Shown here one piece after another: positions 1 through 64,000 of a stretch of 64,000 nt of DNA. Within the stretch, counting starts at the first letter, position 1. Each line of letters begins with the position of its first letter. The stretch covers positions 237,551-301,550 of IMG/VR virus record IMGVR_UViG_3300036760_000522. One strand, 5' to 3'. The notes beneath the pieces are model-generated. The model ran no database searches and was not told the origin of the DNA. It saw nothing but the letters and a program-made list of their open reading frames with translations. A program made the position numbers and the translations under genes.

Positions 1-1143
1 ACTTTTTTTCTCCTCAGTGCCGGTGGTAGCAGCAGCCTTGGACGGTATCAGCAATGCACGAAGCTCCACCAAATGGCTCTTGGACTTGTCAAATAGAGAC
101 AAAAAACTACGAATGTTGATGTTAGAAGCAAACGTGGGTTTCTCTGCCTGCCGGACAGGATCTGTCTCGACGGGCATGCTCGTCACAACATCCGAATCCA
201 AACTGCAACGAAACAGCAGCTTTGAATCTTCGTACGTGACTCGCACCTTGTCTTGTGGACGGTCCCCGAACTCTGCAATCATCTGCCGCAGCACTCGAAC
301 AATCTGGTCCCGAGGCACACGCAGAATGAACTTGGCGTATTCGTCCGGCGGATAGCCGTAGCGACTATGCTCTTGAACGTGCCTCGTCCAACCAAACACT
401 GACTTGATCTCGGACGAGCCGGGGACCTGGTCTTTCGCGAAACACATCCGCTCTTCAACCTGAACACGGACTGTCGGAGAACACTTGGACAAGTAACTGA
501 TCAACATAGGGACATGGTGCGCATGGATGCCAAACCCTTTGTCCTTCAGTGACGGACTGTGAAAATGACAAACACGTTGTCCGTCCGCTGCAAAAAAAGT
601 GCCGTTACCAGATGCGTACTCTGCACGAGCACTGTCGAACAACTGTGCAACACGCAACGGATTCGACTCATCGGTGCCGTCAGGTGCCAAGTAGTCCGCC
701 ACCTGTGACAAGGCTTCCCGCAAGAGTACTGTCGAGAACACGTAATCCGTATCCTGTGCGCTTCTCTTGATACTCGTAAATGCAGATTTATAGAAATCTG
801 GATCATGTGACGATCTATCAGCGGTGACGCCCTCCTCGGTACGATACTTCACCCAATGGCGGTCTCCGTCCTTGCCAGGCTCAATCTCAATCCAACCGTT
901 CAAATGCTTCAAAGCTTCGACACGATCAGCCGGCCACGAAAACATCATGGCGCCTTCACCATCAACCATTTCGCACGGTATGGACACTCGAGAGTAGTGA
1001 AAGCGGTCCTGAGAATGCACCAACATCTGGTCATCCTGTGTAGTAAACAGGTAGGCTTTCTCGTGGTCCACACTCAAAGGCTTGACTACCGAGACACGGT
1101 TCAAAGCCTCATTCAGATCCTTCAGCTGTACCCTGACCTTCAT
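1..1143 (-). CDS. dnaN: DNA polymerase III beta sliding clamp-like protein; runs off the left edge, absent from the ORF track
   Basis: Hand translation from ATG at 1143 is open to position 1 (381 codons). It begins MKVRVQLKDLNEALNRVSVVKP and contains LLREALSQV, FFAADGQRVCHF (cf. DnaN ATDGHRL) and NINIRSFLSLF (cf. FNxxYxxD). Size and replication-module context fit. Confidence 0.62.
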   Translation of the reverse strand, partial: MKVRVQLKDLNEALNRVSVVKPLSVDHEKAYLFTTQDDQMLVHSQDRFHYSRVSIPCEMVDGEGAMMFSWPADRVEALKHLNGWIEIEPGKDGDRHWVKYRTEEGVTADRSSHDPDFYKSAFTSIKRSAQDTDYVFSTVLLREALSQVADYLAPDGTDESNPLRVAQLFDSARAEYASGNGTFFAADGQRVCHFHSPSLKDKGFGIHAHHVPMLISYLSKCSPTVRVQVEERMCFAKDQVPGSSEIKSVFGWTRHVQEHSRYGYPPDEYAKFILRVPRDQIVRVLRQMIAEFGDRPQDKVRVTYEDSKLLFRCSLDSDVVTSMPVETDPVRQAEKPTFASNINIRSFLSLFDKSKSHLVELRALLIPSKAAATTGTEEKKS

Positions 1144-1448
1144 TTCATTTCTCCTTCAAACGCAGCTAGCGCCTTCTCTACTTCTTGTAGTTTGCCTTCA
1201 AAGTCTTTCAATCGCTCCTCGAGATCCGCTTGTAGCTTCTCCCGTGTCTCCTTCAGGGTCTTCGGGTTGTACCCCGCCTTCTCGATTTCCTGAGTCAGAG
1301 CAATCAGCTCCTGTTTCTTGGCGGCTAAGAGTCCACCCAAGGTGCTCCGCTTCTCCGAAGCAGCAGCATAACGTTTACTCAGCTCATCGACCTTGGCTTG
1401 AATCAGTTCTGGCGTCATATTTTTTCTTACACCCAAACGAGTAGTCAC
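1140..1448 (-). CDS. Small coiled-coil hypothetical protein (start possibly at MTPEL)
   Basis: Heptad-like E/K/L-rich sequence; its stop overlaps the ATG of the clamp gene. Confidence 0.6.
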   Translation of the reverse strand: MTTRLGVRKNMTPELIQAKVDELSKRYAAASEKRSTLGGLLAAKKQELIALTQEIEKAGYNPKTLKETREKLQADLEERLKDFEGKLQEVEKALAAFEGEMK

Positions 1449-2286
1449 AAAACTGGCACTGCTGACGCGTCGGCTTAGGCACGAAGACCTGATCAGGGTC
1501 CTCTCCGTCGGCTAGATGGCGTAACAGTCCACGAATCTCTACAACAACACCAAGAGTGGCCTCGTAGAGGTCGTCTAGATCATTTTTTACAGGCTCGTAC
1601 CAATCAACGCTTTCTGGTGGCCAATATCTCCAGAAAACAAAACCCACACGATCTGGCACGTAACCATAGCGACGCTCACAGAGCATTGCGTACCAAGCTA
1701 GCTGTTTGGGGTCTTCGTACTTCTCACGCCAGCGAGACCCCTTACCATCCAAGATCACACGATCGTTGTTGGGCCGGGTCCTGTGCATCATGAAGTCAGA
1801 CCGTCCTGCAAGAGTTGCGGCCGGGAGACGCAAATCCAACTTGTGCTCAACGCGAACTTTTTTGCCGAGTAACCTGTAGTGTCGAATTATCTGGAGACCA
1901 CGAGCGACTGTGGCCCGCACATCCGACATAAGTTCATTCAGGTCAACGTAGAGCGCTTTGGGATGCTCAGCGTCCCGCCAACCTAAGTACGCCTTAGGAC
2001 TCCCGTCCTTGTCCTGTGTGCGATAACGTATCGTGCGCGTCACGGTCTCGTCGACACGTGCCAATAGCCAAGCTGTGGCGTCAGCGTCCCGCCAACCCTC
2101 ATCGACATAAAATCTGCCGAACAGGTTCCCCACGGCGTCCCCATAAAGGGTCGCAAGTGTATCTGGCAACCCGGGCAAAATCGTACCGTTCACGTAACGA
2201 TGCCAATAAGCGTAGGGACAGTTCCCGTACAGCCTTCGACCGGAATACGAGATGTACCCGTCCCAAAGACCGTCAACTCTGATCAT
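1384..2286 (-). CDS. Cas4/AddB-like PD-(D/E)XK exonuclease with Fe-S staple
   Basis: N-terminal SYS..CPY, GRSDF..ILDGKG, QLAWYA and C-terminal C-x2-C-x5-C (CQFCDYSFGC). Confidence 0.8.
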   Translation of the reverse strand: MIRVDGLWDGYISYSGRRLYGNCPYAYWHRYVNGTILPGLPDTLATLYGDAVGNLFGRFYVDEGWRDADATAWLLARVDETVTRTIRYRTQDKDGSPKAYLGWRDAEHPKALYVDLNELMSDVRATVARGLQIIRHYRLLGKKVRVEHKLDLRLPAATLAGRSDFMMHRTRPNNDRVILDGKGSRWREKYEDPKQLAWYAMLCERRYGYVPDRVGFVFWRYWPPESVDWYEPVKNDLDDLYEATLGVVVEIRGLLRHLADGEDPDQVFVPKPTRQQCQFCDYSFGCKKKYDARTDSSQGR

Positions 2287-3254
2287 GAAGCAATGCGAGC
2301 CCGTTCCAGATAGGCCAACGCACGTACCCGTACCTCTGGTGCAAAATCTAGCTTCTCGACACTCGTCACGAAGTCATCATCCGCGGATGTTTCAAGCTCC
2401 GTCTCAAGCTGTTTCACAAACTGATTGATCACAACAACCTGTTGGTCTTCTCTGGTCTTCCGATCGAAGTCAAAGACTTCTTCAGGCGGAGCCACAGTAA
2501 GAGGAATGTCCTCCACCTCAATGCCGTCCTGTGTGATCGTCAGGACAGCTACCTTCGGCACGCGATTGATGTTCTCGTGCGTCAATGCTCCTCGAGACAC
2601 AGCGCCTTGATTGACGAAGATTCGACCATTCAAACTTACAATGCCTTGATCCCGATGCCAATGACCGAAACAAAATACATCCGGACCGCCTTCGTAGATG
2701 AGAGTCTGATACCGGAAGACTGGCTCGCCAAAGAACTCCTCGACGTGTGCCGGCGGATTCTCGCCGGCCAACGCGTGGACCACCGCAATCAAATGTGTGT
2801 CCCCCGGTTGCTTTCGTATTGCCTGGATCTCTTCCACCGTCCGATGAGCACTATACGGAACGCCCACTACACGCACTCTCAAACCACCGTCCTCGAAGAC
2901 GACGTCACGGAGATGGCGAAAACAGGTCTGATACAAGACACCCAACGGTTGCTGAGATATCGTATCCAAATTATCCCCGACGACATCGTGGTTACCCTCA
3001 ACGCACCAGACAGGGCACGGGTAGTTCGCGTGTAGCTCCAACACCTTCACAACAAGTGCGTGAGATGTCCTGGACGCGGTCTTAACGTGAATAAAGTCTC
3101 CGCCATCCAAAACAGCCACAGCGCGACGTGCCTTAGCAATCTCTCCGATTTGTGTGAGGCTAGACAGAATCTCGGCCAGATAGTCCCCCTTCCAACTAGG
3201 AGGTGAGCGGTCAGCGGCGTGTACGTCAGTACGGTAAACAAAAACCAGACTCAT
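2283..3254 (-). CDS. sbcD: SbcD/Mre11-like metallophosphoesterase nuclease
   Basis: Motifs TDVH, GGDFIH, GNHD and GHWH; adjacent to the SbcC-like gene. Confidence 0.85.
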   Translation of the reverse strand: MSLVFVYRTDVHAADRSPPSWKGDYLAEILSSLTQIGEIAKARRAVAVLDGGDFIHVKTASRTSHALVVKVLELHANYPCPVWCVEGNHDVVGDNLDTISQQPLGVLYQTCFRHLRDVVFEDGGLRVRVVGVPYSAHRTVEEIQAIRKQPGDTHLIAVVHALAGENPPAHVEEFFGEPVFRYQTLIYEGGPDVFCFGHWHRDQGIVSLNGRIFVNQGAVSRGALTHENINRVPKVAVLTITQDGIEVEDIPLTVAPPEEVFDFDRKTREDQQVVVINQFVKQLETELETSADDDFVTSVEKLDFAPEVRVRALAYLERARIAS

Positions 3255-4606
3255 GCGACCTCGCTATGGACGTGCACGACCGTAATGATTTGTCCGCACG
3301 TCGGACAAACTCCGAGTTCCTTCATCTCCTGATCAAGCCGACGAAACTCCGACTCGTGGTTAGACAGGTCTTGTGACAGTTTATGGATCGTTCCAGTAAA
3401 CTCGGTAAACTTGATCAACATGCGACCAATAGCTTGCAATTGTCTGGCTTCAGCTACCAAAGCCGACGGTTCCGGAGGAATGGCCAGATTCGATGTGGAC
3501 AACAATCGGCGATAAGTCTGTGCACGCAGACTCAACGTTTCCAAGAACCTGCCAACTTGGGTCAATTCTCGCGCCTGCTGTTGAACACCGTCGTAAACCG
3601 GCAAATCACACGTAGCTGGACCCTCGGCCGCAGCAACTGTCGACGTCAGAGTCCTATGAAGAGCTTCGAAAACCACCACGAGACGCAAACACCTTGAAGC
3701 TTCTCGTATAGTGTCTGGAACCTCGATGCGAGGAGACAGTGCGCGTTCAACGTTGCCAACGAAACTGTTCAAGCGCTCTGAGCTAACCGAGTAACCGTGG
3801 ACCTGTCGAACCGCCTGATCAAGATCTCGAACCTGATAGTAATGAGGGACCTTGGGTCTCAAAGCTTTCGTGATCGCTTCGTACCAACGCTTCAAAATCA
3901 AGGCGCGGTCCAGAAACGAAACTACGACCCCGACACGTTCACGTGCAGTATTTACTGCCTGCTGCTGTTCTCGCACAGCTTCAACAGGTACTTGATCGAG
4001 GCCTACATAGCGTGTGAGTCTTCCGTTGTAGTCCGCAAGATCCTCGCATCGGACACGTCGTTCTGAAACTGCCGACTTGCGATCCTTAGAAACCAAAGAT
4101 GACGCCGAGTTGATTCCGTCCAAACGAGCCACGTCACTCAAGACATCCGCGACCACAGGTCCAGACTGGTCCAGTAAGAAGACAGGCTCGAACTGTTTGG
4201 CAATCTGGATCAGCTCCTTGCTGGTCCCGATACGAACGGTGCGAAAGTCTGGCAACAGAAAGTCAGGTGTTCCGCGCTCCAAGCCCTCATACACATCCGT
4301 CCGACCGTTCCGCGTCACCGTATAGCGGTTCTCTGAATCTCCCTTGGCCCAAACCACTTCGATCTGAGAGGTCTTGACTCGAACCGACGCAAAGCAGCGG
4401 CACTTCTTGGCTCCACGTAGGCGACGTTCACACGTCAGGCCATGTCTGACGAAGGAGGTCCCCACCGCGCCTGTCAACGCGTATCGTAAGGCCCGAGCAA
4501 TCGCACTCTTGCCGGTGTTGCTGCGACCAACGATCGAAACGAATCCTTGTACCACCAAACGGACATGTGTGATGGACTGGAAGTTGTTGACCTCGACTTC
4601 GATCAA
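3251..4606 (-). CDS. sbcC: SbcC/Rad50-like protein, N-terminal half only (Walker A, coiled coil, zinc hook)
   Basis: NFQS, GRSNTGKS Walker A, long helical region, and a stop 12 aa after CPTCGQ. No signature motif or Walker B. Confidence 0.78.
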   Translation of the reverse strand: MIEVEVNNFQSITHVRLVVQGFVSIVGRSNTGKSAIARALRYALTGAVGTSFVRHGLTCERRLRGAKKCRCFASVRVKTSQIEVVWAKGDSENRYTVTRNGRTDVYEGLERGTPDFLLPDFRTVRIGTSKELIQIAKQFEPVFLLDQSGPVVADVLSDVARLDGINSASSLVSKDRKSAVSERRVRCEDLADYNGRLTRYVGLDQVPVEAVREQQQAVNTARERVGVVVSFLDRALILKRWYEAITKALRPKVPHYYQVRDLDQAVRQVHGYSVSSERLNSFVGNVERALSPRIEVPDTIREASRCLRLVVVFEALHRTLTSTVAAAEGPATCDLPVYDGVQQQARELTQVGRFLETLSLRAQTYRRLLSTSNLAIPPEPSALVAEARQLQAIGRMLIKFTEFTGTIHKLSQDLSNHESEFRRLDQEMKELGVCPTCGQIITVVHVHSEVA

Positions 4607-6063
4607 GTTTCCTCTAGAGGCGCTAACAGATCATCCTCGTCAACTGCGTCCGCAACCTCTTCAACTTCCACCTCCACATCTGACCCATCGTCCCCATCTG
4701 CATCCATGCCAAGGCTCGACAAGAGGGCGTCATCCTCGCTCACAACAGTGTCTTCCGGTTCAGGCACTAACATGTTGTCACTGTCGTCACGAATCGCTGT
4801 AAGAACCAGAGTTTTCAGTTTCTCGAAAGATGCAGAATTCTGAATCAGGTATTCTCGCAACTGCTCGCGTCCCCTGAAAGTATGGTCGGCGTACACGTAA
4901 GAAGATCCCGCCTTCTTGACAAGGCGATTGACCACCGCGGCTTCAATCAAACTGTAGTGGTCGTCGTAACCATGGTTGAATCGAATGAAGACTCCTGCGA
5001 CGCGCCCCTCCATAGCGTCTAGCTTCGACTTAACCACACGCACCCGTGTGTGGTTTCCGTACGGATAGTACACGTCCTTGCCAGTCACCTTGTCTCGGCG
5101 TTTGATACGCTCTGATTTCGTGCGGTTAAAACTCAAGCGCAAATAGGCGTAGAACTTCAACGCTTTCCCGCCAGCTGTGTTGGTATCCATCTGCGGGGCC
5201 CCGTAGCTACCGCCCCCAATCAACGATCTGGTTTGGTTTACCAGGATGAGTGCCATGCCCGTTGGAGACAACTTAGTGCTGCCCAACAACGCCGCAAGTT
5301 TTGGTAACGTATCTGAAAGTCCTCTCGCGCGAGCACCGATGGTAGCGTGTTCGTCGAGTCCCTTCTCGAGTTCGGACCTCGGAACCATGGCTGCAACAGA
5401 GTCAATCACGGCCAAATCACAACCCTGACGCATGGCCATTGCCAACAACTTCCAGCTCTCTTCCATCGAAGTCGGTTCGTAGTGCAGGAGTCGCTCCTCG
5501 AGATTGACGCCTATTTTTCGAGCATACCTGGGATTGAGAGCATGCTCGTGATCCAGATACAGGCACCAACCCCCCTGTCGTTGACACGCAGCAATAGCTT
5601 CGAGGGCAGCGGTTGTCTTACCGCTCGCCTCAGGCCCAAAGATCTCAGTGATCTTGCGTCGCGGATACCCGAGACAAATGGGCTTTCCGTTTTCCGCTAG
5701 CGTGCCGCCAATCAAGTGATCCAGAAGAAATGAACCAGAAGAAACAGAAGCGTAATTGTCACTGTGTTTGACTACTGCCTTAACCCCTGTTCGACGTTGT
5801 ATTTCAGTGCGTGCAGCAGCAACCTGCTTCGCGGATTCCGCAGCACGCTTACGTTGATCCGTCAATACCACCTGATCGGACAACGGTGAACGTGTGTTTT
5901 TGGGCTTAGCAGGCACAGGTTTCTTGTCGACTACCTCCTGCACTGCGGCTTTCACAGGTTTCTTCGCAGCATTTACTGATTCCAATTTCACTTCCTTATG
6001 GGGAACGGTCTCAACAGGGACCGACGAACTCCTCACAGAGCTGAACAACTTCCTAGCAGCCAT
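4603..6063 (-). CDS. recA: RecA recombinase with basic N-terminal extension and acidic tail
   Basis: GYPRRKITEIFGPEASGKTT, LDHEHALNP, VIDSVAAMVP, ILVNQTR, GGKALKFYA, RVVKSK. Confidence 0.95.
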   Translation of the reverse strand: MAARKLFSSVRSSSVPVETVPHKEVKLESVNAAKKPVKAAVQEVVDKKPVPAKPKNTRSPLSDQVVLTDQRKRAAESAKQVAAARTEIQRRTGVKAVVKHSDNYASVSSGSFLLDHLIGGTLAENGKPICLGYPRRKITEIFGPEASGKTTAALEAIAACQRQGGWCLYLDHEHALNPRYARKIGVNLEERLLHYEPTSMEESWKLLAMAMRQGCDLAVIDSVAAMVPRSELEKGLDEHATIGARARGLSDTLPKLAALLGSTKLSPTGMALILVNQTRSLIGGGSYGAPQMDTNTAGGKALKFYAYLRLSFNRTKSERIKRRDKVTGKDVYYPYGNHTRVRVVKSKLDAMEGRVAGVFIRFNHGYDDHYSLIEAAVVNRLVKKAGSSYVYADHTFRGREQLREYLIQNSASFEKLKTLVLTAIRDDSDNMLVPEPEDTVVSEDDALLSSLGMDADGDDGSDVEVEVEEVADAVDEDDLLAPLEET

Positions 6064-6722
6064 TGCTTGAGACCCTCTTCATTTGGATCGACTGGAACCT
6101 TGGAGAACCTGAAAAAGCGCTGTCCCTCCTTAGACACCAAACCTCGATGATGGGGCCGCAGATCCTGCTCTTGAGGGCCCATACGAAAAAACGAACTCTT
6201 CTCAGACGGCGTCAGGTCCGCCACCTCCAAAGAGCCGTCGAGAACAGACCAAAACCAAGCCGCGGAACGCGCTATCAAATAGGCATCAGCTTCATCATGA
6301 GTCCAGCGTCGTACACCTGTATCGGCCTTCGCGGCTTCTTTCATGTCCTGTTTATCCATCTTGCCGCGTCGCACGGAAGGATCCAACTTGGCTAGCATCT
6401 TGACTGTCGAAGGATCGAAAAAAACAACATCTCGGCGGCACAAATAAACAGCTTCGTTGACGTACACGAACAATGCGTAGAGGCCCGGACTCCAGGACTC
6501 ACCAAAAGGCGGGGACTCGACACCGACAGCTTCGATCTCCGGGTGATCGCAAATCAACTTGACCAACAAAGATCGAAGCTGAAGGTACCGAACAAGGAAC
6601 ACTTCTCGTGCCGAAGTACGAAAGACTCCCTTGGCACGTACACGATCTGCACCCAACATCCTCGAATCGTGTACGCACCAACCGAAGCCGGTCAACGACG
6701 GATCAACACCTAGTGTGATCAA
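6033..6722 (-). CDS. ruvC: RuvC-like Holliday junction resolvase
   Basis: LGVDPSLTGFGW, VGVESPP and DEADAYLIA supply the acidic catalytic set. Confidence 0.75.
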   Translation of the reverse strand: MITLGVDPSLTGFGWCVHDSRMLGADRVRAKGVFRTSAREVFLVRYLQLRSLLVKLICDHPEIEAVGVESPPFGESWSPGLYALFVYVNEAVYLCRRDVVFFDPSTVKMLAKLDPSVRRGKMDKQDMKEAAKADTGVRRWTHDEADAYLIARSAAWFWSVLDGSLEVADLTPSEKSSFFRMGPQEQDLRPHHRGLVSKEGQRFFRFSKVPVDPNEEGLKQWLLGSCSAL

Positions 6723-7603
6723 ACGTTGTCAATCAAATCTGAGAAGTCATCAGACCCCGTGTCAGCAGCTACAGAAGAAGAGGCGTCGAGCCCCAACTTT
6801 TCGCTCAACTCCAGAGTCGTCATTGTACGGAACGGTATCAGTTTCTTCCCGTAGAACGCGTAGGCCTTCTCCAAAATCTCGTAATGCAAGTCCGGCCAAC
6901 GAAGTTTTCCGCTCTCGTCACGAGCTGTCCAAAAGGCCTTACCGGCAGGATCCACGTTGAAGTTCTGGTACCCACTATTTGTGCACACCAACATCAGATC
7001 TTGTGTGGCTAACGACAGGTCATTCTCCTTCAATGACTTTTGCAGCTCATTGAGCCGTTGATACACCGCGGAGCTAGGCCGCCATGGGACAACATACCAA
7101 TCCTTCTGCACGCGTTCCTTCATGAGATTGCCTTGTCGATCCGTCGGATAGACCACCAAGACTGTCGTGAAGTAGACCTTCGAGTCTCCCATCTTCTCCC
7201 AAATTTTGTCGGCTTCCGGGCCCTCTTTGCCCGTACGCATAGCGTACCCGACGCCTTCCTTGTAGTACGCTGTGGTCGGCACGAATCTAACCTGAGAAGT
7301 GTCCAGCACCTCATGGGGCTGCAACTGCCCGACTGGCTTGTTGCGTTCCTCAGCGCGTCGTGTGAGTGCCTTAACAATTCCAGTCTTCAGCTCAGCATCG
7401 GTGATATCCGGCTTTTTCAGCTTCAATGCACGCGTCACCGCTACCTTGAGCGGGCTGAAGTACAGCAAAGCCACGCGGTAGCGGTGATCTTTTTCGCCCT
7501 TGAACCATGAAGACCGTGTTGTGTACTTGGACACCTCGTCATCGGACAAGCCAATATCTGCGTCACCAACATCCGGAACTTCTACCTCAAATTCTTCTGA
7601 CAT
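6719..7603 (-). CDS. Probable ssDNA-binding protein
   Basis: Aromatic-rich core, acidic C-terminus (DTGSDDFSDLIDNV) and position next to recA/ruvC. Inferred; no decisive motif. Confidence 0.5.
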   Translation of the reverse strand: MSEEFEVEVPDVGDADIGLSDDEVSKYTTRSSWFKGEKDHRYRVALLYFSPLKVAVTRALKLKKPDITDAELKTGIVKALTRRAEERNKPVGQLQPHEVLDTSQVRFVPTTAYYKEGVGYAMRTGKEGPEADKIWEKMGDSKVYFTTVLVVYPTDRQGNLMKERVQKDWYVVPWRPSSAVYQRLNELQKSLKENDLSLATQDLMLVCTNSGYQNFNVDPAGKAFWTARDESGKLRWPDLHYEILEKAYAFYGKKLIPFRTMTTLELSEKLGLDASSSVAADTGSDDFSDLIDNV

Positions 7604-7689
7604 TTTTCACTCCTAGAGGGGTTTAGTGGGGAGCGGAGAACTGACAAGGGGTTTGTTTCAAGGACAGTCTCCACCACCCCGATCCTCTA

Positions 7690-8469
7690 CTACACCAAGT
7701 CATCCAAAAACTTTTGCATGGCAATTTCGTCAGGATCAGTAGGCGCGTCCTCCGCCTCTTTAAGTTCAGACGCCGCAAACAAGTCGTCGAACGCCTCTTC
7801 TGCGGTTTGCGGTTTTTCAATTTCAGGTGTCGCTTCTTCCGTTTCAACCTCTCCGTCACCTTCATTTTGTGGCGGAGAGGTTGAAACAGGACCACCTTCC
7901 AGCCAATTCAAGAGACTCTCGTCGTCATCTGGCATAGTCTTCGACGATCTAGTATCCTTTCGCGGCTCCTCCCCCTCGTCACCGTAAAACGCTCCTGTTT
8001 TGAGCGAAGAAACTATCAAGCTGCGTTGCATCCGAATAGACGACACTGTGCTTTCTAGTTCCTGATGCCGATGTCGGATCACCCGATTAACAAGTTTGAG
8101 TTCCTTGATCGCGAGACTGCATATCGAGATCTTGGAACGATCCTCTTTCAAAATGTGGTTGATCATGGCTACCCGATCTCGGAGATTGGGCAGCATGGTT
8201 ACACGCCTATCAGTCGACAGAAGATCGTCGCTTGAGACTTGGTACGCAGCCTCGTACGCAGCCAGGTCCATCTCGAGTTGGTGGAGTTCCCGGTAGACTT
8301 CGGACGAAAAGAGGCTCACACGGTTCAGGAAACCGCGCGTTTTGAAAATCAGGTCCTGTAAATACGGAGGACCGAGGGACGCTGGATCAGAAACCAGATC
8401 GACCGTCAGTGTCGCAAGCTCTTTGTAGATCTGCTCAATTCGCTCGGGGCTCACCGGTGGATACAACAC
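7690..8469 (-). CDS. Hypothetical helical protein with acidic tail (possible recombination accessory)
   Basis: 259-aa ORF co-oriented within the recombination operon. Confidence 0.55.
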   Translation of the reverse strand: MLYPPVSPERIEQIYKELATLTVDLVSDPASLGPPYLQDLIFKTRGFLNRVSLFSSEVYRELHQLEMDLAAYEAAYQVSSDDLLSTDRRVTMLPNLRDRVAMINHILKEDRSKISICSLAIKELKLVNRVIRHRHQELESTVSSIRMQRSLIVSSLKTGAFYGDEGEEPRKDTRSSKTMPDDDESLLNWLEGGPVSTSPPQNEGDGEVETEEATPEIEKPQTAEEAFDDLFAASELKEAEDAPTDPDEIAMQKFLDDLV

Positions 8470-10663
8470 CGGTGAGTGCAGACTCCAAAACCGAGGACAA
8501 AACCGTGTTCCTATTGACCACTTGGTTGTTGTCTACAGCCCGCTGAACAGCTTGCACCGAGCCGATCAACCAAACGCGTTTCCGAGCCCTCGTCACTGCC
8601 GTGTACAGGAGATTGCGCTGCAACATGATGCCCTGTGAAGGCATGATCGGCAAAATAATGTGATCGAATTCCGAGCCTTGACAGCGATGCACGGTGACTG
8701 CGTAAGCCAGCTTCAATTTCTTCGCAGCCTCATGAGGCTCAAAGTCAACCAAGAAAACAGGGCCATCAGGATTTGTGTCGTGTATGCGAACCGACATCGT
8801 ACCGTCACGACCAATCGTTCTCAATGTTCCGACATCCCCATTGTAAACGTTGAGACGGTAGTCATTCGCGATCACCATTACTCGATCGCCCTCTCGAAAT
8901 CGTGTAGCTCCGTGTTTGTACTCGGGCGGTCCTTCAGGATTCAAAGCATCCCGCAAACTCATATTCAAACTGTCGACGCCTATTGTGCCTTTGTACTTGG
9001 GCGACAGGATCTGAAAATTGGCATGCTGATTCTTCAGTTTCACAGCCATATCCACAATCAGCTTCAGGATTGCGTCTTCGCTCTCGAGGGGTTTGAACCG
9101 AAACTCTGAAGTGGCCGCCTGCTGCAAGTTAGGCAATTGCCCACCATGAATCGCGTGTGCCGCCGAGACGATCTCCCCTTTCACAGACTGGCGAAACACC
9201 TCCGTGAGTCTGACCTGTGGAATTTTACTGCAACGAAGCAGCTCACACAAAACGTGGCCCGGTCCGACACTCGGCAACTGGGCGTCGTCGCCGACCAAAA
9301 TCAGCCGTGTTCCAGGGTGCAATGCAACCAAGAGTCGATACAGCAATTCTTGGTCGACCATGGACATCTCGTCCAAAATAACGGCGTCGGCGGTGTAGCG
9401 ACGAAAGGCATTGAAACCCCAGGACTCGCCGTCATAACCAAGAGCTCTGTGTACCGTAGAGGCTGGACGGCCAGTCATCGCTGACAACCGTTTAGCCGCG
9501 ATCCCTGTAGGAGCCATCAATTTCACATTGAGCTTGGCTTCCTCGAGTAAGTGCACAATCGCTCGAGTCGTCTGTGTTTTTCCTGTTCCAGGCAACCCTG
9601 TGATGACCAGTACGTGTTCACGGGCCAAGGTCTCGACTGCTTGTCGTTGTGACGCCGACAACGTCATGTGAGACTTTTCGTAAGCAATCAAAAATGGATC
9701 GAGGTCCACCTTGATCGTCGAGGATGTAACCAGCGATACCAAGTGCTTCGCGGTATCCCGCTCATATCTGTACAAATCGTTCAAGTAGAGACCCGCACGA
9801 TCAATCGTCACCGCCTTTTGACGTGACAAGGCCTTCACCGCTTCGTCAATCGCGCCCTTCTCGTCGGGCTTGTACTCCAACGGTTCCACATCTTCTTGCC
9901 GTGGGAGAGTCTCCAGAATCCGGAGCAACCCTGTTCGACCTAAGTAGAGATGTCCCCGTCGAGAGCCCTCCTGCAAGGCCCACAGAATGGCTCCTTGCAC
10001 ACGTCGAGGATCTGATAGTGCAACCCCTAAATGTAAAGCTACACGGTCAACCCGTGCGAAAGGCAGGAAGCCGATCTCCGTCAACCGATACGGGTTTCCC
10101 AAGATCACTCCAGGGGCTTCAGACCCAAAACGGATCATAGCCGCTTGAGTTTCCGTAGGACTGAGCCCTCCATCCCTCAGCAACACAGACAGGTCTCGTC
10201 GTTGTAGCGCTAGATCCCAAGCCAGTGTGGCGCCGGACAAGGCCTCACGCGTGACAACGTTGTTGGCCAAGTCTGAGATCTCGGATGCTTTTTCGGACAA
10301 AGCGTCAAACGTCTCTTCTTTGTACCGCTCTGCAATCAGACTGACGACGCGATAATCTGCCAACCCGTCGATGCAGCGCAGGAAAAGCACGATCTCTTGC
10401 AAATTCGGCGTGCTCAAGTAATCCCACGTACGAAACGAAAACGCGTCACCGTAGCGCTTGTTACGTGTCCACCTACCAACCAAACGAATCGGGATCCCCT
10501 CGTAAACTGTGGCAAGCCCGTACAGATTGCCCTTGGCTTTTACGGGTCTCCCAGTACCTGCGTCTAGCGACAAAATGTAGTAAGACTCTCGATTGAAAAT
10601 GATCGAGTTGACAACGCCATCAATGACGCTGTCTTCCTTCTTCGACGACTCGTCCTCGAACAC
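8435..10663 (-). CDS. recD2: RecD2-like SF1B helicase
   Basis: N-terminal OB/HhH region, GLPGTGKT, APTGIAAKRL, ILDEMSMVD, VGDDAQLPSVGPG, LTEVFRQ, AYAVTVHRCQGSEF, LLYTAVTRAR. Confidence 0.92.
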   Translation of the reverse strand: MFEDESSKKEDSVIDGVVNSIIFNRESYYILSLDAGTGRPVKAKGNLYGLATVYEGIPIRLVGRWTRNKRYGDAFSFRTWDYLSTPNLQEIVLFLRCIDGLADYRVVSLIAERYKEETFDALSEKASEISDLANNVVTREALSGATLAWDLALQRRDLSVLLRDGGLSPTETQAAMIRFGSEAPGVILGNPYRLTEIGFLPFARVDRVALHLGVALSDPRRVQGAILWALQEGSRRGHLYLGRTGLLRILETLPRQEDVEPLEYKPDEKGAIDEAVKALSRQKAVTIDRAGLYLNDLYRYERDTAKHLVSLVTSSTIKVDLDPFLIAYEKSHMTLSASQRQAVETLAREHVLVITGLPGTGKTQTTRAIVHLLEEAKLNVKLMAPTGIAAKRLSAMTGRPASTVHRALGYDGESWGFNAFRRYTADAVILDEMSMVDQELLYRLLVALHPGTRLILVGDDAQLPSVGPGHVLCELLRCSKIPQVRLTEVFRQSVKGEIVSAAHAIHGGQLPNLQQAATSEFRFKPLESEDAILKLIVDMAVKLKNQHANFQILSPKYKGTIGVDSLNMSLRDALNPEGPPEYKHGATRFREGDRVMVIANDYRLNVYNGDVGTLRTIGRDGTMSVRIHDTNPDGPVFLVDFEPHEAAKKLKLAYAVTVHRCQGSEFDHIILPIMPSQGIMLQRNLLYTAVTRARKRVWLIGSVQAVQRAVDNNQVVNRNTVLSSVLESALTGVVSTGEPRAN

Positions 10664-10666
10664 TGT

Positions 10667-11599
10667 CTATCGATCTATGCTAGGAACCGCGGCCATCGCC
10701 AGCGTATGAAAATGTGTGGGGTCCTTAGCGGTCGTCAAATCCAAATCAAAATTTGGAATCACAGCCTGGGCAATGAGCTTGGCCTTGAACTCGCCAACTT
10801 CACGGTCGGACAAACCGTACACGGCTATCTCCTTGTCGGACATCGAGGCCACTCGTCCCATATTTCCGATAAGGCAATTCATCTCCATGCGACTGAATGT
10901 GACGGCACAACGGGCGTAATCGACCCAAGCCTCGAAGGCCAGCGGTGCAACACAACGAGCTAAACCAGCCTTGACCCGAGCGAATTCCTGTATCTCCCAC
11001 TGAGCGTGTGAGTCCGTCCGCAGAGTCAGGAAATGGAGCAGATTGTGGAGATCAATCTTCCAGTACCACTCCGTATACAAGCCTAGACTGAGAGGAACAC
11101 GAGCAAGCTCCCGAGCGATCTCCTCGGTTAGAGCATCAACGTACCCAGAACTAACGTGGCTGTAGAGCACTTTCCACGTCGACATCCAACGATCATAGGT
11201 TTCACGGTCGGTCTGTTCACTGCGCCCCTGGCGGTTCGCACTGCTCTGTTTTCGGAAGACTTCAAACTCCGGAACGTAGAATTGTAAAGGAGCCAACGAA
11301 TACCGCATTGAGAATTCGTTCACATTTGCCGTGCGATGTCGGATCAACTGACGCGCAACGAAAATCGGCAGTTTCACGTGAAACTTCAACTCCACCATTT
11401 CTAGTGGTGTGGTGTGGTGCTGACGAACCAAATACCGGATTAGGCCACGATCGTCACTTACGGTCTTCGTGCCCGGTCCATAGGAAACCCGAGCAGCCTG
11501 TACGATCGAGGCGTCCCCGCCCATATAGTCGACGAGAGCAACGAACCCGTGATTCAAAACCGGAAAGTACTTGCCTTTGACTTCGTCTGCGGTGGGCAT
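10667..11599 (-). CDS. thyX: FAD-dependent thymidylate synthase
   Basis: RHRTANVNEFSMRYS (RHR-x7-S-x-R), HTTPLE, ELARVPL, LHNLLHFLTLR, HAQWEI. Confidence 0.95.
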   Translation of the reverse strand: MPTADEVKGKYFPVLNHGFVALVDYMGGDASIVQAARVSYGPGTKTVSDDRGLIRYLVRQHHTTPLEMVELKFHVKLPIFVARQLIRHRTANVNEFSMRYSLAPLQFYVPEFEVFRKQSSANRQGRSEQTDRETYDRWMSTWKVLYSHVSSGYVDALTEEIARELARVPLSLGLYTEWYWKIDLHNLLHFLTLRTDSHAQWEIQEFARVKAGLARCVAPLAFEAWVDYARCAVTFSRMEMNCLIGNMGRVASMSDKEIAVYGLSDREVGEFKAKLIAQAVIPNFDLDLTTAKDPTHFHTLAMAAVPSIDR

Positions 11600-11632
11600 G
11601 GGAGCCCTAACACCGGCTCAGAAACCAAGGAT

Positions 11633-12412
11633 TTAGCACAAATCTACGAAAGCAATCTCAGAGATACACGCTGTACCGAGCTTGCGAGCCGCCTGAGCCT
11701 TCGACGACGTTGACTCCGGATCCGACATAACCAAGTACGTGAGACCGCGCACAACGGACGATTTGACCGATGCGCCTGCCTGCTCAGCCAAACGTTCAAG
11801 CTCAGCTCTAGGTCGCGACGACTTGCCTGTGAAGCACACCGACTTGCCTGTGAGCTTACCTGAAGAACGTTCCCGCAAAGAAACTCCAGCCTCCAAAATG
11901 TCATCCACCATGGCGTGGTTCTTTGTCAGCCAAGCGACCAAAGCCTCAGCTCGAGAAGGACCGACGCTTGGCACAGTACACAGCTGATTCGATCGCGCTG
12001 TCCGAAGCTTTTCCACAGTGTAGAAACCCGCCAACACGAGTGCTTCGAATGTGATCTCCCCACAAAGCGGAACACAAAGTGACCCAAGGAACTTGGGTAA
12101 GGAAACAGGTAGCGGGCGACGCAGCTCCGACAATAACTTCCTCGCAGATACCTCTCCCAAGCCAGAAATCCCGACCAAGTCCTCGTACCGAAGCCGGTAC
12201 AGGTCCGCAACAGACTCCACGTGTTTTCCGACGACGAGTTTCTCGATCACGACCTCGCCCCATTCCAAGATCCCAAGCCCTTTGACCCAGCGACGAATTC
12301 GGCCCACCGTTTGAGCCGGGCAATTTTCGACATTGGTGCAGACAAGATGCTCTCCTTCCCAGTGGACAGCGGACTGACACGCTGGACACACTTCAGGAAA
12401 CAATGCCAACAC
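11633..12412 (-). CDS. ligA: NAD-dependent DNA ligase, C-terminal part (Zn finger, HhH, BRCT)
   Basis: FPEVCPACQ..CTN..CPAQ, LGILEWG, GISGLGE, VPSVGP and BRCT LTGKSVCFTG..RAELE..GA..SSV..LTYLV. Confidence 0.9.
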   Translation of the reverse strand: MLALFPEVCPACQSAVHWEGEHLVCTNVENCPAQTVGRIRRWVKGLGILEWGEVVIEKLVVGKHVESVADLYRLRYEDLVGISGLGEVSARKLLSELRRPLPVSLPKFLGSLCVPLCGEITFEALVLAGFYTVEKLRTARSNQLCTVPSVGPSRAEALVAWLTKNHAMVDDILEAGVSLRERSSGKLTGKSVCFTGKSSRPRAELERLAEQAGASVKSSVVRGLTYLVMSDPESTSSKAQAARKLGTACISEIAFVDLC

Positions 12413-13085
12413 CCCTTTCGAAAAAACACAACAACTGATAGTTTACCCACACGGCGTGCATCTCTCGGCTCTCTACATACTTGTGCAAAGCGGACTTTTT
12501 TGCTTGTGTTTTGGGGTTCTTTTCGAGATGGTCTCCCTTAACCTCCCACACCTCGGTTATCCCGTCGGCTAGAACCAGAAAGTCCGGTATGAACCGATAG
12601 CGCACGCCTTCAAATTCGTAAGGTATCGTGAACGGTTCCACTTCATACGATCTAATTAGCAGGGCACGATCAAAAACAGCTGCCATTCTAGCTTCCCACG
12701 TGGATCTAACGTATGCAAATCCACAGATCAATTTGGGGCTCCTGATCAAGATGTGGGCTCCGTACTTGTGCCGAAGATTTGCCTCTGATACTCCGCGGGA
12801 GATCTTGGCACGAATCTCCGGAGTCCGTTCGTACTTCCCCGCGAACCCTAACCCCTTACCCTTACGGTTAGCACACATTTTCGCAATTGACGAGGAACTG
12901 TGACCGCCACTCGTGGGGTTAGAAATCTTCATACGCTCCGATTGCGCTTTTCGAATCCGCTCCGAGCGCAGGAATTCTAGACCAAAAGATGTCTTGAAGT
13001 CTTTAGCTGTGGCGTACCCGTGCGCCCTGATGTGGTTGGTGCTCAAAAACTCAGTCTTCATCCCACAGACCGGACAGACCAGCAT
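12393..13085 (-). CDS. Homing-endonuclease-like protein (C2H2 finger, NUMOD3-like repeats, TnsA-like PD-(D/E)XK domain) inserted in ligA
   Basis: CPVCG..NHIRAH, RTPEIRAKIS, RSTWEARMA..YEVEPFTIPY..FIPDFLV..WEVKG; lies exactly between the two ligase halves. Confidence 0.8.
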   Translation of the reverse strand: MLVCPVCGMKTEFLSTNHIRAHGYATAKDFKTSFGLEFLRSERIRKAQSERMKISNPTSGGHSSSSIAKMCANRKGKGLGFAGKYERTPEIRAKISRGVSEANLRHKYGAHILIRSPKLICGFAYVRSTWEARMAAVFDRALLIRSYEVEPFTIPYEFEGVRYRFIPDFLVLADGITEVWEVKGDHLEKNPKTQAKKSALHKYVESREMHAVWVNYQLLCFFERGVGIVS

Positions 13086-14198
13086 TCAGACCACCTTATG
13101 TATCTTTGGAATCACGTCATTTGCCCTAGACACCAAGATCTTGTCTCCAATCTGAAGGCCTGATGCCCTGAGAAACCCAGCTGAATACAAACTAGCATTC
13201 ACGATAGTGACGCCAACCAACTGCACTGGCTCGAACACAGCCACAGGTGTCAGACGCCCGGTCCCGCCCACCTGCCACTTGACATCCAAGAGCACAGTTT
13301 CACGGGACTGCGGACGGAACTTGAATGCCACGGCAGCACGTGGTCGGCCGTGTAAATCACCCAGCTGACGGTGGAGATCAACGTCATCGTACCGGACCAC
13401 CAGACCGTCTATTTCGTAGTCCAACACGAGCCGCCTGTCGTGATACTTTTCCCAAAAAGACGTGACTTCATCGAGGGCGTAACAGGAGTACCACTCAGGC
13501 ACGTTGAAGCCGAGACTGGTCAGAAACTCGAACTGCCGACTAAACATTGCGGTCTCATGTCCGTCAACGACCTCATAAACCAACACGTTCAAATGTTCGC
13601 ACCCCTGACCATCATAGCGTTTGGCCGTCCCAGACGCAGTGTTGCGGGGATTTGAAGTAGTCGCGAAGTGCTTGGCGTGGTCCGACTTGAACAAAACTAT
13701 TTCGCCACGAACAGTCAGCTGCGAAAGAGAAGGATTTGAGATCCTCCTTGGAACTTTCATGCGGCAAACGTTCGCCGTGATGTCCTCCCCAACAGTGCCG
13801 TCACCACGTGTCAATGCCTGGACGAGCACCCCCTCTTCGTAGCGCAGACTCACAGAAATCCCGTCGAGCTTCGACACCACAACCCACGGTCCATGATTTC
13901 GAATCCCGTCGGACCAACGCTTCAATTCCTCTGGCGTTTGGACCTTGTTGAGAGATCCCATGACAAAATCATGTCGCACCTTGGACCAATTCGAAACCGG
14001 TGGCGCTCCAACAGCCTTCAACTCTGCACTAGCAGGTGCAAGCGTTCGGAGTTCGTCACACCACGAATCGTACGTTTCGTCGTCAACGACCGGTACTACA
14101 CTGTAGTAGGCGACACGAGCCTCACGAATACGCCCCTCTAATACCTGTACTCTATTCGTCGTCACGTGATGTGTGATCATCGGAAAATGGTAACCCAA
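13086..14198 (-). CDS. ligA: NAD-dependent DNA ligase, N-terminal part (adenylation and OB domains)
   Basis: DETYD, HDFVMGSLNK, SKLDG (KxDG), TRGDGTVGEDIT, VRGEI, NPRN, EIDGLVV, AVAFKF, GRLTPVA, RANDVIPK. Confidence 0.93.
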   Translation of the reverse strand: MGYHFPMITHHVTTNRVQVLEGRIREARVAYYSVVPVVDDETYDSWCDELRTLAPASAELKAVGAPPVSNWSKVRHDFVMGSLNKVQTPEELKRWSDGIRNHGPWVVVSKLDGISVSLRYEEGVLVQALTRGDGTVGEDITANVCRMKVPRRISNPSLSQLTVRGEIVLFKSDHAKHFATTSNPRNTASGTAKRYDGQGCEHLNVLVYEVVDGHETAMFSRQFEFLTSLGFNVPEWYSCYALDEVTSFWEKYHDRRLVLDYEIDGLVVRYDDVDLHRQLGDLHGRPRAAVAFKFRPQSRETVLLDVKWQVGGTGRLTPVAVFEPVQLVGVTIVNASLYSAGFLRASGLQIGDKILVSRANDVIPKIHKVV

Positions 14199-14406
14199 GC
14201 GGCACCCTCACGTCAAACAAGGGTGTGTCACTTGTGTCAAATCCGTCCGGTAAGAGAGCCTCACCGTCCAAGATCTCCATAACCGAGACCCGCACAGTTC
14301 GACCCACCAAACCTTGAAGAATCCCAGTAAGATCTCCACTCAGGGCGCCTTCAACCGCGAAACGTCCGCCTTCAAGAACTCCTAGTTGTCCTTCCAAAAG
14401 ACGCAT
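14152..14406 (-). CDS. Hypothetical protein
   Basis: ATG overlaps the nrdB stop; 84 aa; overlaps the annotated ligA start. Confidence 0.4.
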   Translation of the reverse strand: MRLLEGQLGVLEGGRFAVEGALSGDLTGILQGLVGRTVRVSVMEILDGEALLPDGFDTSDTPLFDVRVPLGLPFSDDHTSRDDE

Positions 14407-15431
14407 CAGAAATCCTCCACAAAAGACACAGATCCGGTAACACCAACTTGGTACGACGCTACGCGACGCTCGAAAAAATTCGTGACTTCTTGAACATCCT
14501 GAAGAGCCATAAAGCCGAGCGGGTTTTTGGTGCCGTACTGAGGTTCAAGATCAAGCTGTGTGAGACGCTGGTCGGCCATGAACTCTAAGTAGCCCCGCAA
14601 GTCTCGGTAGGACAGCCCTGCCACGCCTGAGTCCAGGACGTCATGTGCAAACTGTGATTCAGCTTCCACAGCCTCCTGAACCATGGTCCGGACTGACGCT
14701 ACCAACTCACTGTCGAACAGTTCGGGTTCCTCTTCCCGTATGACTTTGACGATGTCGAACGCGAACCGTATGTGGCAGCTCTCATCGCGAAACACCCAGT
14801 TGGTGCCTGTCGCAAGTCCGTGTAGCAGGCCCCGGTCTCGAAGGTAGTAAACGTACGCAAACGCACCGAAGAAGAACAACCCTTCGACGCACGCAGCGAA
14901 AGCGATCAAGTTCAGAAGGAACTGCCGGCGCAACGAACGGTCGGACAACTTCTGGACGGACGCCATGGAGTTTGTCCAGCGAAAGCAAAATTCCGCCTTC
15001 TTTGCAATAGACGGAATGTTCTCCACTGCGGCGAACGCTCGGGCCCGGGCATCGTAGTCCGCAATGTAGGTGTCCAACAGGGTCAAGTAGAACTGAACGT
15101 GGAGGGCTTCCTCGTACAACTGGCGGGACAGGTACAGGCGGGCCTCAGGAGCGTTCAGGTGGCGGTACAGGGATAGGACCAGGTTGTTGGACACGATCGT
15201 GTCCCCGGTCGCGAAAAACGCTACCAGGCGCTCCACGATGTGTCTCTGACCGGTTGAGAGGCGCCCCAGGACATCCACGTCCCCCGCGAAGTCAACCTCC
15301 TCGACCGTCCAGGTGTTCTTGATAGCGTCCCGGTACTGGTCGTAAAAACGCGGATAAACCATCGGCCGTAGGGTGAGACACAGGCCGGGGTCCAACAACC
15401 GGGCCGGCCGTCGATATTCGGTCACTGACAA
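14406..15431 (-). CDS. nrdB: Class Ia ribonucleotide reductase beta subunit
   Basis: FFATGD, EEALHVQFY, CVEGLFFFGAF, RDESCH and C-terminal NFFERRV. Confidence 0.95.
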   Translation of the reverse strand: MSVTEYRRPARLLDPGLCLTLRPMVYPRFYDQYRDAIKNTWTVEEVDFAGDVDVLGRLSTGQRHIVERLVAFFATGDTIVSNNLVLSLYRHLNAPEARLYLSRQLYEEALHVQFYLTLLDTYIADYDARARAFAAVENIPSIAKKAEFCFRWTNSMASVQKLSDRSLRRQFLLNLIAFAACVEGLFFFGAFAYVYYLRDRGLLHGLATGTNWVFRDESCHIRFAFDIVKVIREEEPELFDSELVASVRTMVQEAVEAESQFAHDVLDSGVAGLSYRDLRGYLEFMADQRLTQLDLEPQYGTKNPLGFMALQDVQEVTNFFERRVASYQVGVTGSVSFVEDF

Positions 15432-17848
15432 GCCTCACAAGAACCGCTGTAGGCATTTTCGATGGAACACGACAAAACACCAGGCTCTACGTCCGCGATG
15501 TGTCCGTTCCCGCCGTGACCGTTCGTATACCCGCTCCCACTACTGTGGCCATTCCCGTTTTTGGGTGGGACTGTTGTTGTTTTCGCAATCCTAGTAGCCG
15601 GGCGAGATCGTAAGTAATACGTGGTCTTGAGACCTGACTTCCAAGCGTACATATACATACTCGACGCTCGACCTATGTCCGGGTTCTCCATGAACAGATT
15701 GAGAGACTGACTCTGGTCGATGTAGGGACCTCGTGCAGCGGCAAGATCGATCAGGGATCTCTGCGAGAGTTCCCAAGCCGTCCGATAAAGCACTCGCAGG
15801 TCACCAGGGATTTCTGCGATGTCGTGCACAGACCCGTCAGCAGCCTTGATACGATCCCGCACATCCTCGGTCCAAAGACCGAGACGTTTGAGATCGGACG
15901 CCAAGTACGCATTGACCTGCAAAAACTCTCCGCTCAAGGTCTCCCGCTTAAACAGGTTGGAGACTTGGGGTTCCAAACATTCACAGCACCCTGCAATCGA
16001 AGCAATCGTGGCAGTCGGAGCAATGGCAATCAGTAACGAGTTTCGTAGCCCGACCTTCTGAATGCGTTGAGACAAAGCACTCCATCGAGCAGTGTCAGAC
16101 GGTGTGACTCCCCAAGCGTCAAACTGTAGCTCCCCTTGCGAAGTCCGAGTTTCTGCAAAAGCTGGATGTTGTCCAAGTTCCTCCGCCAGATCAGCCGACG
16201 CCGACAAGGCGTGGTAGTAGATCTCTTCCGAGATCTTAGTTGAAAGACACAAGGCTTCAGGGGAGTCGAACGGCAAACGAAGCGAGAAAAAGACATCCTG
16301 TAAACCCATGAATCCCAACCCCACAGGTCGCCAACGTCGATTGGATGTTTTGGCCTTTTCAACAGGATAGAAATTCAAATCGATCACACGATCCAACTGA
16401 CGGATAGCTGAGCGGACCGTTCGGCCCAAGGCTTCAAAGTCAAACGCAGTCGCAGATAAATGACGCGACAGGTTGATCGATCCGAGATTGCAGACCGCAG
16501 TTGCATCACTTGAGGTCACTTCCAAAATCTCTGTGCACAAATTTGAAAGGTGCACAGTCCCGCCCTTGTAAGTCTGGTTGCAGGCGCGATTACTCTTGTC
16601 TTTGAACGTGAACCATCCGTTCCCTGTCTCAGCCAACGTACGCAACATTCGAGTGTACAGATCTCGGGCTTTGATGGTCTTCAGAGCCAAACCGTCCATC
16701 TCGGCTATCGCGTAGGCGGCATCAAAATCCGTTCCCCACAAGTCTGTCAAATGAGGGACGCGTTTCGGGTCAAACAGACTCCAGTCAAGGTCCTCCTCGA
16801 CTCGTCGCATGAACAAGTCCGGGATCCAATTCGCCAAATGCAAATTCGGAGTCCGCCTCGAAGGATCCCCAGTGCCGTCACGCAGCTCGAGGAACTCAAG
16901 AATGTCCGCGTGCCAGGACTCCAAATACACTGCACAAGCCCCCTTGCGCTTGCCACCCTGATTCACTGCGGCAACCGACGCGTCGAGTGTCTTCAGCCAA
17001 GGTATGACGCCGTTCGAATAGCCGTTCGTGCTCGCAATCAAACTACCCCTTGACCGTACCCTTGTGTACGAGATTCCGATCCCGCCAGAGAATTTGCTCA
17101 GCTGTGCCACAGCAGCATAGGAATCGTAGATGCTCTGCAAGGAGTCCTGAGGTGAATCGAGAAGAAAACAGGACGACAATTGCTCGTGACACGTACCTGC
17201 ATTGAAAAGAGTCGGAGAACTAGGCAGGTACGAAAGCGTCGAGAACAAACGGTAGAACTCGAGAGCCTCCGCAGTCGACTTAGCAAGGGCACACGCAATG
17301 CGCATGAAGAAGTGCTGCGGGGTTTCGATGACTTTGCGCGTCTCCGGGTGACGCAACAAATAGCGGTCATACAACGTGCGAAGCCCAAAGTACTCAAACT
17401 CTGACGTACGCTCAGGCACAATGTTCATGTTGTATTTGCGCTTCGACTGATCAACAAACTTGACCAGCCGGGAACTGATCAGCCCCAACTGATGACCAAT
17501 TGAGACTGATTGGGAAAACGAGGAGATGTCTTGACCGGTTACCTCTTTGTCGATGTAAACTGAAAGCAGTCTAGCAGCCAGCTTGGAGTACTCCGGCTCC
17601 TCAACGATAAGACTGCTTGCTGTTCGAATCGACAACTCGTCAAGCTCCTGTGTAGTTGCACGGTCGTACAGACCGCCTATGGTCTTGAGTGCAACACGCA
17701 ACGTGTCTACTGAAGTCAAACCTGTTGCAGATCGTGTGACGGCACGAACGATCTTGTTTACATCTACAGGCTCAGCCGTGCCGTCACGTTTGACGACACA
17801 CATCTGTGTTTGAACGTTCGAATCTGCAATCTGAATTTGTGGTTCCAT
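15422..17848 (-). CDS. nrdA: Class Ia ribonucleotide reductase alpha subunit with ATP cone
   Basis: VVKRDGT ATP cone, SSPTLFNAGT, QLSSCFL, NLCTEI, VCNLGSINL, IAPTATIA, GLKTTYYLRS and C-terminal CEACQ. Confidence 0.97.
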   Translation of the reverse strand: MEPQIQIADSNVQTQMCVVKRDGTAEPVDVNKIVRAVTRSATGLTSVDTLRVALKTIGGLYDRATTQELDELSIRTASSLIVEEPEYSKLAARLLSVYIDKEVTGQDISSFSQSVSIGHQLGLISSRLVKFVDQSKRKYNMNIVPERTSEFEYFGLRTLYDRYLLRHPETRKVIETPQHFFMRIACALAKSTAEALEFYRLFSTLSYLPSSPTLFNAGTCHEQLSSCFLLDSPQDSLQSIYDSYAAVAQLSKFSGGIGISYTRVRSRGSLIASTNGYSNGVIPWLKTLDASVAAVNQGGKRKGACAVYLESWHADILEFLELRDGTGDPSRRTPNLHLANWIPDLFMRRVEEDLDWSLFDPKRVPHLTDLWGTDFDAAYAIAEMDGLALKTIKARDLYTRMLRTLAETGNGWFTFKDKSNRACNQTYKGGTVHLSNLCTEILEVTSSDATAVCNLGSINLSRHLSATAFDFEALGRTVRSAIRQLDRVIDLNFYPVEKAKTSNRRWRPVGLGFMGLQDVFFSLRLPFDSPEALCLSTKISEEIYYHALSASADLAEELGQHPAFAETRTSQGELQFDAWGVTPSDTARWSALSQRIQKVGLRNSLLIAIAPTATIASIAGCCECLEPQVSNLFKRETLSGEFLQVNAYLASDLKRLGLWTEDVRDRIKAADGSVHDIAEIPGDLRVLYRTAWELSQRSLIDLAAARGPYIDQSQSLNLFMENPDIGRASSMYMYAWKSGLKTTYYLRSRPATRIAKTTTVPPKNGNGHSSGSGYTNGHGGNGHIADVEPGVLSCSIENAYSGSCEACQ

Positions 17849-17855
17849 TGTGTCC

Positions 17856-18833
17856 TCACGCAGTCGCCGAAAGTACAGCCAATTCGACCAGCGTTCTCTT
17901 GGAACGGGCCGACCCTTTGATTTGGGATTCGAGTTTGCATAGGATTTTCATTTGACCAACCAACGCACCTTGAGTGTGTCGGCTGGTTAACGGAATCACG
18001 TTCATTTTGCAGGCGTACTCTTTTTGGCCCAAACGTGCCGCAATCACAGAAATAGAGTCGCTACGATCAAGCAAGTGTTTCGCCAGAAGCAAGCGCTCAA
18101 CTTGCTTCATCCAAGAAAATACAACAGGGACCCAAGCGGAATCCCCCATGTGGAGGTAGAGTCTGGAGATCAGATTCATCGCCTTGCCCGCGTCCCTCAG
18201 CATCACGGCGTCTGCGACCTGATAAGGTTCAACAGGTATCGCAGGGGACGCCACCAACATGACTTGGCGCAGACTGACAACTTCCTTGGGCTGTACCAGG
18301 CATTGAAGTTTCTTCAATTCATTCACAACAGCACGAAGGTTGTCACCATGAAACGCAAACAGTTTGTGCGCTACACCATCTGCCAATTTCAAACCAAGGT
18401 CTGTCGCCTCGTCTGTGATGCGCTGAACAGTCTTGTCACGTTCCCATGGTTTGAACTTCGAGATCGCCACCTTCTCAGCAAGAACTGCTACCTCGGACCA
18501 ACCGCCAGACAATTTGTCGGATCTGTAGAGAGCCACCAATGACATCGAGGCGGAATCAAATGCCCCGGACAAGTATGAAATGAACCCCTTGCCAAGCTTC
18601 AGCTCTTGCGCATTGTCGACAACGACGATGCGGGATCCGCTTTCAAAGAGAGGTGGTGTCTCACACAAAGTATGCAGAGACTCACTCGTCGTCGTGGATC
18701 CGTCCACGTAAGTAACGACCCTGTTTTTGCTCTTCCACAGAAACCGCTTGGTCTCGAATACCTTGTCTATCAGGTAATCCTCATCGCCATAAACGAGGAG
18801 GAACGGGCGCGTCTTTCTTTTGACAGCCATCAC
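17856..18833 (-). CDS. holA: DNA polymerase III delta subunit-like clamp-loader protein
   Basis: LLVYGDEDYLI, PPLF..RIVVVDNA, GDNLRAVVNELKKL; size and adjacency to holB fit. Confidence 0.7.
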   Translation of the reverse strand: MMAVKRKTRPFLLVYGDEDYLIDKVFETKRFLWKSKNRVVTYVDGSTTTSESLHTLCETPPLFESGSRIVVVDNAQELKLGKGFISYLSGAFDSASMSLVALYRSDKLSGGWSEVAVLAEKVAISKFKPWERDKTVQRITDEATDLGLKLADGVAHKLFAFHGDNLRAVVNELKKLQCLVQPKEVVSLRQVMLVASPAIPVEPYQVADAVMLRDAGKAMNLISRLYLHMGDSAWVPVVFSWMKQVERLLLAKHLLDRSDSISVIAARLGQKEYACKMNVIPLTSRHTQGALVGQMKILCKLESQIKGSARSKRTLVELAVLSATA

Positions 18834-19762
18834 GAAAATACAGTTGCCAATGCGGCCTTGAGATGAAACGCCAAGTTAATACGAGCCGCCGAGTGATTCG
18901 ACCTCACCTGACGAAGCTCGAACCAGATGGTTTCAGATTTCGATCCAAGTGTGTTGGACAACTCGGACAACAAGGAAGCCAGATCAACATTGATCACTTT
19001 CGCAGGTGCGTGTGGCACGATCAAAAGATCTTGCACCAAAAGCTCAAGAAATCTCAGACCCAAAATCAAGTCATCACCTAACTCATCAACAATCGAAAAC
19101 AATGCGGACAAGTCGCGACGAATCCCGGCACGCAAGATCTCGACGACACGGTCACGAAGGTTCAAGCGATTGGAGCTAGCAAGCTGCACAGCTCGGCCCA
19201 CTGAGCCTTCCGCTAAGCGTGCGTACAAAAGAGCTTTGTGATCCTCATCAACGAATGATCTCAAGACACCGATTAGAAGGGCGTCGCTCAAACGATTGTA
19301 CCGAACAAGCCCACAACGAGAACGCACGGTCGGAAGGACCTGTTTCACCGAATTTGCCAGAAGGAAAAAGCGCGTTGTTCTAGACGCGCTTTCCAACGTC
19401 TTGAGAAACGCGTTGGCTGCTGCGATCGTCAGCCTGTCAGCACCGTCGACCACGACATAACGCAGTGGGGCTAGCAACGGATAGTTGCAAACAACTGATG
19501 TAGTGTCACGCACAGCTTCAACGCCGATCTCTTGATCAGCTTCTGCACTGACTACGACGAAATCTGGATGCGCGTTGCGTGCAAGCTGTCGTCGCTGCGC
19601 GGCATCATCCCCGACAGAATCTAGGAAGGCTTCAGTAACCGACAGCCTCTTGCCAACGCCGTCATCGCCCACCAACAGAAGTGGCGAAACCCAACGACCG
19701 GCTACAACACAACGCAGAAACCGAACTGCGCTATCCTGTTCGAGTACCGAGTTCAGGGACAT
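18830..19762 (-). CDS. holB: DNA polymerase III delta-prime subunit-like clamp-loader protein
   Basis: LLLVGDDGVGK, HPDF, IGVEAVR, AANAFLKTLE, LPTVRSRC (SRC motif), AEGSVGRA. Confidence 0.85.
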   Translation of the reverse strand: MSLNSVLEQDSAVRFLRCVVAGRWVSPLLLVGDDGVGKRLSVTEAFLDSVGDDAAQRRQLARNAHPDFVVVSAEADQEIGVEAVRDTTSVVCNYPLLAPLRYVVVDGADRLTIAAANAFLKTLESASRTTRFFLLANSVKQVLPTVRSRCGLVRYNRLSDALLIGVLRSFVDEDHKALLYARLAEGSVGRAVQLASSNRLNLRDRVVEILRAGIRRDLSALFSIVDELGDDLILGLRFLELLVQDLLIVPHAPAKVINVDLASLLSELSNTLGSKSETIWFELRQVRSNHSAARINLAFHLKAALATVFS

Positions 19763-19931
19763 GTGACGTGTTACCTAAAACTCGAGTGTCATCGGAGTCG
19801 ACTGGAATCATCTGCAACACCACGAAGTAGTTCTGGCCACACCCGCGGCAGATAAATCGATAGGGCTCACGACCCGACCGATCCAGGTCACGACAACGAC
19901 ACTTCAAACACATCAATTGTTGGTCGGACAT
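19731..19931 (-). CDS. Small zinc-finger protein
   Basis: ATG at 19931 with GAAGAGG upstream; CLKC..CRGC. Confidence 0.5.
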   Translation of the reverse strand: MSDQQLMCLKCRCRDLDRSGREPYRFICRGCGQNYFVVLQMIPVDSDDTRVLGNTSHVPELGTRTG

Positions 19932-19936
19932 CCTCT

Positions 19937-20194
19937 TCAAATATTCAGCTGGCCACCGACAGCGAGTCCCCAGGTGTGTCCACACTTCACACACCGGTAC
20001 ATGCGCCGGCCTACGTACTCAGGAGCTGCAACCTTGATTTCCACAGCTGCCTGTGAATCACACCCACCGCGCGGGCACTTCACAGAAATGGTTTCCGGTT
20101 CTTGGTTTTCAGACACAATACCAGGGGTAGTACCAGCAGGATCAATAGGCATGGGAGTCCTCACGATGTTTGGGGGTATGTTTCGGGCCTTCAA
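19937..20194 (-). CDS. Zinc-ribbon protein (TFIIS/RPB9 C-domain-like spacing)
   Basis: CPRGGC..MYRCVKCGHTW. Confidence 0.55.
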   Translation of the reverse strand: MKARNIPPNIVRTPMPIDPAGTTPGIVSENQEPETISVKCPRGGCDSQAAVEIKVAAPEYVGRRMYRCVKCGHTWGLAVGGQLNI

Positions 20195-20571
20195 TTCCCA
20201 ATCGGTTCATTGAACAACCCCTGTAAGACACCAAGCACCCGCAAGTAGTACTGCCTGTCGACAACATCCAACAATGGCGGCTGGATTACAGCTTCCGGAT
20301 TGATCCGAATCACATCCGCCTGCGACTTGACTACCAGTTGGCTGAAAGAGTCGTCAACAAGGTAAGGCTCAATCTTGGCCCAGTCCTCAGCCAGAACTTG
20401 TATGTGTTGTCCACCAAACTCCAGGCGAACGTAACTCAAATTGCGAACATGCCCAGTCTTGACAGTGCCCTTCTTCAAAAAGACGGCCATCAAGCCGCGA
20501 GCCAACAGAGGCAGATCAGATTGCCGTAGCCGCACTGGGCGATCGACAATCTTGAAGAGCCGGTTGTCCAT
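20191..20571 (-). CDS. Hypothetical protein
   Basis: 126-aa ORF, translationally coupled to the next gene. Confidence 0.5.
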   Translation of the reverse strand: MDNRLFKIVDRPVRLRQSDLPLLARGLMAVFLKKGTVKTGHVRNLSYVRLEFGGQHIQVLAEDWAKIEPYLVDDSFSQLVVKSQADVIRINPEAVIQPPLLDVVDRQYYLRVLGVLQGLFNEPIGN

Positions 20572-20577
20572 TGGGTC

Positions 20578-22194
20578 TCACGCCGACGGTGTCGCAGCTG
20601 GCTTAGCGACACGCTTTCGAACAAGGACTTCCGACATCAAACAAGTCGTCGCCACTGAAACTGCGTTCGTCAACGCAGCCCTAACGACTTGTGCAGGGTC
20701 CACAATACCTGCTTCCCAAAAGTCCTTCAACACACCGTCCGTAACGTCCAAGCCGAGAGGATCTGCACTGTCTCGGACTAGAGCAACCGCAACAGAGCCT
20801 GAACCACCAGCGTTCTCGTTGAGTTTGCGTAGAGGAGCTTCACATGCACGTAGGACCAAACGATAACCCAACAGCTGTTCCTCGGTCAGATTCTTATCCG
20901 TCGCATCACACGTCGATGCGGCACGGAGTAATGCGACTCCCCCGCCCAAAACCACACCACCATCAATCGCTGCTCGAACCGCCGAAAGCGCGTCCTCCAT
21001 TCGAGCCTTTCGCTCCTTCATCTCGTACTCGGTAAAGGCCCCCACTTTGATGATGCAAACACCTCCTTGCAAACGACCTACACGTTCGCGCAAACGATCA
21101 GCGTCATACTCCGAGCCGCAACGATCCGCCTCTGAAAGCAACGTCGCGATTCGACTGTCGATCACTTCGGGCTTGCCCTCACCACACAAGATAGTGGTCG
21201 CCTTCGAAGTCACAGTCACACGACTAGCAGATCCGACGTATTGTAAAGGGTCCTTCTCGAAACAGGAGAATGTCATTCCTTGTTGTTTAGAAATGAAAGT
21301 TGCGCCAGTCATGATGGCAAGGTCCTCGAGAGCATCGGATTGAAATATGCCGTGGCTCGGAGCCTTGACCAAGACTGCCTTAAGCTGTCCTGCCTTGAAG
21401 TTCTGCAAGAACAACGGCAGCGCCTCACCTGTGAAATCAGGTGCAAAAACCACCAGTGCACGGTTCTCAGTGATGACTGCATTCAAAAGCGGCAGCAACG
21501 GAAGACAAGCTGAGACACCCCAGTCCGTCACCAAGATGTACGGGTTGTCGTAAACAATATCCGCACCGTCTACAGCGAACTCCGGGTGTGCCCAACCACG
21601 ATCGATTTGAGTACCGTCAACAGTGACAAGTTCAGTCTTAGTCCCTCGCCCCTCTTCGACGTTGACGATTCCGTTCTGTCCAACTTTCACAACGGCTTCG
21701 GCCACCATGTGACCGAGATCGCGATCGCCGTTTGCACACACCGTTGCAATTTTTTCAATGTCTTCTTGATCCGCAACAGATCGTGTTCGCTCTGCAAGTG
21801 ACCAAAGAATCGCTTCCAACGCACAATCCATTCCACGCTTCAGGGACACAGGCGCGGCCCCAGCAACCACCAACGACGCACCGCGTTTACACAAATACTG
21901 GGCCAAGACAATGGAAGTAGTTGTCCCATCCCCGACATCGTCACTGGTTTGTGACGCGACATCCACGAGAAGCCGAGCGCCCATCTCCTCCCACGGATCA
22001 GGTAACGAGATCTCTTTAGCAACCGACACTCCGTCCTTCGTTACCAAAGGTAGGCCGAACGTCTTCTGGAGACAGACCGTTCTACCCCTAGGACCAAGCG
22101 TTACCGCGACAGCTCTCGCCAGCTGGTCAATCCCACTCAACAACTTCGAGCGCGCGTCTGAACCAAAACGAATCGACATCAGGTCACAGAACAC
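20578..22194 (-). CDS. groEL: GroEL-like chaperonin (start probably ATG at 22179)
   Basis: VTLGPRGR, TKDGVSVAKEI, GDGTTT, IATVCANGD, RERVGRLQGGV, EDALSAVRAA, GIVDPAQV. No GGM tail. Confidence 0.95.
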   Translation of the reverse strand: MFCDLMSIRFGSDARSKLLSGIDQLARAVAVTLGPRGRTVCLQKTFGLPLVTKDGVSVAKEISLPDPWEEMGARLLVDVASQTSDDVGDGTTTSIVLAQYLCKRGASLVVAGAAPVSLKRGMDCALEAILWSLAERTRSVADQEDIEKIATVCANGDRDLGHMVAEAVVKVGQNGIVNVEEGRGTKTELVTVDGTQIDRGWAHPEFAVDGADIVYDNPYILVTDWGVSACLPLLPLLNAVITENRALVVFAPDFTGEALPLFLQNFKAGQLKAVLVKAPSHGIFQSDALEDLAIMTGATFISKQQGMTFSCFEKDPLQYVGSASRVTVTSKATTILCGEGKPEVIDSRIATLLSEADRCGSEYDADRLRERVGRLQGGVCIIKVGAFTEYEMKERKARMEDALSAVRAAIDGGVVLGGGVALLRAASTCDATDKNLTEEQLLGYRLVLRACEAPLRKLNENAGGSGSVAVALVRDSADPLGLDVTDGVLKDFWEAGIVDPAQVVRAALTNAVSVATTCLMSEVLVRKRVAKPAATPSA

Positions 22195-22201
22195 CGGAAC
22201 C

Positions 22202-22420
22202 CTACGTCGAGTCGACGACTTCCCCTTTTAACCACCGACCTGCCAAGGCCAGCTCCACACCATCGTACGACATTTGCACAAGCTGTTCAGGGGGTGGTTT
22301 CATTGTCACAACGTAGGCACGACCCAAGTAGTACTGGTGCGCAACCACATCCTTGAGATCGAGACCACGATAGTACATTGCTAGCTCAGTACCTCCCGAC
22401 AACAAGTAGGTGCGTACCAT
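22202..22420 (-). CDS. Hypothetical protein
   Basis: 72-aa ORF packed between co-oriented genes. Confidence 0.45.
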   Translation of the reverse strand: MVRTYLLSGGTELAMYYRGLDLKDVVAHQYYLGRAYVVTMKPPPEQLVQMSYDGVELALAGRWLKGEVVDST

Positions 22421-22421
22421 C

Positions 22422-23156
22422 TCAAGAAATAAGCGGCGTCACGCTCTCCGCTATGGACACACTATCTGAAGCTTGACGATCAAGTGGCAAAGAACCGATC
22501 ACCGAAGCACCACTTGGAAGAACCACATTGCTCGAAACTTGAACATTCAAGACTTGTCCGTTGTAATCCGAGTAGGGACCAAAACTGCGTCCACCTGAAA
22601 TCAAATTGGAAGCATTGAATGGCGTCCACAATGATTGAGGATCAGTAGTCCACACAGACATCGTGGAGGGGCCGACCAAAAAGCTTGCGAAGCGTGTTCC
22701 AGAAATAGCAGCAGCCGAGTTCCAAAACAATGTCGCAGACACAACCGCCCCCACTTCGAAGATCAAAGGCGCAACGACGTTAGCGACTTCGACACCCGCT
22801 GAATTTCGAATCCGAGCAAACGGTCGATTGTCCGTGGTGAGCCCGATACCCAAATAGTTGACCGGCGCAGAAGGCACGTCCGTCAAGAACGCAACAAAAC
22901 GTTGGACCCCTGGAGAACCCACTACGAAGTTCACCGAAAGGGTGCCACGTGATCCTGCGAAACGACCAAGCAGCGAAAATACGCCAGCACCCTCACGATT
23001 TTCAATCACACCAGGTAAAGCCCGAAACGCTTGATTTGATCCAACCCTAGAGCCAGCCCACGTTGGTGTCGACCAAGGGGTGCCAGGAGAAACCGGCGTT
23101 CCAAGGTCGAATTGTGCTGAGAGACCTGAAGCGTTTTGCAACTGGGACATCAACAA
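22422..23156 (-). CDS. Beta-rich protein, possibly virion-associated (LamG-like)
   Basis: S/T/G/V-rich alternating beta-strand pattern; function is inferred. Confidence 0.4.
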   Translation of the reverse strand: MLMSQLQNASGLSAQFDLGTPVSPGTPWSTPTWAGSRVGSNQAFRALPGVIENREGAGVFSLLGRFAGSRGTLSVNFVVGSPGVQRFVAFLTDVPSAPVNYLGIGLTTDNRPFARIRNSAGVEVANVVAPLIFEVGAVVSATLFWNSAAAISGTRFASFLVGPSTMSVWTTDPQSLWTPFNASNLISGGRSFGPYSDYNGQVLNVQVSSNVVLPSGASVIGSLPLDRQASDSVSIAESVTPLIS

Positions 23157-23174
23157 GCTATGTTCAAAAACAGA

Positions 23175-24464
23175 TCAACCGATGAGGCTAAGAAAATCAA
23201 CTTCTTGGGCTTTTGTCGCTTCAAGACGTTCACGAGTCAATCGCACTCGCCCACACGCTGTCATGTAGGAGTCCTTGTCGCGTTCAATTCCGAAGAATCG
23301 TACGTCTTCTTCCAAGGCCGCAACCAATGTCGTCCCCGATCCACAGTACGGGTCTAACGTCAAACCATGCTTCGGCGTCGACAACTTGACCAACCAACGG
23401 ATCAATTTGACAGGTTTTCGCGTCGGATGAAGGTTCTCAACCTGACCGTCAAGCGTTGCTTCACGATCAGACGCCTTGGGGACGTAACGCAATGGGGACT
23501 CGAACTGGTGATAGAACCTCGACACAGGTGCATCTCCGTAGGACAAGGTGCCTGTCTTCTCTTCCGTCGGTCGTTGCTCCTCCAAAGCTCGAACGGGACA
23601 ACCTTCAACACACTTCCAAACAATCAATGTCTCGGGTTGATCTGAAGCCATCTGATTACCGTAGGCTGACGAGAACGTGCCGCCCGACGTTTTTTGAAAA
23701 CGTGCAGCTCCTTGAGCATGAGGAGCGACTTCCGCCACTCCGGTCTGCTCACAACCAGGAGCATGTTCAAACAAACAGTTGGGTGGCCAACGCCCCTCTT
23801 CCTTGACATCATTGGCTCCTGACAAATCAGACGAATTCTTCCACGAGTTTCGACGTACTCCGCCACGTCGTTTGATCTCCTCAACCTGTTGGCGGTGCTC
23901 TTCAAAGTCCTTGCGATTCGCATGACGAACACGCGCAGCATCGATGTTGATCCCGCCCGTGCCGTACTCCGAAACGTTCTCGGCAAGTGTGCCGATGAGA
24001 GGCTTGCGACAAACCAGGATCGGTTCCCACACAGGCTTCAATCCTGTACCAAGACCAGGGTGGCCTGGCAGTGTTTTGCTTTTGGGCATTCCTTGACTCT
24101 GGATCCACACCAGCCCGCTAGAATGGTCGGCGATCGTGTCTCGAAATTGAAACCCTGCAAAGCGAGCTCCCATCGACAACAAGTCCCAAGTACGTGTTCC
24201 ACTAAAAAATAAAACGTGAGCGCCTGGCTTCACGACTCGAAAGATCTCGTGCCACGTAGGGATTGATGGGATATCCCATTTGCGACCTGCAAAGTCACCA
24301 GTCTTGAGATCCGCTCCTTTTAAGTAAGCAAGGATCTGTTCCGGACTCGGCTCCTTACCTAAGCCGTAAGGCGGATCGAAAACCGCCGAGTCGAAGGTGT
24401 TACTGGGGAGCTCCTTGAGAGTCGGCAGACATTCACCGAGTACAATTTGATTTTCGTAATCCAT
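23175..24464 (-). CDS. Orphan N4-C/N6-A DNA methyltransferase (beta class)
   Basis: FDPPYG near the N-terminus, GFQFRD, HPTRKP and LDPYCGSGTT near the C-terminus. Start reassigned to MDYENQ at 24464. Confidence 0.9.
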   Translation of the reverse strand: MDYENQIVLGECLPTLKELPSNTFDSAVFDPPYGLGKEPSPEQILAYLKGADLKTGDFAGRKWDIPSIPTWHEIFRVVKPGAHVLFFSGTRTWDLLSMGARFAGFQFRDTIADHSSGLVWIQSQGMPKSKTLPGHPGLGTGLKPVWEPILVCRKPLIGTLAENVSEYGTGGINIDAARVRHANRKDFEEHRQQVEEIKRRGGVRRNSWKNSSDLSGANDVKEEGRWPPNCLFEHAPGCEQTGVAEVAPHAQGAARFQKTSGGTFSSAYGNQMASDQPETLIVWKCVEGCPVRALEEQRPTEEKTGTLSYGDAPVSRFYHQFESPLRYVPKASDREATLDGQVENLHPTRKPVKLIRWLVKLSTPKHGLTLDPYCGSGTTLVAALEEDVRFFGIERDKDSYMTACGRVRLTRERLEATKAQEVDFLSLIG

Positions 24465-24486
24465 TGCTGTCTCATCAAAACTAGAA

Positions 24487-24738
24487 ATGCCACCCTCACA
24501 GTTCCCGCTCACACGCGAAGAGCAGTACTCATGGGACACCGCGTTTGCAATCGCGTTCGTAAAAGAGGTCTGCGCTGTCTCAAACGAAAACAGTCGAACG
24601 TTAGATGATGTGCTTGAAAGTCTCGACCAAGAAACACGACCTGAACTCACAGCCAGGGCGATCAAAATAGCGGATGCCTCAGTAAGACAATTACGAAACT
24701 GGCGGCTCCACAGTCCAAAGACAGGTGTTCTCGTCTAA
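24487..24738 (+). CDS. Hypothetical protein
   Basis: Divergent 83-aa ORF upstream of the metallopeptidase-like gene. Confidence 0.4.
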   Translation: MPPSQFPLTREEQYSWDTAFAIAFVKEVCAVSNENSRTLDDVLESLDQETRPELTARAIKIADASVRQLRNWRLHSPKTGVLV

Positions 24739-24765
24739 TTCACTTGTCGAATCCAAACTCTCGAG

Positions 24766-25317
24766 ATGAAGTTCGTCTGCCGCATCTACGGAAACGATTG
24801 GGACTCATTCGTCTCGACATGGGCCTCCACATGTTACGACTTCGTACGAGATGCCCTTGGACCTTATCAGAAGGAACCATTACCTGAGATCCTCGACCTA
24901 TCAGATGCACTGCACGCGAGCGGGGCCAATGCGTCGTTCCATCCTGTAACAGGGCAGATCTGTCTTTCACGATCCGTCACGGATCATTTACCTGGGATCA
25001 CACTCGAGAAGTTGACACACGAGTTGACACACGCAAGCCTCGCAGACTTCCCTGAAGGGGACATGTTCTACGAGGAAGGTTTTGTAGATTACATGGTTTG
25101 GGTGATGTCCCACGCACCGACCTGGGGAGAACACCAGATTGCGATGAGAGCCGCTGCGTCGTTCAACATCAAATGTCGGCAAGATCGAGCTAAGCACGAT
25201 CTCTCAGATTATGATCGCAAGCGTTGGGCCGGCGGAGTGTATTGCTCACACATGCACGGCCCTTGGATCATTGCTCGGATGCGTACCCGCAAAGCGGAAC
25301 ACAACTTCACCTGGTAA
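24766..25317 (+). CDS. HExxH zinc-metallopeptidase-like protein
   Basis: LTHELTHASL followed by FYEEGFVDYM (gluzincin-type third ligand). Confidence 0.6.
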   Translation: MKFVCRIYGNDWDSFVSTWASTCYDFVRDALGPYQKEPLPEILDLSDALHASGANASFHPVTGQICLSRSVTDHLPGITLEKLTHELTHASLADFPEGDMFYEEGFVDYMVWVMSHAPTWGEHQIAMRAAASFNIKCRQDRAKHDLSDYDRKRWAGGVYCSHMHGPWIIARMRTRKAEHNFTW

Positions 25318-25320
25318 CAG

Positions 25321-26034
25321 CTAGATGTGACGTTGAATCACTTTCTCGATCCGTGGTTGATGTTTTTTCAACCACTGGTGAGGATACGACCGGGCCATAC
25401 CCCACACCTCAGCGAGTTCCTGATCAGTCAGACCATCGAGCTTCGCAAGAAACCACTCTGGCGCACGTTTGTCGATCTTGGACAGGTCATCCAAAATCCC
25501 CTTGACGACATGTCGAGGAAGCAAATTGTCGAGAGCTTGAAAGGTTTCAACATTGTCGACGTCTAAGTCACCACCAATAGCTTCTCGCCGGCTTTCAATG
25601 CTGCGAAAAGCGTCCACTAGGAGATTGTGTGCGATCTTGAAAATGAAAGATTCTGCTTCACGTAGCTCGATGCCAGCTCTCGGCTGAACCCGACCACCCG
25701 ACAGTTTCAACAACAGCTGTGACACGACTTCTTGGACAAGTTCTGGATCCTTTGCCTTCATCAACAACATTTTGTAGAGTCGTTGACCGAAGCTACGTCC
25801 ATAGCCAGAGGGCAGCCGAGTGGGATCGACCTTGGTGCCAAGAGTTACGTTGGGCGGTGGATCCATCACGACGCCGCTATTCAAAAAGAGAGCGTACGTC
25901 GTTCGACCAATCGTGTCAGCCAGATCCGCAGCAAGGACCAGGAAGACCTGAGCGACTCGGTACCCCCACGGCAGTGCTCGGTAAAGCCTAACGCTTACGT
26001 GCGAAGCCCGAGCAACGAGTAGTCGAATCGTCAC
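25321..26034 (-). CDS. ECF-like sigma factor
   Basis: Sigma-2-like PELVQEVV..FIFKIAHNLLVDAFR and sigma-4-like DGLTDQELAEVWGM..IEKVI. Confidence 0.65.
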   Translation of the reverse strand: MTIRLLVARASHVSVRLYRALPWGYRVAQVFLVLAADLADTIGRTTYALFLNSGVVMDPPPNVTLGTKVDPTRLPSGYGRSFGQRLYKMLLMKAKDPELVQEVVSQLLLKLSGGRVQPRAGIELREAESFIFKIAHNLLVDAFRSIESRREAIGGDLDVDNVETFQALDNLLPRHVVKGILDDLSKIDKRAPEWFLAKLDGLTDQELAEVWGMARSYPHQWLKKHQPRIEKVIQRHI

Positions 26035-26036
26035 AA

Positions 26037-27263
26037 CTACCGGAAGGATACAACAAGATCCTCAAGTCGTTCGCATCCAACGCGGTTCCGGACCTCTTCG
26101 ATAGCAGAGAGGTAGACATCCGACGGAATGTCCTCTCTGTCCGCAAATTGTTGGTCCCACGACGAAGAGGAGTCTTCAAGGCGTGTTTCGTGTACCCCCT
26201 GATCTGTCAACACAACCAACGCATCCCCTGACAACGGTCGCTCTTTGTGACGGCGATCCCGTGTACGAAAAACGTTCTTCAGGTGATTTATCACAGCTCG
26301 TGACAGGTAGCTCTTGAAACCTTGAATGATCGTGTTGTCCTGCTTCGCCACCCAAAGAGGCGCTTTGGGATTGAAGTCTCGGACAAAATATGAAGACTTG
26401 GCAAGCGTCTCAATGTCGGCCACCAAGTAACGGGCTTTCAAAGAAAAGAGACGTCCCTCTACCGGACGCGGGATCCAATACGTTGAATCCCGTTTCGACT
26501 TCCAGAGAGCCTGACGCCACTGGACCCGAGTGATTGACAGCGCAGAAAGGATCTCGGCGACGCCAACCGTCCTGCTTGGCCTAACCTTGATAGCGTCGAC
26601 GTAGCGATCCAGGAATTTAGCACTCAAGAGGCGGCACCAGACGTCCTGCACAAATTCATTCAGTGCCTCTCCACACGCCCGAGTCATCTTGGCCACCAAC
26701 GACTTGACGAACCCTCCATACGACGAAACCACCTGAGTATTGTTCTTAGGAAGCCCGGAGGGCCACTTCCAGACCAGAAACAGTCTGATCCTCACGTGGC
26801 GGCAAAAAGCCTCGAGAACGGCTCCTGGTAAGATCCGTGCGTTCCTAGGAAGCCTTAAGAGGTGTATCCGACTTTCGATTCGAACGATGTCTGGTCCCCA
26901 ATAGACGGTTTGTCTCGAACAGAGCTTCACCCCCTCAACGAGATTGGGTTGGACCTCAACCCAATCAGGGTCCCGCAGAGTCATTTGAGTCAATCGAAAC
27001 CACTGGTGTGGCGACAGCCCCAGGTAGTTGATCGTTTCGGTGTGTGACATGGCACGTGGAAGGTGACGAGAAGAGTCGAAACGCTCCAAGGTCTGAAGCC
27101 GTTCAAGCTCGCTGATCAAGTAATCAAGCGAGCAACCTATCCTGCGTGCCTCTTCTTCTAACCAACCACCATGTAGAGCCTTCAGTTCCGAGTAGTTTTG
27201 TGGGATCCCAGCCAAACAGTTCATTCGAAAATTCCCTGAGAGCAAGAGCTCGGAGTTGTGCAA
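26037..27263 (-). CDS. Atypical sigma-2-domain-like protein
   Basis: EFVQDVWCRLL and FKSYLSRAVINHLKNVFR are separated by an insertion of about 90 aa; no clear sigma-4. Confidence 0.45.
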   Translation of the reverse strand: MHNSELLLSGNFRMNCLAGIPQNYSELKALHGGWLEEEARRIGCSLDYLISELERLQTLERFDSSRHLPRAMSHTETINYLGLSPHQWFRLTQMTLRDPDWVEVQPNLVEGVKLCSRQTVYWGPDIVRIESRIHLLRLPRNARILPGAVLEAFCRHVRIRLFLVWKWPSGLPKNNTQVVSSYGGFVKSLVAKMTRACGEALNEFVQDVWCRLLSAKFLDRYVDAIKVRPSRTVGVAEILSALSITRVQWRQALWKSKRDSTYWIPRPVEGRLFSLKARYLVADIETLAKSSYFVRDFNPKAPLWVAKQDNTIIQGFKSYLSRAVINHLKNVFRTRDRRHKERPLSGDALVVLTDQGVHETRLEDSSSSWDQQFADREDIPSDVYLSAIEEVRNRVGCERLEDLVVSFR

Positions 27264-27343
27264 CCCGACAGAGTTTCCGAGTTACAAGACAAGGACAGAC
27301 AACGTCAATCCAAAATCGAAGCACTACCTTATTTCATTAAACA

Positions 27344-27946
27344 GTGTTGACGAAAATCGGATCCAGAAGAACCATGACAATTGTCCACAGAGATCCCACA
27401 GAGGACTCTTCATCAACAGGTGAGAAAATGCCTACAAGCCCAAGTGAATCAAAGTTCGAGTTAGCTCAGCGAGAACTAGTTCAAGCAGCTCAGAACAAAC
27501 TCTTCACCACACAGGTGGACACACCTGTGTTCTCGATCCCCTCGACGCCTCACGATCAGAAGGTCTTCGGGCTGCTCGCCAAAGCTTGGATCCTTTGGGC
27601 AACAGGCTCTGACCCTCTTCCCACCATCGACAAAATAGGAAAACCCCACGAGGCGGGTAGAGCACTTCACCTCATGGCTCTCGATCATTGGAAACGAGCC
27701 ATTCAAGCCTTGGCTCGTTCATCTCTTCAGTTCCCGATCAACCAGGACGCTCTATCGTCCAATCAGGAAGCTTTCCTGTGCTTCCAGCGGGCTCTTCTGC
27801 TTAGTTCAAGCTATCAGCTACCTTCCACCAACAGCATCCATTGGTCGTTTGTTGCCTCCTTTCCTACACTTGCGATCAGCTACCTTACACACACTCTCTC
27901 TTCTTCACCACCCAAGTCTGTCTCTCCATCCATGAGAGGTCATTGA
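27344..27946 (+). CDS. Hypothetical helical protein
   Basis: 200-aa ORF divergent from the sigma-like genes. Confidence 0.45.
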   Translation: MLTKIGSRRTMTIVHRDPTEDSSSTGEKMPTSPSESKFELAQRELVQAAQNKLFTTQVDTPVFSIPSTPHDQKVFGLLAKAWILWATGSDPLPTIDKIGKPHEAGRALHLMALDHWKRAIQALARSSLQFPINQDALSSNQEAFLCFQRALLLSSSYQLPSTNSIHWSFVASFPTLAISYLTHTLSSSPPKSVSPSMRGH

Positions 27947-27996
27947 CTCTTTGTCCCCAACGGGCTCCGTCTTCATCACCGGCATCACTACTATGA

Positions 27997-28159
27997 GGAT
28001 TGCTAGTACGAGGATTGCGATTGCTACTACTTGCTGAGTTACGAGTTTCTGGATTTGAGCTTTCTGAATTTGAGCTTTCTGGATTATTGATTGTTGAAGC
28101 GTTAGTATGATTTGCAGCAGTATGATTTGAAGCAGTAGTTATTGAGTTAGTATGATTTG
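27997..28159. repeat. Short direct repeats in an AT-richer, strand-skewed tract
   Basis: AGTATGATTTG at 28104, 28119 and 28149; ATTTGAGCTTTCTG at 28053 and 28068; GAGGATTGC twice. They also read as an N/S/T-rich minus-strand ORF (27885-28244). Confidence 0.8.
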
Positions 28160-28207
28160 AGTTGCTACTATTTTCGGGGTACCGAACTTCGTGAGAGAAT
28201 ATCCGAA

Positions 28208-28446
28208 GATCGAAATGATCATGATCTGAGTGAGCATGGACCATGATCTAGGATCATGGAAGAATCCCTACAGGGATTCTGTTCATTTGATCTTGATGAT
28301 CTGTTGCTGAGAGATAGCAATAGATCATGCTCCACTACTTGAGTACTAGCTGTCAGTTGATCTCGTCCTTGTGAACAGCTTAGGTTGGGAGTCTGTGGGA
28401 TCGACACATTACCCAATCCACTCATGATCCATCGGATGGATGGATC
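28208..28446. other. GATC cluster, candidate replication-origin element
   Basis: 12 GATC sites counted (28208, 28217, 28223, 28245, 28252, 28289, 28298, 28323, 28359, 28399, 28426, 28443) and an inverted repeat GAATCCC-TACA-GGGATTC at 28262-28279. Confidence 0.45.
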
Positions 28447-28643
28447 TTCGGTCAGTTGGATTTTTTTGACGTCCTTAGTGTGATGAAGTGACCCGACGTT
28501 CATTGTGCTCTCAAACAGCTGACGGTTGATAGGAGATCCTGTTAACTCCTAGAGGACCACTACACCGGCTCGGACCTGTTGGACAAGGAGATCTTTTTGG
28601 TCGGATGGTCGGAAGAGGTTTGGACTTCTGTTGGTGTAGGTGA

Positions 28644-28970
28644 GTGAAGATGCTCAGTCGAATGAAGCTGTCGGATGTTAAGTGGGATCCCACCGTGCTC
28701 ATCGAGTTACCCGCTCCGCTTCGCGTAGCGGAGAGCCTTGCGTTGAAGTTCCAGATCACCCGTCAGGTTGATCGACGTTGGTGGCGACTCGACGTTGTAG
28801 GAATCTTCCGTGTCACACAGGTAGGCTTCGACGCTCAGAAAGGCCTCTCACGGCAGCTTCTGAGCGTCGAAGCCTCAGGACCTCCGCCAGTGTGGCAGAG
28901 CGTTCGAAAGCCTCCCAGAATCGAAACCACGTGGAGTCCTGCTAGGTCTCCACGTCAGCCCATCATCTAG
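28644..28970 (+). CDS. Hypothetical protein
   Basis: 108-aa ORF only. Confidence 0.35.
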   Translation: MKMLSRMKLSDVKWDPTVLIELPAPLRVAESLALKFQITRQVDRRWWRLDVVGIFRVTQVGFDAQKGLSRQLLSVEASGPPPVWQSVRKPPRIETTWSPARSPRQPII

Positions 28971-29125
28971 TAGAGCGAGACGCTTCGTTACTAAAGCTAC
29001 CCTGGTCCCTGTTGGACGATCGGCCTCGCGGAACACTCCGAGTCAAGGGCGAAGCAAAGGTCCGCGTAGCTGGAGCCCTGGAGCCCTGTTGGTCTATCCC
29101 ACACTTGTTCACAGGACGTTTAGAA

Positions 29126-29551
29126 ATGAAAGCAGTGAGCCTTTACCAACCGCATGCGTCGTTAGTCAGGATCGGCGTCAAGAAATTCGAAACGCGTAGT
29201 TGGGAGACCCGGTACCGAGGCCCACTAGCGATCCATGCGACCAAGGCCTTCCCACGTCAGTACGTGGCGCTCAGCGTGACGGCTCCGTTTTTCAAAGCTC
29301 TGCGAGACGAGTTCCCTCTACCAGCCGGCGCAGTCCTTTGCGTCGTGGATCTAGTCGACTGCATTTCGACAAGTGAGGCTCTTCAACAAGACCTGATTTC
29401 AGATGAGGAACGACTGTTCGGAGATTACAGCCCGAATCGGTTCGCGTGGAAGCTACAGCTTCTCGATGTTTTTGAGCGTCCCATCCACGCTCGAGGCGGA
29501 CAACGCATCTGGGAGTGGATCCCTCCTCAGAAGTTCACGACGTACGTGTAA
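29126..29551 (+). CDS. ASCH domain protein
   Basis: MKAVSLYQPHASLV..GVKKFETRSW.T.YRGPLAIHA and C-terminal RGGQRIWEW. Confidence 0.85.
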   Translation: MKAVSLYQPHASLVRIGVKKFETRSWETRYRGPLAIHATKAFPRQYVALSVTAPFFKALRDEFPLPAGAVLCVVDLVDCISTSEALQQDLISDEERLFGDYSPNRFAWKLQLLDVFERPIHARGGQRIWEWIPPQKFTTYV

Positions 29552-29895
29552 CCAAACCCTGTTGCTGAGGTCGAAGAGGTCGTGGACGAGCCGCTGTAGA
29601 AGATGATTGTCGGCGGCGGTGCAGGACGAATCGGTACGATCTTCAAATCTTTGAACTCCGTAACGATGTCATTCAGGAGTTGCATGATCCTGACGTCGCC
29701 GCCTTGATCCGGATGATATTTCTTAGCGAGCTGTCGGTGTGTCTTGGACACCTCGTCTTTCAAAGCCTCAAGCTCTTGCACTGCTGTATTGTACGGCAGT
29801 GCCTGAAGCCGCAGAATCTTGCCTTGTGTGATTCCAAGCTTCGCAATGAGCTCGTTCGCAGTCTTACGTTCGGCAGGAGTCAGTGATGTTTCCAT
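29527..29895 (-). CDS. J-domain (DnaJ-like) protein
   Basis: HRQLAKKYHPDQGGD..MQLLN containing the HPD motif. Confidence 0.7.
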   Translation of the reverse strand: METSLTPAERKTANELIAKLGITQGKILRLQALPYNTAVQELEALKDEVSKTHRQLAKKYHPDQGGDVRIMQLLNDIVTEFKDLKIVPIRPAPPPTIIFYSGSSTTSSTSATGFGYTYVVNF

Positions 29896-29924
29896 CTCTA
29901 TTCAACAGCGGCACAAATAAAAAC

Positions 29925-30500
29925 TCAGACCGAAGGACCTGTCACAATATCTTGTCCTTGGTAGTGACTCTTGAGCCCGTCCGAGCCGTATGGATGATTA
30001 CACGCGGTTGCGAGCTTCGTGAAATTGATCTGTGCGATCTTCATTCCCGGCCACAACTGAATAGGCCACGGCCCGTGGTTGACGATTTCCAAGGTCAGGC
30101 GTCCGTCCCACCCAGGATCAACAAATCCTGCGGTCACATGAACCGCTAGGAAGCACCTGCCCCAGGTCGACTTTCCCTCGACCCTAGCTAGAACGTTGGC
30201 AGGACAGGTGATGTTCTCGTTGAGAGCTCCCAACACACAATACTTGGGTTGGAGGACCCAACCCGAAGAACTCATGTTGTGGCGCTCGAAAACTGGTTTT
30301 TTCTCAGGTCGTCTCAAATCAATGAGGTCTGTTGCATTCACCCAAAGAGGCGGAAGCAACAGAGTTTCGTGCAACGTGACATCGTAACTTGCAGGTTGAA
30401 TTTGGTCGTGATTGAAGGGCTTGATATAACCTAGCTCAGCAAGCCTTTCAATGTCACGATCGCACAACGGTCCTACAGGCACTGACGGTATTGTATCCAT
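29925..30500 (-). CDS. dcd: dCTP deaminase
   Basis: IQPASYDVTL, ARVEGKSTWGR, AGFVDPGWDGRLTLEI, PGMKIAQ, Y..QG. Confidence 0.92.
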   Translation of the reverse strand: MDTIPSVPVGPLCDRDIERLAELGYIKPFNHDQIQPASYDVTLHETLLLPPLWVNATDLIDLRRPEKKPVFERHNMSSSGWVLQPKYCVLGALNENITCPANVLARVEGKSTWGRCFLAVHVTAGFVDPGWDGRLTLEIVNHGPWPIQLWPGMKIAQINFTKLATACNHPYGSDGLKSHYQGQDIVTGPSV

Positions 30501-30523
30501 ATGGCGGACTACAACACCATGGG

Positions 30524-30865
30524 TCAGGCGCCTGCTTTCTTGTGCTTTGTGACCAACGACAAACGTTGTGGGGTTTCGTAACCGAGAAAGACGGCTGTGA
30601 CGTAGATCCCGATCCCTTCCTTTTCGAGCGCACGTGGTGTGACGCTGACTTGTCCGTAGCCGACCCGCCCATCGTTAACACGAAACGAACAAGGCAGAAT
30701 CAACTGTGACAATTCTGCGCGCCAGGTCTCGCCGTAAGTGAGTGAATCTGGATCAGGTTCTGTTTGAGTCAGTTCCCGAAACTTCTCGAGCACGACCCCT
30801 CGTGTGAGTTCGATCCAAAAAGGAAGCCCCGCAAAACCAACGTATCCCTCAGCAGCCACAAACAA
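30524..30865 (-). CDS. Hypothetical protein
   Basis: 113-aa ORF; the frame stays open upstream to a TGA at 30956-30958. Confidence 0.45.
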   Translation of the reverse strand: MFVAAEGYVGFAGLPFWIELTRGVVLEKFRELTQTEPDPDSLTYGETWRAELSQLILPCSFRVNDGRVGYGQVSVTPRALEKEGIGIYVTAVFLGYETPQRLSLVTKHKKAGA

Positions 30866-30930
30866 GGCAAAGTCAGTAAAAGATCCAGGGATAACTAGCC
30901 TATTTGGTTCATAGGCGGAGCCTTGGATCC

Positions 30931-30978
30931 CTGCTAGGTTGGGCTTTCCGTCGTCTCAGGATGGCGGAGAAATTGAAA
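30931..30978. repeat. Hairpin-bearing dispersed repeat, copy 1
   Basis: CTGCTAGGTTGGGCTTTCCGTCG (23 bp), 11 variable nt, then CGGAGAAATTGAAA (14 bp). Both blocks are identical at 34263-34314. Confidence 0.85.
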
Positions 30979-31012
30979 TGTTGACGAGCCTCGCGCGTTT
31001 GTTATCATAGGC

Positions 31013-31092
31013 TTCGGCGTTGCGTCGAACGGCCTCTAGCAGTTGGTGTCCCCCCTCTTACTGCTGGTGAGTGTCGTCGATGCAACGCCGAA
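31013..31092 (+). ncRNA. Candidate structured RNA or terminator-like long hairpin
   Basis: 16-bp outer stem (31013-31028 with 31077-31092) and 8-bp inner stem (31036-31043 with 31060-31067). Each has one G-U pair that works only on the + strand. A T-rich tail follows. Confidence 0.45.
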
Positions 31093-31138
31093 TTAGTTTT
31101 TGTCGTTTCGGATCGACTGGGAATTGAATGGTGGGACA

Positions 31139-31411
31139 TCACCGTCGAACAACGAGCTGCGGTGGATCGACGTAACGATCATCACTCGTGAACTTGAATC
31201 CTTTGATCGGCTCACCGACGGCAGCTAGTGCAAGAGCGTTGGTGGCGACGGCAATCAAATCGGCAGTTTTCACGACTTCCCACGCCCAAGGCTGACGGAT
31301 CTCTAGTCTGAGCAATCCGTTCGGATCCGCGGAAGCTCTAAACTTTAGAGTCGAACTGAGTTCGAAGATCTTCACAGGTCCCCTTCCACCAGTATTCGTC
31401 GAATCCGACAT
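31139..31411 (-). CDS. Hypothetical protein
   Basis: 90-aa ORF, ATG start. Confidence 0.45.
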   Translation of the reverse strand: MSDSTNTGGRGPVKIFELSSTLKFRASADPNGLLRLEIRQPWAWEVVKTADLIAVATNALALAAVGEPIKGFKFTSDDRYVDPPQLVVRR

Positions 31412-31665
31412 TTTGATGTCACCTTGCCGTCCTGGTCCGTGAAGGTGATCTCATTCTCAGAAGAGCCTTTGCGGCGCCAACGAATGATCGCCGGAAGTCG
31501 GGATCCGATCGGATGACACGATATTGTGTCGAGCAGTTGTCGACCTCCGTCCACTGCATAGAGATTAGGACGGTCACGTGTCACCGTAACGTGGCGGTAG
31601 GTTTCGGCGCTCGCTACAGCTTCCGTGAAAATCACCAACAGACAGAACGTTGAGAATTTGGACAT
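31372..31665 (-). CDS. Putative secreted protein
   Basis: Signal-peptide-like MSKFSTFCLLVIFTEAVASA; two cysteines in the mature part. Confidence 0.5.
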   Translation of the reverse strand: MSKFSTFCLLVIFTEAVASAETYRHVTVTRDRPNLYAVDGGRQLLDTISCHPIGSRLPAIIRWRRKGSSENEITFTDQDGKVTSKCRIRRILVEGDL

Positions 31666-31733
31666 CTCTTACTCTTGTGGATGGAATAAACTTGTTGACT
31701 TCCCATTGTGGAGAGACAAGCTCAATAGTGTGA

Positions 31734-31764
31734 TGTGGTGTTGTAGTATATTGGGAATTGAAGG
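31734..31764 (+). promoter_or_regulatory. Promoter-like element upstream of the RRM gene
   Basis: TGTGGTGTTGTAGTATATTGGGAATTGAAGG (31 bp), with an exact inverted copy at 49075-49105. Confidence 0.65.
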
Positions 31765-31807
31765 CAGGATCAAAGGAACTCACCCGTCGAGAGAAAGTAA
31801 GAGTGAA

Positions 31808-32161
31808 ATGAAGCGATTGTTTGTTGGAAACCTGTCTTACGCGACTAGCGTGGACGAATTCAGGACTCTTTTCACACGATTCGGCACACTACGTTCTGTG
31901 GACATCGTCACTGATCGTGAGACCGGCCAAAGCCGCGGTTTCGGGTTCGCAGAGTTCACAACTGATCAAGCCGCCGAAGACTGTGCGACGTCTCTGCACA
32001 AGTCCAATTTCGGCGGTCGGCCCATCATTGTTCAGGAAGCTGTCCAGAAGCCAAGGACTCGGAAAGAATTTTCGCAACCGCCGCCAGACCCAGAAGTGCA
32101 TCGTCGCCCACAACGTCGGGATCACCGACGTGATCGGCCGAGCCGGGATTACAACGATTGA
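31808..32161 (+). CDS. RRM (RNP) RNA-binding protein
   Basis: RNP2 LFVGNL and RNP1 RGFGFAEF, followed by an R/D-rich tail. Confidence 0.92.
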   Translation: MKRLFVGNLSYATSVDEFRTLFTRFGTLRSVDIVTDRETGQSRGFGFAEFTTDQAAEDCATSLHKSNFGGRPIIVQEAVQKPRTRKEFSQPPPDPEVHRRPQRRDHRRDRPSRDYND

Positions 32162-32335
32162 GTCTGTAAGCGACTTGTGCGCTGTGCACGTCTCGAGGTA
32201 CAAGTTCTCCACGACGTACAAAAGAAGATTTGTAGAGCGTGATTTGCCCGCTCCACGGAACCAGTGGCGATGGTGTAGCAGCTTGCACCGTTCGTGTTAG
32301 GTACTCAAAATCGTGTGGGTGAATCCAAAAACTGA

Positions 32336-32863
32336 TCAACCGATCAATCTTTCGTTTGCGATCATGCCGGTGTTCTTCCCATTGACCAGACAAAGCGTCC
32401 GGAGCTTGGACGCAGCGTTGACAGGGCCGCTGCTCTCGAGTGAATAGGGTGGATCAGAAAGCGTCGCAGCGTCGTTCAATGCAACAGATTTTGGATAGGC
32501 GTCGACGACAACTCGCAGAATTGCCGCCTCACACTTGCCGAGTTCACGATACCAAAACTCTGCAAGTGCGCGACCAGTTGGCAAAGGATCGAAGTCTCCT
32601 AGGATTGCTCGGCCGCTCTCGGTGATGTCTACCCCGTCGATGTTGAAGCCTTTGATGTAGCCCTGCGTACGCAGCCTCGACGCTGCGTTGACAGGGCCAC
32701 TGCTCGTCGTCGAGTAACGAGCGATGATAGTGGCTTGAGTCAACGTTAGACGCCCGTGCTGTGCCAATACAGACAAGATCGCACGCTCACACTTGGAAAT
32801 AGGTTGTCGATCCAAAACCTGAGTTGCAGTGCTTTCCTCCTTGGGAGGCTTACCGTTCGTCAT
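32336..32863 (-). CDS. Tandem winged-helix protein (intact C-terminal part of a decayed ATPase gene)
   Basis: Internal duplication CERAILSVL..SSGPVNAASRLRT and CEAAILRVV..SSGPVNAASKLRT. Confidence 0.6.
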   Translation of the reverse strand: MTNGKPPKEESTATQVLDRQPISKCERAILSVLAQHGRLTLTQATIIARYSTTSSGPVNAASRLRTQGYIKGFNIDGVDITESGRAILGDFDPLPTGRALAEFWYRELGKCEAAILRVVVDAYPKSVALNDAATLSDPPYSLESSGPVNAASKLRTLCLVNGKNTGMIANERLIG

Positions 32864-33321
32864 CTGGGCTCTTTGGGTGGGCTCTTTGCGACTCGTTGTT
32901 GGCGTGGAAAGGTGGGCGTTGTACGTAGTACGAACAAGGTCTCACACACGTCTTCGTTGTGTGATGAGTGTTACACCGATTCCTCGTTTACGGCCGCGTT
33001 GAATCAAATTCAGCCAAGCGCCTACAAGCGGGCGGTTACGAGGATCAGGATTTTGTTGCAGGTAAACGTCAGCCTCTTCACAGAAGACGTGTATGGGATT
33101 GCGGTTTCGGATGAGCAGTTCGTTGGCAAAGTCGAGTAGGAATCGCTGACGTTCTCCATCACTCGACAAAAGCTCAAGGTCCAAAACACACGAAAGGTTC
33201 TTCGACGCAATGAGATTCGCGATCAGCTTTCCGCGCCTCGAATCGCCAATAACCCAAACGTCGAAGTGACTGCCTCAAGCGGCAGGCTAAGGTCTCGGGA
33301 AAGTACGAGGCTTGCAGGCAT
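32864..33321 (-). pseudogene. HerA/DUF87-like ATPase remnant with internal deletions and frameshifts
   Basis: ATG at 33321 gives MPASLVLSRDLSLPLEAVTSTFGLLAIRGA, a broken Walker A. A second frame gives GKLIANLIA..HVFCEEAD (Walker B)..RGRKRGIGVTLITQR. After another frameshift comes DVCETLFVLRTT. Confidence 0.7.
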
Positions 33322-33331
33322 CACTCACCAC

Positions 33332-34024
33332 TTACCCAAGTTCCCCTAAAACAGCTGTGGAAATATCGGGAGGCGTCCAGCCCTCTGGCTTTTCAACCTT
33401 GCCGTCTTCACGAAATTTGACAGTACCATCTGGCCCTCGCTTAGCCATGTTCGAGCGCTGCACTTCATCCCAAACACGATCCAACGGTATTCCGAATTCT
33501 AGTGCGGTCCCCACGACAACGTAAGTCAAATCGGCAAGCCCGTCCGCAAGCCCAATGAGATCAACCTGATTTGGGAATTCCCAGGCAGTGTCACCTATAA
33601 CACGTCGGGCACCCAACGCTTCCATGACCTCCTCGCACTCTTCGTAGATCAGTTTTCCACGAAGTTGGACACGTGCTAGTGCGGGAACTTCAGGGAAGCG
33701 CAAAACAGGTTGTCCCATAACACGGTGGAAATCACGGACGTCACCAAGAAGCCGACACATTCCCCGGTCTTCTTCATCAAAGCACTCATCGGAATAGTCG
33801 TCGGCGACGGCACAGACGACACTCGCGTCCGTTGTTATTTTCGAAATGCGACCACCTGTGATGTGATCGTAAACCTTGCAGCCTTCCGACATGAACACGC
33901 GAGCGTCGTGTAGTTCACGCTTGATCTGGTCAAGATTGAGTTGGCCGTCTTCAGTAGTGACCAAAGGCTCCCAGAACTCCTTCCAGGTTTTTTCGTAATC
34001 AGGTGTTTCGTTCTCAGTCGTCAT
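33332..34024 (-). CDS. MazG-like/PRA-PH nucleotide pyrophosphohydrolase fused to an unknown N-terminal domain
   Basis: VRDFHRVMG, LIYEECEEV, ADGLADLTYVVVG, VQRSNMAK, DGKVEKPEGWTPPDI. Confidence 0.82.
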   Translation of the reverse strand: MTTENETPDYEKTWKEFWEPLVTTEDGQLNLDQIKRELHDARVFMSEGCKVYDHITGGRISKITTDASVVCAVADDYSDECFDEEDRGMCRLLGDVRDFHRVMGQPVLRFPEVPALARVQLRGKLIYEECEEVMEALGARRVIGDTAWEFPNQVDLIGLADGLADLTYVVVGTALEFGIPLDRVWDEVQRSNMAKRGPDGTVKFREDGKVEKPEGWTPPDISTAVLGELG

Positions 34025-34206
34025 TCGACAATCTCTCCAGGGACCTCTTTGGACTTGTCCCAGTTCTCCGGCAGCTGGACCTTGATGCGGAAGATCGTGT
34101 ACCCGTCCTTTTCAAGGCGGGCTTGCCACACAGGTTGAGGAGTCGCTGTCGACGTGTAGATGCGCTCTTCGCCCGGTCGCAATGCAATCCAAAAATAGGT
34201 CGTCAT
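34021..34206 (-). CDS. Hypothetical protein
   Basis: Purine-rich RBS; its stop overlaps the next ATG. Confidence 0.5.
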   Translation of the reverse strand: MTTYFWIALRPGEERIYTSTATPQPVWQARLEKDGYTIFRIKVQLPENWDKSKEVPGEIVE

Positions 34207-34262
34207 TCTCGTGTCTTTCCTCTTTCCTTTTCAATGTTCCTTCTCGCGATGCAAGGCGCCTT

Positions 34263-34314
34263 CTGCTAGGTTGGGCTTTCCGTCGCCTTCATTGGGTGGT
34301 CGGAGAAATTGAAA
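34263..34314. repeat. Hairpin-bearing dispersed repeat, copy 2
   Basis: Same 23-bp and 14-bp blocks as 30931-30978, with a 15-nt variable middle. Confidence 0.85.
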
Positions 34315-34651
34315 CCAACTTCCCCAACACCTTTGCGTATTCGCCGAACAGGAGCGCACGCTTGTACAATTTCCAACACTTGCGACAGATGAAAGGCTGG
34401 CAGGTTTCCGTGTCAAGTACGAAACGGTGATCGTGTCCGCCCCGACCGTGACCCTTAACACCGGTCTTCTTGCTAATCTTGCCTTTCGGGTGTGGTGTCC
34501 CTTTCGGCAGGAGTTTTCCGCACAGGCTGGGGCTGTCGATTGCGTCCTCACAGCCGTTCTTCTCAGCCAACTTGAGCTCTGTTCCAACGAGGAGCCGAAT
34601 GTGCCACGTACCCGAGCTGTACCGTGATTCACAGAAAGCATATTGAGACAT
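34289..34651 (-). CDS. Cys/His-containing hypothetical protein
   Basis: ATG at 34651; CRKC motif; stop lies in the loop of repeat copy 2. Confidence 0.45.
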   Translation of the reverse strand: MSQYAFCESRYSSGTWHIRLLVGTELKLAEKNGCEDAIDSPSLCGKLLPKGTPHPKGKISKKTGVKGHGRGGHDHRFVLDTETCQPFICRKCWKLYKRALLFGEYAKVLGKLVSISPTTQ

Positions 34652-34695
34652 TTTGGACAGAGAAGCGTTACAATGTGAAACGGACCAAAAAAGCA

Positions 34696-34725
34696 CTCGA
34701 TTTTTAGGCCTCGCAATTCGTAGTA
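34696..34725 (+). promoter_or_regulatory. Bipartite phage promoter motif A, copy 1
   Basis: CTCGATT-TTT-AGGC-CTCGCA-ATTCGTAGTA, ending 9 nt before ATG 34735. Confidence 0.7.
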
Positions 34726-34734
34726 ACAGGTAAC

Positions 34735-35853
34735 ATGCAAAACACCAGCACTGCCTACGGTTCTGTTCTTGTCGGGCTTGAAGCTCGCTTAGTGAAAATC
34801 ACAGCTACCGCGACGCCTAATAGTTCGCTGTGCATTGTTGGATTACCTGAAGCCGCAATGCGGGAAACTCGTTTGCGCGTCTGTGTGGTAGCTCATCCGC
34901 TCAACGTCAAAGTCGTCGTGCACGATCTCCCGGAAGGAGTGTCTACGGCTCCTCTAGATCTGGCAATCGCTGCCGCAATCATGCGAGCTTTAGGAACACC
35001 TGTTGCAGCTGATCCTGCAACAATTTTCGTGGGCGCGTTGGCACCTGACGGCGCAGTCCGTTCCGTGTCCGGAGTTCTCTGTCGGATCGACACGACACGC
35101 CCGATCGTTGTACCTTCTGAAAATGCTTGGGAAGCAGGTCTCGTACCCGGAGCAGAGTGTTACACGTTGCTAAACTTCCATCAATTGAGAGGTGAACTCG
35201 CCCGTATCCAACCGCACCAACTGTCAGATCACACTCGCGACGGGGCTGTGCGGGCCAGCCCACAATTTGAAGACCTTTCCGAGCCCTTGAAGATCGCCTA
35301 TCAGGCGTGTGTTGGTCACAAACGTCTCTTGCTCGTCGGTCGCCCGGGAGTTGGTAAGACAATACTTGCTCGGGTTCTCGCGTCGAGCATGGAACCCCTC
35401 TCTCCTGAAGAGAGCTTGGAAGTCGCCAAGGTCTACAGCGTGTGTGGCCTAGCGAACGCTCTAACGAAACAACGACCGTTTCGAGCACCTCACCATACGG
35501 TCTCTGAAGCCGGCTTGGTCGGCGGGGGTGTTAATCCGCGGCCGGGTGAGGTCTCTCTCGCTCACCGAGGCGTTCTGTTCCTCGACGAAGTACTTGAATA
35601 CACACTATCGCGGCTTACTAGCCTTGGTGGCGTTCTCCGGAGCCAGGAAGCCGTGTTTGCACGCTCAGGCGCCGTCGTCAGACTTCCAGCGGTACCCGCT
35701 GCGGTCATAGCCGCGTCGAACCCCTGCCCGTGCGGATATTTGGGTTCGGAGATCCGCTCGTGTCGCTGCTCTGAAGAGACGGTACGGAAGTACCAAAAAC
35801 GTCTCGCTGAGTGTGCAGAAATTCTCGGTCTCCACATCGTCAACATAACATGA
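34735..35853 (+). CDS. comM: ComM/YifB (Mg-chelatase-related) AAA+ ATPase, C-terminally truncated
   Basis: IVGLPEAAMRE, GRPGVGKT, RPFRAPHHTVS..GG..PGEVSLAHRGVLFLDE, NPCPCGY..CRC..YQKRL. It ends before the usual SGPLLDRID. Confidence 0.8.
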   Translation: MQNTSTAYGSVLVGLEARLVKITATATPNSSLCIVGLPEAAMRETRLRVCVVAHPLNVKVVVHDLPEGVSTAPLDLAIAAAIMRALGTPVAADPATIFVGALAPDGAVRSVSGVLCRIDTTRPIVVPSENAWEAGLVPGAECYTLLNFHQLRGELARIQPHQLSDHTRDGAVRASPQFEDLSEPLKIAYQACVGHKRLLLVGRPGVGKTILARVLASSMEPLSPEESLEVAKVYSVCGLANALTKQRPFRAPHHTVSEAGLVGGGVNPRPGEVSLAHRGVLFLDEVLEYTLSRLTSLGGVLRSQEAVFARSGAVVRLPAVPAAVIAASNPCPCGYLGSEIRSCRCSEETVRKYQKRLAECAEILGLHIVNIT

Positions 35854-36638
35854 AACTACTGAAGATCATCGGATACCTGTTCTCGGCCTATGCGGCCTTC
35901 GTGTTGGTTCGTCAGGGGATCACCTATTTGCGTGCAGGTGTGATCACCGAAGCGGATCACCGAAGTTTCGAATCTGAGGCTGCCAAGCTGGTTGGCGGAG
36001 ACACAACAGCGGCACGGTATGATCGAGCTGCCCGACAATTCGTCATTCACGTAGACCTCGAAAAGCCTGCGCAGTGGATCCCCAACGACTTCATGAGTCG
36101 CGTTGAGGCTTGTCGTGACCAGGCTACAAGCGACATCAAGAAACTGGCGGGTTACAAGGTGACGTGGAAGCACATCTACCGCAACCGGACGACGGACCAA
36201 ACCCACGAACGTGTGGTCAGTCCGAAAGACTGTCTCGAAGTCCAGGACAACTTCGCTCGGCACACTTTCAGTCCACGCGACTTACAAGATCTTGAGCGGT
36301 TCGCTGCGTCAGAAATGGGACAACGCACGTCGAATGTGTCCGGCGACCCCCAACTTGAGTCAGTAATCACAGGCTCCAAGTTCGATAGCGCGACGCGGGC
36401 CTACCGCACAGAGATCACGTTCATTCGAAATGACCTTGATATCCGGCGTGGCGATACGCACACAGTCGCACCAGACGCTGTCTCGAGCACGCTCAACGAT
36501 CTCTGTCGAGCCCCCATGTTCAAAGAGATTATCGAGCTTGGTGGCACCTTCCAGATGGATTACGTCATCGCGGATCGCCAGCAGAAACCGTTGTCGCAGT
36601 TCACAGTTCAATCTGAGCACTGTCCAAGGACCAGATGA
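35850..36638 (+). CDS. Membrane-anchored protein with two Cys-bounded repeats
   Basis: N-terminal hydrophobic helix; two C..Y..C modules recalling AspS2-type pilotin domains (weak). Confidence 0.55.
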   Translation: MKLLKIIGYLFSAYAAFVLVRQGITYLRAGVITEADHRSFESEAAKLVGGDTTAARYDRAARQFVIHVDLEKPAQWIPNDFMSRVEACRDQATSDIKKLAGYKVTWKHIYRNRTTDQTHERVVSPKDCLEVQDNFARHTFSPRDLQDLERFAASEMGQRTSNVSGDPQLESVITGSKFDSATRAYRTEITFIRNDLDIRRGDTHTVAPDAVSSTLNDLCRAPMFKEIIELGGTFQMDYVIADRQQKPLSQFTVQSEHCPRTR

Positions 36639-37207
36639 CGACTCCCCAGCAACTGGAAAAGCGAGCCGCGTTTCTGACTCACAAACACGGAATCCCATCA
36701 CTCGGCGTCACAGGTTCTTACCACGACGCACCGCTCCGTCGGGTCGAATTTGTCTTACATGAGGGAGCTCACTGGATAACACTAGGTTACACGACGGTGC
36801 CATCCAGAGCCACACAGAAGACCTCGGAGCTGTTTGAGCGAATGACACCGACGACAGCGGACTCGTTGGAAATCGACACCGCTTTCGTAACCTATCTCGC
36901 AGGTTGTGCGCTCAATTTGTGGTACGATCCAATGCCCATCATCGATTCAGCCTGCCGAAATCTGGTATGCCACAACACCTTGGCTGCGACAGCGACCGGA
37001 AGTCGCGCAGTCGTCATTGAGGCCTGGAAAAGACAGGTCTTGAGCCGTACCGCTCGAAGACGCCTGCGTGACATGACAGTCCGCCTTGTGTTGTGGTTCT
37101 CTCCGAGGTCAAAGCCGCTCACCAAGCTACCGACCTGGATCGGCAGTACACCATTGTGGGCTGACGACCGCGCTGTGAAGCTACCGTTCTGGATGGATCC
37201 TAGTTAG
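36635..37207 (+). CDS. Hypothetical protein
   Basis: ATGA coupling with the upstream gene. Confidence 0.55.
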   Translation: MTTPQQLEKRAAFLTHKHGIPSLGVTGSYHDAPLRRVEFVLHEGAHWITLGYTTVPSRATQKTSELFERMTPTTADSLEIDTAFVTYLAGCALNLWYDPMPIIDSACRNLVCHNTLAATATGSRAVVIEAWKRQVLSRTARRRLRDMTVRLVLWFSPRSKPLTKLPTWIGSTPLWADDRAVKLPFWMDPS

Positions 37208-37471
37208 TCTAGGGATCGGCAACTCCAGATGGTGCGCACGCGGCTCAGCAAGTTGGGCAGCTTTGTCGAGGTGAAGGGCGTAGACCTCCATGATCCGTGT
37301 GAACTCTTTACCTCGTATCTCACTGAGTTTCCAACGCACGTCTACGCCAGGCATTACGTACGTAGGCGCATCTTCGAAGTCAAAAGTGTCGCACACCACA
37401 ATCATGTGGGTTGCACCTTTCCGAACGCCCTCGTCGAACCAACCACTGATGTCTTGGGTGCTCGCTGCCAC
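37181..37471 (-). CDS. Hypothetical phage protein
   Basis: Strong RBS GAGGTGAGG before GTG. Confidence 0.6.
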   Translation of the reverse strand: MAASTQDISGWFDEGVRKGATHMIVVCDTFDFEDAPTYVMPGVDVRWKLSEIRGKEFTRIMEVYALHLDKAAQLAEPRAHHLELPIPRLTRIHPER

Positions 37472-37521
37472 AGTCCCTCACCTCAATTCCCAATCGATTT
37501 CTGATCCCTGCCTCGGAGGGC

Positions 37522-38069
37522 TCACAAGTCTCGTGTGTCGATCCACCACGAGATCAAAAACTGGACCATACGCTCTCGGTTGGGACCAGTTTTTATCTTG
37601 ATAGTGCCGACGATCATAGGATCCGGAATCTGGGGTGGCGGACCGGGCGGAGCTATACCAATCTGTCCTGAACGCGCGGGCCCGCTTGGACAGCGTCTCG
37701 AACCTTCACGTAGAACGTGACGCGACGCTTCCCCAGATCTGCTTGGCGTTGCCAACCAGCGGTTCGAATCTTCATTTTCTTGGCTGTAGCCAAATTGGTT
37801 TGGGCCTCTTCAGCGCGAGCAGCCTCAGCCTGGATCTTGCGTTCTGCCCAAGCGAGCAGTTCGCTTTGTGCCTGTACCATCTCGCCGGGGTTCCGTGCGA
37901 GAACCACCACGTCTTCGGTGATCGCTAGTTCCGGAACACGGTCCTCCGTGTCGACTTCCGGTGTCGGCTCCGATGCTGCCGCGATGACGGGATCCTGGTG
38001 CTCCACCAGCGAAGAAGGGACATCCGGTGTTTCTGGTTCTGTGGCCATCCCCGCAAAATACCAGATCAT
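37522..38069 (-). pseudogene. Probable frameshifted or internally deleted gene
   Basis: A helical N-part (37653-38069) stops early. An overlapping frame carries a protein-like C-terminus (QIGIAPP..DPMIVG..FLISWWIDTRDL) with no start of its own. Confidence 0.4.
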
Positions 38070-38119
38070 GTTTCAGTCTTCAATGCCCAATCGGTCCGAC
38101 CCCTACCGGAAAGCAAGTG

Positions 38120-39439
38120 ATGTCGAAAATAAACGTTTTGATGGGCCGAATTGACCGACGAGACTACCAAATCTCGGTCATCGGTCTGGGCTACGTCGGG
38201 TTGCCCTTAGCGCTCGCCTTCTCGAAGAGAGGGTTCCCTGTTCTAGGCATCGACGTCGATCGACACAAAGTCGACAAGGTCAACCGACGAATATCGTACC
38301 TGAGCCACGTACCTAGCTCGCGGTTCGACGAATGTACGGCCCCCTTCAAAGCAACAACGGATTTTGAAGAGCTTCGCTTCGCGGACGCGATTCTGATTTG
38401 TGTACCGACGCCTTTGGATCATCACCAACAACCCGACATGCAATACGTCGAAGCGACCGTCGATGAAGTGAAAAGATGGTTGCGATCCGACCAACTCATT
38501 GTACTCGAGTCCACGACCTATCCCGGGACAACCGATGAGTTCATTCAACCGTTCTTGAGAAACCAAGACATACGCCTCGGACGCCCAACCAGCTTCTACC
38601 TCGCCTATTCTCCTGAACGCGAGGACCCCGGCAACACACAATTCTCGACGACCACGACGCCGAAACTTGTCGGAGGAGTTGATCCAGATTCAACTGAGCT
38701 CGCAGCACACCTCTACGGAACGATCGCTCCTGTAGTCCGCGTCGCAAATTCCCGAGTGGCCGAGGCTGCAAAACTCACTGAGAACATTTTCCGTGCGGTC
38801 AATATTGCGCTCGTCAACGAACTCAAAATCGTGTTCGACAAGATGGGGATCGATGTCTGGCAAGTGCTTGACGCGGCTGCAACTAAGCCGTTCGGCTTCA
38901 TGCGCTTCAATCCGGGTCCCGGTTGGGGAGGGCACTGCATACCGGTCGATCCGTTCTACTTGAGCTGGAAAGCGAGAGCATACGGAGTAACGCCAAAATT
39001 CATCGAGCTTGCGGGCGAGATCAATATCCGCATGCACGAGTACGTTGTAGGAAAGCTCGTCGAGGGGCTCAACGCCCAAGGAAAGGCACTACGTGATGCC
39101 AAGGTGTTGATTCTCGGCGTCGCCTACAAGGCAAACGTGGACGATTGCCGGGAGAGCCCTGCCTTCCCGATCATGGCGATGATTGTGAAGTTGGGCGGGA
39201 GTGTCCGCTACCACGACCCTCTAGTCAGCCGTATCCCTCATCTCAGAGACTGGCCCGCCTTCGTTGGGGCTGAGTCAGACCCGCTTGACGAAGCCGTTCT
39301 CAGAGGCTCTGACGCGGTCCTTGTAGTGACGGCACACTCGGCTGTCGACTACGAGATGGTCGGTAAGTACGCCAGTCTCATCGTCGACAGCCGAGGGGTG
39401 TTCAAACCTGAGCAGACCTCGCAGCTTGTACGTGCCTGA
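38120..39439 (+). CDS. UDP-glucose/GDP-mannose dehydrogenase family protein (WbpA/WecC-like)
   Basis: GLGYVGLP, ICVPTP, LESTTYPGTT, SPEREDPGN, AKLTENIFR, GPGWGGHCIPVDP, GVAYKANVDDCRESP. Confidence 0.93.
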   Translation: MSKINVLMGRIDRRDYQISVIGLGYVGLPLALAFSKRGFPVLGIDVDRHKVDKVNRRISYLSHVPSSRFDECTAPFKATTDFEELRFADAILICVPTPLDHHQQPDMQYVEATVDEVKRWLRSDQLIVLESTTYPGTTDEFIQPFLRNQDIRLGRPTSFYLAYSPEREDPGNTQFSTTTTPKLVGGVDPDSTELAAHLYGTIAPVVRVANSRVAEAAKLTENIFRAVNIALVNELKIVFDKMGIDVWQVLDAAATKPFGFMRFNPGPGWGGHCIPVDPFYLSWKARAYGVTPKFIELAGEINIRMHEYVVGKLVEGLNAQGKALRDAKVLILGVAYKANVDDCRESPAFPIMAMIVKLGGSVRYHDPLVSRIPHLRDWPAFVGAESDPLDEAVLRGSDAVLVVTAHSAVDYEMVGKYASLIVDSRGVFKPEQTSQLVRA

Positions 39440-40040
39440 ACTCCCCATGCGGACAGTAGTGGCCCGTTTGTGGATTTAGGAACCCCCAATCGTCCTCAGA
39501 CCGATCTGCCACACGAGGACCTGTTCGACAAAGCGTCCAACAACCTGTCTGTAGCAACGTAACCCGGTGAAACGTGTCGTGGCGCCACCGATTGACGTGC
39601 CCCGGAAGGAGCTTGCGGCCGATGATTTTGCGGTCTGGCATCAAACGCTCTTCGATGTACCCGCCAGTCAGTATGATGCTCGAACCCCACACCCAGCCGT
39701 GGTTGTGAAGTTCAGGATCGGCGTCCCCGCGAAAGAAGTAGTGTAAGTAGTAGCTGGTGCCAGTCGTGGGAGGGTCTTTGCGTCGCAAGTAAACACGCAG
39801 CAGGTAAGGATCCCGGGCTTCGCCTACTAGGAGGCCTTGGAACTTGAAGTGGCTCGTGAGAACGAGCCGCCACAACATGTTGGTCAACTTGCTGCCCGAC
39901 CAACGATCTTGACGCGCGCGGCGTACCAAGACGTCCGAAACTTGTTCGAAGTCTAGACCGACCGACGAACTCAGGTCAGTGAACACTCCACGAATAACAC
40001 CGATCAGTGCGAGTCGTACCGGATCTTGAGGCTGTCCCAC
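39402..40040 (-). CDS. Cupin-like protein
   Basis: LHYF..D..LHNHGW..SIILTGGYIE..FHRV..WTL. Confidence 0.6.
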   Translation of the reverse strand: MGQPQDPVRLALIGVIRGVFTDLSSSVGLDFEQVSDVLVRRARQDRWSGSKLTNMLWRLVLTSHFKFQGLLVGEARDPYLLRVYLRRKDPPTTGTSYYLHYFFRGDADPELHNHGWVWGSSIILTGGYIEERLMPDRKIIGRKLLPGHVNRWRHDTFHRVTLLQTGCWTLCRTGPRVADRSEDDWGFLNPQTGHYCPHGEFRHVQAARSAQV

Positions 40041-40618
40041 AACCTCCGATAGCCTTGTATGTCCATCTTGGCGGCCTCAGCCAAGTTGGCCTTGAGCCAA
40101 TTGTAGAACGGGGCAACGTCTCGTCGGCCCGCAGGATAGTACGAAGTGTCCTGATTGAATTTGTTGCCTTTGGGTCCTGTGATTTCCTGTCGATGTCGGA
40201 CAGACCATTCGATCTGGGTTGCTCCGATGGCAAGTCCTGTACTGGTCTCGATTTGCACCGGCGTCGTGCCGCCTGGGTTGATGTCGACTCCTCGTTCGGT
40301 TGACTCGTGCAGATCGATTTCCCCTGGATGGTCGACGAGAATGTCTTGTATGAACCCCTTGATCTTGTCGTAGTCGGAGTGTTCCGGAAGTGCCTTGCTC
40401 ATGCCATCCATCCACTGGTCGCGGTCACCTGGGTAGCGGTTGGACGGGAGAAGAATCATCGTACGGACTTTCTTCCCACGCTTGCCAGCGTTGGTGAGCT
40501 CCCAAACTCGGAACTGATCCCGGTAGCGGTGGATTCGGACATTGCCGACCTCAGTTTGTTGGCCAAGTTGGAGGCCTGAAGCTTTGAACCTTCGGACTAC
40601 GTTGGACACAGCTGTCAT
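40004..40618 (-). CDS. Hypothetical protein with the shared N-terminal leader
   Basis: Starts MTAVSNVVRRFKAS. Confidence 0.65.
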   Translation of the reverse strand: MTAVSNVVRRFKASGLQLGQQTEVGNVRIHRYRDQFRVWELTNAGKRGKKVRTMILLPSNRYPGDRDQWMDGMSKALPEHSDYDKIKGFIQDILVDHPGEIDLHESTERGVDINPGGTTPVQIETSTGLAIGATQIEWSVRHRQEITGPKGNKFNQDTSYYPAGRRDVAPFYNWLKANLAEAAKMDIQGYRRLWDSLKIRYDSH

Positions 40619-40824
40619 GGCTCTTGATCCTCAGGATCCTCAGGATCCTCTGCGGTAGAGATCGGATTGACGGGTAATTGAAGGGCTTCGGCGCGAAGCA
40701 CAAGGTACGAACGAGGCGCAACGATTCCGATTTTTACGGAACTACGGTGAAGCTCCGTAATTTCCAAGACGATGTCGTCTCCGATCAGGATTTTCTGGCC
40801 CTTGCGCCTTGAGATAATCAACAT
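40615..40824 (-). CDS. csrA: CsrA/RsmA translational regulator
   Basis: MLIISRRKGQKILIGDDIVLEI..VKIGIVAP..VLRAE. Confidence 0.88.
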   Translation of the reverse strand: MLIISRRKGQKILIGDDIVLEITELHRSSVKIGIVAPRSYLVLRAEALQLPVNPISTAEDPEDPEDQEP

Positions 40825-40853
40825 ACATTCACCATCAGTGAAACAAAAGAGGA

Positions 40854-41276
40854 CTAGTTGACCTCGATCCAGTGCTCTCGGATCCCCTGAATAAGGTCCG
40901 GGCCTGACACACCATTGCTCATAGCGGCAACGAGCAACGCCACGAAGAATTTGAAGAGCGGATCCCTATCAAGTTCCGCCCTCTGTCCGTCAGGCAGCTT
41001 CGCAGCTATTGGATCAAGATTCGGCGACCCGTAGGCTTGTTTGAAGTCGTCATAACAGCGCTCGAGAAGCCGAGCCCCTTCGTCGGCTGAAAGAGGCTGC
41101 GCAGTCCAGACTTGAAGGGATTCAAGGATCCCTTCCGGCTCCAAGTTTGCCGCGATTGTCCAACACTCAATCATTGCCAAAGAGACCTTAGGCGCCACCT
41201 GCAAGATGTCCTGGCACACCCGTATGGGATTTTCACGGAACGACTTTTGAAAAGAGGCTGCGTCACGTAAGTCCAT
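40854..41276 (-). CDS. Hypothetical protein
   Basis: 140-aa ORF, ATG start. Confidence 0.5.
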   Translation of the reverse strand: MDLRDAASFQKSFRENPIRVCQDILQVAPKVSLAMIECWTIAANLEPEGILESLQVWTAQPLSADEGARLLERCYDDFKQAYGSPNLDPIAAKLPDGQRAELDRDPLFKFFVALLVAAMSNGVSGPDLIQGIREHWIEVN

Positions 41277-41688
41277 TGGCGTTCTCGACTTTCACTTGTG
41301 ATGGGACTTGTCCAGGGAACCAAAAACTGGGTGGCGACACGTCCCATTCGAGACGATCTGGTGTCTCGCCAACGACCTGAAAACCGAAACGCAAGAGACC
41401 CTCCGCGAAGCGCTTGGTCTGAACGTTCTCGACATAAATCCCCAGATTTGGGTAGCGCTGTTTCAGGTGCTCGAACAGAGTTGTGAAGGCACCACTGCCC
41501 GGCTTGGTTGCATTCAAGTTTGCGAGATCGATTGCGTCGTGCCACTCACCGCGGATGTACCTGCTTGAAACCCGCACGTAGAGCGCATCAAAGCCCGGAA
41601 AGTCGACGTACGCGTTTCTCGACAGGAGCCGTCCGTTGACTCTCCGGCCTTTGTGCCAGTAGAGGGAGAGGAACTTGTCGAGTTTCAC
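41263..41688 (-). CDS. GNAT-like protein
   Basis: IDLANL..PGSGAFT..VENV..F..L.RFGF resembles GNAT motifs A and B. Confidence 0.45.
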   Translation of the reverse strand: MKLDKFLSLYWHKGRRVNGRLLSRNAYVDFPGFDALYVRVSSRYIRGEWHDAIDLANLNATKPGSGAFTTLFEHLKQRYPNLGIYVENVQTKRFAEGLLRFGFQVVGETPDRLEWDVSPPSFWFPGQVPSQVKVENANGLT

Positions 41689-41897
41689 GACACTGTCTGA
41701 CTGCGGACAACTTCGGCTTCGTCCGCAGTAGCGTGCATACTTGGGACAACTTGACGGAAGTCGTCACAGATTGCAACAGGCCGGTAGTCGGAGGTGAATA
41801 CGTGCCCGTCGACCAATTTCGCCAAAGTCACGGCCTCTAGCAAAACGAGGCCGGTGCGCTCAAACTTGCCACTTTCCAACATCACTAGGTAGGTCAT
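41685..41897 (-). CDS. Hypothetical protein
   Basis: Start reassigned to ATG 41897, directly after promoter motif A. Confidence 0.5.
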   Translation of the reverse strand: MTYLVMLESGKFERTGLVLLEAVTLAKLVDGHVFTSDYRPVAICDDFRQVVPSMHATADEAEVVRSQTVS

Positions 41898-41903
41898 GTT
41901 GTT

Positions 41904-41933
41904 TACTACGAATCCAGAGGCCTCGGAATCGAG
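41904..41933 (-). promoter_or_regulatory. Bipartite phage promoter motif A, copy 2
   Basis: CTCGATT-CCG-AGGC-CTCTGG-ATTCGTAGTA, ending 6 nt before ATG 41897. Confidence 0.7.
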
Positions 41934-41979
41934 TACTTTCTTGACACATACGGGCGTCGATGCGAAATGGGTCAAACGC

Positions 41980-42453
41980 ATGGCTTACGATCCTCACAAA
42001 CGATCTGCCGAGTGTCCTGATTCAGACGCGACGACTGAAAAGGCGATAGAGGTGGAATTCGCGATCCCTACGTTGTTGACACAAGACCAACAACGTAGGC
42101 TTCTCGACCTCTTGGACGAGATCGTCCGGAGCCCCTGGAACCAACCCGAAGAAGGAGTTCATTGGGTCAGCGGCACAGGATCAAAACCCGTCTGGTCCCA
42201 GGCTGACGCAACTTTCCTTGGCAAACCCGCAAATCCCGATGCACCATTGTCAGGAGAGCCTGAATTTCAAGATGATGTGTTGCACGTTTGCACAACGGCA
42301 CGAGGCTTCATGAGCCCAAAAGAACGAGAACGCGAGTTTCGAAAACGCAAGTCAGTTCGTCTTTGTGTCGAGTGCAATGAACCACAATTTGAGACTCCCT
42401 CAGGCGTCACGTGCAAAAATGGCCACGGCGGTGTAGGTAGCGTTGAGAAATGA
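41980..42453 (+). CDS. Hypothetical protein with C-terminal zinc finger
   Basis: CVEC..CKNGH; start at MAYDP. Confidence 0.5.
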   Translation: MAYDPHKRSAECPDSDATTEKAIEVEFAIPTLLTQDQQRRLLDLLDEIVRSPWNQPEEGVHWVSGTGSKPVWSQADATFLGKPANPDAPLSGEPEFQDDVLHVCTTARGFMSPKEREREFRKRKSVRLCVECNEPQFETPSGVTCKNGHGGVGSVEK

Positions 42454-42719
42454 CGAGTCAAGAACAGCTAGCACTTTGGGTCGAAGGTACACCAGTTCAC
42501 CGCGGTAAAAAAGAGAACCCTGACAATGAATGCTGCCCAGACTTTTCGTGCTGCAAACCCGATCTGTTGCAACCCAAACCGGTCAGAGAGGCTTACGTCG
42601 CAGCCGACGAAGCGACTCGAATGAAGCTCCTAGGCACATTCCTGCAAGCAGCTCTTAGCGTCCTCGCACCCGACAAATCGGTCTACGTAGCCGCGGGCGA
42701 GCCAACTGAGCCCAACTGA
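42450..42719 (+). CDS. Hypothetical protein
   Basis: ATGA coupling; CCPDFSCC motif. Confidence 0.55.
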   Translation: MTSQEQLALWVEGTPVHRGKKENPDNECCPDFSCCKPDLLQPKPVREAYVAADEATRMKLLGTFLQAALSVLAPDKSVYVAAGEPTEPN

Positions 42720-42734
42720 GGAGAGGTGAACGAC

Positions 42735-42998
42735 ATGAACCCCCAACTTGGTCAGAACCTCACTCTGACGGTTTCGGTATTCGTTTTAGGGTTAGCTATC
42801 TGCACCATCTTTGTAGTCGTCACCAAAGACCGCAAGCACAGAGCTCTCATGCGTCGCATGGAGCTATACCGAGAGTGGATAGAGACCGTGCCGACTATGG
42901 CCGAACCCGAACGCACACAAGGGCGGCAGCACATTGAACGGATCTTGACTTCAGGTCGCGATGACGATTTTCGAGGTCCTTGGGAAAACCGAGCATGA
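42735..42998 (+). CDS. Small membrane protein
   Basis: RBS GGAGAGG; one transmembrane helix. Confidence 0.55.
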   Translation: MNPQLGQNLTLTVSVFVLGLAICTIFVVVTKDRKHRALMRRMELYREWIETVPTMAEPERTQGRQHIERILTSGRDDDFRGPWENRA

Positions 42999-43008
42999 TA
43001 CCCCCTCT

Positions 43009-43479
43009 TCAGGCATTTCCGCCAGGCTGAGTTCCTCGAAGCGGTTGGGCTGGGAAAACCGTTTGAAAGATCTCGACAGCCTCCGTCGAGAGCGGCATGA
43101 TCGGTATGGCAAATCCACGATCAAGAAGAGTTGATATTAGCCTGAGAAATGTTTCTGGACTTCTTCCCAAAGTAGCCTGACTCAATAGTTTGGTCAGATC
43201 GCGGTCGCTTGCTTGAGTCTGGGTGGTTGTGACAAAATCCGCCCACTCTTTGAGCAGGACTTCTTCGACAGCTCCAGGCACGTATGCAACTGTGATGTTG
43301 AACTCTTTGTCTTGGGTCTTGAGCTGAAATACGAGACAGTCAGGTCCGGCGTTTACGACGTAGCGAAGCCCGACGAACATGTCCTCAGGCTCGAATCCAA
43401 GCCGCCGGAACAGCTGGTGGACCCCCCAAAGCTCGCGGAGGTACGGTTTTCGATAGAGCTTTGACTTGGCGTGTTTCAT
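43009..43479 (-). CDS. Hypothetical protein
   Basis: 156-aa ORF within a minus-strand run. Confidence 0.5.
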   Translation of the reverse strand: MKHAKSKLYRKPYLRELWGVHQLFRRLGFEPEDMFVGLRYVVNAGPDCLVFQLKTQDKEFNITVAYVPGAVEEVLLKEWADFVTTTQTQASDRDLTKLLSQATLGRSPETFLRLISTLLDRGFAIPIMPLSTEAVEIFQTVFPAQPLRGTQPGGNA

Positions 43480-43487
43480 GTCCGCTG

Positions 43488-43703
43488 TTAAAGGACACCA
43501 GGCTTAAGGAGGCTTGCCGAGAAACTGTGCACAGATTGGATCCGTGCTCTTATTTCTGGGCTGTGATCTAGTACGCTCGCGAGAGCTTCCGCGATGGCAC
43601 GTGGCCGTGTCTCAGGAGGCAGCCCAGCGCTAAAAGCGATAGTCCGATAGAGCCCTTTCAACGCTTCTATCTCTGAGACGAGTTGCGCTTCACGCTTGTT
43701 CAT
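43488..43703 (-). CDS. Hypothetical protein
   Basis: 71-aa ORF within a minus-strand run. Confidence 0.45.
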   Translation of the reverse strand: MNKREAQLVSEIEALKGLYRTIAFSAGLPPETRPRAIAEALASVLDHSPEIRARIQSVHSFSASLLKPGVL

Positions 43704-43953
43704 CGGCTTCCAGTCCGAGAACGCAATTCAGGTACGGAGGAACTTTGGAATCAGCCCAACGCGTCTTCAATTCCTGCACCGTCAAACGACCGTCGTAGTA
43801 AGCCTTGACGTCATCCTTCGGACCGGTGGCGTGCATCAACTTGTAGTTGTGGCCGTCGACAATGATGTGGATCCAAATCCTCGCCATACCGTGACCAGGC
43901 TGACCAGACAGCTGGTATTCCTCGTACTCCGTCGCGTGTGTTTCAATGTTCAT
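43690..43953 (-). CDS. Hypothetical protein
   Basis: RBS GAAGGAAGGG. Confidence 0.5.
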   Translation of the reverse strand: MNIETHATEYEEYQLSGQPGHGMARIWIHIIVDGHNYKLMHATGPKDDVKAYYDGRLTVQELKTRWADSKVPPYLNCVLGLEADEQA

Positions 43954-43971
43954 GATCTGCCCTTCCTTCAG

Positions 43972-44445
43972 TCACAAAGCCTCAGCGATTTCACGGAGCT
44001 TGTCGGCCTTGTCCTTCGGGCTGCGTTTTTCACATACTTGCCAATACAAGATGGATCCGTTGCACAAACGCTCCGCTGTTTGACGGACTTGTGATGGAAC
44101 GCGACCAGCTCCGAACACGTGCTCTAGTATACCCCACAACGTGCGCTGCAACACTACGGCTGTTTCGTTGAGCTGTTGTATTGAGACACTTTCCCCATTT
44201 TCGATTAGTCTCTCGACTGCATTCACCGCCTTCAAAATCTTCTTGCGATAATTCGGATTGTAAGGAATTGTGCGGACAGCCTGCGCTAGACGCTCCACTT
44301 CCTCTTGTGTGACGTCCTCCGGCAGCTTGAACGAAATGCGGAGATCTGGTCTTAGCCAGAACTTGTGTAGGATCTCGCCAGTGCCGGGTTTGACGGCGTC
44401 TGCAACCGGTTCTGTGGACACGACTTTCAATTCTTCCTCTGACAT
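43972..44445 (-). CDS. Hypothetical protein
   Basis: RBS GGAGGTG. Confidence 0.55.
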   Translation of the reverse strand: MSEEELKVVSTEPVADAVKPGTGEILHKFWLRPDLRISFKLPEDVTQEEVERLAQAVRTIPYNPNYRKKILKAVNAVERLIENGESVSIQQLNETAVVLQRTLWGILEHVFGAGRVPSQVRQTAERLCNGSILYWQVCEKRSPKDKADKLREIAEAL

Positions 44446-44745
44446 TTACGACACCTCCAGAAGCTCACCCAGAAAACTGTTCAGCCTTCCGGGGTTCGTG
44501 TAACCACGTGCCATACGGACCGTTCCGTAGGCGTACCAGTGAGCGCGAGGATCTAAGTCCTCCGCTTTTGCGCGAGCTGCCGGGACGGCGTCTAATGCAC
44601 GTTGATGTTTTTTGAAAGGACCAAGAAGCAGCCCCGTCCGCGTCCCGTCAACGACGCTCACGTAATAAGGGCCCGGCCTGGCGTCGGCCTTTTGGACGCG
44701 CCCTGTCGTCGGCGGATGTGTGTAACACAAGATCCGTTTCGACAT
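44446..44745 (-). CDS. Hypothetical protein
   Basis: Start reassigned to MSKRIL at 44745 (AGGAAG upstream). Confidence 0.5.
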   Translation of the reverse strand: MSKRILCYTHPPTTGRVQKADARPGPYYVSVVDGTRTGLLLGPFKKHQRALDAVPAARAKAEDLDPRAHWYAYGTVRMARGYTNPGRLNSFLGELLEVS

Positions 44746-45182
44746 CACTTCCTGCCTCTGACTACGAGTTTGTAAATCTCGACACATTTCGGACCGACGT
44801 GACGACTCGCTAGATGGTGGGCGGTGATTCGTGTCTCGAGATCCCAACCGCCAACCGCATTGGGCTTTTTCGATCCATTGGGTTGCACATGACCGCAAAG
44901 ACTTGAAGTATCGATTCCGCCGCTGAACTTCAACCCGATTTTCGGGCTCACCTGACGAATGTGCCAACGACTGGATGAGCTCGCTAAAGAACCCTCACAG
45001 AAGGAGTATTCGGGAGTTTTGGGCTTGAATAGGGAAACCATGCCCCTATTCTACGTTTCCTGCGGACCAGCAATTGAATCTGTTTTGACACTGTGCCCCG
45101 AATTGACAAAAAACGTGCCGCTTGTTAGCGTGGTTGTCTACTGGGAACTGAAGGGCTGGAGCGCGAGGCAAGGACAAAGCCG

Positions 45183-45536
45183 GTGACCAAGATTTGCGAG
45201 ATCGACCAAACCGAGTGGGAGGCGTGGGTAGCTGGGCGCCCGCCAGAAGTGAGAAATCTCTGTCGGACATTTCCTCCTGACCGTCTTTATCGGATGAAGT
45301 CCGGTCACCGGGTGACGATTTGTAGTTATTCAGAAAACGGGACAATGATGGTGGATGTGCGGGGTGAATACAACAAAATCACATTCGAGCGAACTGTCTT
45401 TGGCGTGAAGCCAGAGGACCTCGAAGAGTGTGAGCTTCCTGGAGAAGGGGAAGAACTCGGCGCAATGCTCACAGAGCCAAAAGAAATCGAAAACCTCCTT
45501 GACGGGATGCGTGAACACATGAAAGATCAACAATGA
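45183..45536 (+). CDS. Hypothetical protein
   Basis: GTGA/ATGA coupling with its neighbours. Confidence 0.55.
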   Translation: MTKICEIDQTEWEAWVAGRPPEVRNLCRTFPPDRLYRMKSGHRVTICSYSENGTMMVDVRGEYNKITFERTVFGVKPEDLEECELPGEGEELGAMLTEPKEIENLLDGMREHMKDQQ

Positions 45537-45832
45537 GTGTGGACGTTGTAGTAATGAATCGAGAAACCGCCGCAGTCGTCAATCTGGATATTGGTCGCCT
45601 AGACTCTGCACAGATTCGTCACGTTGACGGGCGCGGCTACGTCAACGTGACAGGTCTCGGTGTTGAGGGAAGAGTTGGTCTTTTGAAGTACTTAGATGGA
45701 CATGACTGGACGGTTCGGATGGAAACGACGCACGTACCAGATTTGTATCTGCGTGACGTGTCCGCGGACCCGCCACAACCTTCTGTGTTTTGGTTGCTGG
45801 AACGCCAAACAGCACGGAATCGCTTGCTCTAG
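45533..45832 (+). CDS. Hypothetical protein; C-terminus lies in a duplicated segment
   Basis: ATGA coupling. Confidence 0.5.
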   Translation: MSVDVVVMNRETAAVVNLDIGRLDSAQIRHVDGRGYVNVTGLGVEGRVGLLKYLDGHDWTVRMETTHVPDLYLRDVSADPPQPSVFWLLERQTARNRLL

Positions 45833-45924
45833 TATTTGTTCTCGCGACCAACCTCACGCGGGAACAGCTTCGTAACTTGAAGCGGACCCGCCACAACCTT
45901 CTGTGTTTTGGTTGCTGGAACGCC
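45764..45924 (+). repeat. Perfect 43-bp direct repeat flanking 75 bp
   Basis: GCGGACCCGCCACAACCTTCTGTGTTTTGGTTGCTGGAACGCC at 45764-45806 and 45882-45924. Confidence 0.9.
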
Positions 45925-45982
45925 GGCTTGGAGGGCCATCAGGCAGCAGATTTGACAATCCGTGAATCGGGATAACACTTAG

Positions 45983-47839
45983 TTGATGTTATTTAAGTAC
46001 CCGTCTCTGGTTTCAGTTGTCCTGCTCCTAGCCTGTAGCGATCACCAAGATTCGGTTGGACCTGTTGGCCGTGTCACACAGGCTGTAAGTTACGTTTCTG
46101 ATTCACTAAATTGCGGTGCCAGCGGCTACCAATGTAAAGGCGGTCGCACCTGTCAGACTGGCCATTGTACCCCGGTTTGGATCCCCATGTCGACCGTCGG
46201 CGCACCCGCGCCTCGGTTTGCCGCAGCTGCAACAGCCTACGAAGGGAAGTACCTGGTTGCAGGTGGCTGCACGAGTTACGACCTAAATGCGCCGGCAGAA
46301 ATTACGGCGTCAATTTACGATCCCGCGACTGATACGTGGTCTGAATTTCCGTCGTTCGACATTGAAGACAGGCGTAATCTGTCCGTGTTGTTTACGGTTC
46401 CGGACGGACTGTATTCTCTCGGCGGTGAAACACAATGCCGGCATGCCGGCATCTCCTCCTATCATACACTGGTGAAGTACGACCCGATTGGTTTGAAATG
46501 GGACCGACTCCCGTACGAAGAAGACACCATCAACGCAGGCTACAACAAGTCGATTACTGTCATTCCAGGGACCAATGAGATTTTTATCTATGGTGGTGGA
46601 GGAGGCAATGGTCCGGCCTGGTGGTATGCAGATCGCGGAAGTTTCCCTCTTCTCGAAGACACATGGCTGAGCTGGACACATCCCGGTTGCCCACTTTCCG
46701 GATGCATACGCGGAGGGGCTTTTACGACCTTCTACGACGCAGGCTTCATCCGTGTCATGGGAGGAGATCCTACCTACGGAACAGCGCCCGCAGGTTTGTC
46801 ATTCGAACTTGCAACCAGCACTTGGTCAAACTGGACGGTACCAGCCGGGACCCCGGACTTCCAAAACGACTTTTCAAACTACTCCAACACAGCTCCGACG
46901 GGTGTCGACACCGGCACGCGACTCATGTACGTCTCGGAGACGGGGAACGTCGCCATTTACGATCGCGCCTTAGGCACGTGGTCGACGGATGTTACCGCGC
47001 CGCCTAGCGGCTTCTGTGCGGGCGGATCAGCCGCTTACGTGGACGGTGAACTCGTCGTGTACTCCGGAAGCTGTGACGGCGTTCTAGCGTCCGTTGGTGC
47101 GCGCTATCAGGCGCCAGCTCCGGGATTGGCGTTCACACCAACGGTGTCAGTTACAAGCACAAGTACGACATTCACTGTCGGAGAGGTGACCCGACTCGTC
47201 ACCTTCAATGATCCATTTGGGATCGATGAGACTGAAGTCACGGCTGCGCAATACCAGGAATGTGTCACGGCTTCTTCTTGCACGGCTGCTGCGACCGGTG
47301 GCGCATGCACAAGCGGAGTCTCGGGTCTTGAACAACACCCAATCAACTGTGTCACTTACGCACAGTCCGGGGCTTACTGCTCTTGGGCCGGTAAGCGACT
47401 GCCGACCCAGCAAGAGTGGGAATACGCCGCTAGGCACAACGACCCGACCACCCACAAGTACCCTTGGGGCAACAGCACGGCGGATTACAACACGAAGTGC
47501 AACTTCTCCGTCACAACCGACGGCTACGTCGCCACAGCCCCAGTAGGCAGCTTCCCTGCTGGAAACAGCGCCCTTGGCCTCCAAGACATGGCGGGCAACG
47601 TCTGGGAGTGGACCTCGAGCCCAGCCTGCTTCAACGAAACCGGGGATTGTACGAATTGCCCGGCCGGTGGTTGTGCAAGTGCTTGCGACGTTTGCGGCAG
47701 CCCAGATCGTGTCTTCAAAGGCGGAGGTTTCACACACGCGCTTGCCTACACGCGTTCGGCATTTCGCTCTTACAACGACCCAAGCTACTCGACAGACATC
47801 CTCGGTTTTCGTTGCGCCAAGAACACCGTTGTTCCCTAG
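45983..47839 (+). CDS. Lipoprotein with Cys-rich repeat, Kelch-like propeller and FGE-sulfatase (CLec-fold) domain
   Basis: Lipobox VLLLAC; SDSLNCG..C..G..C..G.C; Kelch-like LVAGG..IYDPATDTW; HPINCVTY..AYCSWAGKRLPTQQEWEYAAR, YPWG, DMAGNVWEW, GFRCA. Confidence 0.88.
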   Translation: MMLFKYPSLVSVVLLLACSDHQDSVGPVGRVTQAVSYVSDSLNCGASGYQCKGGRTCQTGHCTPVWIPMSTVGAPAPRFAAAATAYEGKYLVAGGCTSYDLNAPAEITASIYDPATDTWSEFPSFDIEDRRNLSVLFTVPDGLYSLGGETQCRHAGISSYHTLVKYDPIGLKWDRLPYEEDTINAGYNKSITVIPGTNEIFIYGGGGGNGPAWWYADRGSFPLLEDTWLSWTHPGCPLSGCIRGGAFTTFYDAGFIRVMGGDPTYGTAPAGLSFELATSTWSNWTVPAGTPDFQNDFSNYSNTAPTGVDTGTRLMYVSETGNVAIYDRALGTWSTDVTAPPSGFCAGGSAAYVDGELVVYSGSCDGVLASVGARYQAPAPGLAFTPTVSVTSTSTTFTVGEVTRLVTFNDPFGIDETEVTAAQYQECVTASSCTAAATGGACTSGVSGLEQHPINCVTYAQSGAYCSWAGKRLPTQQEWEYAARHNDPTTHKYPWGNSTADYNTKCNFSVTTDGYVATAPVGSFPAGNSALGLQDMAGNVWEWTSSPACFNETGDCTNCPAGGCASACDVCGSPDRVFKGGGFTHALAYTRSAFRSYNDPSYSTDILGFRCAKNTVVP

Positions 47840-47853
47840 TGACAGGAACTGTC

Positions 47854-48171
47854 TCACAATTTGAGGAGCTGATCCCGTGTGAGGTTCGTCGCGAGGACAA
47901 ATACTAACTCAAACGACTCCCTACCATTTGAACTTGTGACGATTCCAGCAGCACGGGCGAATTTGGTAGCACCTTCACAAATCTCGACTTCTGCCCAAAG
48001 GTCGACGTCATTGCGAACTTCGTAGCGCAACGCCCGTCCGATCTCTTTTTGATCCGCAGTGGAGTACACAGGGACTTGTCCCGATGTTGTGGCAAGCGCT
48101 GGTAAGGCAGACGCTGGCAGCGCGTCGCTGGCGCTGAGGATGTTGATCCACATGCTACACGCCCTCGTCAA
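47854..48171 (-). CDS. Hypothetical protein; its C-terminus is homologous to 45817-45879
   Basis: Ends ESFELVFVLATNLTRDQLLKL. Confidence 0.5.
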   Translation of the reverse strand: MTRACSMWINILSASDALPASALPALATTSGQVPVYSTADQKEIGRALRYEVRNDVDLWAEVEICEGATKFARAAGIVTSSNGRESFELVFVLATNLTRDQLLKL

Positions 48172-48406
48172 CGATGAGGTTGAGGACCCGTCCCTTTACG
48201 TAGATGCTCTTCTTGACGGTCTTGTCCCAGACGCAGTGGCTATCTTCGATCGAGAAAAAAGCCTTCAAGACGCGTGAAGTAGTCTTGACTGTCGTGTTGC
48301 TGAGTCCTGGATTGACGAAATCTCTAGTGATAGTGACAGAGAGAACCCGGTCACCATCTTCTAGGATGTCTCCTGCGTTCAGGGCTTCGAGAGTCTCTGC
48401 GGTCAT
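48155..48406 (-). CDS. Hypothetical protein
   Basis: 83-aa ORF, ATG start. Confidence 0.45.
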   Translation of the reverse strand: MTAETLEALNAGDILEDGDRVLSVTITRDFVNPGLSNTTVKTTSRVLKAFFSIEDSHCVWDKTVKKSIYVKGRVLNLIVDEGV

Positions 48407-48435
48407 GACGTCGCGGATACGAGGCCCCCTGATCC

Positions 48436-48996
48436 TTACGGCTTCGAAGTGGACTTCCCTTTCAAGTTCTGTACGCGTGTGATTTCCTCAGCCGTATGTG
48501 GCGTCCCGCCTGCGTTGATCCCCAGGTACAGATCGAGTACTTCGTCGCGAGTCTCCAAGGAACAAACGCGCCATTTGAAAGTGTGAGACAACGTGCGAAG
48601 CTTACCTGTGAATTCCTTGTAACGATGACCAAAGACCCTGAGGTCGTTTCGCAAGAATTTACGTACTGCTTCGAGTCGTTGCTTGCCGTCAACAATGGTA
48701 TACGGTCCTCGGTAATCCCGGCCCCAACCAGGGCAGTTGAAGGTGAGATTCCTTCCGACTTCGCCGCCTCGTAAGGCGTACTCGACGTAGGCGACTTGTT
48801 GCGCTTCCGTCCAAACATGCGCACGCTGGAAGTCCGGCTCAAGATCAAGAGGGGCCACCCTCTCTTCAGTCTGGTGCTGGATGTGTTCCTCGAGGTAAGT
48901 CCAAAAGACGTCGATTTCGTAATGCGCGTGCGGAAATTGGGGGATGTCGTTGAAGTCCATTCCCTTTTCACTTGCGGCTTGCGGCTTGTTGGTCAT
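48436..48996 (-). CDS. Stand-alone DUF262 (ParB/Srx-like) domain protein
   Basis: PDFQRAHVW, IVDGKQRL, YLGINAGGTP. Confidence 0.8.
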   Translation of the reverse strand: MTNKPQAASEKGMDFNDIPQFPHAHYEIDVFWTYLEEHIQHQTEERVAPLDLEPDFQRAHVWTEAQQVAYVEYALRGGEVGRNLTFNCPGWGRDYRGPYTIVDGKQRLEAVRKFLRNDLRVFGHRYKEFTGKLRTLSHTFKWRVCSLETRDEVLDLYLGINAGGTPHTAEEITRVQNLKGKSTSKP

Positions 48997-49004
48997 TTGC
49001 AGCC

Positions 49005-49034
49005 TACTACGAATCCGGGTGCCTAAAAATCGAG
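49005..49034 (-). promoter_or_regulatory. Bipartite phage promoter motif A, copy 3
   Basis: CTCGATT-TTT-AGGC-ACCCGG-ATTCGTAGTA, ending 8 nt before ATG 48996. Confidence 0.7.
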
Positions 49035-49074
49035 GGTTGTTTCGGGACTGCGACAGATTGCTCTTTTCTGGTTT

Positions 49075-49105
49075 CCTTCAATTCCCAATATACTACAACA
49101 CCACA
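49075..49105 (-). promoter_or_regulatory. Inverted exact copy of the 31-bp element at 31734
   Basis: Reverse complement reads TGTGGTGTTGTAGTATATTGGGAATTGAAGG. Confidence 0.65.
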
Positions 49106-49118
49106 CCACATCACAAAA

Positions 49119-49478
49119 ATGTCCACCGCTCACCCAGTTCGCTCGTGCACAGTATGCATGCTTCGTGGTAAGAATACACTAGCGAAATACGTTGCATCTG
49201 GAGAGGGCCTGAGACCCCTGCAATGGTACGAATGTGAAGACCACGGGGAAGGTGATCACGAGGAAGCTGGTGGGGGGCGTCGAGCCTCTCGTGAACCGAT
49301 TGAAGCTTGGTTCGATCGTGTGTTGCCTAAAGAAACAAGCGTAGAAGAATTGATCGACAAGTCCTCGTTGGGGGATCCCGAAGCCAAACGAATCCGGTCC
49401 ACTGCAAACCCGGATCTCGTCAACAAAGTTTTGAAACGGACTGACGAGATCTCATCACGAGGAAGCAACAAATCATGA
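49119..49478 (+). CDS. Zinc-finger hypothetical protein
   Basis: CTVC..CEDH; start at ATG 49119. Confidence 0.45.
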   Translation: MSTAHPVRSCTVCMLRGKNTLAKYVASGEGLRPLQWYECEDHGEGDHEEAGGGRRASREPIEAWFDRVLPKETSVEELIDKSSLGDPEAKRIRSTANPDLVNKVLKRTDEISSRGSNKS

Positions 49479-49777
49479 ACCGGCGGAACTTCTTCCTAGC
49501 AGCCTCGGGTCTCTTCTTGTCAGTTGAGACGGACATTCATCGCGCTTACTCGTTCCTCCGGCCGCCTGAAAGACCGCGACACGTCGGCGCCTTTTGGGTG
49601 ACTTCGAAAGACGGCCTTGAGCTAGAAGTCGGGATAGACGAGGCTGTTAAAACGAGATTTTGGAAAGGTGACCGGACCGGCGTGATCATTGTAAAGTACG
49701 TTCGGGAAGATCCTTCAGATCTTGCGTGCCGGGCTGAACGCTCCCGACTGGTTGCGTGGGAGATTGTTAACGGGTAG
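49475..49777 (+). CDS. Hypothetical protein with Tat-like N-terminus
   Basis: MNRRNFFLAASGL; ATGA coupling. Confidence 0.5.
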   Translation: MNRRNFFLAASGLFLSVETDIHRAYSFLRPPERPRHVGAFWVTSKDGLELEVGIDEAVKTRFWKGDRTGVIIVKYVREDPSDLACRAERSRLVAWEIVNG

Positions 49778-49788
49778 TTGGTACTGAG

Positions 49789-50511
49789 ATGAAATTGCGT
49801 CCTACTATAATTGCAATTATTGCAACAACGGTTGTTGCAATACCATTCGGTTTTCTTGGCGTCTTCGTCCGACGACAGAGCACAGAACTGGAAGCACTCC
49901 GTACCGAGACCCAAACACTCCAACGCACACTTGCGGCACAAGCTGTGCCTCAAGCTACAATATCTAAACAAGCTGCGCTCCCCCCGGCGGACATCCTAGG
50001 CGTCAAGCTTGGAATGGAAGTCACAGAAGCCATAGCGACTTTGAGACGTCAAGGCTTTCTAATCACAGGTGACACGACAACCCGTGTCGTAGCCCACGTC
50101 TATCCTGACGACGACGACTGGCCTCTGAAGGATTCCGTTGTCTCGGATCTGGTTGTGGATTTGAACACGAACCTGCGAGTTGTTTCCAAGATCTTCTTTC
50201 ACAAATCATACAAGTCGCTCGTACCGCTCGAAGAGTTCCAAGCTGCTATGACTAAGCAGTACGGTAAACCGACGTGGGAAGGTGCCGGTACCTACGCTAT
50301 CGGGGGCTTCCTTAACCTGAAGTGGCTTTACCCGTCCGACGGATCTGACTGCTTAAAAGGAACGGCTTGGCCGTCAACTGAATGGCCGCCCTCTCTCCCC
50401 GAGACTTGTGCATTTGCACTGACGGTCAACGCCTCGGTGGACACAGGGACTAAGTCCCACAACAAATTCGTGACCAGTTTTGCGTTGCGGCTCGGTGACC
50501 CCAAGGGTTAG
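49789..50511 (+). CDS. Membrane-anchored protein
   Basis: N-terminal transmembrane helix, short coiled coil, then a globular domain. Confidence 0.6.
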   Translation: MKLRPTIIAIIATTVVAIPFGFLGVFVRRQSTELEALRTETQTLQRTLAAQAVPQATISKQAALPPADILGVKLGMEVTEAIATLRRQGFLITGDTTTRVVAHVYPDDDDWPLKDSVVSDLVVDLNTNLRVVSKIFFHKSYKSLVPLEEFQAAMTKQYGKPTWEGAGTYAIGGFLNLKWLYPSDGSDCLKGTAWPSTEWPPSLPETCAFALTVNASVDTGTKSHNKFVTSFALRLGDPKG

Positions 50512-50526
50512 ACTAGGAAGCCCACG

Positions 50527-51186
50527 ATGGCATTCGTCGCACACAGTGTTGTCGGTCTAGGACCTGACGACGTCCCATACCTCCGCTGCCCTAATACCCA
50601 CAGGCCGGTTGCGGCGGAATGTGATCATGAAAACTACTGGCGTTGCACTGGCTGCGGTCATGGAGTGGACATACTCCTCGAAAAGTACGGACCACTCGCG
50701 CTCAAGAAGGGGCAAAAACCTGTTACGGACGCGTTGGGACACTACGTGATTGGTCTCACAGGGGGAACTTCACCTCGTCTGTCTCTCCATTGTCATAAAG
50801 CTTCAACGAAAAGAACGCTTGTCTACTATAGGGGCGAGGGCGTGTATATCTGTGGCTGTTGCAACGCGGATGTGACGGCCCTCCGCTCCGAGTACAAACA
50901 GCGAATTGAAGAGACCCAACAACCGTTGAAAGAGGAGGCCAAAATGGAGGAGTCCAACGTAGAAGCTGAGCCACAAGATCCGTACGTGGTGCATCGCAAG
51001 AAGCCAGAGACTGTAACTAAGGAGCAAGAAGGATCCGCAGTTGTGGCTCTCGGAAAAAACGATCCCATACAATGTCCCCAATGCGGCGTTAAGGCGTCTC
51101 GCTTGGCCTACGAACCTACGGTCAGTGGCTTTGTCTCACGGCTGCTCTGCCCCTATTGCGGGAAGCCTATCGAGGAACACCAGTGA
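50527..51186 (+). CDS. Multi-zinc-ribbon protein
   Basis: Several Cys clusters (CTGC, CGCC, CPQC, CPYC). Confidence 0.55.
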   Translation: MAFVAHSVVGLGPDDVPYLRCPNTHRPVAAECDHENYWRCTGCGHGVDILLEKYGPLALKKGQKPVTDALGHYVIGLTGGTSPRLSLHCHKASTKRTLVYYRGEGVYICGCCNADVTALRSEYKQRIEETQQPLKEEAKMEESNVEAEPQDPYVVHRKKPETVTKEQEGSAVVALGKNDPIQCPQCGVKASRLAYEPTVSGFVSRLLCPYCGKPIEEHQ

Positions 51187-51890
51187 TGACGTCCATGAAG
51201 ATCACAGTACACGTCGACGACTTTGGACAACTTGTCGTTGCGGCTCAACGTGTTGTTGATGCCGTTAGAGACTTCCAAAAGCTCGTTGGCTGCAAAGAAG
51301 CTCAAGGCTTTGAGCTGGCCTACCGTATGGTAGGGACGGCAGCACCACGTGTTGTGAGTGTTAAGAAATCGAAACCGCCTAAACAAGTTAAACCAACAAA
51401 AATCACATTGCACGATCGCATGGTCGAGGCGCTGCAACGAAATGAAAATGCTCAAACAGCGCGGGAAATCATGCAAGAGGTCCTTAAGACCGGGCCTGTG
51501 TCCGCGACCAATCCGAAAAACTACATCAGCTTCCTGCTCTCGAAACGAGAAGACCTCTTCGAGAAGATCTCACACGGAAAATATCGACTGGTACCGAAAC
51601 TGGCGAACGGGTCCAACCCAAAACCTCCACGAAGCGTCCAACCAGTACCGGAACTGAGCCAATCAAAGGTGTTCGAAGGTAAACCAGCCCTCCTACAAGC
51701 GATGGCAGAGGCGCTCAGCGTGAGATCTCTTCGTTATCCCAGCGAACTCATAAAGCAGCTTCAGGCCTCGAAGACACACAGTCTCCGACCGATTGATGAG
51801 GAACAGATCAAAGCACTACTCAAAGATCCAAGTCTCTTCACCCGGGACAAAAACAAGCGATGGCATCCCTTCGCTCGAACAGGCAAGTAG
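51183..51890 (+). CDS. Protein with two winged-helix (HARE-HTH-like) domains
   Basis: TLHDRMVEAL..TAREIMQEV..YISFLLS..LFEKISHGKYRL and a second similar unit. Confidence 0.55.
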   Translation: MMTSMKITVHVDDFGQLVVAAQRVVDAVRDFQKLVGCKEAQGFELAYRMVGTAAPRVVSVKKSKPPKQVKPTKITLHDRMVEALQRNENAQTAREIMQEVLKTGPVSATNPKNYISFLLSKREDLFEKISHGKYRLVPKLANGSNPKPPRSVQPVPELSQSKVFEGKPALLQAMAEALSVRSLRYPSELIKQLQASKTHSLRPIDEEQIKALLKDPSLFTRDKNKRWHPFARTGK

Positions 51891-52142
51891 CTGTGGCCTT
51901 GTGACACACCACATGACTTACGAAGCATGCGTCGGTGTTGCGAAGCTCCAAAGCGTGCTCATCTACCGTCACCACGATGGCCTAGATTCTGCCCGAAAGT
52001 TTTCAGGCGATCGGTCCCGCGGCACTGGCGGCTGGAACTACCAACACGGGAGCACGCATTTCGAGGAACCTGAGAGGTGGCGGATCCCCACGACGGTCAG
52101 CGATTTGGAGCTTTGCCAAAAGAGCCCCGGGTGTGAGATGTC

Positions 52143-52595
52143 ATGAGTGACCTGAAGCGTCGAGAGCTGTTCGAGAGAAAAGAAACGATACTGAAACTCC
52201 TCCTCGACGAGGTACTTCAAGGTCTCAAACTTTTAGGGTTAACGTCGGAAGCCCCGTACAAGCTTGTAGGCTTCATCGCTGATCTTGCCGACAATGATCA
52301 GGGGGCGAAATTCGGAAAAGCTTTGATGGAGAAAATGATCCACTACGATCCTGTCCAGGGAACGGAACATTGTACGACCATGAGGGATTCTCGAGAGCCG
52401 AGCCTTTTGCGAGGATACGTCTACGGCTCATATGACAGCGTCATCAGGCCTTTCTCGCCTGGGATAGCAGATCAGCTAGGTAGTAGAAAACAAGGGGAAC
52501 TGCCTGTTGTTGTGTTTGCTGGGGACGGTGCTTCTTTGTTTTCCCTCAGACACGACGCTGTCAAGTACGTGCCGGTCGTCGAGCTCATTCCCTAA
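52143..52595 (+). CDS. Hypothetical protein
   Basis: 150-aa ORF in a plus-strand run. Confidence 0.5.
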   Translation: MSDLKRRELFERKETILKLLLDEVLQGLKLLGLTSEAPYKLVGFIADLADNDQGAKFGKALMEKMIHYDPVQGTEHCTTMRDSREPSLLRGYVYGSYDSVIRPFSPGIADQLGSRKQGELPVVVFAGDGASLFSLRHDAVKYVPVVELIP

Positions 52596-52624
52596 GCCCA
52601 CAGAACCCGCGGAAAGCAAGTCCT

Positions 52625-53275
52625 GTGACGAGTGGCCAGCTGAGAGCAAGAGTCGTTGAGCTGGCTATCATGCACAGCAAGACGAGTATCGAGCCTGTTA
52701 CTGCGGTGATTTGGATCCGAAAGAGGGACACGACCCAAATCTCGTTGGTCGAGATTTGCCCCACAGCACGCTCAGGTCCCTACTCCGCTCAGTTCCATGC
52801 GGGAATTTATTTCGACTTTCCGCTATCCATCTACATTGGTTCCCGTAGTCAGCTTGAACGCTATAGAGTCCTTGATCCAAAATTGGTGCCAGACATTATC
52901 GAAGGGGACATCGTTCTCGATCAATACGGAGAGGCCAGAAAGTTGATCGGCGACCTTCTCACGCCGCTTGTCGAGACAGAGCACGACAAATTAGCGAGAG
53001 AGCTTGGTGGTGTGAAGAGGGACCAGGCATGGTTCTGGGTACGCCAGCTTAGTGCCGATGAGATGAAACGCCTTTACGAAGCCCTGTGCAGAGATTTGGG
53101 ACGCGCCCCCCTACCTGTTCACGGGTTCATACAAGTTGGATCTGCGGACTTGGACACGAAGCTCCAAGCTCTGGTCACAGAGTGGTGGGACGAATGTGAG
53201 GAGACTTCTCGCGATTCGCTTGTACGACTCGCACGGAAAGCTTACCAGCTTGGGTGCATCGAAAAGGAAGGTTGA
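52625..53275 (+). CDS. Hypothetical protein
   Basis: 216-aa ORF in a plus-strand run. Confidence 0.5.
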   Translation: MTSGQLRARVVELAIMHSKTSIEPVTAVIWIRKRDTTQISLVEICPTARSGPYSAQFHAGIYFDFPLSIYIGSRSQLERYRVLDPKLVPDIIEGDIVLDQYGEARKLIGDLLTPLVETEHDKLARELGGVKRDQAWFWVRQLSADEMKRLYEALCRDLGRAPLPVHGFIQVGSADLDTKLQALVTEWWDECEETSRDSLVRLARKAYQLGCIEKEG

Positions 53276-53548
53276 GTGGAAATTCGAATGCCGACACCTG
53301 AAGAGGCCGCCAAGGAGGTGTCAGATATTTGCACACGGCCATGGCCGCCCAACAATCTGTTGTGCGTTAAGACCGTCCCAGCCCGGTCCTTCGTTCTCAG
53401 TGGGAATGAGCCTTGGCCGAAGGAAATTCGTTTCGGGCACATCCGTCGCATGGGCAACACGATCTTGCCAACGGTCTATACCGACCAAGGCGGTGTCTGC
53501 TATGAATCTCTCGAGGCGATGGTCCAAGCTGGTTGGTACGTGGACTGA
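53276..53548 (+). CDS. Hypothetical protein
   Basis: GTG immediately after the upstream stop; RBS GGAAGG. Confidence 0.5.
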   Translation: MEIRMPTPEEAAKEVSDICTRPWPPNNLLCVKTVPARSFVLSGNEPWPKEIRFGHIRRMGNTILPTVYTDQGGVCYESLEAMVQAGWYVD

Positions 53549-53738
53549 CAGAAGGAAATACATGTCGCGTAATATCCCTATCTGTCTGTACTTGTTGATC
53601 ACAACAAGTTGTGCGGCAGCCTCCAAATCATGCACTGAAAGTGACGACGCAAGCAAAGATTCCCAGGCGTTGGGGGCCATCCAGGTGAGGCGCTCTGCGT
53701 CGTTGAAGTGACGATGCGAAAACTTCCAAAGGAAGAGC

Positions 53739-54182
53739 ATGAGCAAAGCAATTCCAGTCAAAGTCGCTAGAGGTATTGCGATCGAGTCAGATCTGACTCA
53801 CGTTGTCGTGATCGGATTCGACGAACGCGAGAACATGTTTCAAGCCGCAACCTTTGGTTTGCGCGATAAGCGCGACAAAGAGAACGCCGCTGCCATGGGC
53901 GACTACCTCATGAGCATAGTGGGCGCAGACCTCGCGCAAGGAAAATCATTTGAGGACTTCAGACCAAGCAGCCCTATCGGCAAGGAGGAGCTGATTCACA
54001 AACTCGCGCAAGCAGTGATGAGCCATCCGTATCGCCATTTGGTTTATGAGGGTTTACGAAAAGAGTACCAAGACGCCCAACTTCAAGCGACTCTGGAGCT
54101 GAAGCTAAGAACCGCGTACGAGGCCGGCTACGCCGGTGGTGTCGCACAAGTAGCGGCCGACGTTGTGGCCGCAGGTCCCTGA
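53739..54182 (+). CDS. Hypothetical protein
   Basis: RBS AAGGAAG. Confidence 0.55.
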   Translation: MSKAIPVKVARGIAIESDLTHVVVIGFDERENMFQAATFGLRDKRDKENAAAMGDYLMSIVGADLAQGKSFEDFRPSSPIGKEELIHKLAQAVMSHPYRHLVYEGLRKEYQDAQLQATLELKLRTAYEAGYAGGVAQVAADVVAAGP

Positions 54183-54190
54183 AAGATCCT

Positions 54191-54616
54191 ATGGCTATCC
54201 TCGACGGCAAGCCTGTAGACGACGACGTGATTGATCCTGCGAAGCACAGGTTCATTGGACTATTCCGGTATCCACGACCCCCGACAAGTTCGGGCTACAT
54301 CGTATGCTCTTGTGGAACCACCCTCCAATACTTACAGGAAGGTCACGAGCACTGGCAAAGAGGTCACTTCGACTCACCGCAGTACGAGACTAGGTCGATG
54401 AAAATCGAGACACGTCACAAGGAAGCTCCGACGTGTCTACACGACAACGAGCCACTCCGCTACATCGGCTACTTGTGGAGCTGTCAAGACGAGCCAGCTC
54501 ACGAGCTTTACACGTGTGCTCAGTGTCAGCGCAACTACCAGTTCCTGGTTCCACAACCAGTCGTTACACAACCAAATACCTCTCCGGATCCTTTGATGCC
54601 CGTCCGTGAGTTGTGA
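54191..54616 (+). CDS. Zinc-binding hypothetical protein
   Basis: CSC..H..H, CLHD and CAQC motifs. Confidence 0.55.
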   Translation: MAILDGKPVDDDVIDPAKHRFIGLFRYPRPPTSSGYIVCSCGTTLQYLQEGHEHWQRGHFDSPQYETRSMKIETRHKEAPTCLHDNEPLRYIGYLWSCQDEPAHELYTCAQCQRNYQFLVPQPVVTQPNTSPDPLMPVREL

Positions 54617-54789
54617 CCTCTGTTGCCAACGTTGTCGCCAGATACAAGTTGGCCAATACTAAGAAGTGGCCTGACGGCCGACTTCGCGCAAAACTCGGTG
54701 ACAAAGTTTACCAAATGGCACCTGGACCATTTGGCACAGCATCCACGGTCAACGGGGTTGTCTTTTTGTCCCGAGGTCAGGTCTCGTGA
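54613..54789 (+). CDS. 58-aa protein with the shared N-terminal leader (below the ORF-track cutoff)
   Basis: GTG overlaps the upstream TGA. Hand translation: MTSVANVVARYKLANTKKWPDGRLRAKLGDKVYQMAPGPFGTASTVNGVVFLSRGQVS. Confidence 0.6.
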   Translation: MTSVANVVARYKLANTKKWPDGRLRAKLGDKVYQMAPGPFGTASTVNGVVFLSRGQVS

Positions 54790-54808
54790 CTAACTGGTGG
54801 GTTAAGGG

Positions 54809-55168
54809 TTGATGTCCTCCGCAGCCAACGTTGTTCGTCGATACACGACTCGCAAGATCGCTACCAAGCTTCGTCTAGGACCGGGCCGCAAGGACGAGAG
54901 AGCGTCGGAGTCCCTTGCCAAGATTCGACTCAAATCACGAAATCGTGGTGACCTCGAATCCGCGATCATCTCTGCTGGCTACCACGCCAAGAAGCTCAAG
55001 CAAACGATGTACGTCTACCAAGGGAATTCGTACATGCACACAATTTGGCAAGTCTCGGAGAGACCTGGACACTACTTGAACCCTGTCAACAACACGGGAG
55101 AGCAAGTTGTGTCTGTCACTACTGACCTTACAGTCACATTCTACGACGTGGTTCGGACTGACGAGTAA
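54809..55168 (+). CDS. Hypothetical protein with the shared N-terminal leader
   Basis: Starts (M)MSSAANVVRRYTTR. Confidence 0.65.
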   Translation: MMSSAANVVRRYTTRKIATKLRLGPGRKDERASESLAKIRLKSRNRGDLESAIISAGYHAKKLKQTMYVYQGNSYMHTIWQVSERPGHYLNPVNNTGEQVVSVTTDLTVTFYDVVRTDE

Positions 55169-55177
55169 TCAGCGCTT

Positions 55178-55561
55178 TCAAATACACACGAGTTGATCGA
55201 TTACTTCCTTGGCGTCGATCTCACCACGCCAATGACGCAAAAGAACGTTTCGATTTCGGTTGATGAACTTGACAACCTGTCTTTTGACGTTGCCAGGTAA
55301 CGTACCCAAGACTTGAGGCGGACTCGTCAGCCGTACTGACACTGCATCCTTCAACCCCTCGGTTGTGATCTTCTCCCCAAGTACAACTTTGATTCTGGGA
55401 CCGTGTTGGGCGTCTGCTCCTGCAAACTCTCCCGCAGAGATCCAAATAACGGCGCCTACGACACCTGTGGTCGAAGGTCGAAGGTTGGACATTGCTTCGA
55501 CGCAAAATCCTGCTGCCTTCTGTTTCTGAAAGTGCGCAGCTACTCGTTTGGCGGAGGTCAC
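55178..55561 (-). CDS. Hypothetical protein with the shared N-terminal leader
   Basis: Starts MTSAKRVAAHFQKQKAA; the core contains SNLRP..TG..IWI..HGPRIKV. Confidence 0.6.
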   Translation of the reverse strand: MTSAKRVAAHFQKQKAAGFCVEAMSNLRPSTTGVVGAVIWISAGEFAGADAQHGPRIKVVLGEKITTEGLKDAVSVRLTSPPQVLGTLPGNVKRQVVKFINRNRNVLLRHWRGEIDAKEVIDQLVCI

Positions 55562-55573
55562 GTGACGAGTATA

Positions 55574-55888
55574 TCAGATCTGAGAGTACGCTGTACGAAG
55601 CCTGCGACACGCTGAATCCCCTGGCTTGACCGCCTGCCGGCAAACGTCTGGACGCTTCGCGTAGACAGAACATCGAACGCTCTTGAGTACCGTCCCCTTC
55701 AGGGCGACACAAGCGGTGACCTCGTGCCCCTTTAAGGGACCCGCCTTCTGTTCGCGCACCACAGCCCGTAGGGCTCCGTAGAGAGGCCTCCCGTCGATTG
55801 CTCTGGAGAAGGCCTCCAAAGGCCCTGGGTAGAGCACGTGGAGCCGTACGAACCGCTTTTCAAGCCTCTTCTCGTCCTCTCTCAACAT
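55574..55888 (-). CDS. YkgJ/CxxCxxCC-family-like protein lacking the N-terminal Cys cluster
   Basis: CVAL..CSVYAKRPDVCR..C. Confidence 0.5.
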   Translation of the reverse strand: MLREDEKRLEKRFVRLHVLYPGPLEAFSRAIDGRPLYGALRAVVREQKAGPLKGHEVTACVALKGTVLKSVRCSVYAKRPDVCRQAVKPGDSACRRLRTAYSQI

Positions 55889-56191
55889 CTGACGGTTTCA
55901 AGATTCTACTCTTACTTGTGAGCTTTCTTTCATCCCTCTGGAATACTGCGTAAGTACGATTCACGGCCCAAGCTCAGGAACAAGAGCAGCGCGAGCAGCT
56001 CCTCACCTGAAGGCACGTCCCAATCGTGTGTGCAGTAGGGCTGATTCTCATCCAAGTCAAACAAGGTCCTTCCCCCGAACATTTTGAGCTCGGGGGGGTT
56101 GGTCCTGGACGTCAACATGTAACGGTGCCCTGTGTCGGTGATACAACACCGCCACCGATGATTCCTAGCAACACCAGTACTTGATAAAAAT

Positions 56192-56593
56192 TCACAGCTT
56201 AGCCCCTCCGATTCGTGAGAGATAATCGACGTGATCTAGTGTCTCTTCGACTTGCCGACCAGTCAATGACCACGGCTCGTTTTGTGGAAGCCGCGCGATG
56301 CAGGCCCATTTGAACGATTGGTGCAGTTGCACAGCACGTACATCATCCTTGAGGTAGTCGGCGAGAATGGCCAGAGCAAGTTGTGCTGGTCCGGATCCTC
56401 CATACCCCCACTCGAAACCTGTCGGGCTGTGATTGACAAGATCGAGACGCAATGGCAATGAGCTTCCGTCAACTCGTCTCACTTGACACGTCTGATCTTC
56501 GTCACGTGTGCCGGTGTACAGGCAGCCCTCAGCCATTCTCTTGCGCACCCCTGCCGCGAACTCTTCTGGGAAACCCCCAACTTCTTCTTCCAT
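56192..56593 (-). CDS. DUF6166-like protein
   Basis: LDLVNHSPTGFEWGYGGSGPAQLALAILAD..FK..IARLP..W. Confidence 0.65.
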   Translation of the reverse strand: MEEEVGGFPEEFAAGVRKRMAEGCLYTGTRDEDQTCQVRRVDGSSLPLRLDLVNHSPTGFEWGYGGSGPAQLALAILADYLKDDVRAVQLHQSFKWACIARLPQNEPWSLTGRQVEETLDHVDYLSRIGGAKL

Positions 56594-56621
56594 TACCCTT
56601 CAACTCCAATCAACTCGATCC

Positions 56622-56924
56622 CTACCACGGTCTTGACCACAGCTGGTGATCGATTTCGCCGTCGTCAGAGACTTCGAACCCGTGCGCCTTCAGCCACGGA
56701 TCGTCAAATTCAACTTCCCCAGATCTTTTCTTGTACTTGTAGGGGATCCGAGCTGCCTTGAGATAAACTCGAACGTCGTCACTAAAAGGTGGAGGTTTAC
56801 CTGTGATGGTGGCGACTAGACCGCGGATCTGTCCCTTGAGACCGACCAGGAACTCGCCATTGCACTGATTGAGCTGCTGACACCTTGCGACGATCAAGGC
56901 CTTGACGTCTTCCTCGCTCATCAT
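56622..56924 (-). CDS. Hypothetical protein
   Basis: RBS AAGCAGGG; 100 aa. Confidence 0.5.
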   Translation of the reverse strand: MMSEEDVKALIVARCQQLNQCNGEFLVGLKGQIRGLVATITGKPPPFSDDVRVYLKAARIPYKYKKRSGEVEFDDPWLKAHGFEVSDDGEIDHQLWSRPW

Positions 56925-57321
56925 GTGCGCCCTGCTTTCCCTCGGTTCCTGTTTCAGATTACACCGCTATGCGGGCCGGGGATCTCTTCACAGTACACCA
57001 GCTCTTGCCAACCTGTCAAATCGCGTAGTAGCGTCGGAGCGATGGAAACCAAAAAGAAGGCGCCTCGAAAATGGGCCGAACCGCGCTTCAGAGGCTTCGG
57101 AGAGACCGAATTAAGTGAAACCGATCTCGAGATGCATTACCCTGAGTACCAACTACAAATGTTGGACTTGAGGAAGGCACTCTTCATCGCAGCAAGCCAG
57201 GCTATGCTTACGCGTACCGCCGGGGTAGGTCCTTCTTCTGTGTCTCTAAAAGCAGCAAAAGCTGCACATGAATACGCCCAGACGGCGACTAAATTTTGGA
57301 GTGAGCAGGAGTACGACGACC

Positions 57322-57636
57322 GTGACTGACAGAATTCGAACCCTGACCGTCGTACTCGATGCCGACTATCGAGATGACGATCTCGAATCACTCCTCACAG
57401 CAATCAAGATGGTTCGAGGTGTCGATGATGTTCAATTTGGTGAAGTCGTCAATTACAAGGACTGGATAGCCCGTCGTGCAGTGAAGACTGAACTCCAGCA
57501 CGAACTGCTCAAAGCAATCAACGGCGTGTTCGAAGAAAAGGCTTGGATAGCCCGTCGTGCAGTGAAGACTGAACTCCAGCACGAACTGCTCAAAGCAATC
57601 AACGGCGTGTTCGAAGAAAAGGCTCGAAGCTTGTGA
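57322..57636 (+). CDS. Hypothetical protein with an internal 27-aa duplication
   Basis: GTG at 57322 after AGGAG. Confidence 0.55.
   Translation: MTDRIRTLTVVLDADYRDDDLESLLTAIKMVRGVDDVQFGEVVNYKDWIARRAVKTELQHELLKAINGVFEEKAWIARRAVKTELQHELLKAINGVFEEKARSL
57463..57624 (+). repeat. Perfect in-frame 81-bp tandem duplication
   Basis: 57463-57543 is identical to 57544-57624 (WIARRAVKTELQHELLKAINGVFEEKA twice). Confidence 0.95.
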
Positions 57637-58034
57637 GCAAGCCAACAACCGTGCTCCTCGACTACGAGCTGCCTTGCTTGGCTGAAATCCTCGCTTGGGA
57701 ACATGCTCCCAAATTCATACTCACGATCTGGGTAAAACCTAACGTCCGAGAGTTGGTCTACCGTGGGGCTCCGCACACCTGCGTGACGATGACGCCAGAA
57801 GAAGTCGTGAACTCTCCGACGTGGACCGTGTTCATCTCGCCCGATTTCGACTTGGTCAGGTCTTGGCACAAATCGGTTGCGTGGCCAAGATATCGGCCTC
57901 CATCAAATGGCATTTGGCTCCGCCCCGAAGGCCCTGAGATTGACACTTGGCCCAATTGCATCAATGCGCCAAGCTTTGATGTTCGATTGAAGTCTCGACT
58001 GCTGCACGAGCTCGAGGTACGAGATAAGCTGTGA
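57633..58034 (+). CDS. Hypothetical protein
   Basis: GTGA coupling. Confidence 0.5.
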   Translation: MSKPTTVLLDYELPCLAEILAWEHAPKFILTIWVKPNVRELVYRGAPHTCVTMTPEEVVNSPTWTVFISPDFDLVRSWHKSVAWPRYRPPSNGIWLRPEGPEIDTWPNCINAPSFDVRLKSRLLHELEVRDKL

Positions 58035-58075
58035 CGTGGTAGTGATTAGACCGATTGGGAATTGAAGACGAAAAC

Positions 58076-58570
58076 ATGTCCATCGAAAGAGGTCTATTTC
58101 ATTTCGCGAAGCATCAGGACCTGACGTTTGGCGAAGCTCTCGAAGCCTTGAAGGCAGGCCAACTAGTCAGGCGTCCATCTTTCAATAGTGGTTCGCACCT
58201 CTACCTCGAAGACAGCTTGTCGGTGAAAATCCGGGCAGGTGCCTACAAGGGCACAACTCGCTCCTACGAGCTTTTCATCGCCCTTTGCCAAGCTCGTTCT
58301 GGAAAACACTACAACTCGTTCACAAACGAGTGGGTCCCCTACCGGGATAAACATCAACCGGGTTGGACTCCGTCTCAAGCCGACATGCTAGCTACCGATT
58401 GGCTCGTGGTCCTACCGACGCCCGTTCCTGAGAGCAAACCAGAGAAGCCACGCAAGAAGGGCCGTCAAATATTTCCGAAGGCCCATTACGCTCATCTGAA
58501 GAAGCTGTCACGTACGCGTGCGAAGGCATCCAAGAAGCGGATGCCGACAAGTTCCCGTCGACCAGGGTGA
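58076..58570 (+). CDS. DUF2829/Tad2-like protein with basic tail
   Basis: LTFGEALEALKAGQLVRRPSFN and GWTPSQADMLATDW. Confidence 0.75.
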   Translation: MSIERGLFHFAKHQDLTFGEALEALKAGQLVRRPSFNSGSHLYLEDSLSVKIRAGAYKGTTRSYELFIALCQARSGKHYNSFTNEWVPYRDKHQPGWTPSQADMLATDWLVVLPTPVPESKPEKPRKKGRQIFPKAHYAHLKKLSRTRAKASKKRMPTSSRRPG

Positions 58571-58848
58571 AAGTGCCCCGACCTGTCTGTCCGGTTCGTC
58601 TCTCCGTGGAGACTATTGCCCACGTCGACCGTATCGTTGCGAAATTGAGACGACAGAATCACGACCTTGAAGTGAACCGTTCGAAGGTTCTTCGGGTTGT
58701 CATTCTTCAGGGGATTGTGGATCTTGAGGTAACACGACGCGATCGATCCCGATCGCGAAACCGATCCCGGGCGGAGCTACAGATTCCACACCAACATTTT
58801 TTGGGTCCTGGGACTCCTCTGAGTTCCCGTTCCCGCCGTTCGAGCTAA
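58567..58848 (+). CDS. Ribbon-helix-helix-like DNA-binding protein
   Basis: VRLSVETIAHVDRIV..NRSKVLRVVILQGI. Confidence 0.55.
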   Translation: MKVPRPVCPVRLSVETIAHVDRIVAKLRRQNHDLEVNRSKVLRVVILQGIVDLEVTRRDRSRSRNRSRAELQIPHQHFLGPGTPLSSRSRRSS

Positions 58849-59158
58849 GACCTGTGTCCTGGACTTCACTTCCACGCCATCGCGCTCTGTCGTCGACTTG
58901 ACGCGCTCTGTCGTCGGACTCCCGTTTACGATCCAGCTTACGAGATCGTTCTATGTTTGCTCGTGAGAGGCGGAAGAATTCGAGAAGCTCTTCATACGTT
59001 CGAACACGAAAGGTGCACCCATCAGGCGGAGGGAAAACGATTTCGTAAACAGGTCGATTTCCTTCCCGCTTGTTTTGGTATTCGACGAGCTCGTCGACAC
59101 TGAGTGTGACCGTCGTGTCCGGCAAGTTAGACAAGGTCATAGTAGGCATGCCCGTCAT
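58700..59158 (-). CDS. Hypothetical protein with a short internal repeat
   Basis: DDRARQV/DDRARWR, a repeat with a 21-bp period at about 58881-58919. Confidence 0.4.
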   Translation of the reverse strand: MTGMPTMTLSNLPDTTVTLSVDELVEYQNKREGNRPVYEIVFPPPDGCTFRVRTYEELLEFFRLSRANIERSRKLDRKRESDDRARQVDDRARWRGSEVQDTGLSSNGGNGNSEESQDPKNVGVESVAPPGIGFAIGIDRVVLPQDPQSPEE

Positions 59159-59243
59159 GCTAACTGGAGATCAACACAGATCAAGCATGATTTGGCTCCG
59201 ACCACTTTATAGTCAAACTGTCGCGTCTTGGGACGGTGACCCA

Positions 59244-59777
59244 TCAGACCTCACTGAGGAGGAGATCGAAATCAATGCCGTCTTCTTCATCGTCAGGTTT
59301 TGAAGTACCCGGCTTCGGCGGCATGGGAGCATTTTGGAGAAGATCCTGAGCTTCCACTGTTGCCACAGCCGCGTGGCGCTTCTTTCTGTGCTCCGCCAGC
59401 TTGGCTTCTACAACAACTTCTGACGCTCTCCGTCCAGTCTTCCGCGTTCCCTTCCGCGCTTCGACTACTTGCCGGATGGCCTCTGTGGCAGGGGCGCGTG
59501 TTTGCCACATGCTTTCGAGTCCGACCTTGACGGCCGCGTTCACTATCGTAGTCCGCGTCGCTGCGGGATACTCACCTTCCAGCAATGAAAGCAGACTCTC
59601 AGACTCCTTTGACAAGTGAACTGGTACGACTTTCTGTGGCATCTTTCGACTCAACACCATACCGCCTAGCGTGGAACGAAACTTTGTAACCGTCGGTGGT
59701 GGCAACTTCGAATCGACGACGTTGTACATGTCGAACACATTCACGGAACGCGTGATCGTTTTCTCTGCAACTGTCAT
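59244..59777 (-). CDS. RHH-like DNA-binding protein (true start probably downstream)
   Basis: VPVHLSKESESLL..TRTTIVNAAVKVGL. Confidence 0.45.
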   Translation of the reverse strand: MTVAEKTITRSVNVFDMYNVVDSKLPPPTVTKFRSTLGGMVLSRKMPQKVVPVHLSKESESLLSLLEGEYPAATRTTIVNAAVKVGLESMWQTRAPATEAIRQVVEARKGTRKTGRRASEVVVEAKLAEHRKKRHAAVATVEAQDLLQNAPMPPKPGTSKPDDEEDGIDFDLLLSEV

Positions 59778-59898
59778 CCAAAGTATCGATGTCGTCGAGA
59801 AGTCGGAACAGGTAGCCCGCTACGGCTTCCCATTCTTCCGGAGTCTTAACCGTACTCGCTACGAGGCGTGTGTCGGCGGTGTCTTCGTTGCGTGACAT
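59599..59898 (-). CDS. Hypothetical protein
   Basis: Start at MSRNED, 59898. Confidence 0.45.
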   Translation of the reverse strand: MSRNEDTADTRLVASTVKTPEEWEAVAGYLFRLLDDIDTLDDSCRENDHAFRECVRHVQRRRFEVATTDGYKVSFHARRYGVESKDATESRTSSLVKGV

Positions 59899-59971
59899 GG
59901 TTTCAACTTCCACGTAATCACGCTCACCTGAGATTGCAAGCATTGTGAAACATTCAGCTAAAACCGTGCTC

Positions 59972-60601
59972 TCAGCCTTGCGTAGCGGTCCCTTTCCCGA
60001 GCCATCCCACGCGTGGCTCTACGAAGTTCGCAATGCCAGAGGCCGAAGCCAGAGACATTGGAACACCATCCTTGGTCAATCCCAGTTTTTCCGCCAAGGC
60101 TAGGCGCTCACACAAGAGGTCTCTACGTTCTGGTCTCGTAAGATCTCCTAGCTCAAAAGATCCTTTTCCCATACCAATGGTCGTTGGGAGACCTGCCACA
60201 CCGTAGTTCTTCATACCCGCGAGCCAAGCTCCAACACATTTCAATTTGCGAGCTAGGGCGTACTCCCATCCGAGAAAATCTGTCTCGTCAGTGAGCTTGT
60301 CGTTGGGAGGTGTCCTGCTGGCAAAAACATGTCCCATCTCGTGGATGACTTCGGCTGCGTCAGACACAGTCCGGACGAACCAAGGATCACAAACGATAAC
60401 ACGTCTCTTCCACAAACAACCAAGCCCTGCATTGAATGGTGCGGGACTAAAGTCGTCAAGGCCTTCGTAGTTGAAATCATCAGGGGCGTCGACCCCTGTC
60501 TTGACTCCTCCGTAGAAGCCAAGCTTTGAGATCACGACGTCTCCGCCCCACCTACGTGCCTGGCGTTGGAGCCGGTGTATCAAGTCTTCGCTGGGGGTCA
60601 C
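59972..60601 (-). CDS. HExxH metallopeptidase-like protein
   Basis: VIHEMGHVF..ETDFLGWE. Confidence 0.5.
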   Translation of the reverse strand: MTPSEDLIHRLQRQARRWGGDVVISKLGFYGGVKTGVDAPDDFNYEGLDDFSPAPFNAGLGCLWKRRVIVCDPWFVRTVSDAAEVIHEMGHVFASRTPPNDKLTDETDFLGWEYALARKLKCVGAWLAGMKNYGVAGLPTTIGMGKGSFELGDLTRPERRDLLCERLALAEKLGLTKDGVPMSLASASGIANFVEPRVGWLGKGTATQG

Positions 60602-60940
60602 AGCTACAGTTTAGCACAGTGAAGCGTGCAGCTGGGTATTCAGGATTGTCAAGACAAAGCAAAATGTCTAAGATGGGATCCGCGAAATGTCTGGTGACCT
60701 GCTACACGACGCGAACAACCGAATTGTTACGGCCACCTTGAAGCTCGAGTTGTATTTGCTCGAGAACGATGGCAAAGGCATTGGCCGGGAAAACGTGCTC
60801 GAGGTTGTGTCGATTTTGAGGGGGCCGCAACAGCACGTGTGGGTTGCAGAAGTCGCGAACGGGGCCCAAGTCTGCATTCACTGCGATGAGCGTTGGCTCG
60901 AGGGCTCTATGCCAACCACGCCGTGCAAGGTGTCAGCGTG

Positions 60941-60976
60941 ACAGGTCAGACAGTCACAGGTCAGACAGTCACAGGT
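60941..60976 (+). repeat. 15-bp tandem repeat
   Basis: ACAGGTCAGACAGTC twice plus a partial third unit. Confidence 0.8.
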
Positions 60977-61117
60977 GTCCCAATGGTGGGGTTTTCGGGT
61001 ACCGAGGAGGCTTCCTCTGCCGGGAAGGGGAGTGCCTGGTTCCAGGGCGCGAGGAACGCAGGCTGCCAATCACGTTTGACGAGCTTCGTGCCAAGTGGCA
61101 GTTGCTCTAACGACAGG

Positions 61118-62995
61118 TCAGATGTTGATCGTGAAAGCCAGCGACGCCAGTTGAGTCCCAGTACCGTCAAACCCACGCCACGTAACGTCTAAGCTCGAAC
61201 CCCCCGAGTCTTCGATCTGCATGGTCCCGAACTGGTTTGTTCCGGTGAACACCCCGGAGCTGTACGTTGCGCCACCGTAACTGCCCGGGCTCACAATGTC
61301 GAGCGGAGCCGCTTGAAACGTACGGATCGGCTCTCCGCCTCCGGAAAGGAAATCGTGATGACTTCCGTCGTCGATGCCGAGGAAGTGTCCATCAGCAGAA
61401 AGCACGATTACTCTACCGGAACAGTTGGCATTGATATGGCTGACGAGTTCAGCTCGCTCTGTCGTAAAACCGCCCCAATGATCTGCGCCAGCCGTCGCAA
61501 CTCCCCCGAACACGCGAGGGCATACCCACACGATCAAGTATCCAGAGGAATTTGACAACAGATTTTTGAACCACGTTTTCTGCGCAGACCCCAACATGCT
61601 CTTGGAAGAATTGTCAGTGGCCGAGTCGAGGCTAGCAGCAGAGCGTTGATCGGTGAGAACAAATCTTACGCGACCTACGTCGAACGTTTGGTAGATTGAC
61701 GTGCCCTCAACAAGAGGATAGTGCGGCACGCGAACACGATACGTTGCACAAGAAGCTACTTTGCTCGGTGAGCTGGCGTCGCTGTTGTTCGGGCCGTAGT
61801 CGTGATCGTCCCACATGGATGCCGTGGGCACGTTACTGAACAGTTCGGCTTGTCGTGGTTGAGACAAGATCTCGTCGTAAGCCGCGTTGAACAAAGCTGG
61901 ATCGTTAACGGCAATGTTGTTGTAATGTGAATCTCCGAGATGCAAGAACAGTAGCGGATCCAGTTCTCGGATCGTGTCGAATACTACTGCGTTGGATGCT
62001 TTGAGAGCGTCGCCTGCGAAAGCCACCGTGAACGAGGCATTGCCGGACGGTGCAGTGCGGAAGCCACCCGTAGGACCTTCTATGGCCTCCTCGTCTATCT
62101 GCACTTCGTAAGTGTACTCTGTGTCCGCATCGAGCCCTGTGATCGCAAACTTAGCGGCTTCGTCGTGGACGACATCAACCGGATCCGTGTACACAGTGCC
62201 ACCAGGACCAGTGACAGCCAAACGCACGGCACTAGCGGCGTACGTGAGCTTCACCACCACCGTTGCACCAGCTTCAGTGAGTGCCCCTACCCAGAGCGAC
62301 TTCACTGTCGGAACCAAGAGACCAAATTCCTCACCCAACGTATCGTTGTAGGAGTCCAGGATCTGTTCGTCCGTTAGCGCAATGCCGTCGATCTCGATTC
62401 CGAATACGTCTGGCGCGACAGTACCAGCATAGTTGATGGACAGTTGCCCAGCAGTGGACCCTGTCGAAGCAACCAAGACTCCAGACGGAGGACCGTACGG
62501 AATTCCGTTCACAAAGAACTGGACGACGACACCGCCAGCAACAGCGCGTCGACGCATTACCACGTGGAAAGGCACGTCAAACGCAGGCAATCCGCGTTGT
62601 AGAGGACCGGCAGAGAAGTACGCGTCTAAACCCGCATCATGCTCACCGAGGTAGGTGAGAGTGTTCTGACTTGTCAACCTGATCGCCCAAATGACATTCG
62701 TCGGATCAGACTCCCCGACTCCTTGAAAGGCGCAAACCCAGACGTTGGTTGGTACTCCACGAAGGATGAGCAGCAGTTGTACAGTGATGTCCCCGTAGAG
62801 GCGCAAAGAGGCGTCGGAAACACCGTTTCTGTTCACCACGCCAGAGGGCGACATTCCGATGGTGTTTTCGTAGACCTGACGAAAAATCGTGGTCGGCCCT
62901 GTCAGATTTAACCCGTTGCCAGAGGCATCGAGTAGGCTTTCGCAGTCGAAACGCGCCAGTGGGTTGTGTCGGTTATCGAACTTGTGTAGTCGCAT
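61118..62995 (-). CDS. LamG-like plus FN3-like plus PhoD-type phosphatase/phosphodiesterase
   Basis: N-part DASGNGLNL..HVVMRR..FFVNG (LamG-like). C-part AFAGD, LHLGDSHY, WDDHDYG.NN, DQRS, MLG..QK.W, DHW, LSADGH (PhoD). Start reassigned to MRLHK at 62995. Confidence 0.82.
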   Translation of the reverse strand: MRLHKFDNRHNPLARFDCESLLDASGNGLNLTGPTTIFRQVYENTIGMSPSGVVNRNGVSDASLRLYGDITVQLLLILRGVPTNVWVCAFQGVGESDPTNVIWAIRLTSQNTLTYLGEHDAGLDAYFSAGPLQRGLPAFDVPFHVVMRRRAVAGGVVVQFFVNGIPYGPPSGVLVASTGSTAGQLSINYAGTVAPDVFGIEIDGIALTDEQILDSYNDTLGEEFGLLVPTVKSLWVGALTEAGATVVVKLTYAASAVRLAVTGPGGTVYTDPVDVVHDEAAKFAITGLDADTEYTYEVQIDEEAIEGPTGGFRTAPSGNASFTVAFAGDALKASNAVVFDTIRELDPLLFLHLGDSHYNNIAVNDPALFNAAYDEILSQPRQAELFSNVPTASMWDDHDYGPNNSDASSPSKVASCATYRVRVPHYPLVEGTSIYQTFDVGRVRFVLTDQRSAASLDSATDNSSKSMLGSAQKTWFKNLLSNSSGYLIVWVCPRVFGGVATAGADHWGGFTTERAELVSHINANCSGRVIVLSADGHFLGIDDGSHHDFLSGGGEPIRTFQAAPLDIVSPGSYGGATYSSGVFTGTNQFGTMQIEDSGGSSLDVTWRGFDGTGTQLASLAFTINI

Positions 62996-63071
62996 GAAGG
63001 TTCCCTTCGTCCTTGGATGGCGAATAAATTGAAAAAAGGAACCCTTGCGTTTCGATATGTAGTGAGGCATT

Positions 63072-63308
63072 GTGGAACACTCAGACGACTCTGTTCTTGT
63101 TTTCCCAGGTACGACCTTTGTTGAGTGTCGTGGCGGATGCGGATGGCATGTACCGTTGATGTCAGATGATCCAAGAGTTCAAACCGGCATCCTTTGTCAC
63201 GAGTGCAACCCGGAGACTCGGGGAAAGACGTTGATGAAATGTGACTGCGACGGGTGCAATTACGGCAAGACACACACGGGGGTCTGGACGAACCGCGAAC
63301 GAAACTGA
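63072..63308 (+). CDS. Cys-rich small protein
   Basis: CRGGC, CHEC and CDCDGC. Confidence 0.4.
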   Translation: MEHSDDSVLVFPGTTFVECRGGCGWHVPLMSDDPRVQTGILCHECNPETRGKTLMKCDCDGCNYGKTHTGVWTNRERN

Positions 63309-63467
63309 ACATCAAACGAGAGCCGAAGCAGTCCGGTGTTGTAGCTCAGCGAACCCAATCAGGCAGACAGAACACTACAAGAAGCAGAATCGTGACAAGC
63401 GACTAAAGGCCGTCTAGCCCGTGTCGGGGAAACAAACCTATCTCCGCAAAGCCCCTGAGACGTACAA

Positions 63468-63953
63468 GTGGCAATCCACGGACTGATGCTCCTCAGGACA
63501 TCGACAAAACCACGCTTGCGACGAGTACGATTTGACCGTACGGGAGACCGCGAGGATCTTTTACGCGTTGGGTATGTCGCCCAAAATAGCCCTCGAGTAA
63601 AACATGAAAGCAGCTTCCGTCAGATGTTGAGAGATGAGATCGAACGCCTTGCTCGGGAAACGGCGAACCCGGATTGGGGTTGTGAAAATGAGTCGTCGAT
63701 CGCAAAAGCTGATTGGGAGTGGGCGACTTCCTTCCTCGCTCAAGCGACTGCCCGTGGTTTGCCTGAACCGACGGTAGCTCCGTGCGGGGACGGCTCAGTT
63801 CACCTGACTTGGTTTCGGCAACGCGATCGCATCGTGATCGAGCACAAAGGTCAACTGACGTTCTTTTCCTCAGCGGTAGGGGAGACCTACGATACTGGCC
63901 CCTTGTCGTCTGACGAGATTGCCTTGGACTGCGTTGTCAACTTCATGTTATAG
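63468..63953 (+). CDS. Hypothetical protein
   Basis: 161-aa ORF; the true start may be downstream. Confidence 0.5.
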   Translation: MAIHGLMLLRTSTKPRLRRVRFDRTGDREDLLRVGYVAQNSPRVKHESSFRQMLRDEIERLARETANPDWGCENESSIAKADWEWATSFLAQATARGLPEPTVAPCGDGSVHLTWFRQRDRIVIEHKGQLTFFSSAVGETYDTGPLSSDEIALDCVVNFML

Positions 63954-64000
63954 TGAGGAGACAATGTCGACCCCGAGACCGCTCCAGTGGCGTCGGCGCC

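What the first reader, a model, noticed from the sequence alone, without database searches (positions are those of the whole stretch)
34696..49034. Fixed-spacing bipartite promoter CTCGATT-N3-AGGC-N6-ATTCGTAGTA, 6-9 nt before ATG
Seen: three copies (34696+, 41933-, 49034-) with 21 of 30 positions invariant and identical spacing. TCGATT and CGTAGT are 16 bp apart. No Shine-Dalgarno fits between the motif and the start codon. Known: many ECF promoters have CGT-type -10 elements at this spacing. Inference: the regulon of the phage ECF-like sigma, producing leaderless mRNAs for ComM-like, DUF262 and a small unknown protein.
Basis: partly seen in the sequence, partly recalled or inferred. Interest (0 to 1): 0.65.

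Follow-up and report, generated by a model that had tools for sequence, protein, structure and literature searches.

The report
Jumbo-phage promoter class abutting start codons
A 30-base two-part DNA signal occurs ten times in an uncultured 301-kb phage, almost always a few bases before a start codon, and is most likely a phage-specific promoter read by a phage-encoded ECF-type sigma factor to give mRNAs with almost no leader; this is a known kind of phage strategy, and no RNA data exist to prove it here.

Summary
The three window copies are exact and none are expected by chance. A matrix scan of the whole 301,550-bp phage genome finds exactly ten sites, well separated from noise. All ten point at a downstream ORF. 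Nine have an ATG 5-10 nt after CGTAG(T/G). About five sit in short divergent intergenic gaps that must hold a promoter. In a relative about 90% identical, the three orthologous sites keep both half-sites while the spacers mutate. One ortholog has gained a 24-nt leader with a GGAG ribosome site, so the element works on DNA and is not tied to the start codon.

No RNA structure is shared by the sites. No phage RNA polymerase was detected. The 25321-26034 product is a divergent ECF-type sigma by profile and fold, paired with a conserved 408-aa partner.

Not shown: which sigma reads the motif (a third sigma-4 protein exists, the host is unknown, and the sigma operon carries no copy), the transcription start, and leaderless translation. 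Shine-Dalgarno use is low throughout this genome, so "no SD" is a weak argument.

Closest precedent: Salmonella phage 7-11 gp47, with eight GTAAtg-N16-aCTA promoters. Verdict: a real promoter class, a new member of a known kind, of moderate interest.

The parts
34696..34725 (+). Motif copy 1 (genome 272246-272275). The -35-like TCGATT is at 34697-34702 and the -10-like CGTAGT at 34719-34724. The ATG at 34735 is 10 nt after the hexamer. The site lies in an 83-nt divergent gap.
   Evidence: The ortholog in G001 keeps both blocks.
34681..34695 (+). A-rich stretch just upstream of the -35-like block (consensus ccgAAAtagtAC across the ten sites). Possibly an UP-like or extended -35 element.
   Evidence: alignment of the ten sites. 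UP elements upstream of ECF promoters are described in PMC7776599.
34735..37207 (+). Operon behind copy 1: ComM/Mg-chelatase-like AAA+ gene (34735-35853), then ORFans of 262 aa and 190 aa.
41904..41933 (-). Motif copy 2 (genome 279454-279483). The ATG at 41897 is 7 nt after the hexamer.
40004..41897 (-). Co-directional run behind copy 2: a 70-aa ORFan (41685-41897), ORFans of 141 and about 106-140 aa, a CsrA homolog (40615-40824) and a 151-aa ORF.
   Evidence: (PF02599 CsrA)
49005..49034 (-). Motif copy 3 (genome 286555-286584). The ATG at 48996 is 9 nt after the hexamer. The site lies in a 160-nt divergent gap.
47854..48996 (-). Run behind copy 3: a GmrSD_N/DUF262-like 186-aa gene (48436-48996) and two small ORFans.
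   Evidence: phrog_1583, 1.2e-22
25321..26034 (-). 237-aa divergent ECF-type sigma factor, the candidate reader of the motif. The GTG start at 26034 is the likely true start; the public gene call of 181 aa is too short.
   Evidence: NCBIfam SigZ 33.7 bits and sigma70-ECF 30-162/165, both below cut-off. 83 family representatives. The N-terminal LPWGYRVA block is conserved in the family. The family profile hits M. tuberculosis SigH at 1.3e-7, plus SigL and SigE. AF2 pLDDT is 88.7. Top Foldseek hits are all ECF sigmas, prob 0.9-0.97.
26037..27263 (-). 408-aa conserved partner gene directly upstream of the sigma. It carries sigma-region-2-like sequence motifs. Its fold is unresolved.
   Evidence: Weak Sigma70_r2 / sigma70-ECF hits. 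27% identity, E 1e-35, to the gene upstream of a sigma homolog in L146. The same gene order is seen in L148, L151 and L153. The AF2 model is poor (pLDDT 64.7) and gave no fold match.

Best explanation
The motif is a phage-specific promoter class with ten copies in a 301.5-kb, RNA-polymerase-less jumbo phage. Host core RNA polymerase, carrying a phage-encoded ECF-type sigma, binds TCGATT as the -35 element and (A)TTCGTAG as the -10 element, 16 nt apart. The most likely sigma is the 237-aa product of 25321-26034, possibly working with its conserved 408-aa neighbour. Transcription would start about 6-9 nt after the -10 block. At eight or nine sites that is within 0-4 nt of an ATG, giving leaderless or near-leaderless mRNAs for small ORFans, a ComM-like ATPase, a DUF262 protein and a CsrA operon. 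The Ku-operon site instead has an SD-containing leader, and the methyltransferase-operon site has a 29-aa ORF ahead of an SD-led gene. Shown: the motif family, its geometry, its conservation pattern, the absence of an RNA fold, the ECF-type nature of the protein, and the absence of a detectable phage RNA polymerase. Inferred: promoter activity, the identity of the sigma, the start site, and leaderless translation.
For: There are exactly ten high-scoring sites and nothing in between. The 8-mer ATTCGTAG occurs 13 times in the genome, nine of them paired with the upstream block. All sites point at an ORF. Nine of ten have an ATG 5-10 nt after the hexamer, and seven of these ORFs are 70 aa or longer, against 1.7% of random positions with an ATG-ORF of at least 60 aa at that distance. 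All nine close start codons are ATG. About five sites lie in divergent gaps of 59-160 nt, leaving little room for any other promoter. In relative G001, across the three orthologous sites, there are 0 changes in the 33 -35/-10 core positions and 11 changes in the 48 spacer positions. The ComM ortholog has a 24-nt insertion with GGAG between motif and ATG, and the 195489 ortholog has a 1-nt deletion there. There is no consensus RNA structure. No other strongly conserved two-block motif appears in the intergenic DNA. No RNA polymerase beta, beta' or T7-type domain was found. The sigma family is ECF-type by profile and fold and has no region 3. Sites with a long leader carry good SD sites. Precedents: phage 7-11 gp47 with eight GTAAtg-N16-aCTA promoters and starts 6-9 bp downstream (PMC8948821); RNAP-less jumbo phages that encode sigmas (PMC7824862); ECF promoters with 16-18 bp spacers and leaderless ECF transcripts in Actinobacteria (PMC7776599).
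Against: No RNA run holds this phage, so no start site is known. Nothing ties the motif to this sigma. The motif is absent upstream of the sigma operon. Two other sigma-like proteins exist. Fragments that carry 33-50% identical sigma homologs show no such motif, although only 2-20 kb of each could be read. TCGATT lacks the AAC core of typical ECF -35 elements. The conserved AGGC inside the spacer is unusual for a purely sigma-read promoter and could mark a second factor. The driven genes (DNA-end protection, methylation, ORFans) look early, which would favour a factor already present at infection. SD use is low genome-wide, so a missing SD does not by itself show leaderless translation. The hexamer-to-ATG distance varies from 5 to 10 nt.
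Confidence: 0.5

Rival explanations
1. The motif is a promoter read by a host sigma factor. This could be a host ECF or other alternative sigma, for example one induced by infection stress, or a primary sigma of unusual specificity. The motif would then define the phage's early genes, and the phage sigma-like proteins would serve other promoters.
For: The gene content behind the sites looks early or host-takeover: a Ku homolog, a giant methyltransferase, a DUF262 protein, CsrA and many ORFans. Eight of ten sites cluster in one contiguous accessory region (272 kb through the record's start to 27 kb) with frequent strand switches. The sigma operon lacks the motif. The host is unknown.
Against: The -10-like block never has the TAnnnT form needed by primary sigmas; the sixth base is A, G or C. 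About 25 conserved positions is far more than host-sigma phage promoters usually keep. Sigma-70-like sites are not enriched in the region (9 found against 6.7 expected). The phage invests in a conserved sigma module that needs promoters, and no other conserved two-block motif was found.
Confidence: 0.22
2. The motif is a binding site for a phage DNA-binding regulator. This could be an activator that replaces -35 recognition, as MotA does at T4 middle promoters, or a repressor covering promoter and start codon. It would then not be a plain -35/-10 pair.
For: Conservation extends beyond two hexamers: CTCGATTT, AGGC inside the spacer, and GATTCGTAGTA. The 408-aa partner protein gives only weak winged-helix/MarR-type fold hits. 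GATT recurs in both blocks.
Against: The site is neither a palindrome nor a clean direct repeat. Its fixed orientation and fixed distance to genes, and its presence in gaps with no room for another promoter, mean that promoter function is still needed at the same place. This rival therefore mostly refines the main model rather than replacing it.
Confidence: 0.15
3. The motif acts in RNA, as a translational operator or ribosome-loading element in a 5' leader transcribed from further upstream. One candidate binder is the phage CsrA.
For: The motif lies immediately before start codons. The phage encodes CsrA. The sites lack SD sequences.
Against: There is no shared RNA fold and no covariation. 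There is no GGA-in-loop CsrA-type motif. In several divergent gaps only about 20-45 nt remain upstream for a promoter. In G001 a 24-nt SD-containing insertion separates the motif from the ATG without loss of the motif. At 131503 the motif is 24 nt from the ATG.
Confidence: 0.06
4. The motif is a repeat without regulatory function, such as a remnant of a small mobile element or of duplicated gene heads.
For: This genome does hold another short dispersed repeat.
Against: Flanks and spacers differ completely between copies while two blocks stay fixed. The downstream proteins are unrelated to each other. Orthologs show the half-sites conserved while the spacers change.
Confidence: 0.02

Closest known systems
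Late promoters of Salmonella phage 7-11 read by the phage sigma gp47 (PMC8948821)
   Same: The phage encodes a divergent sigma-70-family protein that uses host core polymerase. It has a small set of promoters (eight) with a two-block consensus and a 16-bp spacer. The start lies 6-9 bp after the downstream block.
   Different: The consensus differs (GTAAtg-N16-aCTA against TCGATT-N16-CGTAG). In 7-11 the promoters precede late structural genes and give leadered mRNAs. Here they precede ORFans and accessory genes and abut the start codon. The sigma families are unrelated at sequence-search level (no PHROG hit; no tblastn hit in 50,697 phage records).
phiEco32 gp36 (ECF-like phage sigma) middle and late promoters, with co-factor gp79 (PMC8948821, PMC12276001)
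   Same: An ECF-like phage sigma redirects host core polymerase with help from a second phage protein. The sigma chain of the gp79 open complex (9m7y_F) is among the fold hits of the 237-aa model.
   Different: gp36 promoters are a single element (tAATGTAtA) with no -35 block, because gp36 lacks region 4. Here both blocks and a region-4-like helix-turn-helix are present.
Bacterial ECF (group 4) sigma promoters, e.g. B. subtilis SigW TGAAAC-N16-CGTA and P. aeruginosa PvdS TAAAT-N16-CGT (consensus recalled from own knowledge; spacer rule from PMC7776599)
   Same: Two blocks, a 16-nt spacer, a CGT(A) core in the -10 block and high information content. Leaderless ECF-dependent transcripts are known in Actinobacteria.
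   Different: The -35 block TCGATT has no AAC. There is no sign of autoregulation of the sigma operon. No anti-sigma gene was recognised. The extra AGGC in the spacer is unusual.
RNAP-less 'group 2' jumbo phages that carry their own sigma factors (PMC7824862)
   Same: A genome over 200 kb with no phage RNA polymerase detected and phage-encoded sigma-like proteins.
   Different: Those phages use T4-type gp55/gp33 or RpoD-like sigmas. Here the module is an ECF-type sigma with an N-terminal LPWGYRVA extension, a 400-aa partner and an adjacent DNA methyltransferase.
Leaderless phage and actinobacterial mRNAs (lambda cI from PRM; mycobacterial leaderless transcriptome, PMC3898074)
   Same: The -10 element lies about 7 nt before an AUG that would be the 5' end of the mRNA, and the start codon is strictly ATG.
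   Different: Those promoters are read by primary sigmas with TAnnnT. Here a dedicated non-canonical promoter class would be built around leaderless starts, and this is unproven.

Membership tests
ECF (group 4) sigma-70-family factor (protein 25321-26034) | Only sigma-2 and sigma-4 domains, with no region 3 or 1.1 | tested here: met
   NCBIfam sigma70-ECF aligns to profile positions 30-162 of 165. The family profile hits SigH, SigL, SigE and SigK chains. The AF2 model's top fold hits are all ECF sigmas. There is no Sigma70_r3 hit in the genome.
ECF (group 4) sigma-70-family factor (protein 25321-26034) | Scores above the curated family thresholds | tested here: not met
   TIGR02937 scores 21.2 bits against a cut-off of 42.9. 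No Pfam family was found at E<=0.01. The protein is a divergent relative with a family-specific N-terminal extension of about 75 aa.
ECF (group 4) sigma-70-family factor (protein 25321-26034) | Binds core RNA polymerase and directs initiation at a cognate promoter | not testable with these tools
   This needs in vitro transcription or a reporter assay.
ECF (group 4) sigma-70-family factor (protein 25321-26034) | Co-transcribed anti-sigma factor | tested here: inconclusive
   A conserved 408-aa gene lies upstream. It shows sigma-region-2-like motifs rather than a known anti-sigma domain, and its fold is unresolved.
ECF-type -35/-10 promoter | Two conserved blocks separated by a fixed 16-18 bp spacer | tested here: met
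   The spacer is 16 nt in all ten sites and in the three G001 orthologs. The spacer rule comes from PMC7776599.
ECF-type -35/-10 promoter | CGT core in the -10 block | tested here: met
   CGTAG is invariant in all ten sites.
ECF-type -35/-10 promoter | AAC-containing -35 block (GGAAC/TGAAC type) | tested here: not met
   The -35-like block is TCGATT, TCAATT or TCCATT.
ECF-type -35/-10 promoter | Copy upstream of the sigma's own operon (autoregulation) | tested here: not met
   No site lies near window 27264-27343. Only a TCGATTTTGGA half-match is present there.
ECF-type -35/-10 promoter | Transcription start a few nt downstream of the -10 block | not testable with these tools
   No RNA run holds the sequence. 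The three DNA runs were laid but are contigs only.
Leaderless mRNA | 5' end at or within a few nt of the start codon | not testable with these tools
   Inferred only from the 5-10 nt between hexamer and ATG.
Leaderless mRNA | AUG (not GUG or UUG) start codon | tested here: met
   All nine close start codons are ATG. The G001 orthologs keep the same N-termini.
Leaderless mRNA | No Shine-Dalgarno site, in contrast to leadered genes | tested here: inconclusive
   There is no room for an SD at the nine sites. The two long-leader sites (131503+ and the G001 ComM ortholog) and the gene behind the 29-aa ORF at 27416+ carry AGGAG, GGAG and GGAGG. However, only about a fifth of nearby genes have any SD.

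The most novel reading that the evidence does not exclude
An uncharacterised, phage-restricted two-gene sigma module (an ECF-type sigma with an LPWGYRVA N-terminal domain plus a 400-aa sigma-region-2-like partner, next to a DNA methyltransferase) drives a promoter class built so that transcription starts on the start codon. The phage would then own a leaderless regulon whose translation does not depend on ribosome-binding sites, perhaps shielding these genes from host or phage (CsrA-type) translational control.
Probability: 0.2. Interest if true: 0.7.

Novelty: new member of a known kind. Interest (0 to 1): 0.5.

Why it matters
If correct, this gives a defined ten-promoter regulon and a candidate cognate sigma for an uncultured jumbo phage whose sigma family has no isolated or characterised member. 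The pairing could be tested in vitro without the host. It would add an orthogonal sigma/promoter pair to the ECF toolbox. It would also be the first phage promoter class arranged systematically for leaderless translation. Practically, it corrects a gene call (sigma of 237 aa, not 181 aa), and it marks about 30 ORFan and accessory genes as one co-regulated set.

Tried and rejected
- **Motif scan of IMG/VR (14 specified bases):** 117+ single matches, as expected by chance, so not informative.
- **Relatives through the ComM-like protein:** only one close relative, G001, was found.
- **Sigma homologs by word-index search:** only the phage itself and G001. The exhaustive search gave 83 representatives.
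- **Fetching their loci:** the full alignment was too diverse. A six-sequence subset found nothing in IMG/VR, seven short loci in metagenomes and nothing in GTDB genomes.
- **Motif in those fragments:** neither the matrix nor a relaxed ATT-N-CGTA-ATG pattern recurs. There is one lone look-alike at L153:161. The co-occurrence test of sigma and motif therefore stayed open. The 158-kb contig of the nearest homolog could not be read.
- **Isolated phages:** tblastn of the sigma against phage records gave no match.
- **RNA evidence:** there are no RNA runs. Laying three DNA runs on 3,001 bases showed the same phage at low depth in two other sediment samples, but no cover of the motif.
- **RNA structure and known RNAs:** no consensus fold. 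No Rfam family or tRNA in the window.
- **Sigma-70 consensus scan:** not enriched.
- **Other two-block motifs:** dyad enumeration found none as strong.
- **The 408-aa partner:** no solved relative by sequence. The model is poor and gave no credible fold match. I therefore do not call it a sigma.
- **Host inference from UDP-glucose dehydrogenase:** best hits are Polyangiaceae (60-62%), then Acidobacteriota and Planctomycetota. This does not resolve the host.
- **GIY-YIG + HTH protein at genome ~110.6 kb:** rejected as a sigma; it is a homing-endonuclease-like protein.

Full report
**What the window is.** The window is bases 237,551-301,550 of a 301,550-bp virus record from a sediment metagenome (JGI 3300036760), flagged as having terminal repeats. 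Window coordinate = genome coordinate minus 237,550. G+C is about 53%. My own crude gene caller gives 339 genes covering 89% of the genome.

**Observation.** The 30-mer CTCGATT-N3-AGGC-N6-ATTCGTAGTA matches exactly at window 34696-34725 (+), 41904-41933 (-) and 49005-49034 (-). No further match appears with up to three mismatches, and none in 100 shuffles. The ATG follows the 30-mer by 9, 6 and 8 nt. The downstream products are a ComM/Mg-chelatase-like AAA+ protein, a 70-aa ORFan and a GmrSD_N (DUF262) protein.

**The family is larger than three.**
- A pattern search of the whole genome found eight sites. A position matrix found ten.
- The ten sites are genome 16338-, 17001-, 17647-, 18036-, 27416+, 131503+, 195489+, 272247+, 279482- and 286583-.
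- Their scores are 23-49. The next best hit scores 11.4, and shuffled genomes reach 5-18.
- The consensus over the ten is ccgAAAtagtAC-TCgATTT-cgAGgc-N5-gATTCGTAG-(t/g)A.
- The 8-mer ATTCGTAG occurs 13 times in the genome. Nine of those are paired with the upstream block at the same 16-nt distance.
- No other two-block motif of comparable strength exists in the intergenic DNA.

**Position relative to genes.**
- Every site points toward an ORF. The distance from CGTAG(T/G) to the next ATG is 5, 7, 7, 7, 7, 9, 9, 9 and 10 nt at nine sites, and 24 nt at 131503+.
- Seven of the nine ATGs open ORFs of 70-372 aa. Only 1.7% of random positions have an ATG-ORF of at least 60 aa at that distance.
- The other two open ORFs of 35 aa (18036-) and 29 aa (27416+). 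The 29-aa ORF is followed by GGAGG and an ATG that starts a gene of about 261 aa.
- Site 131503+ has AGGAG nine nt before its ATG.
- About five sites (27416+, 131503+, 272247+, 286583-, probably 279482-) lie in divergent intergenic gaps of 59-160 nt. The rightward or leftward gene must get its promoter from that gap, and the motif fills most of it.
- Four sites stand in series within 1.7 kb (16.3-18.0 kb), each before a small gene.
- At 195489+ the motif overlaps the end of the preceding methyltransferase-like gene, whose stop codon is the TAG of CGTAGG.

**Comparative footprint.**
- The only relative found through the ComM-like protein is a 159-kb IMG/VR contig (G001), about 90% identical and collinear with genome 111-275 kb.
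- G001 holds orthologs of three sites, and all three keep the motif.
- Over these three pairs there is no change in the 33 positions of TC(G/A)ATT and CGTAG. There are 11 changes in the 48 spacer positions.
- In the ComM ortholog, 24 nt containing GGAG are inserted exactly between the conserved ...GTAAC and the ATG. The protein N-terminus is unchanged.
- In the 195489 ortholog one base is lost between hexamer and ATG. In the 131503 ortholog about 38 nt are inserted after the motif.
- The element is therefore kept as DNA, independently of its distance to the start codon. A ribosome site appears when a leader exists.

**Rival readings at the RNA level.** RNAalifold on the ten sites gives no pairs at all. 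Rfam and tRNA scans of the window are empty. The phage encodes a CsrA homolog, but the motif has no GGA-in-loop feature. I rate a translational-operator reading as unlikely.

**Which polymerase.**
- Six-frame searches of the genome find no RNA polymerase beta (PF00562), beta' catalytic (PF00623) or T7-type (PF00940) domain. The T7-type search had no positive control.
- This fits the described class of jumbo phages that lack a polymerase and carry sigma factors (PMC7824862).
- Sigma-like frames found: window 25321-26034 (-), window 26037-27263 (-), a sigma-4 protein at genome ~230.4-231.1 kb, and a GIY-YIG+HTH protein that I set aside as a homing endonuclease.
- No sigma region 3 is present anywhere.

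**The 237-aa protein.**
- Pfam finds nothing. NCBIfam gives sub-threshold but full-length ECF hits (SigZ 33.7 bits; sigma70-ECF positions 30-162 of 165).
- The exhaustive search finds 83 cluster representatives, typically 250-290 aa. Their N-terminal ~75 residues (…IYASLPWGYRVA…GR..YA.F…GV.G.P) are also encoded upstream of the publicly called start in this window.
- A profile of 40 members hits M. tuberculosis SigH (1.3e-7), S. coelicolor SigR region 2, SigL, SigE and SigK.
- The AlphaFold model (pLDDT 88.7) has ECF sigmas as all of its top Foldseek hits (probability 0.9-0.97, E about 0.04-0.1). Among them is the sigma chain of the phiEco32 gp79 complex.
- It is a divergent ECF-type sigma of an uncharacterised family. 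It has no PHROG, no tblastn match in 50,697 phage records, and no match in GTDB genomes by the one peptide pattern that could be used.

**The partner.**
- The 408-aa gene directly upstream is 27% identical (E 1e-35) to the gene upstream of a sigma homolog in another metagenome. The same order recurs in three further loci, often followed by an N6/N4 DNA methyltransferase, as here.
- Its conserved blocks (Q.VW..L and GRGFKSYL..A..NH.KN..RTR.RRHKER) resemble sigma region 2, and it gets weak region-2 hits.
- It has no solved relative by sequence. Its model is poor and unmatched. Its role as co-sigma, anti-sigma or activator is open.

**Link between sigma and motif.** This is the weak point.
- The sigma operon has no copy of the motif.
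- Fragments carrying 33-50% identical homologs show no recurring look-alike, but only 2-20 kb of each could be read.
- There is no RNA run, and DNA contigs from two other sediments do not cover the site.
- The argument therefore rests on parsimony. A polymerase-less phage has a conserved ECF-type sigma module and exactly one highly conserved promoter-like motif with ECF geometry (16-nt spacer, CGT core).
- Against it: TCGATT lacks the usual AAC, AGGC in the spacer is conserved, and the driven genes look early. Those genes include a Ku homolog, an intein-containing giant methyltransferase, DUF262, CsrA and many ORFans. That leaves room for a host sigma or an extra phage factor.

**Leaderless claim.**
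- In phages 7-11 and phiEco32, sigma-dependent starts lie 6-9 bp after the promoter element (PMC8948821). From my own knowledge, E. coli sigma-E promoters start at about the seventh base after the -10 block.
- Applied here, the start falls 0-4 nt before the ATG at eight or nine sites. All of these codons are ATG, as leaderless translation requires. ECF-driven leaderless transcripts are known in Actinobacteria (PMC7776599).
Only about 8 of 39 publicly called genes around the sites, and 26% of my own calls against 10.5% at random positions, have a GGAG/GAGG/AGGA site.
- More telling is the contrast inside the family: long-leader members carry good SD sites and short ones cannot.

**Comparison and verdict.**
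- The nearest described system is phage 7-11 gp47, with eight GTAAtg-N16-aCTA promoters.
- The strategy (a phage sigma redirecting host core polymerase to a small, sharply defined promoter set) is known.
- The sigma family, the consensus and the placement against start codons are new.
- I file the finding as a new member of a known kind. Promoter function of some sort is about 0.8 likely. The full statement (phage ECF-type sigma plus near-leaderless mRNAs) is about 0.5 likely.

Noticed in passing
window 31750+, 49089-, 37494-, 38091-, 45140+, 58054+, 31116+, 20202- (genome 269300, 286639, 275044, 275641, 282690, 295604, 268666, 257752), plus genome 63608, 120612, 124936, 140425, 161992: A second dispersed motif, (gatcagatcg)ATTGGGAATTGAAGG, has about 14 copies with at most 2 mismatches. 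It is mostly intergenic and often 0-30 nt before a start codon. One copy lies 56 nt upstream of motif copy 3. In G001 a copy is inserted between the 131503-type promoter and its gene. It could be a second promoter class, an SD-bearing leader cassette or a small mobile repeat.
   Followed up: partly
window 31734-31764 (+) and 49105-49075 (-): An identical 31-nt repeat joins a GT-rich stretch, TAGTATATT and the ATTGGGAATTGAAGG element. At the 49105-49075 copy it reads as a fair sigma-70-like promoter (TTGTGA-N18-TATATT), just upstream of the ECF-like promoter of the DUF262 gene.
   Followed up: partly
window 25321-26034 (-): The public gene call for the sigma (181 aa, start at 25866) misses a family-conserved N-terminal domain. 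The 237-aa frame from GTG 26034 fits the 83-member family.
   Followed up: yes
window 23175-27263 (-): A conserved three-gene module (400-aa sigma-region-2-like protein, ECF-type sigma, N6/N4 DNA methyltransferase) recurs in unrelated metagenome contigs. Here a 183-aa + strand ORF sits between the sigma and the methyltransferase.
   Followed up: partly
window 40615-40824 (-): A phage-encoded CsrA homolog (PF02599) lies in the operon behind motif copy 2.
   Followed up: no
genome 29708-34519 (+), outside the window (L156:2708-7519): A 1603-aa protein has an N-terminal DUF6094 methyltransferase domain and an intein (Hint plus LAGLIDADG homing endonuclease). It lies in the operon behind motif site 27416+.
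   Followed up: no
genome 132218-133174 (+), outside the window (L157:1218-2174): A Ku70/80-like protein (PF02735, 1.8e-34) lies in the operon behind motif site 131503+.
   Followed up: no
genome 17744-18003 (-), outside the window (L155): Motif site 18036- is followed only by a 35-aa ORF and about 260 nt that end in a G+C-rich hairpin without a T-run, just before the next motif copy. This may be a small RNA or micro-protein transcript.
   Followed up: no
window 45983-47839 (+): A Kelch-repeat plus FGE-sulfatase (SUMF1-like) protein of 618 aa, an unusual cargo for a phage.
   Followed up: no
window 38120-39439 (+): A phage UDP-glucose 6-dehydrogenase. Its best genomic relatives are Polyangiaceae (60-62%), then Acidobacteriota and Planctomycetota. 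This gives a weak and unresolved host hint.
   Followed up: partly
L154:70-240 (-), metagenome contig carrying a 33% identical sigma homolog: Three tandem copies, 73 bp apart, of tctcgtCGTAACGAGCAATAATG, each before a 45-48-aa ORF.
   Followed up: no
genome 230.4-231.1 kb (-), L013:1171-1833: A 220-aa protein has a strong sigma region 4 (PF08281, 44 bits) at residues 59-114 but no recognisable region 2. It lies next to a 5'-3' exonuclease gene and is a further possible transcription factor of this phage.
   Followed up: partly

Follow-up and report, generated by a model that had tools for sequence, protein, structure and literature searches.

A short helix-forming tag on many unrelated accessory proteins of a 301-kb phage and its relatives, perhaps an address label for capsid loading

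Why would proteins with unrelated domains, encoded by separate genes of one phage, begin with much the same short peptide? The question is raised by four genes in the window, the whole stretch of 64,000 nucleotides analysed here (positions 237,551 to 301,550 of IMG/VR record IMGVR_UViG_3300036760_000522, from a phage genome of 301,550 bp). A preliminary description of the window had regarded the four N-terminal leaders as a portable tag, a candidate signal for capsid targeting or export, and had pointed to a similar stretch near the N-terminus of a sigma factor. All four open reading frames and their N-termini were verified (Table 1), and we find that many accessory proteins of this phage and its relatives, unrelated to one another, do carry a short helix-forming tag; it resembles an address label, which may serve to load proteins into the capsid.

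Table 1. Positions in the window of the four leaders, of the genes that carry them, and of two features discussed with them
Feature	Position	Strand	Remarks
Sigma factor RVAQVF, not a member	25942..25959	-	residue 25 of the longest ORF
Gene 1, leader + well-folded alpha/beta domain	40004..40618	-	204 aa; AF2 mean pLDDT 91.6
Leader of gene 1, MTAVSNVVRRF	40586..40618	-	PSSM 12.5 bits; MTAVSNVVRRFKAS at 40618
CsrA-family gene with acidic C-terminal tail, upstream of gene 1	40615..40824	-	PF02599, E = 8.6e-17
Leader of gene 2, MTSVANVVARY	54613..54645	+	GTG start; PSSM 20.1 bits; MTSVANVVARYKLA at 54613
Gene 2, leader + small module	54613..54789	+	58 aa; L066 homologue of 199 aa
Leader of gene 3, MSSAANVVRRY	54812..54844	+	PSSM 11.5 bits; MSSAANVVRRYTTR at 54812
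Gene 3	54812..55168	+	118 aa; single homologue found, 90% identity, on 68-kb contig L066
Gene 4, leader + linker + DUF4160-fold domain (residues 22-127)	55178..55561	-	127 aa; AF2 pLDDT 85.5
Leader of gene 4, MTSAKRVAAHF	55529..55561	-	GTG start; PSSM 20.7 bits, in register SAKRVAAHFQK; MTSAKRVAAHFQKQ at 55561

Four genes with a common leader

Gene 1 has 47 homologues, found mainly on huge-phage contigs, and in most of them the motif precedes the domain, for which a fold search gave no match. Its start codon overlaps the stop codon of the CsrA-family gene (ATGA), and it is probably coupled translationally to this gene directly upstream. Gene 2 is, judged by comparison with the nearest relative, L066, a truncated 5' part (a remnant) of a longer gene there (at 9402-10001): the two agree in all of their first 15 codons, and divergence begins after codon 55. 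Pfam and PHROG searches with gene 3 gave no match. Gene 4 is not present in L066; a Foldseek search of its residues 22-127 against AFDB retrieved DUF4160 proteins (E = 4e-6, TM 0.66-0.84), the Pfam DUF4160 profile itself gives no match, and the gene adjoining the LR745208.1 homologue has a weak match to PF13711. A leader is recognisable in about 61 of 94 gene-4 homologues, and a few lack it. Public gene calls begin genes 1 and 4 at internal starts, Met54 and Met24 respectively (P0096, P0001); the upstream starts used here are supported by conservation of the leader in homologues.

Comparison of homologues shows that the leader is selected at the protein level, as gene 3 and its L066 homologue differ in the leader by three synonymous changes and no non-synonymous ones (the DNA of the leaders does differ, as had been observed). 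Homologues also show gain and loss of the leader within domain families: some gene-4 homologues have the same domain without a leader, the gene-2 module (aa 16-56) occurs without one in other proteins, including a polyvalent protein of 4,882 aa, and the gene-1 homologue of LR745208.1 has a different, 27-aa leader immediately upstream of the homologous domain. Linkers between leader and domain measure 0-10 residues. In the AF2 models of genes 1 and 4 the leader is a short, low-confidence helix, unpacked against the well-folded domain (gene 4: helix 3-15 with pLDDT about 50-60, then a floppy linker; gene 1: residues 1-12 with pLDDT below 50 and an undocked helix at 5-13) and structurally independent of what follows.

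Distribution of the motif and its cargo

The consensus of the leader reads M-T-[L/S]-[A/T]-x-[R/N/K]-[V/I]-[V/A]-x-R-[Y/F]-[L/K]-x-A over about 11-15 residues, with a shorter form of about M-x4-[R/N]-V-[V/A]-x-R-[Y/F]; in most carriers a basic or floppy linker comes next. The strict pattern of the preliminary description, applied to the 301,550-bp genome in all six frames, matches at the four leader sites only, but this test is circular. A scoring matrix (PSSM) was accordingly derived from other contigs exclusively, using the leaders of their gene-4 homologues, with matches counted at 12 bits or more. By this non-circular test the genome holds 13 matches, compared with 0.8-1.35 in shuffled proteins, and 8 of the 13 lie no deeper in the ORF than residue 26 (binomial p = 1.5e-5). 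Five huge-phage genomes (the source and four related ones) hold 45 matches, where about 3.4 are expected, 28 of them within the first 28 residues. The tag is strongly enriched directly after start codons in the five genomes, as the idea of a portable leader had predicted, and among the N-terminal matches listed the start codon lies 3-7 codons (in one case 12) ahead of the core. The source genome contains at least 12 N-terminal carriers of the motif, and the original set of four has to be widened by at least nine further carriers elsewhere in it. The motif is not confined to N-termini: some copies lie between domains and others close to C-termini, the excess at C-termini taken alone not being significant in this genome (p = 0.29). 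The proposed sigma-factor relative has to be given up: it scores -1.6 bits, RVAQVF lies in a probably untranslated extension of the ORF upstream of the likely start MDPPPNV, and the resemblance is spurious.

The domains behind the motif are indeed unrelated, and include a DUF4160 fold, topoisomerase IB, GNAT, a 2H/Acb1-like phosphoesterase, HAD_SAK_1 and a polyvalent-protein module; for several other carriers domain searches gave no recognisable domain. Capsid packaging of phage polyvalent proteins has been proposed, with 2H, InPase and GNAT among their domains (PMC5512222), and by the domain lists of that paper the attached 2H and GNAT domains and the gene-2 module belong to polyvalent-protein families. 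The gene-2 module recurs in protein P0146 together with InPase, LPD1 and ART-PolyVal domains. Most tagged genes are located in accessory islands, outside the late structural block; two of them flank the head module (genome positions 208408-209058 and 226393-226761, the latter with its leader retained in three relatives), and further ones lie within the tail/baseplate block at 73.8-77 kb. The genome also encodes GroEL.

A docking helix and its alternatives

An export signal, one of the two functions first proposed, is unlikely on the Sec or Tat pathway, since the leader lacks the hydrophobic core of 10-20 residues that comes after a basic N-region in such signals, and its two arginines stand four residues apart, with no twin arginine as in the Tat motif S/T-R-R-x-F-L-K. 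For the other, we hypothesize, with a probability of roughly 0.35, that the leader serves as a docking helix, by which stand-alone effector modules are brought to the prohead scaffold, packaged and co-injected. Uncultivated huge phages of one clade (no cultured relative was found in the phage collection) attach the helix N-terminally to accessory or effector modules that stand alone, and at times set it between the modules of fused proteins; its narrow hydrophobic stripe (M1, residue 4, V7/V8 and Y/F11) and two conserved basic residues would bind a common phage-encoded receptor, most likely the scaffold-like protein of the gene next to the major capsid gene, bound at its conserved N-terminal helical segment, and the tagged enzymes would be enclosed in the prohead and delivered together with the DNA.

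Indirect evidence for the capsid as destination comes from the polyvalent-protein repertoire of the tagged domains and from the two tagged genes beside the head module, and co-folding of the leader, suggested in the preliminary description, agrees with it weakly. One tagged protein of 96 aa, folded with one pair of receptors (the capsid protein and the scaffold-like protein) on shallow alignments or none, gave an ipSAE of 0.38 against 0.00 for the best control, which earns the mark 'weak support'. Among 110 mismatched pairs 2 attained that mark, and among 80 solved complexes 58; just 7 of the 80 did so with a score of 0.60 or less. The contacts join leader residues 2-13 to residues 87-138 of the scaffold-like protein, the segment conserved in all four relatives, and the signal is lost when the scaffold is replaced; they extend, beyond the leader, along the entire helical partner, and for the capsid chain no confident contacts were reported. 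The varying number of motifs (13, 8, 5 and 8 per genome), despite capsid proteins that are 64-80% identical, counts against capsid targeting, as does the accessory location of most tagged genes, and enzymes such as an Acb1-like phosphodiesterase might do their work in the cytoplasm and need no packaging. Nor was a conserved protease or cleavage motif found after the leader in the carriers compared, or any residue fixed at a set distance past the aromatic: an 'E-A' follows by 2-12 residues in several of them (that of gene 4 belonging to the folded domain, in strand 24-27), and the T4-type protease profile PF03420 yields a sub-threshold match of 13.6 bits. Copies between domains and near C-termini would be unexpected for a cleavable N-terminal signal.

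These same positions are usual for linear docking motifs, and the leader may instead bind a common partner outside the capsid, gathering RNA-repair or anti-defence enzymes on a hub, as clamp-binding and SSB-tail motifs do; candidate hubs are a phage chaperone (GroEL), an AAA+ ATPase, ribosome or RNA machinery, or a cytoplasmic multi-enzyme complex. The residue choice is restricted (V, then V/A, then a nearly invariant R before Y/F) as befits a specific protein pocket, the motif flanks 'Swiss army knife' domains of RNA-repair type (HAD_SAK_1, 2H, topoisomerase IB), and the coupling of gene 1 to CsrA and the accessory location of most tagged genes fit as well. Among the partners tried, however, a signal came from the scaffold-like protein alone, and we consider a non-capsid hub possible, if on balance unlikely. 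A version of it in which the leader mimics bS21 (ALRRFKR helix) was rejected, as the Ribosomal_S21 profile PF01165, run against the genome with E values up to 10 allowed, has no match.

It is improbable that the tags have no shared function, being an inherited or recombined helix that was spread by duplication and exon-like shuffling and merely caps or solubilises domains, or is a relic of fusion and fission. Such an origin would suit the great differences in motif number among related phages, the 11 identical bases (GCCAACGTTGT) common to the adjacent genes 2 and 3, and the paralogy of several carriers (455 with gene 4; 835, 25784 and 153637 with one another), and among 26 long gene-1 homologues 23 retain a methionine 4-8 residues ahead of internal motif copies, which suggests that genes once separate have fused. 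Yet the motif is kept while the attached domains, from at least 10 unrelated families, range from about 30% to 90% identity, the leader changes are synonymous only, and the modelled helix is not packed on the domain that it would cap.

About as improbable is a general nucleic-acid- or membrane-binding helix, which would anchor enzymes either on DNA or RNA (the packaged genome, perhaps) or on the inner membrane. The leaders have a net charge of +2 to +4, often with a K/R-rich stretch next (KSKKK, QKQK), and a hydrophobic moment of 0.27-0.53, and nucleic acids are the substrate of many cargos; but the hydrophobic face consists of V and A with one aromatic, a mean hydrophobicity of about -0.37 to 0.14 makes for a weak membrane anchor, and the preference for V over L/I/F, like the R ahead of the aromatic, speaks for a defined pocket on a protein. 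Slightly less probable again is a tag for stability or turnover, such as a degron or a peptide bound by an adaptor, read by a host or phage AAA+ protease (e.g. ClpXP) that times the lifetime of accessory proteins, for which terminal position, basic-hydrophobic composition, exposure on a floppy linker and an apparent, loose similarity to signals that ClpX recognises at N-termini (lambda O) and to the SspB 'LRVVK' tail all speak, whereas the between-domain copies are hard to explain by it, the motif is much more specific than known ClpX N-motifs, and no tie to a protease gene was seen.

Comparison with known systems

The docking helix proposed here would do the job that the capsid-targeting sequence of phage T4 does for internal proteins. 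The cargo of the T4 sequence includes host-modifying enzymes, and the prohead protease removes it at a conserved L/I-x-E site. PMC5694885, citing Mullaney and Black 1996, describes it as an N-terminal peptide of 10-20 residues, portable and enough by itself to target proteins in T4. Like the T4 sequence (on IPI-III, Alt and gp24), the present tag is a short N-terminal peptide common to unrelated proteins of one phage; unlike it, the tag is clade-wide and variable in copy number and occurs also between domains and near C-termini. The two have no sequence similarity, and a conserved L/I-x-E-type motif after the leader was not found among the carriers here.

The prohead protease of HK97 is targeted to the capsid by a C-terminal tail. 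Encapsulin targeting peptides are short, terminal, flexibly linked and portable to foreign proteins, with the cargo docked inside a shell of HK97 fold (PMC10960027). Such peptides are usually C-terminal, have other motifs and bind the shell protein, whereas the present tag is mainly N-terminal and its weak co-fold signal is with the scaffold-like protein. An encapsulin targeting peptide proper was rejected for the differing motif and the lack of confident capsid-chain contacts.

The encapsulation peptides of bacterial microcompartments are amphipathic helices, about 18 residues long, that stand at either terminus and are joined by poorly conserved linkers to diverse enzymes. The present tag is far more sequence-specific and more basic than these, and no microcompartment shell genes were seen among the annotated genes.

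A parallel in repertoire is with the phage polyvalent proteins (Iyer, Burroughs, Anand, de Souza and Aravind 2017), which have the same domains (2H, GNAT, the gene-2 module) and the same proposed logic, effectors delivered at infection; here, in contrast to one giant polypeptide, the modules are mostly separate small tagged proteins, and the tag itself is absent from the domains recognised by Pfam. Docking on the scaffold would be the non-covalent counterpart of the fusion of domains in one packaged polypeptide that is proposed for polyvalent proteins. LR745208.1 has a second type of tag, 27 residues long (TLRSKLIRLAHENPALRPxLLPLLKEA) and present on at least 10 proteins, beside the R-V-V-A-R-Y type of the 301,550-bp genome. 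A broader and more doubtful proposal is that huge phages sort dozens of stand-alone effector modules by interchangeable 'address' helices, a peptide-coded, scaffold-read loading of capsid cargo; if true, tags replace the covalent fusion of polyvalent proteins, and the set of injected proteins is reshuffled gene by gene.

The leader as a shared, non-random motif

The leader of about 11 residues (RVVARY type) that genes 1 to 4 have in common is real and non-random. All four open reading frames (ORFs) start exactly where the preliminary description had placed them, and its pattern, searched in six frames of the 301,550-bp genome (G000), matches at the four leader sites only. As that search is circular, an independent position matrix was built on gene-4 homologues of other contigs, whose leaders gave 53 distinct sequences, with G000 left out; it scores the leaders of genes 1 to 4 at 12.5, 20.1, 11.5 and 20.7 bits, respectively. 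Among the ORFs of G000 there are 13 matches of at least 12 bits, against 0.8-1.35 in shuffled proteins, and 8 of the 13 fall within residues 1-26 of the longest ORF, an N-terminal enrichment (p = 1.5e-5) for this leader-derived matrix; C-terminal enrichment of the motif was not significant (p = 0.29). Public gene calls remove the leader from genes 1 and 4, and their starts are corrected here.

Searches with the capsid protein found IMG/VR relatives with capsid identities of 64-100%, three of which were taken in full: G001 (241 kb), G002 (323 kb) and G003 (159 kb), the last being the nearest; an IMG/VR scan with gene 4 as query found no relative, and LR745208.1 (485 kb) was the sole relative in the GenBank phage collection. 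The matrix has 8 matches in G003, 5 in G001, 8 in G002 and 11 in LR745208.1, where 0.4-1.0 are expected, and a start codon stands 3-7 codons before the core in most of the matches listed from these four. The consensus of all 45 matches is M-T-[L/S]-[A/T]-x-[R/N/K]-[V/I]-[V/A]-x-R-[Y/F]-[L/K]-x-A. The RVAQVF of the sigma factor, once likened to the leader, drops out as a fifth member: it scores -1.6 bits and is probably untranslated.

That the DNA beneath the shared leader differs is confirmed: the leader codons differ among the four genes, and their upstream DNA is unrelated. Compared with its 90%-identical homologue in L066 (a sampled locus on the 68-kb contig of a close relative), the leader of gene 3 shows three changes, all of them synonymous; codons 1-15 of gene 2 are identical there. 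An RNA- or DNA-level element is ruled out by the unrelated upstream DNA together with the synonymous codon differences. The hexamer GTGCTA, rare in G000 (40 copies, about 147 expected), precedes five leader-bearing genes of this genome by no more than about 25 nt, often as TGCTAnnnT, and Shine-Dalgarno sequences are mostly absent from these five; it was rejected as a clade-wide regulatory signal, being found before one leader gene only in G003 and before none in G001, G002 or LR745208.1.

Carriers, attached domains and portability

The domains that follow the leader are indeed unrelated: a DUF4160 fold, topoisomerase IB-GNAT, 2H, and others without a recognisable domain, as is the case for many further carriers. 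Pfam and PHROGs gave no match for the proteins of genes 1 to 4, and among ten tagged proteins of the relatives Pfam recognised topoisomerase IB alone; fold searches found nothing significant in the PDB (genes 4 and 1), no convincing match in AFDB (gene 1) and no usable lead in the ESM Atlas (genes 1 and 3). Several carriers of G000 have the motif also elsewhere than at the N-terminus: in the topoisomerase IB-GNAT protein it stands at residues 7, 274 and 453, in a 2H/LigT/Acb1-like phosphoesterase 14 residues before the C-terminus, and in a 410-aa protein at both ends. Architectures in LR745208.1 include HAD_SAK_1-motif-topoisomerase IB and motif-2H-motif-x-motif-x. A 4,882-aa protein with the gene-2 module also has InPase, LPD1 and ART-PolyVal domains, and is therefore a polyvalent protein sensu Iyer et al. 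2017; the domains of such proteins include 2H, InPase and GNAT, and phage polyvalent proteins, with some solo versions, have been proposed to be capsid-deployed (PMC5512222).

The leader is a portable, autonomous helix motif across this huge-phage clade, its portability borne out by presence and absence within domain families, a variable linker and unrelated carriers. Some 61 of 94 gene-4 homologues have a recognisable leader and a few have none; the DUF4160 fold of gene 4 begins at residue 22, and in this family 0-10 residues separate the leader from the conserved strand 'EAMSNL'. Among 47 homologues of gene 1, most have the motif before the domain; in many of these an additional KOW-like domain is fused in front of the motif, which places it between domains. 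Six further proteins contain the gene-2 module (residues 16-56) but lack the leader. AlphaFold2 predicts the leader as a helix unpacked against the domain in both gene 4 (residues 3-15, pLDDT about 50-60; overall 85.5) and gene 1 (residues 5-13, pLDDT below 50; overall 91.6).

Long gene-1 homologues have a Met 4-8 residues before the core of the internal motif in 23 of 26 cases (...EKQAMTPTRRVVARYL; proteins P0097-P0132 and one locus of G002), which could reflect internal translation starts, fusion of formerly separate genes, or a residue of the binding face. The KOW-like small beta domain of many gene-1 homologues is fused at the upstream place that corresponds to the CsrA homologue next to gene 1; this CsrA homologue has an acidic C-terminal tail (EDPEDPEDQEP), and its stop codon and the start of gene 1 overlap in ATGA. 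In gene 2 a remnant is left of a gene that encodes 199 aa in L066: the sequence diverges after codon 55 and reaches a stop about 20 bp short of gene 3. This nearest relative has no gene 4, a CxxCxxCC-domain gene there directly following gene 3; a 63% identical paralogue of gene 4 lies at the opposite end of G000. Three paralogues of about 140 aa (...LVVDENVQ...IRVI.P...) each have their own leader variant, and scans of those at 25784 and 153637 gave no Pfam or PHROG match.

A comparison of N-terminal 12-mers at fixed offset was too rigid for the RVVARY motif but recovered a second, unrelated leader of 27 residues, M(T)TLRSKLIRLAHENPALRPxLLPLLKEA, at the N-terminus of at least 10 proteins of LR745208.1 (loci L036-L045) and absent from G000-G003. 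In a 588-aa ORF it stands immediately before a gene-1-homologous domain, at about the place of the RVVARY motif in other gene-1 homologues.

Positions of the leader carriers and associated features (window, or numbering of the record named)
Feature	Record	Position	Strand
Gene 1	window	40004-40618	-
Gene 2	window	54613-54789	+
Gene 3	window	54812-55168	+
Gene 4	window	55178-55561	-
CsrA homologue	window	40615-40824	-
GroEL-like chaperonin	window	20578-22194	-
618-aa ORF	window	45983-47839	+
Further N-terminal carriers (starts)	G000	455, 25784, 73806, 75555, 122640, 130010, 208408	
Weaker N-terminal carriers (starts)	G000	153637, 226393, 835	
Gene-4 paralogue	G000	455-832	
Paralogue, IDRILDAYKK	G000	835-1275	-
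Paralogue, ERVAQRFQRE	G000	25784-26203	+
Paralogue, IDRILDRFKD	G000	153637-154077	-
GTGCTA sites	G000	438-443, 25762-25767, 75547-75552, 122640-122645, and before ORF 835-1275(-)	
Tagged 96-aa protein	G000	122649-122936	
Tagged genes beside head module	G000	208408-209058, 226393-226761	
Head genes	G000	212-226 kb	
Capsid protein	G000	212290-213174	
Protease	G000	215148-216566	
Scaffold-like protein	G000	213902-215071	-
Gene-2 counterpart	L066	9402-10001	
Tad2-like gene	L066	16025-16516	+
Locus with Met before internal motif	G002	230269-232554	
27-residue leader, examples	LR745208.1	14562-15269(-), 20283-20732(-), 398171-398575(-), 433231-433653(+)	
588-aa ORF	LR745208.1	431502-433268	

Docking and proposed capsid loading

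G000 is an IMG/VR virus record, a single contig bearing direct terminal repeats, whose last 64 kb are the window and which encodes about 390 proteins; with its head genes (terminase, portal, head-maturation protease, Q-rich acidic scaffold-like protein, major head protein), tail/baseplate block and large DNA-metabolism block (UvsX, RecD-like helicase, thymidylate synthase, ligase, ribonucleotide reductase, GroEL), it is therefore an uncultivated huge phage. The GroEL-like chaperonin (phrog_5725, E = 1e-125) lies within the DNA-metabolism block. A 618-aa ORF has a hydrophobic N-terminus and an FGE-sulfatase-like C-terminal region (GNVWEW), an unusual cargo for a phage; its L066 homologue matches PF03781. 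A Tad2-like gene in L066 (PF11195, a precomputed call) suggests anti-Thoeris counter-defence in the accessory region.

The conserved residues of the leader form a narrow helix stripe (M1, residue 4, V7/V8, Y/F11) beside two conserved basic residues. Residue choice is restricted (V over L or F, and the R preceding the aromatic is almost invariant), and a moderate hydrophobic moment goes with a low mean hydrophobicity, so that a specific protein pocket fits better than membrane or nucleic-acid binding. There is good evidence that the leader serves as a docking or address tag.

For its destination, our leading hypothesis is scaffold-mediated loading into the capsid, with a probability of roughly 0.35: the leader would dock on the prohead scaffold, and tagged proteins would so be loaded into the capsid. 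A co-fold of a tagged 96-aa protein with the scaffold-like protein and the capsid protein (the latter with a 7-row alignment) gave a median ipSAE of 0.38 (three controls all 0.00). In the tool's calibration, 58 of 80 solved complexes attained this mark, as did 2 of 110 mismatched pairs, and only 7 of the 80 passed with scores of 0.60 or less. The score is lost once the scaffold is replaced. Leader-scaffold contacts are predicted (scaffold residues 87-138 with leader residues 2-13); the tool's verdict is 'weak support', and the confident contacts extend to much of the remaining helical partner. Residues 1-136 are the only part of the scaffold-like protein conserved in G001, G002, G003 and LR745208.1; the tandem 'QQDDADKDKSKQAQDQQQ' repeats and long Q-rich region that follow are not. 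The head module has a tagged gene on either side, and the one at 226393 keeps its leader in three relatives. Co-fold, scaffold conservation and flanking genes compose a coherent but weak picture of capsid targeting.

Docking on a hub other than the capsid ranks second and seems less likely; even with another destination, a motif so specific on at least 10 unrelated families points to a hub protein. Export, also suggested earlier, is set aside: the leader lacks a hydrophobic core region and twin arginine, and is therefore not a Sec or Tat signal. Mimicry of bS21 (ALRRFKR against VVRRFK) was rejected, as the S21 profile had no match in the whole genome.

Should the tag be a cargo-loading or docking signal, it would provide a sequence rule for predicting co-injected or co-assembled effectors among the unknown genes of huge phages, explain a varying set of delivered proteins without giant fusion proteins, and supply a short natural tag (about 12 residues) with which foreign proteins could be loaded into large capsids.

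Comparison with known targeting peptides

Several observations speak against a T4-like cleavable signal, with which the leader was initially compared: no conserved cleavage site follows it in the 45 matches, motif copies also occur between domains and near C-termini, their counts vary among related phages, and most carriers lie in accessory islands. A candidate T4-type protease (PF03420, inside a 1,082-aa ORF) was rejected at 13.6 bits, below threshold, and the head module has a different head-maturation protease, phrog_18299. Searches of the accessible literature gave no account of a motif like this from jumbo or huge phages, which does not prove that there is none. In kind the leader resembles the T4 capsid-targeting sequence, encapsulin targeting peptides and microcompartment encapsulation peptides, among which it would be a new form.
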